Source: Raja brachyura (Eukaryota). From it: a stretch of DNA of 64,000 bases. The first letter of the stretch is position 1; every line of letters begins with the position of its first letter. The notes beneath the pieces were generated by a model. That model searched no databases, was not told the origin of the DNA, and saw only the letters and a program-made list of their open reading frames with translations. Both the position numbers and the translations under genes were made by a program. This document shows positions 1-64,000 of this stretch, piece after piece. The stretch spans positions 42,780,001 to 42,844,000 of the forward strand of contig OY740792.1 of the NCBI GenBank assembly GCA_963514005.1. Reading direction: 5' to 3'.

Positions 1-344
1 TTGCTACACAGGTGTCTAACAACATTTTCAGTAAACTCAGTGAGTTTAAAGGGAATGGAAAATTGACGGCGCTTCGGATGCAGGCACCAGTGACAAAGGA
101 ACTCAACGCCTGACCACACACAGTTCTCACGCTGTGCCCAGCTGCCAGCTGTGTCTCTCGATGTGGCCACACTCCCCACTTGCACATTCCACTCCCTGCT
201 CTCTCTGAACTAAAGGGTTGGTATGGCCATTGATTTATTGTTGTCATGTGTACCGAGATACAGTGGGAACCTTTTGTGTGAGTGCTATCCATTTAAATCA
301 GATCATGTTATATCCGAGTACAATCAATCCATACACAAGCATGC

Positions 345-735
345 CAGTGTTGCCAGGACCCAAGGGCCTCAGCTATAGGATGAGCAGGCTCACACTTTAA
401 TCCTTGGCGAACATGAGGATGAGGGCTGGTCTTATCAAGGTGTATAAGATCATGAGAGGAATAGATAGGGTAAATGCTTTTATCAAGAGTAGGGGCATCG
501 AAAACCAGAGGACATAAGTTTAAGGTGAGGGGGAAAATATTTAATATGAACCTGAGGGGCAACCTTTTTTACACAAAGGGTGGTAGGTATATGGAACGAG
601 CTGCTGGAGGAGGCAGTTGAGGCAGGTACTACCACTACGTTTAAAAGACATTTGGACAGATACATGAATGGGATAGGTTGAGCGGGACATGGGCTAAAGT
701 TGGGCCCAAGGGCCTGATTACACGCTGTATGACTC
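345..735 (+). mobile_element. CR1/HER1-type LINE 3' fragment
   Basis: Degenerate ORF2 C-terminus (GLSYR...TRGHKFKVRG...FFTQRVVGIWNEL) and 3' tail. One of many such short copies (e.g. 8655-8900, 8970-9560, 9935-10180, 24190-24730, 25910-26715, 27100-27520, 36625-36960, 42230-42700, 43090-43420, 56375-56632). Confidence 0.85.
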
Positions 736-1254
736 ATAGTATAACAGGTAGAGCAAAGAGAGAAAAAACACAGTCCAGAATCTAGTTTTCAGCATTGTAG
801 GTGTACAGTGTGTCAGATGATGAACAGTGAAGATTTCGGAACAATCAAATTATCAGAGGTTTGCTGCAGAAAGAAATACTGTTAGAATCAGATGAATTAC
901 AATCAGGGAATGCTTATGTAGGGCCTTATGTAGGTACACCAACATGTCAAATGGAGAAACAAGGATCTGCAGATGCTGATTTACAAATAGAGACAGTAAG
1001 TGAAGGGCAGGCATGTGCTGTCAGGGTCGGCAATGTAGGCACTGCCTCCCCTGACTAAACTTATAAAATGGTAATAACTAAATATAAATAATAAAGGCAT
1101 GGGAAAATTATGCCTATCTAAGAGATCGATCTCTTCGGCAGGCATAATTCTCCGTGCCTTTCATCCACATTTTGTGTTAATGTTTTTAAATACCGTATTT
1201 CCCAGGGTGTGGGGGTGGGGGGGAGAGTTCCCTACACAGCATTTGGGGAGTCTG

Positions 1255-1845
1255 GCCTGGGGTAAAGTTGCGGGGAGGGCACAAATGTTGTGAAGGAGGG
1301 GTCGGGAGCATGCCACTTGCGATGCTCCTTGCACGGAGATGTGCAATGCCATTGCATTGAGGCCAGGGGGAGAAGTAGCTCGGGTGGCTGTGAGCGACCG
1401 CCGGGCCGGACAGAGGAACCAGCTGCCACCTTATCTCCTTCTGCCAGCCCCTGCTCACCTCTGGCAGCTCTCCATCTAAAAATCTCTCTCCTGCCACTCG
1501 TTGGCCTCACTCATGTCAGGTTGAGGTTGAAGTTACTCGGCTGTGGGAATTTAAGGATTTGCAGGAAGACGCTGACACGGGCGAGCGGCAGGTGAGAGGT
1601 GTTCAGACGGAGAGCACTGCCAGAAATGAGGGGGCCAGCAGAAGGATTTGAAGTGGCGGCCTGTTCTGCTGTCGGGTCCCGGCAGCCGCTCGCAGCTACC
1701 CGAGCTGCTTCTATCCCCGGCTACAATGCGGTGGCTTCGCACCCGGAGAGCTGTGGCAGTGGTGAGTGAGTGAGTGAATTACTGGCATTATCCCCGACCC
1801 CCTCCTTCTCAACACTCCTGCCCTCCCCGCAACTTTACCCCTGGC
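1255..1845. repeat. GC-rich long imperfect palindrome (unclassified fold-back element)
   Basis: gcctggggtaaagttgcggggagggca...gaaggaggggtcggg at 1255-1306 is the reverse complement of ccccgacccctccttc...tgccctccccgcaactttacccctggc at about 1790-1845. A second inner arm pair lies at about 1345-1460 and 1630-1740. Confidence 0.7.
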
Positions 1846-2354
1846 ACAGACTATCCACACGCTGTGAAAGGAACTGTCCCCGCAATTGGTCCCTTGAACA
1901 AGTGTTGTCATTCAATAAGATGACAACTGATTCAACTTTTCCCTGTACTCCCGTTTTTCCCACTATCTCTCCACCTGCCATCACCTTTCACCCCCCCACT
2001 CATTCAGTAATTCAGAATAAAGGGGACTTGGAAGCTTTGGGCAAATTGAATTGTTACTGTCTTTATTTTTTTTATTTTCAATCTGCGCATGTGCAGTTTA
2101 ATTTTTTTTTAAAGCTGACTGACTGCCTACCCACCCTGAGTAATTACTCATGGCACGTGCCTGGTGAAGAGGCCCAACCTGAAACGTCACCTATCCATGT
2201 TCTCCGGAGATGCTGCCTGACCTGTTGGATTGCTCCAGCACTGTTTGTCCTTTTTACATGTAAAATTACCTATATTATTAACTCAGTCCAGTTCTATATT
2301 ACACCCTGTTTTACCAATTGCAACACCGAAGGAAACATAATCTATATTGTTAAT

Positions 2355-2540
2355 ACAAGGAACTGCAGATGCTGGTTTATACCAAAGATACACAAAAAGT
2401 GCGAGAGTAACTCAGCGGGTCAGACAGCATCTCTGGAGAACCTCGTCTGAAGAAGGGTCCCAATCCGAAACATCACCCATTCTTTTTCGCCAGTGATTCT
2501 GCCTGACCCGTTGAGTTACTCCAGCACTTTGTCTCGATCT
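2355..2540. mobile_element. Penelope-derived short element (inverted pLTR pair with hammerhead-like core)
   Basis: gagtaactcagcgggtcagacagcatctctggagaa and its inverted copy flank CTGAAGAAGGG...CCGAAAC. Similar copies at about 17990-18165, 25370-25650, 29075-29225, 35520-35755 and 62210-62350. Confidence 0.65.
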
Positions 2541-2720
2541 GTGATCGATGCAGTTTTCATTTTATCAATTTCAGAAATCAATCTCCATAAAGTACATTTT
2601 GTGAGACATTTGCTGTGCACTCTCACTAAAAAAAAAACAATTTTACCAACGTGCCAGTGATAAGGATTGATATTTGGAAACATAAATCACAATAATTATA
2701 TTAAAATCCTGCCTAATGTT

Positions 2721-5700
2721 TTTTTTTTATTTTCTTTTAAAATTTATTAGATGTACAGTAAATTACATTAATACAAGCCACATATATATTTTTACATTTA
2801 TTGTACCCCTTCATTTTTAAAGCTATTAGGAAAGGATAGAAATTGAGAAAATAGAGAAAGTGAAAGAGAATTGTGATAGTGTAGAAGCGTGACGAAAGGA
2901 AAGAAGAAAGACCCTTTAGACGAGGAATTAGAAAAAATAAATTAAGAGATAGACCCTAGAAAAGAAAAAAGAGAAGGAAGAAAAAAGAAAAAAGACAGTT
3001 GCTCTATTATGAAAATCACGCAAAAGAGATATACCAACTTGACACTTTTCATCCCCCTTTACCAAGTCCTGACACCGGTGCCTTTTAAAGTACTATTGCA
3101 CCTTATACTTGCACCTTATAAAGTACTATTGCACCTTATAAGTCTATAAATGAAGACCACGTCCTATAAACGTGATCTGATTTGCCTGCCAGGAAGAGTC
3201 CCATATCTTCAGTGTAGTGTTTCGAACATCATTGAAATCCACATGTTTATTGTTGGTATAGGAGCGTTTTTTGAAAATTTTAAAATAAGCTTCTTTCCAG
3301 TTATTAACCCGTAATCAAATAGGTTCTTTTGAAACACATTTAGTTCAGGACTACCTTCCATTGTTCCAAAGATAATCTATTCTGCTTTTGATAGTGAGCA
3401 TCCTTGTCTATTACCCCTTGATAACTGGAATTTCGTAGATCAGATGTTACTAGTTAGTATTCTAGCCGTAGCCTTATTATATAATAATTTAATCCATAGG
3501 ATGAAATTCTCTCCCATTTGGAATTTTTCCAATACTTTAACCATGTAATCCCATTCCACCTGATCGGATGCTTTTTCTGCATCCAACAAAATAATTGATA
3601 ATTCTTGTTCTTCAGTTTGGTGTGAATGCATAATGTTGAGCAGACATCTCAGAATATTAGATGATTGTCGCTTAGGGATAAACCCCGTTTGATCCGGATT
3701 TATTAATTTACTAATATACTTACTTAATCTTCTAGCTAATATTTTCACAAATATTTTTTTATCTGTATTTAACAGCGCAATAGCTCTATATGATCCGGGT
3801 TCTTCTGTATCTTTGTCTTTTTTAAGTATTCGTTATGTAATCGTTGATTCTGCAAGTGTTTCAGGCAATGTTTGCTCTTTAAAGGCATATGTATACATTT
3901 TCTGTAAACGTGGTATAATTATGTCGTAAACATTTTTATAAAATGAATTAATAAATCCGTCAGGTCCTGGTGTTTTTCCATTCTTTAATGAAGTTATTGT
4001 GTCTTCTATTTCCTTAATTGAAATTTGTGCTCCCAATTCCTCTTGTTCCTGCAACTCTAGTTTTGGAAGATTACAATTATCCAAGAACTCTGTGACTTTA
4101 TTGGTGTCCGTTGTCGTTTTGGATGTGTTCAAATTCTCATCAAATTGCGCAAATCTTTTATTAATATCCTTCAGTAAAATTAATAATTCCCCTCTATCTG
4201 ATTTGATCTTTCGGATCGTGTGTTCTTTTTCTCGTTTTTTTAACTGACATGCCAAAGGTTTGTGGGGTTTATCTCCAAATTCAAATTTTTCCTGTCTTGT
4301 AATTTGGAATAGTCTTATAACTTTGGCTGATAATAGTTTATTTAATTTAAATTTCAGTATTAATATTTTATTGTGTTTATCCATAGTTGGATCTTTAGCA
4401 ATATCTATATCCAGTTGTCTAATTTGTTCTTCTAACTGTCTTTGTTCGTTCTTGTTTATTTTATTTTGAAAAGCTTGGTATAAAATTATAACGCCTCTAA
4501 TAAATGCTTTGAAGGATTCCCATAATAATGTGGGCGATATATCAGGAGTGCCATTTATTTCGAAAAAGAGGTCAATTTGTTGTTTTAGATATATACTCCC
4601 TTGCGGATCCCTATGGTATCGTGTTGGTATGGTATTTTGGGTTTGAAGTATAGGGGATTAATTTTGTATCCACCAGGAAATAATCTATACATGAGTATGT
4701 TTTGTGTACCATTGAATAAAACCTCAATTGCACTCAATGTGTGATTTTCCTCTTAACCTCTTCAAGGTCTGAAATGCCCTGAAATTTCACGATGATCTGG
4801 TCTGGTGTATGGTCTGGTCTTGTTTGTGATCTTGGTTTAAATCTCGGTACTCGATGTGCCATTTCAATTTTCGGTTCAGTAGGGAGATTAAGAACTTGTT
4901 TAATTAAGTCCGCAGTGAACCCACGAGGGTCATTTCCCTCAGCTCCCTCTGGCACTCCAACTATTCTTAGATTTTGACATCTCGAACGAGCTTCCAAATC
5001 TAGGCATTTAACCAAAACTTTCACCAGCTAAATCGTCATCTGTCTTGTGGTGAGATCTTGTTCTAACCTCAAACTCTTCAACTCTTCAGCCATTCGTGCC
5101 ATATCTGTCCCCATTTCTTTCATTGTAGTCAGATATGAAGCGACAATTTCAAGCACAGCCTTGAACTTCTTCGTGGTTACTTCTTCCACCTTATCAATTC
5201 TCTCAATAATTCTTCTTTCAAATCATCAATTCATTTATTTATGATGCCAATTGAGTCAATAACTTTCTGATTACCAGCATTCATATTCTCCGTCATCTTT
5301 TCCATCATCGTTCCCATCATCTTTTCCATATTTCCATCCACCATTTCATCTTTCATTTCTCTTATCAATTTCTTTAATTCCTCAAATTCTTTGCCTTTGT
5401 CTTTAGCCAGATCAGTCTTGGATATTGTAGCCATTTCAGAGGCCACTTTAGGGACCACTTCAGAGGTGAATTCTTCAGGTTTCGTCCGGCTTATCAGGAG
5501 GTGTCTTGTGACTGTTCTTTGAGGACTTTGACCAGGGGACGAATTTCCGTTAAATTCACAGCACTTACTGATGACATCAGCAGCGTGACGTTCAGGAGCT
5601 CCGGTAAGTTTTTTAAATCGGTCCCAACCAGTAGACCCGATTTTAACACTAAAAATAGCAAATGTTTGGGAGCGGAGCTAGGTGCTGCATCTGTTACTGT

Positions 5701-5723
5701 AACATGGTGCCACCGGAAGTTCC
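2721..5723 (-). mobile_element. L1/Tx1-type LINE, internally deleted but with both ends
   Basis: 5' end ggaacttccggtggcacc, ORF1 pieces (LEARSRCQNLRIVGVPEGAEG), ORF2 endonuclease/RT pieces (KTPGPDG, DQTGFIPKR, LDAEKA, RQGC), poly(A) seen as the T run at about 2720, 16-bp TSD aatcctg(c/t)ctaatgtt at 2705-2720 and 5724-5739. Confidence 0.9.
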
Positions 5724-6349
5724 AATCCTGTCTAATGTTAAGAAAATATAAGAGAGACCTGAATGAAAGAGTTTGAGATGGCTCAAATGTTGGGTCACCT
5801 GCTTGAGATGTTTAATGAACAATGATACATTGTGAAAGGTCAAGGAATGTGCATTATGAATTGGATCATCTATCATCTGCTTGCCACTCACCTTGAAATT
5901 AATGCCTCAATTTTGCCACTGGGAAAACGGCCAAGCTCCAGACTGAGTTACCATCATCAGCAGGCTGGGGAAGTCTTGTGACTGTTCAAGCCCCTATGCA
6001 TCACATCACTTCCTTTCTTTTACTGAAGGTTGACATGGCTACCCCCAGCAATGGAGGGGAGTGAAGGAGAGGAGGACAGACATAGGCTGGGGTAATGGGC
6101 AGACTTATGGAAGACATAACATCGCCTATCTCTTCCCTCCACACATGTTGACTGACTTGCTGAATTACTCCAGCACTTTGTGTTTTATTCATGATTCCAG
6201 CAGCTGCACTTCGGTGTGCTTCTTGTATACATTAGGGGGATTTTACAGTGGCTAATTAATTTACCGACCAACATGTTTTTTGTGACGGGTGAAAAAAGCA
6301 GAACACCCAGGGGAAATCCATGTGGTCACTAGTGAATACTCAATGAATG

Positions 6350-6651
6350 CGTGGAGAAGCGGTAGAGGTGCTGCCTTACAGTGTTTGAGACCCAGATTTG
6401 ACTCTGATTATGGGTGCTATCTGTACAAAGTTTGTATGTTCTCCCTGTGACCACGTGGGTTTTCTCTGGGTGCTCCAGTTTCCCTAGCTTGTAGGATATT
6501 GTAAAAATGCAAATTGTCCCTAGTTTGTAGGATATTGCTTGCGTACGGGGATTGCTACTCAGCATGGACTCGGTGGGTCGAAGGGTCTGTTTCCACGGAC
6601 CCTTCCTAAATTAAACTAAACTATCCCTAAATTAAACTAAACTAAATTAAA
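6350..6651 (+). mobile_element. V-SINE (HE1-like tRNA-derived SINE)
   Basis: tRNA-like head (gcggtagag..gctgccttacag..gacccagatttgact), V-domain (ttctccctgtgaccacgtgggttttctctgggtgctccagtttcc), LINE-derived tail and (ctaaa)n. Confidence 0.8.
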
Positions 6652-6739
6652 CGGCATCAAAGGTTATGGCAAGAAGGCAGAAGAATGGATTTGAGAAGAA
6701 AAATAGATCAGCCATGATCAAATGGCGGAGTACCCTTCA

Positions 6740-6995
6740 TTTAGTCCAGATACGGTGTGGAAACAGGCCCTTCAACCCATTGAGTCCATGCCAACAATGA
6801 TCACCCAAATACGAGTCTATCCTACACACTAGGGACAAATTACAGAAGCCAACAACCTACAATTCGCATATCTTTGGAATGTGGGAGGACACCGGAGCCC
6901 CAGACAAAACCCACGCGGTCACAGCGAGAACCCATAGTCAGGAACAAACCCAGGTTTCTGGCGCTGAAAGACAGCAGCTCTACCACTGCGTCGCC
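6740..6995 (-). mobile_element. V-SINE copy
   Basis: Reverse-complement match to the same SINE family. Confidence 0.75.
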
Positions 6996-9345
6996 CTTTC
7001 CTGTTCCTGACTCTGCTGGTCCGGATTGGCATTTCTGCTGCTATATCTTAGGATCTTATGATTTGATAAGTAAGGAAGGTTAATAGTATTGTTTTTGGTT
7101 TATTATTGTCACATGTACCGACATACAGTGAAAAACTTTGTTTGCATCCACATGAAACATACTACGCATGAGTACAATCAAGCCCAACACAAGAAGAACA
7201 AGTGGTGCAAAGAGAAAATAAACCAGAGTGGAGAATATTATAACATTACAGTTAGGAAGAAAACGCTAATATTTAAAAAAGTGCAAGATTGGCAATAACG
7301 TAGGTTCGAAGATTGAGACTACACCTTAGCTTATGGGAGGACTAATCAGTGGTCCGATAATAGCGGGGAAGTAACTGTTCCTAAATTTGGTGGTGTGTTC
7401 ATTCAAGGTTAGGTCTCTTCTGCCCGTTTGGAGTGTGGAGAAGAGAGACTGACCAGGGTGCAAATAATCCTTCAATATGTTACTGCTTTCCTGAAGCAGC
7501 TTGAAGAATCTGAATTTGGTTTATTTTGTGTAAGGGAGGTAACATTATGAACACCTCCTGGATTGGAAGAACTGCTAGTGAATCATTGCTTTACCTGGAA
7601 AAAACATTGGGTCACAGGGTGACGGGAAAGGATCAGGTTAAAGGACAGGTGTTGCACTTCTTGTATTTGCATGTGAAGGTGCTGTATGATGGAGAATGTG
7701 CAGAAGAGCAGAAAAATGTTGGAATTGGAACTTGCCTTGTTCTCATTTTCTGGCTGAAGAGGAAAGACCCCATTTGGTCTCCCAAATAACCGACTAGACA
7801 GATGCAGAGGAGGGTGGTTCTGGGATGCCTGAATGCACCGCTGAGCCTACTGGAGATGTCGTGGGTTTAATCAGCGAATCGTCGATGAAGGTAGGTGCCC
7901 ACTTGATAACCCCAATGACGTGTCTGCCTAGCCTTTCTCAACATCGGAGGAGCATAGGTGAGAGCAGAAGGCTCCCATCACCATCGGGAGTAAATTTATA
8001 TTTGGCACTTTGGACTTTTAACATCTTGTCCTGTGTATTTGTAAACATTCCATCGTCGTCATGTCAAATCTCCAGTGAAGTAAAAGGGTTCCAGTAATAT
8101 GAGAAGCTCTTTCTGAAACTGGTTAGGTAAATTCCAGACGAACGTTTCCCAATGTTTTTGAACAAAAGTTGCACATGGCCACATTTGTAGAAACACAGAT
8201 GAATATGAATGCATCTTTAAGAACTCTGCCTGCTTTTGACACATTGTTGTACCAGCCTCTGCTGTTAGCTGTGTGTGGACCATCTTCAATAAAGGATATT
8301 TTGTTGGTAACTCTGGTCCTAATTGTCTTGATTATGAGCAACACTAAAGATCTATTTAAAAGAATGTTGAGCTGTTCACTTCCTCTACAGATGGCACCTG
8401 AACAGATGTGTTCCTCCAGCATTTGGATGTTTTACTGAATTTATCTAGAAGGGCTTTTGAAGGTGCGTAGTTTTTATTTTAACCTAGTAAGTTGCTTAAT
8501 AAAACTTATGAACGGGATAGATTATTTTCATTCAGCCTTTGGTTAAAGTTTCCTACAGCAGTTTGGTCATTTCCTGTGGCCGGCAACATTTGTGTTGATC
8601 AACCTGTGTAGGTCTGGTATCTCTTAGAATATTATGCCACATTTCCTGACTTAGAAAGCATGAAAACAGGCCGTTTGGGCCAACTTGTCCCATCTACACT
8701 AGTCCCACCAGCTTGCGTTTGGCCCATATCCCTCTAAACCTATCCTATCCATGTACCTGTCTAAATGATTCTTAAAACATTGCAATAGTATCTGCCTCAT
8801 CTACCTCCTCCAGCAACTCGTTCCATTGGCCCACCACCCTTTGTGTGAAAAGGTTACTCTTCGGGTTCCTATTAAGTTTTTCCCCCCTCACCTTAAACCA
8901 TGGCTTGATTACTGCTTATGTGCCAATTTTCTGGTTGACCGATCATTGGTAAAGTTGGTCTCTTTCCACGCCATCTGGCCCATAAAGTCTACTCCGCCAT
9001 TCAATCATGACTGACCTATCTTTCCCATTCTCCTGCCTTCTCCCCATAACGCCTGACACCCATACTACTCAAGAATCTGTCAATCTTCGCCTTAAAAATA
9101 TCCACAGCCCACTGTGACAATGAACTCCACAGATTCACCACCACCCTTTGACAAAAAAAAATCCTCCTGATCTAAAGGTACATCCTTTTTTTCTGAGGCT
9201 ATGGTCTCTGGTCCTAGACTCCCACTGGTGGAATCATCCTCTCCAGATTGACTCTATCCAGGCTTTTCACTATTCAGTAAGTTTACATGAGATCCTCTCT
9301 CATCTTTCCAATCTCTAGAGAGTACAGGCCCATTGCCGTCACTCA

Positions 9346-9443
9346 GTCTGAAGAAGGGTTTCGGCCCGAAACGTTGCCTATCTCCTTCGCTCCATAGATG
9401 CTGCTGCACCCGCTGAGTTTCTCCAGCATTTTGTGTTCTACCA
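9346..9443 (+). mobile_element. Penelope 3' fragment inserted into a CR1 copy
   Basis: gtCTGAAGAAGGGTTTCGGCCCGAAACG... flanked by the 7-bp direct repeat tcactca (9339-9345 and 9444-9450). Confidence 0.75.
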
Positions 9444-10427
9444 TCACTCAACATATGTTAACCCAATCATTCCTGGGAACATTCTCGTAAACCTCCTCTG
9501 GACCGTCTCTAATGCCAGCACATCCATCCTCATATATGGGGCACAAGACTGTTTACAATAGACTTTCCTTGTATGTGAACATACTTGGCCAATAAACATT
9601 ATTCATTCATAGTTTGAGAGGCCCTACTCTACTTTAAAGTCTGAATACCATAAATGTGCATGAATGGGCTGTTCACTGCATTGAATCCTAATAGAATGGC
9701 ATTTGGAAAATTATTGTTTTTGTATCCTCCAGGTTTGTTCGATAAAGGTTATGTAGCAGTTATTTTATTCAAAATAGCCGACAAAGTGTTGGTGAAACTC
9801 AATGCGTCAGGCAGCATCTCTCGATGTCCTGGATGTGCTGTAATCTCTTAATTTAGAGATACAGCACAGAAGCAGGCCCTTCGGCCCACCAAGTCCCCAC
9901 AGACCGGTGATCCCATACTATCCAAGCACATACATAAAAAATAGGTGCAAGAGAAGGCCATTCGGCCCTACGAGCCAGCACCGCCATTCAATGTGATCAT
10001 GGCTGATCATCTAAATTCAGTACCCTATTCTGGCTTTTTCCCCATATCCCTTGATTCCCTTAGCCCCAATAGCTAAATCAAACTCTCTCATGAAAACATC
10101 CAGTGAATTGGCTTCCGCTGCCTTCTATGGCAGAGAAATCAACAGATTCACAACTCTCTGGGTGAAAATGTTTTTCCTCAAATCACATTTTCCAATTTTC
10201 ACTTTTATTCACCTTGTGGCAGGTTAGTGATCAAGATCAAAACCCTCAAGAGCAGAAGTACTTTAAGATATTTAAAGAAGAGTTAAAAAAAAATTATTAA
10301 TTGAGTAATATCAAATGAGATCAATTACCATATCTTATGATTTAGAACAAATAGTAAGCTTGGCATCAACATGTGAGTTGAGTTAATAATCAAAGATTTT
10401 AGAATGAACCAATGCAAATGTTAGGGG

Positions 10428-11519
10428 GTTACACAAAAAGCTGGAGAAACTCAGCGGGTGCAGCAGCATCTAAGGAGCGAAGGAGATAGGCGACGTTTCG
10501 GGTCGAGACCCTTCTTCAGACTGGTCAGGGATCAGGGAAGCAAGAGATATAAACAGTGATGTGGAGAGATAAGGAACAATGAGTGAAAATATGCAAAAAA
10601 GTATTTGTGATAAAGGAAGCAGGCCATTGTAAGCTGTTTGTGGTGTGAAAATGAGAAGCTAGTGTGACTGGGGGGGGGGGGGGGGGGGGGGATGGAGAAG
10701 GAATGTCAGGGCCAGAGGGCTGAGGGAGAGGTGGGGGGGAGGCAGTCTGGGTTAACAGAATTGAGAAAATTCAATGTTTAAGCCCAGAGGATGCAGACTC
10801 CCCAAGCGGAATATGAGGTGCTGTTCCTCCAACTTGCGGTGTTGATCACTCTGGCCGTGGAGGAGGCCCAGGACCGAGAGGTCGGATACGCAGTGGGAGG
10901 GGGAGTTGAAGTGCTGAGCCACCGGGAGGTCGGGTTGGTTATTGCGGACCGAGCGGAGGTGTTCGGCGAAACGATCGCTCAGCCTCCGCTTGGTCTCACC
11001 GATGTAGATCAGCTGGCATCTGGAGCAACGGATGCAGTAGATGAGGTTGGAGGAGGTGCAGGTGAACCTCTGTCGGACTTGGAATGACTGCTTGGGTCCC
11101 TGAAAGGAGTGGATGGGGGAGGTGAAGGGACAAGTGTAGCATCTCTTGCGGTTGCAAGGGAAAGTGCCCGGGGAAGGAGTGGAGCGGGAGGGAAGGGAAG
11201 AATTGACGAGGGAGTTGCGGAGGGAGCGGTCTTTGCGGAAGGCAGACAGGGGGGGAGATGGGAAGATGTGGCGAGTGGAGGGGTCACGTTGGAGGTGACG
11301 AAACTGGCGGAGGACTATCTGTTGTATGCGCTGGCTGGTGGGGTGAAAGGTGAGGACCAGGGGGACTCGGCCCTTGTTGTGAGTGGGGGAATGGGGAGAG
11401 AGGGCAGTGTTGCGGGGTATGGAGGAGACCCTGGTGCGAGCCTCATCTATAGTGGGGGAGGGGAAACCCCGTTCTCTGAAGAACGAGGACATTTGCGATG
11501 ACCTGGTGTGGAACACGTC
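10428..11519 (-). mobile_element. Penelope-like retroelement, 5'-truncated, with intact GIY-YIG endonuclease C-terminus
   Basis: ORF 10752-11516 (254 aa) with NLIYCIRCSRCQLIYIGETKRRLSDRFAEH, CCHH-like residues and a terminal PLGLN. The 3' pLTR is nearly identical to 39831-40063 and 19822-19915. Confidence 0.92.
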
Positions 11520-11558
11520 ATTGTTTGGGACACATTAACCAGTCAGAATATGCAAGAC

Positions 11559-11589
11559 TGTGGTTTCCTTTTCAACAGGTGCTTCCTGT
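11559..11589 (+). promoter_or_regulatory. Candidate proximal promoter motif cluster: RUNX (TGTGGTT), E-box (CAGGTG), ETS (CTTCCTG)
   Basis: Three lymphoid-type motifs within 31 bp, about 90-115 bp upstream of the candidate ATG. The same stretch (tttccttttcaacag) could instead be a splice acceptor for an upstream non-coding exon. Confidence 0.35.
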
Positions 11590-11674
11590 TACAGCCATTG
11601 ATTTAATTATTTAGCCGTCTAAGTCGGGTATTTTCTGTCAGTGGAATTCTGAGACAGTTATCCCACGAAACATC

Positions 11675-11714
11675 ATGATAAGAGCAGCTTTTGTCTGCCT
11701 GCTGATTGTGTCTG
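11675..11714 (+). CDS. TIGIT: TIGIT-like receptor, candidate exon 1 (signal peptide MIRAAFVCLLIVS-G)
   Basis: ATG in a good Kozak context (atcATGA), short hydrophobic leader, phase-1 donor G|GTAGGT matching the phase-1 acceptor of the IgV exon (gives ...LIVS-GIQT-KELET). Intron 1 would be about 20.9 kb, so the link is inferred. Confidence 0.6.
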
Positions 11715-12654
11715 GTAGGTCCATCTTTATTATTCTGGAACTTTTATTTAACTCGACAATGGAGTCACTTCATACAAATAGAGAAACAATGTGTGTAAAC
11801 AGGACCAAATTAAAAGTGTCCTGGACTGAAACTAATAGGGAAACGTGAGCTCAGGTTTAGGATTAGATTTAAGTCTATTATTGCCACAAGTACCAAGGTA
11901 AGTTGGTTTGCAGTGCAAAGATTTTTTTTAGAGGGTCGGAGGAGTAAACAGTCCAGTGTAGCACAACGCACTAGCAAAAAGGTGATTGAATCGTTCAGTA
12001 CAATGGATAAAATAGGCCGGGTCACGGTGCTGACGAGGAGAAAATTTAACTTAGTTTGATAAATCAAATTGCTCAATTTTTTTCCCCCTTCCATTCAAGG
12101 TAACATGTATCTTCTGCACAGAAAGAAAGACCATAACATTTAAAAGCAGAAGTATTTTAAAGCATTGATATTGTACGCACATAATAGTTCAAGCTGCGCT
12201 ATTAACTGCTGTATGTGAGAGAAATAGATCGAGTAAACGCACAGAGTCTCGTGCTCAGAGTAGGTGAATCGAGGACATGGGTTTAAGGTGAAGGGGGAAA
12301 TATTTAATAGGAATCTGGGAGGTAACATTTTCACACAAAGGGTGGTGGGTGTTGGTAAGTTAGGCCAAAGGGTCTGTTTCCATGTTCTGTGAATCTAGGA
12401 CTCTTTTAATTTAGGTTTTAACTCTTTTGGGGTGCGTACCATCACAAAGGAAGGACTGGATATGAGAGATTACAGTTCTGTGGATGCTGTTTAAATGCTG
12501 TTTTTAAAAAAGTACTGGAGTATTATAGAATCAGATCAGTCTCTGTAAATAGTAATGTTTGAACCCATTATAAAATACTGGCTATACCTAACTGGAACAG
12601 TATGTCAAATTCTGAGCAAGGAACAACAGCACAGTTGTGAAATCTTGAGGAAGA

Positions 12655-13452
12655 CACACTGAAGACACTGAAGACACACTCCATTATTATCTAAATGGAG
12701 GCCGATTAGGAAAAGGGGAGATGCAGCGCGACCTGGGTGTCATGGTACACCAGTCATTGAAAGTAGGCATGCAGGTGCAGCAGGCAGTGAAGAAAGCGAA
12801 TGGTATGTTAGCTTTCATAGCAAAAGGATTTAAGTATAGGAGCAGGAAGGTTCTACTTCAGTTGTATAGGGTCTTGGTGAGACCACACCTGGAGTATTGC
12901 GTACAGTTCTGGTCTCCAAATCTGAGGAAGGACTTTATTGCCATAGAGGGAGTGCAGAGAAGGTTCACCAGACTGATTCCTGGGATGTCAGGACTGTTTT
13001 ATGAACAAAGACTGCATAGACTCGGTTTATACTCTCTAGAATTTAGGAGATTGAGAGGGGATCTTATAGAAACTTACAAAATTCTTAAGGGGTTGGACAG
13101 GCTAGATGCAGGAAGATTGTTCCCGATGTTGGAGAGGTCCAGGACAAGGGGTCACAGCTTAAGGATAAGGGGGAAATCCTTTAGGACCGAGATGAGAAGG
13201 ACTTTTTTCACACAGAGAGTGGTGGGTCTCTGGAACTCTCTGCCACAGAGGGTAGTTGAGGCCAGTTCATTGGCTATATTTAAGAGGGAGTTAGATGTGG
13301 CCCTTGTGGCTAAGGGGATCAGAGGGTATGGAGAGAAGGCAGGTACGGGATACTGAGTTGGATGATCAGCCATGATCATATTGAATGGCGGTGCAGGCTC
13401 GAAGGGCCGAATGGCCTACTCCTGCACCTAATTTCTATGTTTCTATGTTTCT
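12655..13452 (+). mobile_element. CR1 LINE, young 5'-truncated copy
   Basis: Uninterrupted 211-aa ORF2 C-terminus (RPHLEYCVQFWSP), (tttctatg)n tail, TSD aggaaga at 12648-12654 and 13453-13459. Confidence 0.93.
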
Positions 13453-14137
13453 AGGAAGATTTATTAGAAATGAGCAGCACTTTCTTTTAAGACAAGAAGG
13501 TGCAAGTTCACATATAATGGTTCAAGCTGACTGCTGTATACCAATTTAATGTTTAACTTTTTTAGGGTGCACATCGCCAAAAAGGAAGGACTGGATATGA
13601 GAGATTAGAGTTATGTGGATAGTTTAGAAAAAATGGGGCTGTTCTCTTTAAGCCAAAGAAGATTGAGAGGAAACCTTATTTAGGCATTCAGATTTATTAC
13701 GAGTCTAAATAGGAGATGGAAGGTCAATCTGTTTTTTTGGAAAAGAGATTTAAATCTTAACAGAGATTTAAATTGATTGGTAAAAGAACGCAAGAGACAA
13801 AAGATAAAATATTTTTGCATGGAGCAGTAGTTCTGATCTGGCAAGAAATGAACAGAGAGGTGGTGGAAGCAAATTCCACCACAAAGGATTGGGTAAATGC
13901 AAAAAAATGGCTAAAAGGGGAAATGGGAGAAAAGCTATAAGACGGATGGAGTATTTGAACAAAAGGCCAGGCCAGCATGTCGGGTTCAATGGCCTCCTTC
14001 TATACTGTAATGATTTTAGTGTGTCTTATTTTTAGGCGATCTGTGAGTCTAGGGTCTGTGAGCAGGTTAGTTTGTGTGGAACAAAGGGTTTAGTAACATG
14101 TTATAGTGTTAACTACAAGATCTGCATTGAAGACTTA

Positions 14138-15328
14138 GGCCCGTATTCTACAAATTTTTTTAAACCCAACAGCAGGTTTAACTGCAATTTAGACCCGACG
14201 GCGGGTTTAAATCCCTGATATTTAGACTAAAATCTAAGTTGTCTTTCTACTAATCGCCAAAGCTTAGACTGACCTTAGACTAGAGTCTAGCTTGCCGCAC
14301 CATTTAAACCCAGCAGGGGGGCAAGTTTGAGGAAGGTTTAAGCTCGCTACGGATAGAAAAAATGGCTGTTCATGTTGAATTCTATAGTGTGTTTGTGTCT
14401 TTTTAAAAAAAATTTATTTTATAGTGATTTATGGTAATCAACATTTTCTCAGAAAAATTTACTTTTAATGTCAGTTAAACAAAAGACGGGATAGGATTTT
14501 TTTTAAAGAGAAATTATTTCATTGTCTATGTAGGAACTTTCCAACTAATGCATGGTGATGATGCAGGTTTATCACAGCCATCTATGTCACGTATAGTCCA
14601 GGAGATGTCATCCCACAGAGCCCAATGGAGAAGAAGCTATATCTCCTTCCCATCAACTCCCCAGCAAGTTCATGACACACAAAATGCTTTCTGCCAGTAT
14701 TGCCGCTTTCCTGGCATGATAGGGGCAATTGGATGCACACATGTCCCAATCAGAAGTTCAGGTGGGGACCTCGCTTAGAGGTTTGTCAATCGGAAGGGCA
14801 GATATTCTGTGAATGTACAGGTAAATGTAAATGTTGAAATCATTTTATTTCTGAGAAATATTGAATGAAATCCTTTCAAATATTTCTCAATTCATTGTTT
14901 TACATTAGAAAATGTAGTTGTCCAAAACAAGAGAAATGTGTCATAGCACCTTTTTTTCTCGATAATTGCAATTTTATCGACTAGTAACGTCAGGAGAAAG
15001 TCTTTCTCGCTGGCATCCCAGTTTCCTTTACGCTGTTTCTTTTTGTTAGCCATGTTGAAGTTGTCCTCTGCTCATGCTTCTGCTATTGCATTGTATATGT
15101 GCAGTACAAGCAGACATCGTCACCATGGCAACTAAAACGCGGCCTAACTTTAGACTCAACAAAAACCAAAGTCTAAAGTTAGACTCGCCTTCGATTTTAG
15201 TCTAACTAAACCTCGCTACCAGAATACCAAACTTTTCTTAAACCGAGCGTCGGGTTTAGTTAGACCGCGCGGCAGGTTTAAGGTGAGTTTAAGGAAAGTC
15301 TAACTTTGCAATTAGTAGAATACAGGCC
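14138..15328 (+). mobile_element. PIF/Harbinger DNA transposon, deletion derivative with remnants of both genes
   Basis: TIRs ggcccgtattctac / gtagaatacaggcc, TTA left flank. + strand HARBI1-like transposase exon at about 14534-14820 (GLSQPSMSR...FPGMIGAIGCTHVPI...FVNRKGRYSVNVQ, one stop) bounded by AG/GT. - strand Myb/SANT-like start at 15053 (MANKKKQRKGNWDASEKDFLLTLL). Confidence 0.88.
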
Positions 15329-15344
15329 ATAGTGTCTACCATTT

Positions 15345-16095
15345 GTGTAGGAAGGAGCTGCTGATGCTGGTTTACACTGAAGATAGATGCAAAATGTTGG
15401 AGTAACTCAGCAGGACAGGCAGCATCTCAGGAGAGAAGGAATGGGTCGAAACCCTTCTTCAGACATGTCAGAGGAGTGGGCGGGACAGAGGTAGTTGGAG
15501 ACAGTAAGACTGGTAGGAGAACTGGAAAGGGGGAGGGGATGGAGAGAGAGGAAAAGCAAAAGTTACTTGAAGTCAATGTTCATACCGCTGTAGTGTAAGC
15601 TACCCAAGCAAAATATGAGGTGCTGTTCCTCCAATTTGCACTGGGTCCCACTCTGACAATGGAGGAGGCATTGGACAGAAAGGTCAGATTGGGAATGGGA
15701 GGGGGAGTTAAAGTGCTGAGCAACCAGGAGATCAGGTCGGTTTAGGCGGAGTGAGTGGAGGTGTGCAGTGAAATGATCGCCGAGCCTCCGCTTGGTCTCG
15801 CTGATATACAGGAGTGGTCACCGGGAACAGCGGATACAGTGGAGGAGGTGCAAGTGAACCTCTGCCTCACCTGAAAAGACTGTCAGAGTCCTTGGACGGA
15901 GTCGAGGGGGGAGGTAAAGGGACAGGTGTTGCATCTTCTGTGGTTGCAGAGGAAAGTACCTGGGGAGGGCGTGGTTTGTGTTGATCAGGAGGGAACGATC
16001 TCTGCATAAAGTAGAAAGGGGTGAAGACAGGAAGATGTGGCTAGTAGTGGGACCCCGTTGGAGGTGGCAAAAATGTCGGAGGATTATGTGCTGTT
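15345..16095 (-). mobile_element. Penelope-like element fragment (older, frameshifted)
   Basis: Homologous to 10752-11330 (atgaggtgctgttcctccaa..., agcctccgcttggtctc..., ggtgaacctctg) plus pLTR tail. Confidence 0.85.
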
Positions 16096-17131
16096 CACCA
16101 GGGAGTTGTGGATATCTCCTACACAAGATAACAAATGATCTCCACAACCTCTTAAATTTCAACTTGCTAGGGCTAAAGTGCACTACTACAATATACGAGC
16201 CCAATGAATTATGTGATGTTCATTTGAAGAGATTTGTATTTAAGCATCTGTTAAGTGCAGGTAATATCTGCCCATGGAGTGAATTTCAGAGGCATAAAGC
16301 AACATGCCAGCACTACTGTAGAGAGTATTTTATTACTAAATGGAAATAATCTCCAAGGTATATATAGATATAAATTATTAGAGATATCTGCGGTTTTCAA
16401 TTGAAATGAAAGCTTAAGAGAAGTGACTGTGGCTGAGTTTGATGTATTACTTGGTTTACATTAAACCTTCAACATCAGCATCTCGTTGTCTACATTGAAT
16501 TTAATATAAAGCATTCAGACAGGTATGTCCAAATACATTATGTACATGCACACAGCATCAGATAAATCCTAACAGTCAGTGTTTCACTAAACTACTAGTC
16601 CATACTTCATTTAGAATTACATAGTCATACAGCACAGAACTAGACCCTTCAACTCAGCTCATCTATACCGATCAAGATGCCTGATCTAAGCTAGTTCAGT
16701 TTACCCATGTTTCCCCCATATCCCTATAAACATTTCCTATCCAAGTACCTGTCCAAATGACTTTTAAATGCTGTGATAGTACCAGTCTCAACTACCTCCT
16801 CTGACAGCTCGTTCCAAATGCCCACCACCCTCTGTATGTTAAAATTGCCCCAAACTTTTTTTTTCTCTCTTTTCTCTAAGGGAGACTCATAGGGGCACCC
16901 TATGAGTCTCCCTTTTTAAAGACTGGTTGATTCTGCTTCCATCATCCTAACTGACAATGGATTCTGGATCCTAACTGCTCTCAGATCAGGTCAACCAGAG
17001 GTTGAGGGGAGATATGTTAGCATATTTAAAATTGAGAGGCATAGGTAGGGGAGACAGTACCTTTCCTCAAGGTGGAAATGTCAAAGACTAGAGGGCATCA
17101 TTTAACGTGAGAGGGGTAAGATTTAGAAGAG

Positions 17132-17530
17132 ACTAGACCAAGTGGGACCCGTTGCTAGAGAGGGGGGGTAGAGAGGGAGGGGGACGGGGGTAGAGAGGGA
17201 GAGGGAGGGAGTGGTGATTGAGGGGTAGGGGCGCGAGGCGTCACAGGGGAGAGACCATCCCCTGAGAGACCATCAGCGAGACCATCTTGTTTATTTTCTA
17301 AATTATTTGAGATTTGTGAACATTTTCATAAAGAACTCTAGAAATAATGCATGAAATTTTCATATAAGGCGATTTTGACGTCATGGCATAAATCTCTATC
17401 GGAATATGTAAACATTTCACCGTTAGCGCGCCATGCGCGCATAATGAATGCCATGCACGCGTCCCGACGCACGCGTGACGTGAAAATGATGTCGTGAAAA
17501 TGACGCGCAAATTACGCCCAAGTGGGACTT
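17132..17530. repeat. Unclassified interspersed repeat starting actagaccaagtgggacccgttg
   Basis: Purine-rich block, gagaccatc triplication, CpG-rich end. ccaagtgggac occurs at both ends. Class (possibly Helitron-type) not determinable. Confidence 0.35.
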
Positions 17531-18284
17531 TGGAGTGTCGGAGGAAATCGGATCATAGGGAGAACAAGCGAAATCCGTACTGACAGCACCCGTCATCATG
17601 AACGAACCCGGGTCTCTGGCGCTGTAAGGCAACAACACTACTGCAGTGGCACTGTGCCGCCCCAATGATCCGGAACACTTTTATCAACATCCCTTCCAGG
17701 TCCTTTATGCTCCAAAGATATTAACTACATCTTCTCCATTTTAGAGGATGAGGTGCAGGAAATTAATTCTAGTTTCATTTTGATAGAAGCATCGTGCTAT
17801 GACCAACACTTTAGCATGACAGGGATCTGCAATAACAAAGGATGGGAGTTTTAGATGTGGGATGAGAGAACTGGAACTTAACCACTAAAGCTCAGCAGAC
17901 ACTTTTTCCAATGGTATCAGGTTCCATTTGTTGGGGCTTTCAGCATCAAACAACTATAGGCTCGCTAAGCTAGCTGATTAAAACATTATAGAAACAAGGA
18001 ACTGCAGATGCTAGTTTAAACTTTTCCTCCAGCCCGACCTGAAAGGTCACTCATTCTTTTTTCCCCACAGCTGCTGCCTGACCCGCTGAGTTATTCCAGC
18101 ACTTTTTCCGCAGAGATGCTGCCTGACCCGCTGAGTTATTCCTGCACTTTGTGTCTATCTTTGATCGACAAATTAGACTCAAAAGCAAATCAGGGAATAA
18201 AAATTTAAGGGGATGATCAGAATAATCTCTGGAAAATAGGCAGAGACCCACATTACAAATTTCATACTGAATTATTAGCTCTTG

Positions 18285-18590
18285 TTTAGTTTTGAGATAC
18301 AGCGCAGAAATTGGCCCTTCGGCCCACCGAGTCCGCGCCAACCAGCGATCCCCGTAGAGTAACCCTATCCTACACACAATAGGGACAATTTACAATTTTT
18401 ACCACAGCTAATTAACCTACAAAAGCGCACATCTTTGGAGTGTGTGAGGAAACTAGAACACCTGGAGAAAACCCACGCAGATCACGGGGAGAATATAGAA
18501 AATCCAGACAGACAGCACCTGTAGTCAGGATTGAAGCCAGGTCTCTGGTGCTGTAAGGCAGCAACTCTACGGCTGTGCCTCCGTGCTGTC
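18285..18590 (-). mobile_element. V-SINE copy
   Basis: Full head, V-domain and tail on the minus strand. Confidence 0.8.
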
Positions 18591-18789
18591 TCACTGGTCC
18601 CTCTATGGATTTAGAACAATTCTCCTGTTTGCCCGTCTTCTGTAAAGACTCCAGTCTAGTGAAATTCTCCAGATGCACACACACATAAAGGAAAGCGAAA
18701 AGGGACCAGGGATGGCCTTTACTCTCAAGATCTGGATGTGGTGGTGCAAAATGTTCTATCACCGCAAGCGTATGCTAACACCTTTAATT

Positions 18790-18970
18790 GGACTTCGCTG
18801 GACTTTATCTTGCACTACCCATGATTCCCTAATGCCGTATCTGTACACTGTGTGTGACTTGATTGTAATCATGTATAGTCTTTCCTCTGACTGGATTGCA
18901 CGCAACAGAAAAGGTTTTCATTGTACCTTGGTACATGTGACAATAAACTAAACTAAACTAAAAGAAAACT
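18790..18970 (+). mobile_element. LINE 3' tail (Rex1/L2-like) ending gtgacaataaactaaactaaa
   Basis: The same tail recurs in minus orientation at about 230-320, 7095-7500, 33310-33560, 33860-34190 and 56880-57130, and in plus orientation at about 60560-60620. Family assignment is tentative. Confidence 0.55.
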
Positions 18971-19379
18971 AAACAATCATGTTAAACCAATTGTGGGATA
19001 AGGTGGAAGTGCGATGTGAGGTAGAAGAATCAGTGGGCATTAGGTTGGGTAATGTGCCTGTTTTGATTCAAAGGCTGAGAGCATGTGAAAGCTGTGTGTG
19101 AGGCCTGCAGTAGTGTGTGGGAGTGTGGGCCCGTCAGACCCACATTCTGATCACACATCATACCGTGTGGTGTCTACTGCTCCAAATTCAACGTTAGCTT
19201 CACACACTGGTCAAAACATTACAACCCAAATGCTCACCTGACTACAAGAAGTCAAGTCAAGTCAAGAGAGTTTATTGTCATGTGTCCCAGATAGGACAAC
19301 GAAATTCTTCCTTGCTGCGGCACAACAGAATATTGTAGGCATAAATACAGAACAGATCAGTGTGTCCATATACCATAGA

Positions 19380-19410
<31 letters not shown>

Positions 19411-19780
19411 TAAACACACAAGGCCATTCAAATGCTTTACCTCACTGGCACACACTACAGGTCTCACATCTTACAGCTTGCGTATGCACCCAGCTTTTGA
19501 GCCAGGACAGGCACATTGCCAAACCTGACACCCACTGGTCCATCTTTCTCACATCGCATGATTATACAAGATGAGCAGACAATCCTTGACAGAGTATGCC
19601 TTAACAAGAAGCTGCAGAAGGGTTCCGGCCTGAAATATCACCCAACCTTTTTCTCCAGAGATGTTTTCTGACCCACTGAGCTTCCCCAGCACTTTGTGCC
19701 GATGTAAAGAACCCCATATGCTGGTTTATACCAGAGAATCCACGCCGGCCACTGATCACCCGTTCACACTAGTTCTATGT

Positions 19781-19916
19781 TGTTAAAGAAGGAACTGCAG
19801 ATGCTGGAGAATCGAGGGTTACGTCTGAAGAAGGGTCTCAACCCGAAACGTCGCCTATCTCCTTCGCTCCTTAGATGCTGCTGCACCCGCTGAGTTTCTC
19901 CAGCTTTTTGTGTAAC
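19781..19916 (+). mobile_element. Penelope pLTR fragment with inverted 5' piece, inserted in a V-SINE
   Basis: Flanked by the 17-bp duplication cacactagttctatgtt. Contains CTGAAGAAGGGTCTCAACCCGAAACGTC. Confidence 0.75.
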
Positions 19917-20164
19917 CCACACTAGTTCTATGTTATCCCACTTTTCCACTCCCCACATGCTAGGGGCAATTTATAGTCCAATTAACCTACAAAGCCACAC
20001 ATATGTGTGTCCTAATTAATATTACACTACCTTTTGCTCTTCCATTACAGCATGGAAATGACCAACCCATTTTCAAAGTGAAATCCTTAGCCAATGCTTC
20101 AGTGTCCCAGCCTATCCCAGATCTACACAGGCCGAGGAGAAGTCGAGCAAATTGAGTTGTATAG

Positions 20165-20600
20165 TTTAGTTTGTTGTCTGGAAAGACATGAGCGGTGAGG
20201 AGTCGGTTCCAGCCGCCGAAGCGGCTAGACCCGACTCCTCATGTCCTTCCGCTATTTCCTTATGGGAAAGTGCAAATTTCCGGTCTGGTACATGTTGAGG
20301 TGGGGGAAGTTGATCATTTATGAATTCAATTTCATACCCCTGAATACTTTGTAAAATAAACGAGTCTGAAGTCATAGAGCGCCATGCATCCCAGAATAGA
20401 CGTAACCTTCCACCAACTTGTGAGATTAAACATGCAGCACTTGCATGAGAACCAGGCCCCCTTACCTCCATGGTTACCGGCGGGGCCTGACATTCTGGGC
20501 TTTGGTGTTCCGTTGTGTTGCTGGATTGTGGGGTTGGCTCTCACAAGAGCCTAACAATTAAGTTGGATGGACCTTGTAGAAAGAGTGGCATAGGATGTCT
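20165..20600 (-). mobile_element. DIRS-like (tyrosine-recombinase) retrotransposon fragment
   Basis: Peptide VGGRLRLFWDAWRSMTSDSFILQSIQGYEIEF matches the characteristic N-terminus of DIRS1-type pol ORFs (VGGRLxxFxxxW...GYxIEF). Confidence 0.7.
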
Positions 20601-20610
20601 AATGACCACT

Positions 20611-22520
20611 TGGGGCAGCACAGTGGCGCAGCAGTAGAGTTGCTGCCTTATGGCACCAGAGACCTGTGTTTGATCCTGACTACGGGTGCTGTCGGTATGG
20701 AGTTTGTACGTTCTCCCTGTGACCAGGTGGGTTTTGTCCAGGTGCTCTGGTTTATTCCCACACTCCAAAGACGTACAGGTTTGTAGCTTATTTGGCTTTG
20801 GTAAAATTGTATATTACTTCTGGGCGGTTCAGATTAAGAATATGAATTTTTGGTTGGTAAATATGGATCAGGAACCAGCTTGGCTAAAAATGGAAAAGGA
20901 AGACTGTTTACCTTTCGATACAAGTTCGATTCTCCTTGCTCCAAGGGAGGTACAAAAAAAAAATTATAGGGAAAATCCTATAATCTATAGCAATAGACGT
21001 ATTTGGAAACAAATAGTTAAGACTCTACATTTGGATAATATGTCGCTTTGCTTACCAATTATGAATAATCCTTTATTTAAACCCTCTATATTGGATAAGG
21101 GGTTTAGACAATGGAAAACATTAGGAATTATAAGGATAGAACACCTTTACAGGAAAGGGAAATTTCTCTCATTTCATGAGTTAAAAGATATCTATGGATT
21201 GCACCCAAATAACTTGTTTAGGTATTTACAAATTAGAGATTATATCAAATCAAACATGCAAGATTATAAAAATAGAGAACTAGGATTATTGGATGAAGTG
21301 CTCAACAAGCACCCAAATACAGAAAAACTAATAGCATACATATACAATACTCTTTTGGATAGGGAAATTCCAACAACAGAATCATACCGACAAATATGGG
21401 AAAATGAAACAGGCTTATCTATATTAAAAGACACTTGGGAAGAAAGTCTACAACGTATATACCGTTGTTCGTTAAATGCCAGACATACCTTGATCCAATT
21501 CAAAGTATTACATAGATTACATTATTCAAAAACAAAATTAAATAGAATTTTTCCTAACATCTCCCCTATTTATGATAAATGTCAGAACTGAGAAGCTAAT
21601 TTAACGCATAGTTTTGTAACATGTATAAAACTGTTATTGGACTGAAATTTTTAAAATAATTTCTATAGTTCTTAAGATTAAATTGGATCCTGACCCAAAG
21701 CTAATAATATTAGGAGTTTCAGATTCAAATCAAATATTTACAGTAAATCAAAGAAATTGTCTTGATTACTGTTTGATAATTGGTAAAAAATTAATATTAA
21801 AATTCTGGAAGGGAACATTATCCCCCACAATTAAAATGTGGACAGTGGAAATGTTGGAGACGCTGCATTTGGAGAGAATCAGGTTTGTCCTAATGGACAA
21901 ATATGAACTTTTTGAACAAATATGTCTCCATTCACTGATTATATGAAGGGGTAGCTGAGCTCAGCATTGTAACTCAATAAATACCCGGTGGTAGGATTAG
22001 ATGAAAAGATCTATTCTGAGATTTGTATACACGTCTCTATAGATATTGTTATGTGAAATTGTTCCATTCATTGTTAAGATGTATACATCATTTTAAAAAA
22101 ATATATAATAATTGTTCGCTTGTATTTTTTTAAAATTATTTTTATTGTTTGTTTTTTTTATTTGAATTTTTTTAATTTTTTAAAAAATATAATCATAATC
22201 AATTTTATTTAATCACAATCTTCATTGATTATACACCTATTCTTTCACCTCTTTACTTTCTTTACTTTCTAAAAAAAAGCTTATATAAATCATTCCGTAA
22301 TATTAGTATAACTTTTGAAACAAGTTAAATGTGTATTTGAAAAACTGTTATATCATTGGCAATATGCATTGCTTCTAATAAAAATATTTTAAAAAGCAAA
22401 AAAATTGTAAATTGTCCCTGAAGTGTAGGATGGTGCTAGTGAAAGGGGTGATCGTTGGTCAGCATGGACTCAGTTGGCTGAAGGGCCTGTTTCCAAGCTG
22501 TATCTCTAAAGTCTAAAGTC
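20611..22520 (+). mobile_element. V-SINE split by an L1 insertion
   Basis: SINE head and V-domain at 20611-20811, SINE tail resumes at 22401-22520. Confidence 0.8.
20812..22400 (+). mobile_element. L1-type LINE 3' fragment
   Basis: ORF2 C-terminus (NLFRYLQIRDY, IQFKVLHRLHY, zinc-knuckle remnant), AT-rich 3' UTR, AATAAA and A-tail, TSD aaaattgta at 20803-20811 and 22401-22409. Confidence 0.9.
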
Positions 22521-25500
22521 ACTGAGAGAACAGAGTTTATGCCAGTTGAACAACTCCTTGAAAAAAAACAGATCTAGTGTAGCGTAGGACTCTCTGGGTT
22601 CCTGAAGGACTTCCCTCTAGATTTTAGTATATATCCAGAGAATGGGACTCAAGAATACAACCTCTTGGCTCAGTCACTGGCTGATATGCTGCTCACATCA
22701 TATTAATTTACAGGCCATATGGACAAAATAGGTATATATATGAGATACATAACTATTATACTTTCAAAGTGTACATTTTATGATCATTAAATTATTAATG
22801 CAATTCCTTAAATTGTGCATTCCCACAACTTAAAACAAAGTAAAGAAAGGTTTTGTAGAAGTTTGTCATGATTTAACACAAATGCAGGGAACATCTTTTA
22901 ATTCATAATGTGGGATTACAGGAAAGGTACAAATATACCATAGGAAAGATAAATACAATTGTGAATTACCAGGTGTATTAACACCTTGTATGCAACTGAA
23001 ATATGAATAAATTAATCAATCTGGAAGGAATGAAAGAATTATGTAAACCATAGCAAACGTAAGGAAAAGAAGCAGAAATGTTGGTGAAATGACAAATGCC
23101 ACATCTTAGTCGGTGTGCCAATATTATATATTTATCCATAAATCAATGGATCCTATTCAAATAAAATCTCAATCCCATGATTAGAACATATTATATGGAA
23201 AAAGATTACATCAATTATGTACTTTTATTTATTGTTTCAAAGTCATGTATTGATCCCTATTTAATCTCATCTGTTCATTTATATTATAGGCAGTTGGCTT
23301 GATATAAAATTCTAAGTAGGCCTTCTGGATTAGCATTTCATGAAATCATGTTCTGTCTTTAAACAGCAGAAAGATTACATTAGCTGTAAATTGAAAGAAT
23401 AAAACAGTGGAATGGTGGAAATCTCAGTGGTATGTGATTATGCACATACAGTATCTCGTTTGTATGCCATTTGGGGATTATATTGCCGCTTAGATTAATA
23501 ATATTCCCTTCTGAATTGAGGATAAATCTGTGCTTTCATTCCCTTCCACTTCTCTTTGTGTTTGCGGAGAAGGAATGGTTTATTGGCAGCGGGACACAAT
23601 GGGCTGCAAGTGAATCAGTAGCTCCTTTGCACCATCTCTGATATTACTTGCCACAGAAGAATCAATTGGACACGGTGGAATGTGGTTTGTTGCTTCTCCC
23701 TGAGCTTGCTATATACAGCTGGAAATTTCTCAATTATTTCTTTGCCACTTAAATATAATTTCCTACGTTCTCCCAGACGCCCACCTATAAATGAAAGATC
23801 AAGAAATTAGCTAGGATATCACTGTAAGTTAGAGAATCTTCAGCAATGAATATAACTGAAGTAGTTTTATTTTGCATAGTTAATTGCATTTGAAAATGCT
23901 GGAAAGCAATTTTACTGATGCTATGTGTGAATGAAGCATTTGAAAACAAGGATCGACTTTTGAAAGGTAGCACCAAGGCAAGAAAAAGCCTGATTACAGA
24001 TACTGAAGGAGCCTTGCTGCTCCCTTCCTCGCAACTCATTTAACGGAGATGATAAATTAAGATAACTGTCAGCAAATGCTCAGATTTATTTATGGGTGAA
24101 GAAGGTGTTACTTTTCTAACCACAACGTCAATTGCTGTGAATTTACGCTTGCCATCACTGATTTAGGGGTATAATATAGCCCTGTAATTAATCATAGTCA
24201 TACAGTGTGGAAACAGGCCCTTCACCCCAACTTGCCCACGCCAACCAATATGTTCCATCTACACTAGTCCCACCTGCCTGCGTTTGACTCATATCCCTCT
24301 AAACCTGTCCTGTCCATGTACCTGACTAAATGTTTCTTAAATGTTGTGATAGTACCTGCCTCAACTACCTTGTCCAGCAGCTCGTTCCTTACACCCACTA
24401 AAGTTACCCCTCAAGTTCCTATTAAATATATCTCCCTTCACCTTAAACCCGTGTCCTCTGGTTCTCAATTCCCCAACTCTGTGCGAGACTCTGTGAGTTT
24501 ACCCAATGTATTCCTCTCATGGTTTAGTACACCTCTGAAAGATCATATCTCATCCTCCTGCACTCCATGCAATAGAGTCCTAGCCTGCTCAACCTCTCCC
24601 TATAGCTCAGGCCCTCAAGTCCTGGCAACATTGTCATAAATCTTCTCTGCACTCTTTCCAGCTTGAAAACATGTTTCCAATAACAAGGTGCCCAAAACTG
24701 AACACAATAATGAACACAATGCTCTAAATCCAAACACCTTAATTTTTCACGAAGGTAATCCTGCTCCTTTATGTCCATGGTTTTGTGCTCTGTCCAGAAT
24801 AACCTGAATAGTGATCCATAGCACAGTCTGTTTGTTTCCTGTCCCAATTTTCCCATATGGAACCTACTCCACAATTTCCTGGAAATATAATTTGAATATA
24901 CTGCAAATAGGCAAGTTTGCAACAGCCTGAGCCATGATACAACCATCTGCAAAAAAGTACTAATTTTGCCAACTAATTAAAATTGTATTGTGTGGATTAC
25001 TATTGGCATAGCATGAGTCATAGAATTCTAAAGTTTAAATTGTTGCAATTTACTGAACTTGTTTGGAATTTTTGGGAAGTCAAACAAGATTTCAGAAAAT
25101 CCCTAAATTACAGATTTGTTTTAAAACTAGCTTTTCTAAAAGGACTGTAGACTTTGAAACCACAAAAACAAACCAGGAAAACAATAACATCTTCTTTCAT
25201 GTGTTTCTGGGCAAAAACTGAGGCTCAGTGACCCAATGTTGTAACATGGCAGCTTTCCCTCTTCCATCTTCTTCCCATCCTAGTGGTGTGAACTACATGT
25301 GGATCTATACATAGTTTATCAGTATGCAGGAACCCCCGGTAACCAATAGATCATGTGAATTAAAAAAGGGTCAGGCAGCATCTCTGGAGAACAGGGGCAG
25401 GTGACATTTCGGGTCGGGACCCTTCTTCAGACTGATTGGAGGTGAGGAGGAAGGAAGCTGGAAGAGAAGAGGGGATGGACCATCTTCTGCCTAACAAACC

Positions 25501-28334
25501 CCTCTCACCTTTATCACCCTTTACCTGCCACACTTTGTCCTGCCCCTCCTCTCTTCCAGCATTCTACCCGTCACCCCCGCCCCCCCTCCCCTCAATGAAG
25601 AGGGATCCCAACTCGAAACCTCATCTATCCAAGTTCTCAAGAGATGCTGCATACATCTGTGTCATGTGCACATATAGGTGTTCAATGTTCCGCTAGTTGA
25701 ACAACCAGTTCTATTTTGTGTCTAATGCTGTGTGTGGTCTGCTACATTCTCCTTGTAGATATAAACTGCCAATTCTCAATTCTACGTGATTCATAATTCA
25801 CCTTGTGCCAGAAAATAAATAAACACATCCTTATAAGGGAATGGGGAATTTATGGCTTAAATTTGTCTGTCTCAGTACAAGGAAGAAAAACATTGTAAAT
25901 ACCTTTGCTGGAAGGAGCGCAGAGAAGAATTACACAGATTTAGCCAGGACTCGAGGGCCTGAGCTATAGGGAGTGGTTGAACAGTCTAGGATTGTATTCC
26001 TTGGAGTGCAGGAGGCTAAAGGATGATCTTATAGAGGTGTATAAAATCATGAGGGGAATACACAGACTCTTTCCCCCAGGAGTGGGGAATCAAGGGGGCG
26101 TATGTTTGTGAGAGGGGAAAGATGTAGTAGGAACCTGAGGGGCAGCTCTTTCTCACAGATGGTAGTACATATATGGAACAAGCTGCCAGGGGAAATAGTT
26201 GAGACAGGTGCAATAACATAATTTAAAAGACACAGCCAGGTACATGGATAGGAAAAGATGAGATGGATATGGGCCAAACGTGGGCAAATGGGATAATGAG
26301 AGTCATAGTCATACAGCATGGAAACAGCCCCTTCATCTTAACTTGCCAGGCCAACCATCATGCCCCACCTACACTCATCCCACCTGCCTGCGCTTGGCTT
26401 ATATCCCTCCAAAAATCTCCCATCCACGTACCTGTCCAAATGTCTTTTAAGTGTTGTTATAGTACCGTCCTCAACTACCTCCTCCAGCAGGTCCTCCCAT
26501 ATACCAACCACCCTCTGTGAAAAAGTTGCCCTTCAGGTTCCGATTAAATTTTTCCCCTCTCATCTTAAACCTATGTTCTTGAATCTCCTACTCTGGGTAA
26601 AAGACTCAGTACATTCACCCTATCTATTCCCCTCGTGATTTTACACACCTCAATGAGATCACCCCTCATTCTCCTGCACTCCAAGGAATATAGTCCTAGC
26701 CTGCCCAACCTCTGCCTTTAACACAGGAGGAGTTGGGTCGAAAGGTATGTTTCTGTATTGTATGACTCTGACTCTATAACTCTTATGAATCTATCAAATT
26801 TCATTTATCACATAAATTCTCATTTTGATTAGATCCTCAAAGGTTAATTGTTAAAAGAAGCCGACGGATCAAGTAATATGTCTTTTATATGTACATGACT
26901 GCCTTTGTGGTTCATTTATCCACATTTGTTTTTATATGTTCCATTTCAAGAGAAGTCAATACTCAGATTTAGGACTACTGAAAAGCGGGTCGAGTATCCT
27001 TGTCATCCTTTGAGGATCCAATCGAAATCAGAGGTTATGTGATGTAAGAAATCCGAAATAGTCATAGAATCGTACAGCACAGAAACAGACCTTTCAACCC
27101 AAGTCCTCTTGAGCTATAGGCAGAGGTTTGGCAGGCAAGGACTATATTCTTGGAGTGCAGGTGATCTCATAGAGGTGTATAAAATCATGAGGGGAATAGA
27201 CAAGGTGAATGGATAGGGGCGTTTTGGATCAGGTCCCTTCTTCAGACTGATAGGACAGGTTAGGGCTGCTGCAATGTATGTATCTTTCTAGCATAGGTCT
27301 AAGATGAGCGGGGGGGGGGGGGGTAATATTTAATAGAAAACTGAGGGGTAACTTTTCACAAAAAAGGTGGTGGTTGTATGGAACGAGCTGCCGGAGGAGG
27401 TAGTTGAGGCAGATACTATCGCAACATTTAAGAAATAGGACAGTTTTAGAGGGATATGGGTCAAACACAGGCAAGTGGGACTAATGTAGATGGAGCATGT
27501 TGGTCGGTGTGGACTCTAAGACTATAATCTATTGAATTGTCTGTCCAGATGTTTCAGTTGGGCAACAAATATAAAAACATAGGTATTACGGCCCAAAAGC
27601 AGACTGAGTTTGATCTAAATTATCACCTTTTCTCACGTGAGGAGTCAGATAGTGTAATTATTGTGAAGTTGATGATAAAGCAAGAGACTCTGTGTCAGAC
27701 TAGAAAATGAGCAATGGCAAACCTTCAGAGTGGAAAGAAAGTGAATTGTGAAGGGTTCAAAAATAAAATCTGAAGATGCTGAAATCACACAGGCAGCATC
27801 TGTTGAAAGAGAAACAGAATTAATGTTTCCAGTCAAAGACTCTTTTATTTGCAGCATAAGGCTTGAGTCTGCTTCTTCCAAAGACCTCTTTCTGCCCAAG
27901 AAAGTACAATCAGAAAAAAAAGTATTAATTGCATTTATCCTTCAAAGACAGTTGGCTTATTATAACAGATATTATTGTGGTTTTTAAAGTTGAGGTGATA
28001 TTAGAAACATAGAAAATAGGTGAAGACGTAGGCCATTCAGCCCTTTGAGCCAGCATTGCCATTCAATATGATCATGGCAGATCATCCAAAATCAGTATCC
28101 AGTTCCTGCTTTCTCCCCCATATATCCCTTGATTCCATTAGCCCTAAGAGTTATATCTAACTCTCCCTTGAATACATCATTGCTATACTGTAAATACATC
28201 ATTTATATTGCAATAAATTCTCAAAAAACATGGATTTAACATATTTATATATATAGCCAATTTTCAACATTGGAAGTTAATATATTGTTAATATTTGAAT
28301 AAACTGTCTACCCTCAGTATATTTTCATTTTTAA

Positions 28335-28643
28335 TTTAGTCTAGTTTAGAGATACGGTGTGGAAACAGGCCCTTTGGTCCACCAAGTCTACGTCGACCAC
28401 CGATCCGGGCACACTAGCGCTACCCTACACACGAGGGAAAATTTACAATTACAGTATACCAAGCCAATTAGCCTACAAACTTGTAGGTCTTAGGAGTGCG
28501 CGAGGAAACCAAAATGCCCGGAGAAAACCTACGCAGTCACAGAGAGAATGTACAAACTCCGTACAGACAGCACTCGTAGTCACAATCGAATCCGGGTCTC
28601 TGGCGCATAAGCAGTAACTCTACCGCTGTGCCACCGTGCCGCC
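28335..28643 (-). mobile_element. V-SINE copy
   Basis: Full-length reverse-complement match. Confidence 0.8.
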
Positions 28644-29279
28644 TATTATTTGTAGTTTTGTAATACCTGTTTTATAAAAATATGCAGATAATGAAAGCAT
28701 ATTACAACATGGCACAACCAATGGTATTCACAAATGTTCAATGAACATGAAATAATGTGCAAACAAAACAACTGCACTGATGGCAGTTAAAATATAATCA
28801 TTGCAGGACACACTGGCATTCATCATTTGCAAGTGCTAGCTGTAACCATAGCAACTCACACCTATCGACAGTCTGTGAGCTTTGCACAGCACCAACATCA
28901 CAGACTAAACATACTGGCATCACACAGCTGCCACAAAGCAACAATAATACTCTGCTGGCTCTCCATGTCCCTTACTATTCTGTCATTACAACAAGCATGG
29001 CATGAAGTGACAACAGTAAAAAAACCTCCACATGAAGCTAAATAACCATACAAGTCAAAATGGGGACTGTAAACTCAGCGTGTTAGGCAGCGTCTCTGGA
29101 GAACATGGATAGGTGGCATTTCGAGGCAAGTCCTTTCTTCAGTCTCGATCTGAAACGTCACCTATCCATGTTCTTCAGAGATGCTGCCTGACACGCTGAA
29201 TTACTCCAGCACTTTGTATCCTCTTCTCTCCAGAGAAGCATTGAAATTGATTTATTGATTTATTGAAAGAAAGAAAGAA

Positions 29280-29585
29280 TCAACATGGCAACAGGCCCTT
29301 CGGCCCACTGAGTCCACGCCGACCAATGATCCCCCATTCACACTCATTCCATATTATGCCAATTTCACATCCACTCCCTACACATTAGGATAAATTTACA
29401 GAGGCCAATAAACCTACAAACCTACACGTCTTTGGGATGTCAGAGGAAATCAGAGTACCCAGAGGAACCCATGCAGTCACAGGGAGCATGCGCAAATTCT
29501 ACACAGACGACGCCCGTGGTCAGGATCGAGTCCGGGTCTCGAGGGCTGTGAAGCAGCAACTCTACCAGCTGTACCACTGTGCCTC
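29280..29585 (-). mobile_element. V-SINE copy
   Basis: Reverse-complement match to the SINE family. Confidence 0.78.
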
Positions 29586-29855
29586 TTGACCAGCTGTGTT
29601 ACTGTAAAAATTGAGTTTGTAAGATTTGCAATGAAGCACCGTGAAGCTAGAAAACGCGCACTGGGTGTGGAATGAATTTCTAGCAAATGCGCATGATGGA
29701 AATTTCAAACTAAATGTTTGCTGCATGTGTTGACTGGTTGCCTGCATCTTACACCTACTCACACCTGATGAGATCTCTCCCACCACAAGCCACAAGGAAG
29801 CCAGCTCCAACCTGATCAGCAAGATACTGATACTGCACTGTGCCTTACCAATTCA

Positions 29856-30145
29856 GGGCAGCACAGTGGTGCAGCGGTACAGTTGCCACCTTATAGTGCC
29901 AGAGACCTACGTCCGATCCTGACCTCGGGTGCTGTCTGTACGATGTTTGTACATTCTCCCTGTGACCACGTGGGTTTTCCCTGAGTACTCCAGTTTCCTC
30001 CCACATTCCAAAGACAGACAGTTTTGTAGGTTAATTGGCTTCTGTAAATTGTCCCTTGTGTGTAAGATAGAGCTATTGTATGGGGGGATTGTTGGTCGAC
30101 ACGAACTCGGTGAGCCGAAGGGCCTGTTTCCGTGCTATATCTCTA
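29856..30145 (+). mobile_element. V-SINE copy
   Basis: gggcagcacagtggtgcagcggtacagttg head, V-domain, tail. Confidence 0.8.
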
Positions 30146-30479
30146 CATTGACGGTCTCACAGGTTCTGTGACAACCAATTCACTCGCTCAGTTTAAAATG
30201 CCTGTCAGATGTTGTGAAAGACATGAATGCTTGTGACGTCTGTGAATTTCACAGTTAAATATATTTAACAACTATTAAATATTAAATCCACTATTAAAAT
30301 TGTCACCATCATATCAAACATTTTAAACATTTGATTTCAGGCATGTTGAAAAAAATTAAACAAATATAAATTAAGTCAATTGGCTTCTTGTAGCTTGCCT
30401 CCTTCACAGCTATTTTTCTCCATTGAACTGTCCTTTGCTTTCAGATCAGATAATACGATACAGAAATACAAATCAAATA

Positions 30480-30891
30480 CAGGTCCACCATCAATTTTCC
30501 GGCAACTGGTGGTCCGGCACCTCCTTTAATCTGGACAAATTTCCAAGAGCGTACTTGAAAATCTTCTCCAGAAATCCTCCCAAAACTCTGGCGCCTAGGC
30601 CTGGTTAGACGGACGATCCCGATCTCATCGGGACTTCCGCGGCCGATCGGTGGGTCAAATTTACCTCCTGCGGCCGGGCCTCCAGAACTCCGGCCCGGTC
30701 GAGCCAGCAGATCTGTTCCCATAGCCGACTTCCGAGGCCAACTTTGTACTCTCGGCTCTTCAGTAGCCCAGGCGGACCGTTACAGTTGAGAGACCATTGG
30801 ACTCCTGCTGTGACCACTGTTGTTCCGGGAAAATTGATAATCCAGAAAGGCAATGGAACCAAGGCTGTTGTAAAATCGGGTGGCAGACCTG
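30480..30891. mobile_element. Tc1/pogo-type MITE (degenerate)
   Basis: TA then caggtccaccatcaattttccggcaac at the left, imperfect inverted gttgtaaaatcgggtggcagacctg at the right, GC-rich interior. Confidence 0.5.
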
Positions 30892-31730
30892 GAAAATAGG
30901 TGGAGCAGAAGGGAAAATACAAACTGCAGAATATAGTTCTCAGCATTGTTGCAGCTTATGTATAGACGAAATACATGGCATAAAAGTACTAGTTGAGATA
31001 ACACAGGTCAGATGGAATCTGAGCCATATCTAAAGATGCCCTTGAACTACTTCCCTATCAGTCACAGACAGGTCACACACAGACACTACAAACTCCAGCA
31101 GGGTCAATGATACTTTGTTGTCACATGTACCTAAGGACAGTGACATTTCTTTTTTGCATACATTTCAGTAATAATCCCACTATACATAGACACAAATGCA
31201 AGAGTGTAGGAATGGTAGATTACACAAAGGCTGTACACAAGAGCCGCCATGTTTCAAAAGTGGCCATTATAATCCACAGGCATCAAGCAGCTTTCCAGTA
31301 GCCTTGCATCATGCCCAGAATTTCCTCCAGTACTGGAGAAGAGCATAAAGCTCAGTATTAAGGAAAAACCTCAGTACATAAATAAACAGCATTAACGGTC
31401 TTGTTACTGAACAGAACTGAAAGCAATCCAGCAACACGCCCATCCAGTCAAAGCTAGCCAGCCAAACTTCAAGCAATTCCGTAAACAATTACAAATGTAA
31501 ACGGTATAACGCTTAGCAAGGTTCTCGCCATCAATCCTCTCCAATAAAATGAACTGGGTCACTGTTCATTTCCAGGAATAACTTGGCACGACTGTGGGCT
31601 GCGATTTCTCAGCAAGCACCGTGGAGAATGGCAGCAAGTGTGAGCTCCTTCCTGCTCAGTAGACACAACCTAACAGGCACCTCGCAGGACATTCAGCCTT
31701 TCCGTACTTGCAGAAGTGCGGAGTTAGAGT

Positions 31731-32238
31731 TTAGAGTTTAGAGATGCGACGGGGACATAGCCCTTCTTCCCCCTAGTCAGTGCCGACCTGTGATCATCCA
31801 TACACTAGTTTAGTTTAGTTTAGAGATACAGCGAGAAAACAGGTGCTTCAGCCCACGGAATCCGCACCGACCATCGATCACCCGTACGCTAGTTTAGCTT
31901 TGTTTAATTTAGCGATACAGCATGGAAACAGGTCCTTCGGCCCAGCAATTCCATCGATCAGCCATACACTAGTAATAGATTAGATTAAATTAGAGATACG
32001 GCGCGGAAATAGGCCATTCGGTCCACCGAATCCGTGCCAACCATCAATAACCTGTACACTAGTTCTATCCTACACGTGTCTTTGGAATGCGGGAGGGAAC
32101 CGGAGCACCCGTAGAATATCCACGCGGTCACAGGGAGAAAGTGCAAACGACACACAGACAGCATCCATAGTCAGGATTGAACCTGTGTCTGTGGCGCTGT
32201 ACGGCAGCAACTCTGCCACTGCACCACTGTGCAGCCCT
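31731..32238 (-). mobile_element. V-SINE with four tandem copies of its 3' tail
   Basis: Head at about 32076-32238. The tail unit (ttagagatacagc..gaaacaggcccttcggccca...gatcacccgtacactag) repeats at about 31731, 31816, 31900 and 31985. Confidence 0.75.
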
Positions 32239-32575
32239 ATTATAAAAAAGATAATTCTTGAAATTCACAAAGGGAAGTCAAGTCAAGAGTATATATTGAC
32301 ATATGTCCCAAAATGGAACAATGAAATTCTTACGTGCAGCAGCACAACAGATATGTAAACATATGTAAACTCCTTAAATACCATTATAAACAGCAAGAAA
32401 GAATTTCAGTGTATTAAATAATAAAAATTTCCTGCAATATTATTTTTAGCAAAATCCAAATCTTTATTTATACTATATTAGTACACAATGTATATGTGAC
32501 TGCCTGCTTTTTCATTCAAAATGTGATTATATCGCTAATTTATAATATATTAATACTCTCTCTTCCTGCACCCAG

Positions 32576-32905
32576 GTATTCAAACAAAAGAGCTTGAAAC
32601 TAGTGAGTATGTAACTGCTGTGAAAGGCAGTGCAGCAGCATTACATTGTGCCTCTTCAAACAAAGATCTCAAACTGGTATTAGTTGAATGGGAGAAGACT
32701 GAAAACAGAACAAAACTCGTTGTGTTCCATGTGGCCACAAACGCAACAACTCTCCACAATGAACGAATAAAACTGGGAGTTAATGGACATCGATCCACGA
32801 TCACAATCACAGGAGTTCAGCCAGCAGACAGCGGCGGGTACACCTGCATATTTCATACCTTTCCAGACGGCAAAATAGAGGGCAAAGTATACTTGGATGT
32901 AAACG
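32576..32905 (+). CDS. TIGIT: TIGIT-like receptor, IgV exon (IQTKELETSEYVTAVKGSAAALHC...VEWEK...DSGGYTCIFHTFPDGKIEGKVYLDVN)
   Basis: Polypyrimidine tract plus CCCAG acceptor, donor G|GTAAGC, phase 1/1 as typical for Ig exons. Canonical Cys, Trp and DxGxYxC. YTCIFHTFPDG resembles human TIGIT YFCIYHTYPDG (nectin-family T(F/Y)P motif). N-glycosylation sequons NRT and NAT. Confidence 0.88.
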
Positions 32906-33564
32906 GTAAGCGTCGAGTTTTAAAATACATCTGAATGACAACTAGCAACTCATCACTTTGACTGTCATGGACGTCAGGTCATTGGGTATTTTTAGGCAGA
33001 GATCGACAGGTTAGTAAAGGTGTCAGGAGTTATGGGGAGAAGGCAGGAGAAAGGGGTTGAGAGGGAAAATTGGATCAGACATGATTGCATGGCAGAGTAG
33101 ACTCGATGGGCCGAATGTCCTAATTCTGCTCCTATGACTTATGAACTTGGTTTATAAGGGTAACAATGGGCAAGAGGTTTTGGGACTGGGAGACACAAGG
33201 AATTGCAGTCATCAGGCCAGGCAGCATCTGTGGAGGGAATGGACAGGCGACATTTCATGTTGGGACCTTTCTTCAGATTGACCATAGCAGGTAGACTGGG
33301 GGGATGGGACTAGTTCAGTTTAGTTTAATTTATTGTCATGTGTACCGAAGTACAGTGAAAAGCTTTTTTGTTGTGTGCTATCCAGTCAGTGGAAAGACTA
33401 TACATGATTACAATGAAGCCGTCCACAGTGTACAGATACAGGATAAAGGGAATAACGTTCAGTGCAAGATTAAAGTAAAGTTCGGTTAAAAATAGTCCGG
33501 GGGTCTCCAATAAAGGAGATGCTAGGTCAGGAGCACTCTCTAGTTGGTGATAGGGTGGTTCAGT

Positions 33565-33852
33565 TTAGTTTAGTTTAGAGAAACAGCATGGAAACAAACC
33601 TTTTGGCCCACCCAGTTCGTACCGACCAACGCTCCCCCGGGTACTAACACTATTCTACACACTAGGGAAAATTTTAAATTCTTACCAAAACCAATTGACC
33701 TACAAACCTGTAGGTCTTTGGAATGTGGGAGGAGACCGGAGGACCCGGAGAACAGGGGGAACGTGCAAACTCCATACAGACAGCACCAGCAGTCAGGTTC
33801 AAACCTGGCACTGTAAGGTAGCAACTCTACTGCTATGTCACCGTGCTGCCCA
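33565..33852 (-). mobile_element. V-SINE copy
   Basis: Reverse-complement match. Confidence 0.78.
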
Positions 33853-36800
33853 AAGTTTAGTTTAGTTTAGTTTAGGTTAGTTTATTGTCAGGAGTACCAG
33901 GATACATAGAACAGCTTTTTTTTGGCATGCTACCTAATCAGCAGAAACACTATACATAATTACAATCTAGTCATCCATAGCGCAGAGGTACTGGATAAAA
34001 TGAATAATGCTTAGTGCAAGATAAAGTCCAGCAAAGTCCAAATAAAGAGTCTCCCATGAAGTAGATGGTAGGTCAGAACAGCTCTCTAGTTGGTGATGGG
34101 ATGGTTCAGTTGTCCGATTACAGCTGGGAAGAGACTGTCCCTGGATCTGGAGGTGTGCATTTTCAAACGTGTACCTCTTGCCTGGTTGTAGAGGAGAGAA
34201 GAGCGATTGTTGTTAGAGAAGAGGTGAGAAGGGAGTCACTGCGCAGGAAGCCGATCCCAGAGCTGGTCCTCAGGCAGTGCTTCTCATGCGGCAAGCTTTG
34301 GTGAGGAGCAAAGTGTGCGGCACATTCTCTGCACCGGAGAGTTCATCAGCAAACTTGCTGCAGCTACAACCGGAACCTGCCAGCCCACGTACTGTACAGC
34401 CTGTGGTCACTGAACTATTCCAGGCTAATAACAGGCAGCAGCAAAGTCAAATTACAGAGACACAGGGAACTGCAGATGCTGCAAACCTGAGCAAAACACT
34501 AATTGCTGGAGGAACTCAGTGGGCTGGGCAGCGTTGGAGGGAATGGACAGGCAATGTTTTTTAAATTAACGTAGCCAGGTTTACCATTATTGTAAACTGC
34601 AAGGAGGGATCAAAGCCTCTCCCCAGCACTGGGCTGCCAGCTTGCATCACTCAAAGCAACATCAATGCAAAGACACACAAAGTCTCATATTTTTGTGCAA
34701 TTATTCCTTTACCAATGCTCTTCCACTGACAGGAAATAAAAAATAGGGACAAGATCAAACTGAAGGAGAGTTCCTAGCTTCGGATGCCTTTTTATTCGCT
34801 CAACCCAGCTGATGAATGGATAGGTGATACTTTGGGTTGGAACCCTTCTACTGACTGATTATATTGACAAGTGGTGGGGGGGGGGGGGGGGGGGGGAGGT
34901 AGCTGGAAAAGAGTTGGGGGAAGAACAAAGTCTGGCTGCAAAGTTTAAAGATGATGTGCAGGCAAGTTTTTTCCCCCACAAAGAGTGGATAGGACAGATT
35001 CAGAGGGATATGAGCCAAATGCAGGCAGGTGGGACTTGTGTAGATATGATATGTTGGTGGGTGTGGACAAGTTGGGCCAAAGACCCTGTTTCCACACTGT
35101 ATCACTCTATGACTCTATGGTGAGTGACTGGAATACATTGGCAGGGGTGGTGGTGGTGGAGGCATATTCGATAGTGGCACTTTAGAGAGACAAATGGATA
35201 TGCAGTGTTTGGAGGGATATGGATCATGAGAATGCAGATGAGATTTGTTTATCTTGGCAACATGTTCAGTACAGACATTGTGGGCCAAAGGACCTGTTCC
35301 TTTGCTGTACTGTTCACTGGTCTAATGTGTAACTGATGCCGAATAACATAATTGGCATTGTTGGCTGTCAATACATTTTCCAACAGATACCATCTTCAGT
35401 GCTAAGACTGCAAGCCACATCCTTTGTATACATCAAGAGGTGTACTTTTCTTATCAGCAGTCCGAAAAGGTCAATTATGACACATGTACATCAGACTAGT
35501 ATCCTTAACTAATTTGTGTGTAAGAAGGAACTACAGATGCTGGTTTATACCGAAGATAGAAACAAACTGTTGGAGTAATTCAGCAGGTCAGGCAGCATCT
35601 CTGGAGAAAATAAATAGGTGAGGTTTCGGGTCAGAACATTTCTTCAGACTCAAAGCAGTAGGCGATGTTTCGGGTTGGAACCCTTCGCCGCCTATTCCTT
35701 TTCTCGAAAGATGCTGCCTGATCCGCTGAATTACTCCAGCATTCTGTGTCTATCCTTTTTTAATTTAAATAGATATAAAGTTGTGAACAACAAACTGCTG
35801 AAGGAACTCAGCAGGTCAGGCAGCATCTGGGGAGGGGGATGGGCAGTTGGCATTTTGGGTCAGGACCCTTCACTCAGTACTTAGGTAGAATCCTTACAGG
35901 ATAAAACCTTTGCCCCATTTCCGCCTCCACCCGACACCCACACTGCCGCCACTCTCAGGAATGGTGGGATGCATTACTCTGTGGACGATGCTCCATTGCT
36001 CCCAGTGTAGGATCCTGATTGGATGATTCATGGATTGCAGAAACTAGGAACTGCTGATGCTGCTTCACCCAAAAGGACAGCTGGTGCTGGAGTAACTCAG
36101 CGGGTCAGGCAGCACCCTTGGAAAACATGGATGGGTGACATTTCGGGTCGAGACCCTTCATCTTCATCTTTCATCCTTTATGGACTGCAGTCTGGAATTG
36201 GAAGAAAAATGGGAGAAAGAGGTCACTTCTCCATCTTGTATTTTGGTTTTCAAGATAACTTCTACTGGAAAATGTATTCTGACTATGTTATTCTATGTGA
36301 ATGTGGCTGCTGATTCCCTTGGCATTTAAATTTGGACTTTGTGGTTGGTTCAGAGGGAGGTAACTATAGGAAGTCACTTCTATAAATGTAGCTTAACTAA
36401 ATTCTTCTTAACTACAAGCATTGTTAAAATGTTTATCCATAGATGTTTACTAAGGGCTTCATTGTGTCTTTGCCAGTTCTTTGCTTGACTAATTACAGTG
36501 CAGTGGTTTAGCTTTTTATTCACTCCCAGGATGTGGGTGATTGTGCCACAGCCAAGTCCTTGCTGTTTGGAATTTCTTGTCTTACTCATGGGAGATTGAA
36601 GTCACATATGAACTAGTGATAGTTATGGTCATGGAAACAGGTCCTTCAGCCCAACCTTCCCACACCAACCAACATGTCCCATCTACACTAGTCCCACTTG
36701 TCTGCATTTGGCCCATATCCATCTAAACCTATCATATCCTTGTACCTGTCTAATTGCTTCTTAAACATTTAGATCGTCCCTGCATCAACTACTTCCTCCA

Positions 36801-37849
36801 GCAGCTCATTCCATGCATCCACCAGCCTTTGTGTGAGAAAGTTATCCCTCAGATTCCTATTAAATCTTTCCCCATTCACCATTAAACCTATGCACTCTGG
36901 TTCTCGATTCCCGTACTCTGGGTAAGAGATTTTGTGTGTCTACCCAATCTATCCCTCTTATGTTAAAGATGTTAATGATTTTTTTTTCTAACAAGCTAGC
37001 AGTTTTCTTAATTGTTAATTGAATTCAGTTTCACCATTTACCTCCAGGGGTAAACAGTGGTTCTTGAATTCACAATCTCTAGGCTTTTCAGTGATGCACC
37101 AGGGCCACTATGCTTCCCCCACCCTAACACTTTGTCAACAAGAACTATTGTGTTGTCAACAACTTATGGAAAAAGATATGAAATAGAAAAACAAATCAAT
37201 GCATAACTTGTTCAAACCAACAAAATGTGATTGGGCAGGTCCTTGGTTCGTTTTTCAAAGAGATGTTTCAATTATGTTTCTGTTTAAAAAATGAGAAAGA
37301 GAAAATACAGTTGTTTACAGTCCGTAAACAAACTAAAATATTTCCTCTTTTGAACATAAATCTAATTCAGAAAACAGTCTCTCCTGACTCCAAATAAAAT
37401 GGGCCTCTATCCAGCATCCCTTAATATTTTATGCTAATTAAAAGTTGTGAATCTCAATTTCATCTTGGATTTCAACATTACAGCATGGAACAGGCCCCTT
37501 GGCCCACAATGTCCGTGCTGAAAATTGATGCAAGGTTAAACTAATCTCCTTTGCCTGCACGTGAACCATATACCTCCATTTCCTGCATATCCACATGCCT
37601 CCCAAAAGCCTCTTAAACTCCACGATAGTACCTGTCTCCACCATCACCACTGGCAGCATGTTCCAGGCCTCCACAAGTCTATAAAATACTAGCCACACAC
37701 ATCTCCTATAAACTTCGCCCCTCTCGAGTGTAATATTTCCACCCTGGTAAATAGGTTCTGACTGTCTCCCCTATCTATGCCTCTCATAATTTTATATACT
37801 TCTATCAGGTTTCCCCTCAATCTCTGGGATTTGTGGAAGAGAATTTCAA

Positions 37850-38745
37850 ACTTCTATCACTGCGGCGGCACAACTCACGTTGCAGCGGCCCCTACAGTCT
37901 GTCTGTCTTTTTTTTTGTCTAGTTAAATGTAGTTGTGCGTGTTTTTTAATACTGTTTTTAACCGTGTATATGTGGGGGGCGGAGGCGGGGGCGGGGGGGG
38001 GGGGAGGGAAGGGGAAAACTTAAAAAAATCTCTTGCCTGCACGCGAGACCCGACCTTTTCCCTGTCGGGTCTCAGTTGTCATTGGGGCCTAGTACCATGG
38101 AGCGGCCTCCAACCGGAGGGGGCTTCAGTCGCGGAGCCTGCGGACTACTCACCATCGTGGGGCTGGCCAGCTTTGGAGCGTGGGGCGCGGTGGTGGCTGG
38201 TTGCTGCGGCCCGACTGGAGCTCGGAGGCTCCAGCTGCAGACCTTTAGACGGAACATCGGGAGCTCGCGGGTCCGGGAGGGAGTCCGCTTTTCGGAGCTC
38301 CCGCAGCGCAACTTCTCCAGCCCGTGTTGCGGGGTTGGAACGAACCAGGGCGGGGCTGTACATCGCCCGGTGCGGCTTCAATGGCCGCGGAACATTTCAG
38401 CGCCCGCCGGGGGCTCCAACTTTGTGACATTTAGACCTGGAGCGGGGCCGTACATCGCCTGGCGCGGCCTTAAATCGCCGTGGGACTTAACATCGCCCTC
38501 CTGGGGCTTCGACATCGGGAGAGAAATGGTGCAGGGGAAAGAAAAGACTTTGCCTTCCATCACAGTGAGGAGGAGATTCACTGTGATGGATGTTTGTGTA
38601 AATTGAAGTGTTTGTATGTTTTGTAGGAATTGTCTTTGTTTGTATGGCTGTGGAAACGGAGTTACGTTTGAGCCTCCCTGAGGTTCAAATGACATGGAAT
38701 AAAATATTGTATTGTAATATATTGTATATTGTATTGTATTGTACT
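37850..38745 (+). mobile_element. GC-rich non-autonomous retroelement with LINE-like tail and (attgt)n end
   Basis: Internal sub-repeats (ggggc.gtacatcgcc), hairpin ccatcacagtga/tcactgtgatgg, tail aatgacatggaataaa followed by (tattg)n. Confidence 0.5.
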
Positions 38746-39484
38746 AACTGCATGTAGAATGTAGAAATGTTTCCTAACTTCACTCGTGTAATCCCCAACA
38801 CTATTGTTTTGCCCTAATCCTAGAGTTAATAAGTAGTAAACATACTTTTTGCCTAGAAATCTGCCCCTTTCAGAAATTAATTTCCAAGAAATGCATGCCT
38901 ATCTTCACTGCTAGTGACCAATAATAATTTTTTGAGGCATTTCCCAATTAGTTATCAATATTATAAGGGTGGCACAGTGGCACAGCGGTAGAGTTGCTGC
39001 CTTACAGCACCAGAGAGCCAGGTTTGATCCTGACTAAAGATGCTCTCTGTACGGAGTTTGCACTTTCTCCCTACGATCGCATGAGTTTTCTTCGGGTGCT
39101 CCAGTTTCCTCCCACATTCCAAAGACATGCAGTTTTGTAGGTTAATTGGTTTCTGTAAATTGTTCCTAGTGCATGGAATAGAACTAGTGTCCAGGTGATC
39201 ACTGGTCAGCATGAGCTCAGTGAGATTAAAGGGCCTGTCCCACTTAGGCGATTTATTCGCCGACTGCCGTGACAGTCACAGTCATAGCAGGTCGTCGAAA
39301 AACTGGCGACTGGGCCCCCCCTACGACAATGTCTACAACAACCTACCACCTCGTCTACGTCAAGCTACCGACAACCGGCGACCCATTACGACGTCCACCT
39401 ACGACGACACATACGACAACCTACGACCACACAGGCGACAATCTACGACAACCGACGTCAACCTATATCCGCCCGCGACAAGCT

Positions 39485-40235
39485 TGATCCCTGGGATCCC
39501 TGGGGCGAGATTGATCCCTGGGATGGGGGGACTGTCATATCAGGAAAGATTGAAAAGCCTAGGCTTGTTTTCACTGGGGTTTAGAAGGATGAGGGGGTAT
39601 CTTATAGAAACATGTAAAATTATAAAAGGACTGGACAAGCTAGATGCAGGAAAAATGTTCCCAATGTTGGGCAAGCCCAGAACCAGGGGCCACAGTCTTA
39701 GAATAAAGAGGAGGTCATTTAAGACTGAGGTGAGAGAAAACCTTTTCACCCAGAGAGTTGTGAATTTATGGAATTCCCTGCCACAGAGGGCAGTGGAGGC
39801 CAAATCACTGGATGGATTTAAGAGAGAGTTACACAAAAAGCTGGAGAAACTCAGCGGGTGCAGCAGCATCTAAGGAGCGAAGGAGATAGGCGACGTTTCG
39901 GGTCGAGACCCTTCTTCAGACTGGTCAGGGATCAGGGAAACGAGAGATATAAACAGTGATGTGGAGAGATAAGGAACAATGAGTGAAAGATATGCAAAAA
40001 AGTATTGGTGATAAAGGAAGCAGGCCATTGTAAGCTGTTTGTGGTGTGAAAATGAGAAGCTGAGATTTAAGAGAGAGTTGGATAGAGCTCTAGGGGCTAG
40101 TGGAGTCAAGGGATATGGGGAGAAGGGAGGCACGGGTTATTGATAGTGGACGATCAGCCATGATCACAATGAATGGCGGTGCTGGCTCGAAGGGCCGAAT
40201 GGCCTCCTCCTGCACCTATTTTCTATGTTTCTATG
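39485..40235 (+). mobile_element. CR1 3' fragment nested in the MITE
   Basis: ORF2 C-terminus, (ttctatgt)n tail, TSD caagct at 39479-39484 and 40236-40241. Confidence 0.9.
39831..40063 (-). mobile_element. Penelope pLTR fragment nested in the CR1
   Basis: Nearly identical to 10431-10660, flanked by the 16-bp duplication gatttaagagagagtt (39815-39830 and 40064-40079). Confidence 0.88.
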
Positions 40236-40927
40236 CAAGCTACGACCCTGTCGGCGACAACTGAAGACAATTCAGTCACCGGTACTGTCGCTGGTTGACG
40301 TAGGTTGACGTAGGTAGTCGCCAATGGAAATCATCAGTCATCCCCGGCGACAACCAACGTCACCTGGCGACAACCTGCGTCATCCTGGCGACAACCTGCG
40401 TCATCCTGGCGACGACCTACGACATACGACCTACGACAGCACCTACGACAGGAGAAGACAAGCTATGTCAATCCCGCAGTCGGCTAAAGGTTTTGAACAT
40501 TTCAAAATCCAGCAGCGACCAGAAAAAAGTTATGACTCTTTAGGCGACTTGAGGAGACAACTCACGACAACACAGGTGTCACCCCATGACCATGTGGAGA
40601 CAGCCTAATCGCCTGCATTGGTCACAAAACTTGCCCTTAAAGGCCTGTTTCCATGCTAACCCAATTTAAACCAATTTAAAAAGTTCAATTCTTGATAAGT
40701 CTCCTAATCTTCTAAATACTGGAGACTTATTTGCTTGGTGTGCAGATATCATTCTGGTAAATCTACAGTGTACTTTGACCAATCCCAATGCATCTTCCTT
40801 ATATATAATACGGATGTTCCAGGTCATGAGATTTGGTCTAACAAGGCTTTGTATATCAGGGACATGACTTCTAAGCCTTAGCAAAGATCAGCAGTCAATT
40901 AGAGTTAGTTATTTTATATAAATATTG

Positions 40928-41168
40928 GGAGGCACAGTGGTAGAGTTGCTGCCGGGTTCGATCCTGACCTCGGCAGCTGTCTGTGTGGAGCTTGCACGTG
41001 CTGTGGTTTCTCTCACATCCCAAAGATGTGCAGGTTTTTAGGTTAATTGGCTTCTGTAAATTGCTCCTCGTGTGTGGGATAAAACTAGTGTACAGGTGAT
41101 CGATGGTCGGCATGGACTTGTTGGGCTAAAGTGCCTGTTTACACACTGTATCTCTAAACTAAACAAAC
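40928..41168 (+). mobile_element. V-SINE copy
   Basis: Head, partially deleted V-domain, tail. Confidence 0.72.
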
Positions 41169-41354
41169 TTAATCTGTCATGGCATTACAATGATCTATCT
41201 ACACGGGGCCCTAAATCTTCTTGTGCCCACTAGATGTACTTGCATTGAAATTCATTTACGGCTACTCCAGTTAGGTTGTGGGCTTTGTTATTATCACACG
41301 AGGTGCAAATGGTACCAAACATCACACAATCATCAGCGAACAACCCTTCTTCTG

Positions 41355-41663
41355 ACTTTAGACTTTAGTGATACAGTGCGGTAATAAGCCCTTCAGCCCA
41401 CCGAGTCTGCGCTGACCAGCGATCACCCCGTACACTAATACTATCCAACACACTAGGGACAGTTTAAAATTTTACCAAAGCCAATTAACCTACTAACCTG
41501 CACGTCTTTGAAGTGTGGGAGGAAACCGGAGCACCCGGAGAAAACCCACACGGTCACAGGGAGAACGTACAAATTCTGTACAGACAGCATCCATAGGCAG
41601 GATCAAACCCAGGTCTCTAGTGCTGTAAGTCAGCAACTCTACCAAAGCACCATTGTGCTGCCC
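41355..41663 (-). mobile_element. V-SINE copy
   Basis: Full-length reverse-complement match. Confidence 0.8.
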
Positions 41664-43559
41664 ATAGATACGTAGCCTTTGCAGATAATTACTTGCAGTG
41701 CTGTAAAAATGGGACACTTGTTAACTCGTTCTATGATGTCATTGTCATCTATTCTGTAGTTAACAAGGAGAGTTAACATGACTGCTGGGGATTCAGGGAT
41801 CGCACTCAGTTCTTCCTTAAAGACAGAAGTACAATTTTAATCCCGAGACCAACATTCCTTCTGGATCACCCATTCTTTATTTGTAATATTCTAAATTCTA
41901 TAATTATCTGCAATAAATAGAGTCTTTCACTTCTGACACAGCCTTTCATGTTGACACAAGGAATTGCAGATGCTGGTTTGCCACAGAATGGTGCAGCTGG
42001 TGGAACTGCTGCCCAAAGACCCAAGTTCAATCCTGACCTCGGGTGCTATCTGTGAGGAGTTCGCACGTTCTCCCTGTGACCGCACGGGTTTCCTCTGATT
42101 TCCTCCCACATCCCAAAGACGGGCAGGTTGTAGGTTAATTGGCCTCTGTAAATTGTTCCTAATGTGTAGGGAGTCGATGAGAAGCTGGGTAACATAGAAC
42201 TGGTATGAACGGGTGATCCATGGGCATTTGACCTGTCTTTCCCTTTCACCCCCATTCTCCTGCCTTCTCCCCATAACCCCTGATACCCTTACTAACCAAG
42301 AATCTGTCAATCTCTGCCTTAAAAATATCCCTTGACTTGTACTCCACACCTGATTGTGACAATGAGTTCCACAGATTCACCACCCTTTTACTAAAGGAAT
42401 TCCTCCTTATCTCCTTTCTAAGGTACGTCCTTTTCTTCTGAGGCTATGGCCTCTGGTCCTAGACTCTCCCATTAGTGGAAACATCTTCTCCACATCCACT
42501 CTACCCAGGCCTTCCACTATTCGGTAAGTTTCAATTAGGTTCCCCTTCATCCTTGTAATATGTTAACCCAATAATTCCTGGGATCATTTTCGTAAACCTC
42601 CTCATAGTATGGGCCTAAAACTGCTCACAATACTCCAAATGCGGTCTGACCGGTGTCTCATAAAGCCTCAGCATTACATCCCTGTGTTTGTATTCCATTC
42701 CACATCCCTGTTTTTATATTGTGGTAAGTATGCAATAGCTATTTGTTCATCTGGGGAGATATTTGGTTGTACATTGACAGCTGCTTTTAAATCCTCAGTT
42801 GTATCAGTTTATGAATTAGTCAGTTTGGTTTACTTTCTCAAATGTCCATTTTAAATAAAGTTAGTTCTTCATTGGTAAATTTTACACTGGTTCAGCTGTA
42901 ATTTGTTACTGCATTATAAATGTGATGTTAGAACCACTTGTAAATGTGTCACATTTTTCATTTGTAACACATTCAAGGTGATGAATACATTATATGTGAG
43001 TTTTGTGCCAATATAAAAAAAAGGATATGCACTACCATACTAGGTTTAACTATGACAATCATAATTCTGCAAATCCCGTAAAACTTTTGAATAGACGCAC
43101 AGAGTCTTTTGCCCAGAGTAGGGGAATCGAGAACCAGAGGACATAGGTTTAAGGTGAAGGGGAAAAGATTTAATAGGAATCTGAGGGGTAACTTTATCAC
43201 ACAAAGGGTGGTGGGTGTATGGAATGAGCTACCAGAGGAGGTAGTTGAGGCGGGGACTATTACAACATTTAAGAAACAATTAGACAGGCACATGGATAGG
43301 GCAGGTTTCAAGGAATATGGGCCAGATGCAGGCAGGTGGGACTAGTGTAGATGGGACATGTTGCGACGGCGTAATGTGTTGGCAAGTTGGGACGAAGGGC
43401 CTGTTTCAACACTGTATGACTCGATAACGCTTGGATTTTCAGAAAAAAAAGTTGTTTATATCTAAATGCAAACAAAATTTACAATGCCGTATGCGTTCTA
43501 AATTCAGTTAATTTGATGCGTATTTCTAATGCTCAAATAAATGCGTTATCTTCTTCCAG

Positions 43560-43660
43560 GTAAGAAACTAACTTCTAATCTGGCTACAAATATTATTGCA
43601 AGTGTGGTTCCTGTAGTAATTGCGATTGGAATCCTGTTTTTACTGCTATACTTTGGACAT
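43560..43660 (+). CDS. TIGIT: TIGIT-like receptor, stalk/transmembrane exon (GKKLTSNLATNIIASVVPVVIAIGILFLLLYFGH)
   Basis: Acceptor tcttcttccag, donor CAT|GTAAGT, phase 1 in and phase 0 out, about 21 uncharged hydrophobic residues. Too short for the ORF track. Confidence 0.85.
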
Positions 43661-44123
43661 GTAAGTAATACAAATTTACAAGTATAATTGAGGACGAAAG
43701 TTACACTAAATCAGAAATGTAATAAACATTTTGTAATTGCTACACAGATCTTTTACTCCTTGCCCTCCCTAAATTATAACCATTCAGCCGTGTTCTTTTT
43801 TGCTTCCAATTATTTTCATACTTTTTTTTCCTGCTCATTTAAAAATCCAGATGGGATTTCACCAAAACACTATATAACAAGGGAATAACTTCTTCACTTT
43901 TGTATTCTACTTCCCTTGAAAGAAAGATCTTTAACCTCATGTTTCAGTCATACCCTCTTCTAAATCTATATCTCATTATATATATATTTTTAGCTTCCAT
44001 CTACACCAGTTATTGAATCTCCAAATTCATCTGCAAACCGTGATAAATGAATCATTTTTCAGGAAGAAACTGAGGCCCTACAGCATATCCCAGGGATCAT
44101 CATTTGTTAAAACCTGCTCATAA

Positions 44124-44435
44124 GCGGCACGATGGTGCAACGGTAGTTGCTGCGTTACAGCGCTTACAGCGCCGGTGACCCGGGCTCGATCCCGACTATG
44201 GGTGCTGTCTGTACGGAATTTGTATATTCTACCCGTAACCACGAGGGTTTTCTCCGAGATCTTTGGTTCCCTCCCACACTCCAAAGACATCAAGATTGTA
44301 GATTAATTGGCTTGGTATAAGTGTAAATTGTCCCTAGTGTGTGTAGGATAGTGTTAATGTGCGGGGATCGCTGGTCGGTGCGACTCGGTGGGGCGAAGGG
44401 CCTGTATCCACATTATATCTCTAAGCTAAACTAAA
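44124..44435 (+). mobile_element. V-SINE copy
   Basis: Full-length match with ctaaa tail. Confidence 0.8.
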
Positions 44436-44889
44436 GAGAATACACTTACTATTCTTTACTCTGTTCCAGTTTACCAATCAAATTTCATGCTGTCTGATCC
44501 TCTCCATCGTGTATGCTCTGTCTGACTAATAATCTAGTTTGCAGAACCTCAGTAAGTGCCTGGAAGTCCAGAGACATTGCCAGAGACTAATCCAGAGACA
44601 TTCAAGCAAGGCAATGATCTTAAAACATTCTCCAATTGTGCGCCTCACCCTTCAAAATCCAAGCTGATTCTTAGATTCTTTTTGCCTTGTTGCTGAGTTT
44701 TCTCTGCCAGAATAGCACCAACAATCATATCCTTATGATTGGTTCTGGAGGCTTTTTTCTCCTACCCGTTCCCCCGTAACTTAGAGGCATCTGCAAGGTT
44801 TCAACTACACAGCACAGTTTGTGATTCAAATAATGCTTTAAAAAATAATGGCAGGAAATTATCCATTCAGATTGTTCACAGCCATTTAT

Positions 44890-45208
44890 TTTAGAAATGC
44901 AGCATGGAAACAGGACCTTCGGCCCACTGAATCCATGCCGACCATCGATCACCCGTTCCTATCAGTTCAGTCTTATCCTACTTTCTGATCCACTCCCTAC
45001 ACACTAGGGGCAATTTACAAAGGCAATTTAACCGGCGAGCCCACATATCTTTGGGATGGGGATGAAGCTGGAGCGACTGGAGAAAACCCACGCAGTCACA
45101 GGGAGAATGTGGACACGCCACAAAGACAGCATCCGAGGTCAGGATCGAACCTGGGTCTCTGGAACTGTGAGGCAGCAGCTCTACCAGCTGCACCACTGTG
45201 CTGCCCAC
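44890..45208 (-). mobile_element. V-SINE copy
   Basis: Reverse-complement match. Confidence 0.75.
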
Positions 45209-46490
45209 AATTGGGTTTCGATGAAACAAACAACACAAGTTCTATTTTGTTGACAATGAAATTCCATTGGGTTTTTTTCAGTACAGTTCAATAATTACTT
45301 GAACTATTAATGTCTATCGTAAATAGGTAGATAAAATATAGGCTCCAAAAATTAGATCCCTCAAAACAGCATAGAAGAGACGGGAAATTGTGGGAGGTGG
45401 GATGATAGTAATCAGAGCATTATGGGAGGTGGGGGGGGGGAGGAACAGTCAGTAAGACAGGGGATTGGTCTGGCATAACCATATGTTGCAAGATCATGGG
45501 GAGGCTGAGGTGAAGTGGCAAGAGGTCATGGTCAAAGACCTTGAGGTGGGGAATGTGATAGAGGGCCTTTGCTTTGCAGGGTATTAACAAATGGAAGATC
45601 TACCAACTTCCTGTAACCTGCTGGATTTAGCAAAGGGTGGGAAACATTGCCATCATGAGTTAGGAAGAAAAACACTATGATTGAACCGCTCAGTCTCCTT
45701 GAAAGATTTCAGTGATTGACTCGATTCCCAAGAGCTGAATGAGTCAAACACCTGGCATCTCAGCTCTGTAAACACCTTTATGGGGTGTGTTTGCGTTGGA
45801 TCGGGTACTAGTTTCAGCTTTGTATTGGATTAACCTTTCATATGATCCATGCTTACCTGCGTGTTTGGAGTTAATTCTTCTCCTCGATACCTACTGTAGT
45901 AGAACAACTCCAATGGTCCAAATAGCTGTTGGCAATATATGATACTTTCCTTCCATCTATTTCAACCTTTTCAGCATCTTTTCTATTTCTTTCTCATCCA
46001 TTACTTTATTCAGCACTCCCTGAAATGCATCTTTGTTAATAGAATCACCTTCTCCTTGTCTTTGAGAGTTCCACATTCTACCCGTCAGTATTCATTATTA
46101 TTATTATTATTAATAATATTATTATTAGTGACAACTTTGAGACAACAGTTACACTTGTAAAGGACTCCAGGACCCTAGTTTGGAAACTCAAAGTCCACCA
46201 CATCAAATCCTTTCATTTTATTAGGGATCTGATGTTCAGAATGCAGAATTAAAGGATGTTCCTTTTGGAAGGAGATGAGAAGGAATTTATTTCGTCAGAG
46301 AGTGTTGAATTTGTGGAATTCTTTGCCACAGAAGGCTGTGGAGGCCAAGTCAATTGATATTTTTAAAGCAGAGATAGTTTCTTGATTAGTATGGGTGTCA
46401 GGGGTTATGGGGAGAATGGGTGTCAGGGGTTATGGCAGGGGTTATGGCAGGAGAATGGGGTTAGGAGGTAGAGATAGATCAGCCATGATT

Positions 46491-46699
46491 CTTGGTTCTT
46501 GGTTCTTGGTCCTCCAAAAATATTCCAAATGGAATTTAAACTGGAGGTGGCGGGGGGGTGGACTTAAGCAAAAAAAGGTTCTTGGAACAGAAGAGTTACC
46601 TTAAATTTAGTTGCGTCTGGTTGGGTAACTATGGTAGGGTGAAGACTATTCCATGCTTTAATTGTGTGGGGCAAGAATGAATTGGTGTACACTGATTGC
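46491..46699 (-). mobile_element. Short 3' fragment of another LINE clade (RTE-X/L2-like) inserted in a CR1 tail
   Basis: Minus-strand peptide YTNSFLPHTIKAWNSLHP (SFFPRTIxxWNxL-type LINE C-terminus), (accaaga)n tail, tgatt duplicated on both sides. Confidence 0.6.
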
Positions 46700-46839
46700 T
46701 GATTGAATGGCGGAGTGGATTTGATGGGTCAAATGGCTTAATTCTGCTCCTATTACTTATGACCTTATAACCATGTAATGTCAGGTAATGCATTTTATAA
46801 ATATATTCCCATAATCCTGTGAAACCTTTTTTGTACCAG

Positions 46840-47010
46840 AGGAATAAAAGAATCCACACACCAAACCAGATCAATGTTCTACTGCATAATACATCAGACG
46901 CCAATAACCAAGACACTGCTAGACGACCAAGCAACACAATTCCACCCAACTCTGATGGTGAGGTCCCAGACACCGACTACTTTAGTGTTGCATTAAGAAC
47001 ATCACTTTAA
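46840..47010 (+). CDS. TIGIT: TIGIT-like receptor, terminal cytoplasmic exon (RNKRIHTPNQ...DGEVPDTDYFSVALRTSL*)
   Basis: Acceptor ccttttttgtaccag, phase 0 matching the TM exon, basic stop-transfer RNKR, C-terminal DYFSV-ALRTSL aligning by eye with human TIGIT DYFNV-LSYRSL, stop TAA, downstream AATAAA. Confidence 0.82.
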   Translation, partial: RNKRIHTPNQINVLLHNTSDANNQDTARRPSNTIPPNSDGEVPDTDYFSVALRTSL

Positions 47011-47290
47011 GATTTCAGTAGTTAGATTTGCATAAGTGCTTTTGTGTTAAAACTGTCAACAGATATAATTTCTAATTATGTTTCAAAAAGTTTTATGATT
47101 CTGTAATGTTATTCCTGATGAGCTAACTGCAGCATTTTTACAGATGGAAATAAATTGGTTGTAAAAATGTTTCCCCAACCATGGAGATATTGCTATGTAA
47201 TTTCTAGAATTACCCAATGAATGTTGAATTGGCAGGGACTGTTTGCAATAATTTAATCTGTACTGAAAAAAGTAAGCAAAATTATTAAAG

Positions 47291-47296
47291 AATAAA
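47291..47296 (+). terminator. Candidate polyadenylation signal of the TIGIT-like gene
   Basis: AATAAA about 280 nt after the stop codon, followed by GT/T-rich tgtgttgtttg. Confidence 0.6.
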
Positions 47297-47333
47297 CTTG
47301 ATTATTATTGTGTTGTTTGAGTAAATGTCCTCT

Positions 47334-47513
47334 TACTGGCAGACGGCGTAAATGCCATATATTAGAGGGCGTCAATAATTTCATACATTAGAGGGGCTAA
47401 AGGGCCTTTACTAGAGGGCATATATGCCACATAATAGAGGGCATTAATGTCCTATACTAGACGGCAAAAATGTTATATACTAGTGGGCATATATGTCGTA
47501 TACTGGAGGACAT
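47334..47513. repeat. Degenerate minisatellite, about 23-bp unit, about 8 copies
   Basis: Units such as tactagagggcatatatgccaca, taatagagggcattaatgtccta, tactagacggcaaaaatgttata, tactagtgggcatatatgtcgta. Confidence 0.75.
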
Positions 47514-47861
47514 AGCTTTAAGTTGAAAGCAGATTTAAGGGAGACTTACAAGGTATGTTTCTTATTGCACAGAGACGTAGGTGCCTTAAACATGCTGCCA
47601 CGGAAAGTGGAGGAAAACAGATATGACAGCGATGTTTAAGAGACAGACATGGGAAGAGGCAGGGAAGGAAGGGATTAGAGACCATGTACAGACACACATG
47701 CAGTTTAAATTGGCATCATGGTTGGTGCAGATATCGTGGAGCAAAGGATGTGGCCGTGCTGTACTGTTGTATTAATTGATTTCCTGGAACACGAATGGCT
47801 ATTAATCCCAACAAGAAGCAGTATAGTTTGTAAACAATTTTTAAAATAGTTATAGTTGTAT

Positions 47862-48775
47862 CCTTGTGATTGAGGCAGTGCAGCGTAGGTTCACAAGATT
47901 GATCCCTGGGATGGCGGGACTGTCATATGAGGAAAGATTGAAAAGACTAGGCTTGTATTCACTGGAGTTTAGAAGGATGAGGGGGTATCTTATAGAAACA
48001 TATAAAATTATAAAAGGACTGGACAAGCTAGATGCAGGAAAAATGTTCCCAATGTTGGGCGAGTCCAGAACCAGGGGCCACAGTCTTAGAATAAAGGGGA
48101 GGTCATTTAAGACTGAGGTGAGAAAAAACTTTTTCACCCAGAGAGTTGTGAATTTATGGAATTCACTGCCACAGAGGGCAGTGGAGGCCAAACCACTGGA
48201 TGTATTTAAGAGAGAGTTATGCCCCTGTCCCACTTAGGAAACCTGAACGGAAACCTCTGGAGACTTTGCGGCCCACCCAAGGTTTCCGTGCGGTTCCCGG
48301 AGGTCTCCCTAATGGTCGAAAGTGGTTTCTGCAGGTTGCAGGTAGTGGAAGGTAAGACCTTTTTCAACTAACCACGTTCAACTAGCATCGCAACCGGTTT
48401 CGACAAAAAAATTACCGATTTCTAAAACGGCAACCTATTTATAGTCGCGGCCGGTTTTGAATTTTTTGAAATAATCGCCGGAACATAGAAGAAGCGGAAA
48501 CCACTTTCAACCATTAGGGAGACTGACAAAAACTTCCGGGAACCTCACGGAAACCTTGGGTGGGGCGCAAAGTCTCCAGAGGTTTCCGTTCAGGTTTCCT
48601 AAGTGGGACAAGGGCATTAGATAGAGCTCTAGGGGCTAGTGGAGTCAATGGATATGGGGAGAAGGCAAGCACGGGTTATTGATAGGGGACGATCAGCCAT
48701 GATCACAATAAATGGCGGTGCTGGCTCGAAGGGCCGAACGGCCTCCTCCTTCACCTATTTTCTATGTTTCTATGG
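47862..48775 (+). mobile_element. CR1 3' fragment interrupted by a MITE
   Basis: ORF 47866-48237 is CR1 ORF2 C-terminus. CR1 sequence resumes at 48617 and ends in ttctatgtttctatg. Confidence 0.9.
48220..48616. mobile_element. Harbinger-type fold-back MITE
   Basis: TSD TTA at 48217-48219 and 48617-48619, long TIRs tgcccctgtcccacttaggaaacctgaacggaaacctctggagactttgcg and their inverse, additional inner inverted arms. Confidence 0.88.
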
Positions 48776-49199
48776 ATATAGATATAGTTTTCTATACAGA
48801 TATATTTTTCTAAATAATTTCTTTAGTCAGTGTGGTGAATCTGTAGAATTTGTTGCCATGGATGACCATGGAGGCCAAGTCATATGGTAATTTTAAAGTA
48901 GAGAGTGACCAGTTCTTGATTAGTAAGGGTGTCAAAGTTATGGGGAGAAAGCAGGAGAATAGGGTTGAGAGGGAAAAATAGATTGTTCATGATTGAATGG
49001 CAGAGTAGACTTGAAGGGCCGAATGGCCTAATTATGCTCCTATACTTATGAACACGATGAACCTTCTCAAACAGAACGATTGTCTAGCCTGACAGAGATC
49101 CTCCGTCGCTGCAGTCAGGATGAAGACAGTTTAAAGGGAGCACATCCTGTCTGTATATTGTCCCTCTGACAACAGTATAAGGTTAAAGTGCACAGTACT

Positions 49200-49899
49200 G
49201 CATTGATGATGGTAGTAGCATAATGAATTCTGAAGTGTATAGACACATCCTATCTGCTCAAGTTCAAACAACTATCTTAAAACTCATTGGCCGGCGGTTC
49301 ATTCTACAGCAAGACAATGATCCCAAACATACTGCTAAAGCAACAAAGGAGTTTTTTCAAAGCTAAAAAATGATCGATTCTTGAGTGGCCAAGTCAATCA
49401 CCCGATCTGTACCCAATTGAGCATGCCTTTTATATGCTGAAGAGAAAACTGAAGGGGACTAGCCCCCCCGAAGGGCCAAATAGCTCCTCCTGCACCTATT
49501 TTCCAAAACAAGCATAAGTTAAAGATGACTGCAATACAGGCCTGGCATAGCATCACTAGAGAAGACACCCAGCAACTGGTGATGTCCATGAATCGCAGAC
49601 TTCAAGCAGTCATAGCATACAAAGGATATGCAACAAAATGCTAAACATGACTACTTTCATTTACACGACATTGCTGTGTCCCAAACATTATGGTGCCCTG
49701 AAATGTGGGGAATATGTATAAAAACAGTTGTAATTTCTACATGGTGAAACCAAAATGTATAAAAATGGCCTGTAATAAAATCTAACAATGTGCACTTTAA
49801 CCACATGTGATTTATTTCTATTACAAATCTCAAATTATGGAGTACAGAGGCAAATAAATAAATGATGGGTCTTTGTTGCAAACATTATGAAGGGCACTG
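49200..49899 (+). mobile_element. Tc1 transposon 3' half (decayed transposase + right TIR)
   Basis: FILQQDNDPKHTAK and WPSQSPDLxPIEH motifs, right end ...caaacattatgaagggcactg|TA with an internal direct repeat caaacattatggtgccctg (IR-DR style). Confidence 0.88.
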
Positions 49900-51825
49900 T
49901 ATCTCTAAACTAAACTACACTAGTCACACCTACCTGCATTTGGCCCATATCCCTCTAAAACTTTCCTATCCATGTACTTGTCCAAAAGTCTTTTAAATGT
50001 TGTAATATATGTTGGACGTATGTTCATATCAGCTCTGAAAGAGTGCTGAGTCGATGTAAAAGGGTACTGGAAGAGAGTTTTGAATGGTGCAAAGTGTTTG
50101 ATCTGGCTAGATATAGTTAGGTTTCTGTTAGACCAACGGGCAATGTACATAGTGAGTACTGCAGTGGACATAAATGCATGCTTAGTGTTATCCACCATTT
50201 GAGTAGTGTTTTGTTGAGCCTGTGGCAGCAGTAACAGTGGTTCTGAAAGCACACTACAATTGTTGGATTTCAGACCAGCATGGTTAAAATGTCGAGACTC
50301 GAGAAGGATCTTAAGAAAGATGCCGATTTGAAACGGCATCTGTCCATTCCGTCCACAGATGCTGCCTGAGCTGCAGTGTTCCTCCTGCGGTTTATTTCTC
50401 TTTGCGTGGTTGAAAGGTTTGCTGACGTTAAATTTTGGACTTAGCATTGTTAATGATATTCTTTGAGCGACCTGTGAACTGGAAAATAAATACTTGAGAA
50501 GAAGACAAGAAGATCTTGAACTAAAATGCGTACACAGTGCTAACAATTGACAATACACACACTCAGAACCATGCACAAAGATATCTAAAGTCACATTATG
50601 TCATTTTTATCCCTAATGATCCTAAGGTCACAAGTGATAGGAGCAGAATTAGGCCATTCGGCCCATCAAGGCTACTCCACCAATCAATCATGACTGATTT
50701 ATTTCTCCCTCCTAACCCCATTCTCCTGCCTTCTCCCCATAACCCATGACACCTGTACTAATCAAAAATCTGTCAATCTCTGCCCGAATTAAGACAATGA
50801 TGGGGTTTTTTGGGTTGTAAATATGATTGGTTGTAAACGACTGGGCCCCCTCTGTAAAAAAATTAATTTGTGCAGAATATTTACTTTGTTTTTAATTGGC
50901 ATGACTTCCAATGATCAATTTAAAGAGTTTTAGATGTGTGCTTGGATGACAAACATAGGAATCAAGTGCCATGATGCAGTGATTGCTTTTTAATAGCTAA
51001 ACAAGTTAAGCATTGTATTCAGTAATTATTCCATGCAAAATAAACCATATGAATGCTGTACAATTTCAAACTAAGCAGGCTGGGTGTTCTGCATTTAACA
51101 TTATCTACACGGTTTAATAGTTTTAAACTGTTGTGATCCTCACATTTCATCCGAGAAAAATTAAACATTGATTTCAGCGCACAGGCTTCTAGATGTAATA
51201 AATCATCATTAAAACAGCATGGAAAAAAAATCCGCTTTGAGACACAAAACATATTTGAGGACTGAAAGACAATTTCCAGAGACAAACTTAAACGATACTA
51301 AATCTGCAACTTAAACAGGGAGATGCGATTAAATAATCAGTTCCAAAACCAGAAAGTGAAATCTTGTAAAACATGACAGCTTGTACTGTGTCACCTTCCT
51401 GAGCTAACATTGAAATGAGTCAACACTAGCTAACTCTCTGAGGGTTTATGGATAATCTGCCCATTGGAAGTGAAGTCACTTCTTAAATAAAGTACTCACC
51501 TGCTCTTAGCATCAGTGGTTGTGTTGTTTATCGATTCAGTTTTCCATTTGATTTAACTTTCAGCTTTGTTTCCCGGATGAGTCTCTTGAAAGAGGTCAGA
51601 TCGCACTTCAGTTTATTGATGCCTTGGCTCTCTTTGCCTGAATCCCATATATTTTCCAAACCTATTGTCAAAATGTTAACCTGCTTCAACCCGAAACCAA
51701 TAGTCAACACTTGTGGTCTTCTGCCAAACGGAAGATTACTATTAAATCACTTTGGATACGTGAAGGTGACTTTGGATGATTAATTGTCTTTTTTTTTCTG
51801 CTTTTTACAAAGAGTAAAGGCCTTA

Positions 51826-52609
51826 AGGGCCTTTCCCACTTAGGCGATTTTTCAGCGGACTGCCGGCGACTGTTAATTCGCCGGAAATTCCCTGAAAAAC
51901 CGGGAACTGCAACGGCGACTGTCAGAGTGGAACACACACAAACACCCACACAAACACATCGCAAAGGCGGGGGCCAGGGAAAGCAGGGGAGCGGTGTCTG
52001 AAATTCACACAGTGCAAAGCCAAGGTGATAGACACACACCGCGATGAACAGGAAGGTCAAGACGGCTAGCACAGTGTACGGCATGTCCTTTAAAAAGGGG
52101 GGGGGGGGGGGGGGGGAGAGATGGGATGAGAAGAGGGAGATAGGGGGAGAAGGAGTGGAGACACTTTTAAGAAGCCAGACAACTTTTAATAAGCCAGAGA
52201 TACACAGCTGTGAAGTTTTGCGGGCATTTAACATTCCCAGTCGGTTTTCCTTTCTTACCTTTTTGTTTTCCCCAATGAGCCGATGAAAATGCCCGCTCAG
52301 CAAAGGCAATTAACTAAAACTACCTACGACTACCTATAACTACATGGTGACCCCACTACAACTGCACCTACGACAGCAGGATTATCGATTTTCTCCATTG
52401 TAACCAATTGTTGATCGCAGAAATTTGTTGAACATGTTGAAAAATTTGCGGCGAACATACTGAGGCCACGACTAGTTCACAGAATGCGAGAACTCCTCGC
52501 GACCATGAAGGAGACTCACCAGAGACCACCAGCAACCATGTGGCGACCATGGGCCAAGTGCAGAGTCTCCTGCACTCGCCTAAAAAGTTGCCGAACTGGG
52601 ACAGGCCCT
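51826..52609. mobile_element. Harbinger-type MITE
   Basis: TTA flank, TIRs agggcctttcccactt / ctgggacaggccct. Interior homologous (inverted) to 54744-55397. Confidence 0.75.
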
Positions 52610-53714
52610 TGAAGTTAACAAACGTAAACCCTGAAAAGAGAATTTGCTTCTCTAACAAAGTGAATTCTACATGGGACAGGAAGTGATGTGGCTTGCATAA
52701 TATCAGCACTTAGATTAAACCTGATGGAACCTATGGAAGGTCTATAAATGAGTAATAGTAACAATAACAGAAATAGTGATGCAAGTTACCTGAAATTGGA
52801 GAATTCAATGGTCCCTCTATTTCCATCCACAAACGCTGCCTGAACCGCCAAGTTTATTCAGCACTTCTCTCTTTGCTCCAGATTCTAGCATCTGCAGTCT
52901 CTTTTGTCTCCATACCCTCAGCTTTTTAGTTACAGCTCCTTCCCTGTGTAATGTCACCCACCAGGGGCATTTCACCATAAAAACGTATGAAGCCAGAGAT
53001 GCAATGGATGATTTTGTCACCCTTTCCAAAATCAAACCATGCATATAATGATGGAATGAAAGAATCATTACTTCTTGTTGATGACTAGATTTGTTCCTGA
53101 AACGATCTTACACCAAGGGAACAGGCTTTCAGGGGACAGAGATGATGTTTTCTCCTGATGTAATCTGCATTTCATCTACAGAATGACAAGAGTGTTATTC
53201 AGGAGCAACATGGATTTGTAGGCCTGTTTATGTATTGTTGAACTTAAAGCCAAGTGCAATGCTATAGTGCAAAATACTGGTGGTGCCCACATCAGATATA
53301 GAGGGTTGGATGGTAACGAAGACTCAGTTAATACTATTACTAGTTCTGGGGAGATTGGATTGAGAACTGATAAAGAACTGGATTTGAAGGTACGGAAAAT
53401 GTGATTTGTGATACAGAAAATCAACAACAGACAGCAGAAAAATCAATAAAATCGAAGACATTTTACAGCAAGTCTGAACGATGCTTCTTGTCAAATGCTT
53501 CTTTCAAAAGGGTGAAATGCGAGAGCAGAATTCTTAGGTCCAGAAGGGGTAGAATTTCCTCTTTTCACCTATTTCAATTCCAAATAAACCAACATTTTCT
53601 CTTTCTGCGGAATTGCAAACATATTACATCTGGTAACTATAGCATACACATTGTGAAGTGCCGTCCCTCCAAACTACACTGGGAAGTTAGTCCATCTACA
53701 CATCTCTGGTACAA

Positions 53715-54020
53715 TGGCACAGTGGTGTAATGGTAGAGTCATTGCCTTACAGTGCCAGAGACCCGGGTTCGATCCCGACTACGGATGCTGTTGGTACAGA
53801 GTTTGTATGTTCGCCCCATTACTGCATGGGCTTTCTCCTGGAGCTCCGGTTTCTTCCCACATTCCAAAGACGTGCAGGTTTGTAAGTTAATTGGCTTTGG
53901 TATAAATTATAAATTGTCTCTAGTGTGCAGAATAGTGCTAGTGCACAGGGATCGCTGGGCGGCACGGATTTGGTGGGCCGTAGGGCCTGTTTCCACAATG
54001 TATCTTTAAACTAAACTAAA
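53715..54020 (+). mobile_element. V-SINE copy
   Basis: Full-length match. Confidence 0.8.
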
Positions 54021-54743
54021 AAATGGGTATTTATTTGGAAATGTCAAACAATACTTCTGAACGTGTTCATCTGCACATATTTGACAAAGTCTGCAAAGAT
54101 TTTATTAAATATTGAAGATTCACACAAATGAGATGCAGTGCAGCTAAAATGTATTTTCTTTGATTCTGTACTTTAGATAACCAACTATGAATTCTTAATT
54201 GTTTTAACCCATGAAAAATGTAGGAGTCAGAGTAAATTACCATGTTTTATGAAGTACCCTTCTACTGGTTGCAGTCCTTAAATGCATGCTTCTACAAAGG
54301 TCAGGCATGACTACTTTCAGTTAGGCTAAGGCTTCTAAATAACTAGAATTTTAATGAAAAATAACCAGTGGAGCATAACACATTGATAGAAATTTGTTCC
54401 ATGGCATCTATGTCATCTATTCAATGCCTTACTTTGTATAAATTGAAGATTTTTTGTTCAGCTTGCTAGTTTCTTTTAACTAGATATGTATAATAAGTAG
54501 GGGACACACTTTGTATTTGCATTCACTATATTTATTCAATGCTAGTGGATGAAGAAAACAAGCTCAGATATTTCATTGTAAAGCTAGTGGATTTTGGGAA
54601 TTGTTGGGTAAAATTAATTGGTGAACCCCAAAACCCAGGACTTTGTAATGCACTTTGGATCGAGTACCTGCATGGAGGTGATGTACCAATACACAAGTAC
54701 ACTAGCTGCAGTGGTGTGCAAGGCATGCTTGATGACGCTGTTA

Positions 54744-55208
54744 AGGGGCTGTCCCACTGCGGTGACCTAAACTGCGAGTTTAGAAGAGTTTGCCTTTGAC
54801 TCAAACTCGCAGCATGGGCGACACGTGGTCCTAGGAGGTCACTAGAACTCTCCTTCATGCTCGAGGGAAGTTCCTGTATACTCGCGGCCTCAGCTAGGTC
54901 ACGGAAACATTTTCAGCATGTTGAAACATTTTCCGCAAGTAAAATTTGGTCGGCATGGTTCTTTTTAACACGTAGTGCAGTGGAGTGGGGTTGCGTAGTT
55001 AGTTGTGTAGTTACAGGCAGTCGAGGGCAGCCGTAGGCAATCTCAAGTTGTCTGACTTATTAAAAGTGTCTACCCTCCTCTTCTCTCCCCTCCCCCCACC
55101 CCTCTAAAGGACTTACCGTAACTGTGCCAACCATCTTTTACCTTCCTTTTCATCGCAGGTGTGAATTTCAAACAGCGCTACCCCCACTTTCCCTGGCCCC
55201 CGCCTTTG

Positions 55209-55296
<88 letters not shown>

Positions 55297-55397
55297 TCGA
55301 TCCGGCTCGAGGTTTTGCAGGCGAGCGCCCTCTGGCTTGAAGGTCGAAGACATACTTCTGAACTCGTAGATTAGGTCACCGCAGTAGGACAGCCCTT
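54744..55397. mobile_element. Harbinger-type MITE containing a (TG)n microsatellite
   Basis: TSD TTA at 54741-54743 and 55398-55400, TIRs aggggctgtcccactgcggtgacctaa / ttaggtcaccgcagtaggacagccctt. Confidence 0.85.
55210..55287. repeat. (TG)n microsatellite
   Basis: Perfect TG dinucleotide run of about 78 bp. Confidence 0.97.
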
Positions 55398-55474
55398 TTA
55401 CTGCCATAGTGGACCACAGAAATGCAACAATGAAACCAACAATAAAAAGTCCTGACAGAAGGAAGCTCAGCCCT

Positions 55475-55940
55475 TCTGAACCTACCTGATCTCCCGGTTG
55501 CCGGACACTTTAATTATCCTTCCCATTTCCACACAGACTTTTCTGTCCTAGATCTCCTCCATTGTCAGAGTGAGGCTAAACGCAAATTGGAGGAACAGCA
55601 TCTAATATTTCGCTTGGGCAGCTTACAGCCCAATGGTATGAATTTGATTTCTCTCACTTTATGTAGCCCCGGCATTCCCCCTCTCTATCTCTCCCCACCC
55701 AAGTTGCACTAGTTTCTTGTTTTCACCCTACAAACAGCTAATGGCCCGTTTCCTTTATCATCGTTACCTTTTTGCATATCTTTACATTGTTCTTTATCTC
55801 TCCACATCATCTATATCTCTCGTTTCCCTTTTCCCTAACCAGTCTGAAGAAGGGTCTCGCTCCGAAACATCACCCCATTCCTTCTCTCCAGAGATGCTGC
55901 CTGTCCCGCTGAGTTACTACAGCTTGTTGTATCTATCTTC
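55475..55940 (+). mobile_element. Penelope-like element 3' fragment
   Basis: RKLEEQHLIFRLGSLQPNGMN C-terminus and pLTR with CTGAAGAAGGGTCTCGCTCCGAAAC. Confidence 0.85.
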
Positions 55941-56124
55941 AGAAGGAACATGCCGTTTTATTAGTGACCTCAACTGCATCTTTGCTGGAGCGTGCAGTAG
56001 CTAGATCATTGATGGGTTCAACTGGGGATTCAATAACAGACTAGATTTTGCATTTAATTATCGGTGTTCTCCTCCACTGCCACAAACTGTAATGCAGTTA
56101 GCAGAGGGCTGGTCCATTCTGGTA

Positions 56125-56363
56125 GTTTAGTTTCATTTAATTTAGAGATACAGCACAGAAACAGCCCCTATAGACAACCGAGTCTGCGCCGACCAGCGAT
56201 TCCAACAGACTACCCACTCGGGACAATTTACAATTTGGGAAAAACCCACACTGTCAGAGGGAGAACGTGCTAACTCCGTATAGACGGCATCCATAGTCAG
56301 GATCGAACCCGGGTCTCTAGCACTGTAAGGCAGCAACTCTGCCACTGCACCACAGTGTTGCCC
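56125..56363 (-). mobile_element. V-SINE copy
   Basis: Reverse-complement match with an internal deletion. Confidence 0.75.
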
Positions 56364-57754
56364 TGGTTGTAAATTTAGAACTGAGACGAGGAAACACAGA
56401 GCGTGGTGAGACTGGGGAATTCTCTCCCTCAGAGGGTGGTGGTGGCAGGTTCTCTGGATGCTTTCAAGAGAGAGCTAGATAGGGCTCTTAAAAATAGCGG
56501 AGTTAGGGGATATGGGAAGAAGGCAGGAACGGGGTACTGATTGGGGATGATCAGCCATGATCATATTGAATGGCAGTGTTGGCTCGAAAGGCCAAATGGC
56601 CTATTCCTGCACCTATTGTCTATTGTCTATTGTCCAACCCCATTTTCATTCCATAAATATCTTTCATTTCCCCATCTCATCACACACTGTCCTTCCCATG
56701 GATTTTTCAATCTTGCTTTCAATCCATGCTCCATCTCTACTCTTTACAATGATTAAACTGACAGCCTGTGAACTACATCACTGCTCTGCAAGCTTTTACC
56801 ACCCAAATGTCTAAGTGGATTCTGGTTGGAGAATCAGTTGAAAATAAACATGTACGCATGGATTTAATACTTGAATTTAGTTTAGTTATAGTTTATTGTC
56901 ACGTGTACCAAAGTACAGTGAAAAGTTTTTGTTGCGTCCTGAACAATCAGCGGAAAGACAATACACGATTACGATCGAGTCATCTGCAGCATACAGACAT
57001 TTGATAAAGGGAATTTAATTTTGCTTTTGGCACGTGTACCGAGGTACAGTGAAAAGCTTTTGTTGCGTGCTAACCTGTTAGCGGAAAGACATGTTTACAA
57101 TCGAGCCAAGCAGTGTACGGATACATGATAAAGGAAATTTCCAGGTCCATCTCGGTTTCAGTAGTAATTGAGATAATTGATCTGAAGTCCCTATCTTCAA
57201 ATTCCTTTTCAGTGAATTTACAAACCCGCAGTCCAAAGTTTACATCGCTAGGGAGTTGATTTTGCTGCCATAAGTGCTGAGCCACACTCGCGTTTTGGAG
57301 ACAAATGCCGTCACAACCTCAGAACATACCAAGACACATTTTTAGTTAACTAAGTATTCTCACACTACTGTACAAAATGGAGCAGTTCATTTGAGCAAAA
57401 GCTCTTGAAACTTTGTCGGCTCCAGAAACGTGCCAACACCTGGGTACTGCCAAGGTGAGGTCTGCTATATGACTTTCCAGGTTGGATGCACAACAAAGCA
57501 CTTCAACGTACTTGGGTGCATGTGACAATCAAGTATCATTGAATCATTGAAGTTTCTAAACATTGCAATGGTGCCAGATTAAATGTTTTATTAAATATGA
57601 TTGAGAGCTAAATATTGATTGAGATCAACTCATGGGCTTCATTGAATCATGCCATGGGTTTATTTATATCCACGTTCAAAGCAAATCAAGTCAAATGTTT
57701 AATTGTCATATATACTGGGCCTGGAAAACTAGCCAAGAATATAAGCAGGATAAG

Positions 57755-59637
57755 GTAAGCTAGCCAAGAATATAAAGCAGGATAGTAAAAGCTTCTTTAG
57801 GTATGTGAAGAGGAAAAAAATAGTTAAGACCAAAGTTGGACCATTGAAGACTGAAAAAGGTGTATTTATTATGGGGAACAAGGAAATGGCAGGTGAGTTG
57901 AACAGCTACTTTGGATCTGTCTTCACTAAGGAGGACATAAACAATCGTCCTGATATAGTAGTGGCCAGAGGATCTGGGGTGACGGAGGAACTGAAGGAAA
58001 TCCACATTAGGCAGGAAATGGTGTTGGATAGACTAATGGGACTGAAGGCTGAAATATCCCCTAAGCCTGATGGTCTGCATCCCAGGGTACTTAAGGAAGT
58101 GGCTCTAGAAAATGTGGATGCATTGGTGCTAATTTTCCAATGTTCTATAGACTCAGGATCAGTTCCTGTGGATTGGAGGGTAGCTAATGTTATCCCACTT
58201 TTTAAAAAAAGGCGGGAGAGAGAAAACAGGGAATTATAGACCAGTTAGCCTGACATCGGTGGTGGAGAAGATGCTGGAGTCAATTATATAAGATGAGATA
58301 GCCGCACATTTGGATAGCAGTAACAGGATCGGTCCGAGTCAGCATGGATTTACAAAGGGGAAATCATGCTCGACTAATCTCCTGGAATTTTTTGAAGATG
58401 TAACTCGGAAAATGGACAATGGAGAGCCAGTGGATGTAGTGTACCTGGACTTTCAGAAAACATTTGATAGGGTTCCACATAGGAGATTAGTGGGCATAAT
58501 TAGGGCACATGGTATTGGGGGTAGAGTGCTGACATGGATAGAGAAGTGGTTGGCAGACAGGAAACAAAGAGCAGGGATTAACGGGTCCCTTTCAGAATGT
58601 CAGGCAGTGACTAGTGGGGTACCGCAAGGCTCGATGCTGGGACCGCAGCTATTTACAATATACATCAATGATTTGGATGAAGGGACTCAAAGTAACATTA
58701 GTAAATTTGCAGATGACACAAAGCTGGGTGGCAGTGTGAACTGTGAGGAGGATGCTGTGAGAATGCAGGGTGACTTGGGACAGGTTGGGGGAGTGGGCAG
58801 ATGCATGGCAGATGAAGTTTAATGTGGACAAATGTGAGGTTATCGACTTTGGTAGCAAAAACAAGAAGGCAGATTACTATCCAAATGGCGACAAGTTGGG
58901 AAAAGGGGAAGTACAACGGGATCTGGGGGTCCTTGTACATCAGTCTATGAAAGTAAGCATGCAGGTACAGCAGGCAATGAAGAAAGCAAATGGCATGTTG
59001 GCCTATATAACAAGAGGAATCAAATATAGGAGCAAAGAGGTCCTTCTGCAGTTGTACAGAGCCCCAGTGAGACCACACCTGGAGTATTGTGTGCAGTTTT
59101 GGTCCCCTAATTTGAGGAAGGACATTCTTGTTATTGAGGGAGTGCAGCATACGTTTACAAGGTTAATTCCCGGGATGGCGGGACTGTCATATGCTGAGAG
59201 AATGGAGCAGCTGGGCTTGAACACTCTGGAGTTTAGAAGGATGAGAGGATATCTCATTGAAAAATATAAGATTGTTAAGGGCTTGGACAAACTAGAGGCA
59301 GGAAACATGTTCCCGATGTTCGGGGAGTCCAGAACCAGGGGCTACAGTTTAAGAATAAGGAGTTAGCCATTTAGAACGGAGACGAGGAAACATTTTTTCT
59401 CACAGAGAGTGGTGAGTCTGTGGAATTCTCTGCCTCAGAGGGCAGTGGAGGCAGGTTCTCTGGATGCTTTCAAGAGAGAGCTAGATAGGGCTCTTAAAAA
59501 TAGCGGAGTCAGGGGATATGGGGAGAAGGCAGGAATGGGGTACTGATTGGGGATGATCAGCCATGATCACATTGAATGGCGGTGCTGGCTTGAAGGGCCA
59601 AATGGCCTGCTCCTGCACCTATTGTCTATTGTTTATT
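57755..59637 (+). mobile_element. CR1 LINE, 5'-truncated, with frameshifted reverse transcriptase
   Basis: ORFs 57805-58239, 58310-58822 and 58770-59366 carry [36 protein letters not shown] and the C-terminal domain. (ctattgt)n tail. Confidence 0.95.
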
Positions 59638-62600
59638 GGAATAATGAAAATCAATGATGCATCATTGACAGTGCAGCTCTTCATCGGTAACCCGATGATG
59701 TGTCAACCAGATTATCTTGAAATCTCTAGAGTGAGCTATAAACTTGCTATCTGTTGCCTCAGAGATAAGATTTGTACCACTGAGCCAAAAATGCCCAAAG
59801 AGAATTTGTAAAAGATGCACGAGTCCTATATTTGCTGGACAAGCTTGGCCAGAGATTTTCCAGTTGCAGTCTGCTTTTAGAATTAGATATCCAACTGTGT
59901 TGAATCTGCCAATCTGCACTCCGATCTCGACAAGCCCATGCATTTCAATGGAGATAATGAAGCTGTGAAACAGAAAGCCAAGGATGAACTTAATTCTCTG
60001 CGTTAAAATAATATCTTTAGTTGTTGATTAATTTCCTGTTTTTTTAATTGCTTACTTGTAGCTTTTAGATTTTCTCGATATCTGATAGTGTAGGTTTGCT
60101 GCCCGTCTAAAAGATTTCCAGAGGAGGTCTGGCCTGCTTACAGGTTTCAGCTATGTGGCATGAGGCCCTGCCACTTGTCATTCTGGTCCCTGGTCATCTC
60201 ATGTCGATGTGCAAGATTCAGAAAGCATGGGGTCTAGCATTACACATTCTACAAATGCCAGGCCAGTGTAATCACCAACTCACAGGGAGATTCTCATTTA
60301 TCCAGAATTTGCAGTTGTAATCTTGGCAAAACTATTATTGGTGTCATTATTGTGTGAAACCGGGAGCCACCTCCAGGATCCACACACATCCAAGTACATG
60401 AGGAAATGCAGAAGCTTCTCTCAAAGTTGTAAACAAAAAACTATTAATGGGTCACATTTTTTTGAGGAATAGTACATATCGGCAACTGAACCATCTTATC
60501 AACAAGTAGAGAGTAGCCCTAAGCTATCATCTATCACATAGGAGACGGACCATCCGATGGCTCAATCATGTATTGTCTTTCCGCTGACTGGTTAGCACGC
60601 AACAAAAGCTTTTCACTATACATCGGTAACTATTTCACACAAAGGGTGGTGGGTGCATATCCAAATATAGATCTCGCTCCAGGTCTCGTTCCTATTCACC
60701 ACGTCGTTACTGACCCAAACTCTATTGCTTGCTGGACAACTGTCAAGATTTTTAATCAATGTGTTATGGCAAATTTTGCTGGAGGAGGTAGTTGAGGTTA
60801 TGGGGAGAAGGCAGGAGAATGGGGTTAGGAGGGAGAGATAGATCAGCCATGATTGAAAGGTGAAGTAGACTTGATGGGCCAAATAGCCTAATTCTGCGCC
60901 TAACACTTATGACCTATGACCTTATGAAAAGATTCAATTAACCTTTTAAAAAATCTATTTTCTTAAGGTGAAAGGTGAGCAGAGAAGTTTGATTTTCTCA
61001 TGTTGCGCAGAGACCTAAAAACTTACGACATACTGTGGTGGTAATACCTCACTTATAGGAAGTTAACTTTGTCAATTGATGAAGAAACAGAGGCCATTTT
61101 GAGAATTATGCTGGAGAGAAATAAAAACATTACTTCCAGATAGAAATTTCTGCTGAATATCTAGTGATACGATGCTATTTCTAATGTCGTGAACAGAGAT
61201 CAAATACATTCATGGAATCCATTGAGATGCTATACTCTGTCCACTTGATTTCGGCTGATTTGTTGGATCAATTTGAACTTGTTATTTCCTGCATATGTCT
61301 CAATAATGCACAATAGCAGGTTACTTGCATGAACAGCCAAAAACAAATAATTTATATTTATTCACTAATGTTGTTCTCCTCCAAAGCAACCGAGATTGGT
61401 GCTTTTGGGGTTTAACTTGCATTATTGTTTTGATCTGTATCTTTAACAGAATAGTTCATTTGATTCAGTAAAATCCCACAAGCAGCATTTGCATTTAATC
61501 TGTGGAGACATTGGCAGTGGTCAGGAAATCAGGTAAATGGTTCTCTCTGAAGGCTGTCTGTGTTTGCAGACCAGTAGGCTTGAAGAACATACATAAATAC
61601 CTTGAAGGATTAATGTAAGCCCTCACTTTATTTTGGCATGTTATGATGCAACAATCCTTACCTTATTTTCACACTCCCATCCCAACAGGTATCACTGATC
61701 TTCCATCAACATAAAGCATGACTGCCATGTCCCTTGTCAATCAGGGGTCATGTATGCACTGCACAAGGCAATGAGCTTTTTAAAGAGCACTTTGGAGCAT
61801 GATAAAAAATAAAGCAGCAAGAGCTTCTTTGCTTCATTTCAAATCCCTTTGCTCATTAACCTTTGGTCAACATATTGCTTTTTGAACATGGAGAAACATA
61901 GAAAATAGGTGCTGGGGTAGGCCATTTGGCCCTTCTAGCCAGCGCCATTCAATATGATCATGGCTGATCATCCAAATTCAGTATCCCATTCCTGCTTATT
62001 CCCCATATCATTTGATTCAGTTAGCCCCAAGAGCTCAATGTAACTCTCTCTTGAAAACAATGATCATGAAAACAAGTTCATTGTCTTGGCTGAAGAGCAC
62101 TTCACTAGAGTTGATCAACAGAACAACAAATTAATGTGTGGTTGAATGGGTTTATCATCTCCCTTCTATCCACGCACACTTACACTGACAATGCAGGTAG
62201 ACTCTCAATCTAAGATAGAATAAAGTGCAGGAGTAACTCAGTGGGTCAGGCAGCATCGCTGGAGAGCATTCTTCCAGAAATGCTGCCAGACCCACTGAGT
62301 TACTCCAGCACTGTACGTCTATCTTTGGTATAAAACAGCATCTGCAGTTCTTTGTTTCTAGACTCTCAATCTAAATTTGGCCCTCTGCTGGAAGGCAAGT
62401 GTTTTGCTTCTGATGCTGTTTGGCCATCTTCAACGATAAAATTAAAAAACTATTTGACTGATGTAATCATTGAACCAATTGATGCTAAACGTTTTATAGC
62501 CAGTTGTTGCACTAGCTGCCTTGTTTCTACTTGTATTAGTATTTTTTAATTATTTTCTCTGTTCTGTTAGGTAATGTGATAGTTCATTTGATTCAGTAAA

Positions 62601-64000
62601 ATCTCACAAGCAGTTCTTGCTTACAATGTTTTCGATGGTGGTCAGAAAACCAGATAAATGCCCTTCCGTTCAACCAATAGACCTGTGGAATGTTTTACGT
62701 TGACCCATACTCACACGGTTCCTGGGATTTACTGTATTTCCATTACACGTTTTTCAACATTGCAATGAAGTCTCTGGAAGCCGCTATTTCACATCCACCA
62801 AATGAGTCTATGGCTTGTCATACCTACAGCTTTGTCATCAGAATATTAATTGCAATTGAATTAGACTTATTGAAATTTTAATTGGACATTTTAAAAGTGG
62901 AGATTGATTAGGAAGGGCGTCAAAGGTTATGGGGAGAAGGCAGAAGAATGGGCTGGAGAGGAGAAAAATATATCAGTCATTGAATGGCGGAGTATTATCA
63001 ATTGGCCTAATTCTACTCCTATGTTTTATGATCCCAATACGAGCATACAGTTCTACCCATGCACAGAGCAGATTGAAGGCAAATCACCACAAATGACAGA
63101 TACTCTAAACCATGTAAACATTTATGAAATTGTGCATGCAGAAAACCCGTAAAATGCTGTATCTGTTACCAATGGCAGTGTCCAAAGAATTAAACTGGCC
63201 CTACCAACCCTCCATTCTCAAAATTATAGCCACTTCTGATTCCAATATACAATTGAAAATCACTGAATATGCTGGAGATAGTAATCAGGCTCGGCACCAT
63301 CTGTGGAGAGGGAAACAAAGTTAATGTTGCAGGCTGTTGGTGCAGTTGAAGAGGGTGGGCAAGGTTAATAGGTAAAGCTAATTTGTCTGAAAGATGTGTA
63401 ATTGGAAGATCAGTGATTTTAGAGGAAATTAAAAAAAGTAGCTGCTAGAATTATGGAATGCAGATTTTCGGCGGCGGTATGGAGTAAGGGAGACTTCTTT
63501 TAAGAAAAAGGACATTTGAAATATTTCTCTTCATGCTACTCCTTCAGTATAGCAATGCTTTGTTCCTGAGATCTCCCCAAGAACGCAATTATCCCGCAGT
63601 CGTTACTTAAATATCCCAATCTTCCCCTCGATGACTGCAGCAAAAAGAACCTGGAGAATATTCGTGAAGGCTTGTTCCTTAAGTACATTTCAACTCATTT
63701 AGCTCACAACCTGATAACTGAAACACACTTATAAACCATACCATTGGTTCTGTTATAGACAAATATTTGTGGCTGTTCTGCTGATCATGCTGCAGTTTTG
63801 AAGCTGTTTACAGATACTTCAGAGGACTTACTGGCCTATGTTGCTGCAACAGCTTCTATATCATGTACTTGGGTCAGTGCAGGGTTACACAGCCATATAT
63901 TTTCACTACAAGTGCAAAATTTTAATCTATGCCTCTCCTTCTTAGTGTTATTGCCTTTGTTCGCTTTAATTGCACATGATTTCCTTGTAAACAAAATGAT

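Follow-up and report, generated by a model that had tools for sequence, protein, structure and literature searches.

TIGIT is targeted clinically as an immune checkpoint, and how it signals is debated. CD226 has two Ig domains and CD96 has three, and to our knowledge mammalian TIGIT has no converted partner gene. PD-1 has reportedly been shown in recent work to originate at the base of the jawed vertebrates. A 2026 survey (PMC13262535; Tables 1, S2, and S3) places TIGIT in Amniota and scores its conservation in Chondrichthyes as 0. CD226 is described in PMC4647266 as activating via a pYxN-Grb2 motif, the motif class found in the second gene reported below (gene A). In the titles, abstracts, and passages of the literature covered here, a scope outside which most subscription journals fall, neither a chondrichthyan TIGIT nor such a pair of genes was described.

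The window, a 64,000-nucleotide stretch of the genome of the skate Raja brachyura, contains a gene for a receptor with a single IgV domain (gene B), and an IgV exon 96% identical to that of gene B lies upstream on a different tail. Our main reading (probability, about 0.7) is that gene B is the skate TIGIT ortholog and that repeated gene conversion keeps the two genes tuned to one predicted nectin.

Structure and product of the window gene

The four exons of the window gene (Table 1) are bounded by GT donors and CAG acceptors, and with intron phases of 1, 1, and 0 they splice to a product of 213 amino acids. Joins of four random pieces of matching lengths were stop-free by chance in only 4 of 20,000 trials, and the product aligned without gaps to the little skate RefSeq model XP_055500539.1 (213 amino acids); identity to the little skate ortholog was 85% in the IgV and 83% from stalk to tail. 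The preliminary description had proposed this exon model, with the same phases and length, and the splice sites, the random-join control, and the alignment confirm it. The motifs quoted there for the two ends of the IgV are present in the sequence, and the guess of a cartilaginous fish was borne out, the animal being a skate. The phrase "35 kb of repeats" was accurate for about half of the gene: further copies within 464 kb exist for 49.5% of its 35,336 bp. Exon 4 is single copy across the skate genome.

Table 1. Positions of the window gene exons and of nearby candidate signals (numbering of the window)
Feature	Position	Strand	Remark
Exon 1: ATG and 13-residue leader, phase-1 donor	11675..11714 (40 nt)	+	14/14 residues identical to the little skate RefSeq model
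Exon 2: single IgV (C38, W52, C104; TFP key motif; two N-glycosylation sites)	32576..32905 (330 nt)	+	
Exon 3: short stalk followed by an uncharged transmembrane helix; phase-0 donor	43560..43660 (101 nt)	+	
Exon 4, coding part: cytoplasmic tail, then TAA	46840..47010 (171 nt with TAA)	+	
Candidate polyadenylation signals: AATAAA at 47149 and 47291	47149..47296	+	Putative, from sequence only

The claim that the gene lacks a second Ig exon was upheld by a tblastn search with 94 proteins of 250 to 800 amino acids, including multi-Ig nectin, CD200-like, and CD96 proteins, which matched exon 2 and one 31-amino-acid repeat-type stretch outside the gene. A similar tblastn search did recover the V and C exons of neighboring genes. 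With its one Ig exon, the gene differs from the two- or three-Ig layout of CD96, CD226, CD200, and nectins and has the type I, one-IgV layout of TIGIT; the orthologous RefSeq models (213 to 239 amino acids) also have one IgV each. The tail carries the juxtamembrane motif RIHTPNQINV and, as had been noted, a tyrosine, but Y204 (TDYFSV) is the only one in the cytoplasmic region, compared with two in TIGIT.

Relationship to TIGIT

TIGIT was the top match to the window gene in searches of the PDB (E value, 3e-9, versus 2e-6 for nectin-1), with profiles (4e-14 versus 4e-11), and by fold (TM-score, 0.85, at 26% IgV identity). Such best hits are weak evidence because a CD96-like skate exon also matches TIGIT (E value, 2e-8) and because the fold search gives CD226 and nectins scores close to that of TIGIT. 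In IgV trees, which contained no named CD226, CRTAM, PVRIG, or tetrapod CD96, the chondrichthyan and bony-vertebrate TIGIT domains formed one group. Its SH-aLRT support was 99 in a quick tree of 129 rows, from which isoforms, near-duplicates, and domains below 40 bits or 90 amino acids had been removed. The group was found at 91/84 in a 48-row tree, with one CD200-like long branch inside it, and at 92/93 in a 43-row tree after five rows had been dropped (two outgroups from contig C12, which is the contig of the window, both P0028 domains, and one compositionally odd row). A profile built only from the tails of 18 bony-vertebrate TIGITs matched Mobula tails (E value, 6e-5 among 13,144 targets) and none of the nectin, CD200-like, or gene A tails in that set; on exon 4 of the window gene itself, the E value of this profile was only 0.71.

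Human TIGIT adjoins ZBTB20 and has DRD3 on its 5′ side. These were the two flanking genes that had been put forward as a synteny check, and one of them is in place. ZBTB20, identified by its BTB exon and by zinc fingers with 81 of 84 residues identical to PDB 9jzt, lies 41 kb 3′ of the window gene on the opposite strand. DRD3 does not flank the gene: no match to a receptor-like GPCR motif was found in the 411 kb upstream, and a DRD3-like gene is located together with a QTRT2-like gene at 55.6 to 55.7 Mb of the same contig, 12.8 Mb away. The contig also carries CD200-like exons about 0.42 Mb from the window gene. The name CD200R was not adopted for the upstream V exons at 42.594 and 42.662 Mb of C12, to which the PDB search gave no name. 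A search for the GAP43 family had no match anywhere and was uninformative, and the SIDT family was matched on contig C26 only.

Taken together, the architecture, best hits, IgV tree, tail homology, and ZBTB20 synteny support the presence of a TIGIT ortholog in a cartilaginous fish, as the preliminary description had suggested, and the window gene is very likely that ortholog. The locus also argues for the origin of the receptor at the base of the jawed vertebrates that was proposed there, against the 2026 survey. The ortholog is less new than was then thought; RefSeq already assigns the automatic name "TIGIT-like" to such genes in 8 of the 9 sharks and rays found.

Probable ancestral and derived motifs

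All 14 chondrichthyan IgVs contain T(F/Y)P, which PMC8981293 defines as the key motif of the PVR/nectin IgV family. Two of the three nectin-family submotifs, (V/I)(S/T)Q and AX6G, occur in none of the 14, and AX6G is likewise absent from the named TIGITs of Amia, Acipenser, frog, and turtle. The tail tyrosine that aligns with the ITT-like Y225 of TIGIT is shared by all 16 aligned proteins, which range from skate to mammal. Its +2 position in the window gene is occupied by serine (YFSV) rather than by the asparagine of a pYxN (Grb2) site. Half of the chondrichthyan B tails (5 of 10) have this asparagine, as do 17 of 18 bony-vertebrate tails; on these alignments, the serine reflects a change in one lineage, and the asparagine is not missing from the family as a whole. 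All 10 chondrichthyan B tails lack the ITIM tyrosine (Y231, six residues past Y225). Among the bony-vertebrate rows, 7 of 18 have it, including named frog, turtle, and mammal TIGIT; it is absent from the fish-type rows, including named Amia and Acipenser TIGIT. On this comparison, the ITT-like tyrosine and the TFP key appear to be ancestral, and the ITIM tyrosine looks like a later addition to TIGIT. Mutagenesis is said to have shown that Y225 matters more than Y231 in TIGIT, which agrees with a late ITIM.

A linked gene with a nearly identical IgV exon

The preliminary description considered one gene only and missed a paralog, probably gene converted, just outside the window. This paralog, gene A, lies 36 kb upstream of the start codon of gene B. 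Its IgV exon is identical to exon 2 of gene B at 317 of 330 nucleotides (96%), with matches at 105 of 109 third codon positions, and the DNA identity ends at the splice sites of that exon. The skate A and B proteins are 93% identical in the IgV and 21% identical in stalk, transmembrane segment, and tail, and their leaders are also unrelated. A matching pair in the horn shark has values of 95% and 23%, and identity across species is 43% for the A tails and 40% for the B tails. AU tests on the IgV tree reject monophyly of A and of B (p-AU, 4e-12 and 9e-56), whereas the tail tree separates A from B at 100/99. Because the IgVs group by species and the tails by gene, the mosaic is likely the result of long-running gene conversion limited to one exon, as in CEACAM1/3. 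Four residues are common to skate A and B and unlike both other skates.

The gene A tail has one or two YENV (pYxN) motifs, with a spacing of 22 residues. An A-type gene is also present in the chimaera Callorhinchus. Both genes together were found in only two species, skate and horn shark, and in both the binding domain is homogenized between linked genes with unrelated tails, as in paired receptors. The charged transmembrane residue or ITAM expected of the activating member of such a pair is missing from gene A. Nothing in the atlas matched the gene A tail at 0.9 or above. The RefSeq name "TIGIT-like" covers both A and B, so some shark records under this name carry a non-TIGIT tail and should be read, with caution, as gene A rather than TIGIT.

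Predicted nectin binding and signaling

A model of the window IgV in complex with a skate nectin V domain scored 0.85, versus 0.35 for the best control; among solved eukaryotic pairs, 71 of 105 reach the mark used for such complexes, as do 2 of 126 unrelated pairs. The runs agreed in at least 98% of contacts, with a partner pLDDT of at least 93. Similar complexes have already been solved, and since the prediction resembles TIGIT-nectin structures, its pass may be memory; the model does not name the specific ligand. The IgV is predicted to bind the nectin by a double lock-and-key, in which F109 of the TFP motif would enter the AX6G pocket of the nectin and a nectin phenylalanine would pack on L49, V63, and H65 of the window IgV. 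None of the 8 skate A/B differences falls among the 21 modeled interface residues, and none falls on the C, C′, C″, F, and G strands (P = 0.023); avoidance of these strands was not counted as a general rule because 2 of 6 differences lie on them in the horn shark.

We propose that repeated gene conversion keeps the IgVs of A and B tuned to one predicted nectin ligand while their outputs differ. Ligation of the window gene product would lead to phosphorylation of Y204 and dampen lymphocyte activation as in mammals, and docking at Y204 is more likely to be of the SHP/ITSM type than of the Grb2 type because serine replaces asparagine at +2. Gene A might recruit Grb2 via YENV and deliver a different, most likely activating, signal, thereby taking on a role like that of CD226 with a TIGIT-type head. 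This is the weakest step, and opposite signaling is not implied by YxN, because YxN serves inhibitory TIGIT and activating CD226 alike. We put forward tentatively, at somewhat less than an even chance, that an activating twin of TIGIT, so far undescribed, persists in cartilaginous fishes, with a Grb2-binding YENV tail and an IgV exon that has been repeatedly overwritten, in both directions between it and TIGIT, since before the shark-skate split. If so, the TIGIT checkpoint would be of the same age as the jawed vertebrates, bony vertebrates would have lost an ancient counter-receptor that was built into it, and the ITIM in the name of TIGIT would be a late addition. A converted twin would be a natural experiment, with the same head on a different tail, a pattern that in CEACAMs has been linked to pathogens exploiting the inhibitory receptor.

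Alternative explanations

It is plausible but doubtful that gene A is an old converted paralog that signals in the same direction as TIGIT, inhibitory or modulatory, via Grb2-SHIP or an ITIM-like SxYxxV site, the two forming a redundant or tuning pair rather than an opposing one. The lack of a charged transmembrane residue and of ITAM spacing in gene A is consistent with this, as is the inhibition by human TIGIT mainly via its own pYxN motif described in PMC10439114. The second gene A tail motif of horn, white, and basking sharks fits the ITIM consensus (as defined in PMC12151841) with serine at −2, but the skate has proline there, which is not an ITIM residue. Moreover, the converted pairs described in PMC2832619 and for Siglecs are opposite in sign, and the retention of two unrelated tails since the shark-skate split argues for distinct outputs. 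We consider it unlikely that gene A is instead decaying in skates, its IgV identity reflecting passive conversion by a neighbor with no selected pairing in the skate lineage. The 57-nucleotide first tail exon does have a stop in the spliced frame, with its YEN motif in another frame, a shark-like terminal exon was not found in skate gene A, and none of the 7 batoid species having a B record yielded an A-type record. However, skipping of the 57-nucleotide exon would give a 198-amino-acid product, the exons for leader, IgV, stalk, transmembrane segment, and last YENV are open with canonical splice sites, sharks have intact RefSeq gene A models with cassette isoforms, and the A/B identity is limited to a coding exon.

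Two further explanations concern the identity of the sequences themselves. The possibility that the window gene is a chondrichthyan single-IgV offshoot of CD200, CD96, or nectin, TIGIT-like by convergence, is much weakened and appears improbable. All of the best trees place its IgV with TIGIT, but the phylogenetic check suggested earlier succeeded only to that extent, as AU tests left groupings with CD200-like sequences (p-AU, 0.079) and with CD96 (0.11) unrejected. The nearby CD200-like exons, the NCBI name "nectin-1-like" for the Rhinoraja ortholog, and the two absent family submotifs point the same way as these tests, whereas the adjacency to ZBTB20, the single IgV, and a homologous TIGIT tail with the same tyrosine speak against an offshoot, as does the presence of distinct CD96-like, nectin-like, and CD200-like exons at other sites of the skate genome. 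A false duplication in the assembly is a very improbable source of the upstream IgV exon, since it differs at 13 of 330 nucleotides, has unrelated flanks, and sits between its own leader and transmembrane exons, which are orthologous to shark gene A; the independent horn shark assembly shows the same mosaic. 

Comparison with known systems

The RefSeq TIGIT-like records XP_055500539.1, XP_067896693.1, XP_067895990.1, and XP_041066634.1 are direct orthologs with automatic names only. Mammalian TIGIT (PDB 3ucr, 3udw, and 5v52) shares with the skate protein the leader, one IgV of similar fold, a transmembrane segment, a tyrosine tail with the tyrosine homologous to ITT-like Y225, and the TFP key. 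Unlike it, the skate IgV, 26% identical, lacks (V/I)(S/T)Q and AX6G, and the skate gene lacks the ITIM tyrosine, has serine for asparagine at +2, is not adjacent to DRD3, and has a converted partner gene. In CEACAM1/CEACAM3, Siglec-5/14, and Siglec-11/16, as described in PMC2832619 and elsewhere, the IgV of an inhibitory receptor and that of its partner are likewise homogenized by conversion, and the partner has another tail. Those pairs, all mammalian, signal through ITAM-like tails or DAP12, whereas gene A has neither, only YENV, and the chondrichthyan pair is older than the divergence of sharks and skates. CD226 (DNAM-1), CD96, and PVRIG belong to the same PVR/nectin IgV family, but the IgVs of CD226 and CD96 are only distantly similar, whereas the one IgV of gene A is a copy of that of TIGIT.

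A probable TIGIT orthologue in the window

The window spans C12:42,780,001-42,844,000. Gene B, the window's gene on contig C12 of the 2.7-Gb genome, had been read in a preliminary description as four exons with intron phases 1, 1 and 0, a 213-aa membrane protein and no second Ig exon in intron 2. This structure was confirmed at the sequence level, with splicing itself deduced: splice sites are canonical, and the 213-aa RefSeq model of the little skate aligned to the product without gaps. The product comprises a leader, an IgV domain, an uncharged transmembrane (TM) segment and a tail with a single tyrosine (Y204). Random joins of exon-matched lengths were stop-free in 4/20000 cases, and a search for a further Ig exon within gene B found none. 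In the IgV tree, gene B and the skates Leucoraja and Rhinoraja formed one group (support, 100/100). The window's long open reading frames are pieces of LINE-type and other retroelement frames, the element types being recognized by eye.

Features of genes A and B and of their surroundings
Feature	Location	Strand	Remark
Gene B exon 1	window 11675-11714	+	canonical splice site
Gene B exon 2	window 32576-32905	+	canonical splice sites
Gene B exon 3	window 43560-43660	+	canonical splice sites
Gene B exon 4	window 46840-47010	+	canonical splice site
Retroelement ORF fragments	window 3443-5811, 10755-11534, 12649-13353, 20680-21943, 39199-39870, 47845-48234, 57754-59363		
Gene A leader	C12:42,734,991-42,735,054		
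Gene A IgV exon (second copy)	C12:42,745,692-42,746,021		genome search
Gene A stalk exon	C12:42,746,858-914		
Gene A TM exon	C12:42,747,472-540		
Gene A tail exons	C12:42,754,697-753; C12:42,755,321 onward		
Tandem V exons (L004, L006)	C12:42.371-42.374 Mb	-	look CD200-like
Ig-receptor cluster (L054, L062-L064, L009-L018)	C12:42,443,262-42,682,826		upstream of gene A
Cluster V exon	C12 42.443 Mb	-	
Cluster V exon	C12 42.544 Mb	-	C exon at 42.542
Cluster V exon	C12 42.594 Mb	+	
Cluster V exon	C12 42.662 Mb	+	C exon 42.680, TM 42.683
Candidate TM and tyrosine-tail exons	C12 42.6186 and 42.6205 Mb		similar to TM end of gene A

TIGIT ranked first for gene B by sequence and by fold (structure model pLDDT, 94), with small margins, and a CD96-like skate exon likewise matched TIGIT (E, 2e-8). 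When a profile from five ray and skate proteins was compared with 1.84 billion representatives, shark relatives came first, followed among single-Ig proteins by named TIGIT of bowfin, sturgeon, frog, turtle, wallaby and gopher (names checked for 20 matches). Chondrichthyan and bony-vertebrate TIGIT IgVs grouped together in a tree of 129 rows (SH-aLRT, 99) and in two further trees (91/84, with one long branch intruding, and 92/93), all built without CD226, CRTAM and PVRIG and with outgroup labels such as CD200-like given partly by our own recognition instead of database names. The best trees agree with the earlier orthology proposal, yet in AU tests a link of gene B to CD200-like domains was not rejected (p = 0.079), nor was one to CD96 domains (p = 0.11).

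Two independent lines, tail homology and synteny with ZBTB20, tip the balance to TIGIT. The tail tyrosine is invariant in 16/16 aligned proteins, and an RI(H/R)xPxxIxV-like juxtamembrane motif is common to the tails of gene B, bowfin, sturgeon and tarpon. A profile built from nothing but the tails of 18 bony-vertebrate proteins matched Mobula tails (E, 6e-5, among 13,144 targets); gene B exon 4 topped the local open frames, yet with an E of just 0.71. ZBTB20, recognized by its BTB exon and by zinc fingers identical to PDB 9jzt at 81/84 positions, lies 41 kb downstream of gene B on the opposite strand, which we take to be the arrangement at human TIGIT. DRD3, the other human neighbor and also expected as a flank, sits beside QTRT2 on C12 too, but at a distance of 12.8 Mb. 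These results suggest that gene B is a TIGIT orthologue (probability, about 0.88).

Gene B is already annotated automatically: in 8/9 chondrichthyan species with a B record the name is TIGIT-like, and in one it is nectin-1-like. In the literature searched, which lay outside subscription journals and bioRxiv supplements, neither a TIGIT of chondrichthyans nor the A/B pair was found described. PMC13262535 places TIGIT in Amniota and scores it 0 for both Chondrichthyes and Actinopteri. Proteins P0052 (Hemibagrus), P0030 (Megalops), P0051 (Hymenochirus) and the unnamed P0067, P0095, P0144 and P0055 fall in the TIGIT group; these teleost and frog proteins keep the tail tyrosine and are recorded as hypothetical or uncharacterized. 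Judging by such sequences, bony fishes seem to have an unannotated TIGIT.

A twin gene with a near-identical IgV exon

Gene A, a separate gene upstream of the window, has an IgV exon that differs from that of gene B at 13/330 nucleotides (8 amino-acid-changing and 3 silent codons; third positions identical, 105/109), and the DNA identity stops at the splice sites. Its leader, TM segment and tail match Heterodontus, Carcharodon, Cetorhinus and Chiloscyllium and, more distantly, Callorhinchus. Elasmobranch A-type tails bear YENV motifs, two of them 22 residues apart in three complete shark models; the first of the skate's tail exons lies out of frame, and omitting it gives a 198-aa product with one YENV. 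The C terminus of P0015 (Chiloscyllium XP_043557455) matches a repeated LINE fragment and is probably mispredicted.

Skate A and B are 93% identical in the IgV and 21% from stalk to tail, and those of horn shark are 95% and 23% identical, whereas between the two species the IgVs are 52 to 55%, the A tails 43% and the B tails 40% identical. A and B split at 100/99 in the tail tree, and the IgV tree rejected an A clade and a B clade (p-AU, 4e-12 and 9e-56). A recent duplication would have copied flanks and tails too, and purifying selection would not have kept silent sites. An old leader and tail around a new IgV is the pattern left by exon-limited gene conversion, which very likely accounts for the identity. 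Homogenization recurred in several lineages, since four residues common to skate A and B differ in both other skates and a two-residue deletion seen in Mustelus B recurs in gene A of three further sharks.

Other Ig-family loci

CD96-like and nectin-3-like exons are found on contig C6 and a nectin-1-like exon on C26. The CD96-like V exon lies ~160 kb from the nectin-3-like exon (L005, L073; C6:103.34-103.50 Mb), on a different contig from TIGIT. The tandem V exons L004 and L006 group with shark two-V proteins that NCBI names nectin-1-like, though these have a CD200-like look, and a PDB search gave no name for two of the cluster's V exons. Three nectin V exons ~83% identical, on small contigs (L007, L072 and L080 on C51, C882 and C1034), point to an expanded nectin family and are candidate ligands.

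Ligand and signaling compared with known receptors

Of the three IgV submotifs defined for the PVR/nectin family (PMC8981293), T(F/Y)P is the only one kept in chondrichthyan IgVs (14/14); (V/I)(S/T)Q and AX6G occur in 0/14, and AX6G is also missing in named fish, frog and turtle TIGIT. A complex model of the gene B IgV with the skate nectin V domain of C1034 scored 0.85 versus 0.35 for the best control, which speaks for likeness rather than binding and names no particular nectin, because similar complexes are already solved. The mark for such models is reached by 71/105 solved eukaryotic pairs and 2/126 unrelated pairs. The contacts agreed between runs to 98% or more, and partner pLDDT was 93 or higher. 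In the model, F109 enters the AX6G pocket of the nectin, whose phenylalanine rests on L49/V63/H65. According to PMC7286890, shark has nectin-1 and nectin-3 and PVR is confined to placentals, so the ancestral TIGIT ligand must be another nectin.

The human ITIM tyrosine is absent from chondrichthyan tails (0/10) and from fish-type rows. The TIGIT +2 asparagine is present in 5/10 chondrichthyan and 17/18 bony-vertebrate tails and is lacking in Raja brachyura, where TDYFSV matches the ITSM consensus TxYxx(V/I) (PMC12151841). In human T cells, inhibition is carried by Y225 and N227, not Y231 (PMC10439114). We infer that gene B encodes an inhibitory receptor whose ancestral signal passed through its one tyrosine; in the Raja brachyura lineage, SHP-type docking is likelier than Grb2.

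None of the 8 A/B differences falls within the 21 predicted interface residues, so A and B likely read one ligand. Against a working pair stand the co-occurrence of both genes in two species only, the failure to find an A-type record in seven batoids and the out-of-frame exon of gene A. Gene A has neither a charged TM residue nor an ITAM. In activating CD226, pYxN motifs recruit Grb2 (PMC4647266), and the motif fits either sign for gene A because pYxN recruits Grb2 in inhibitory TIGIT too. Skate TIGIT joins a known family, to which the converted twin adds a paired-receptor feature. As proposed for skate A and B, CEACAM1 and CEACAM3 have IgVs held alike by conversion (PMC2832619), an analogy by which an activating signal from gene A would be tentatively favored, at slightly below even odds.
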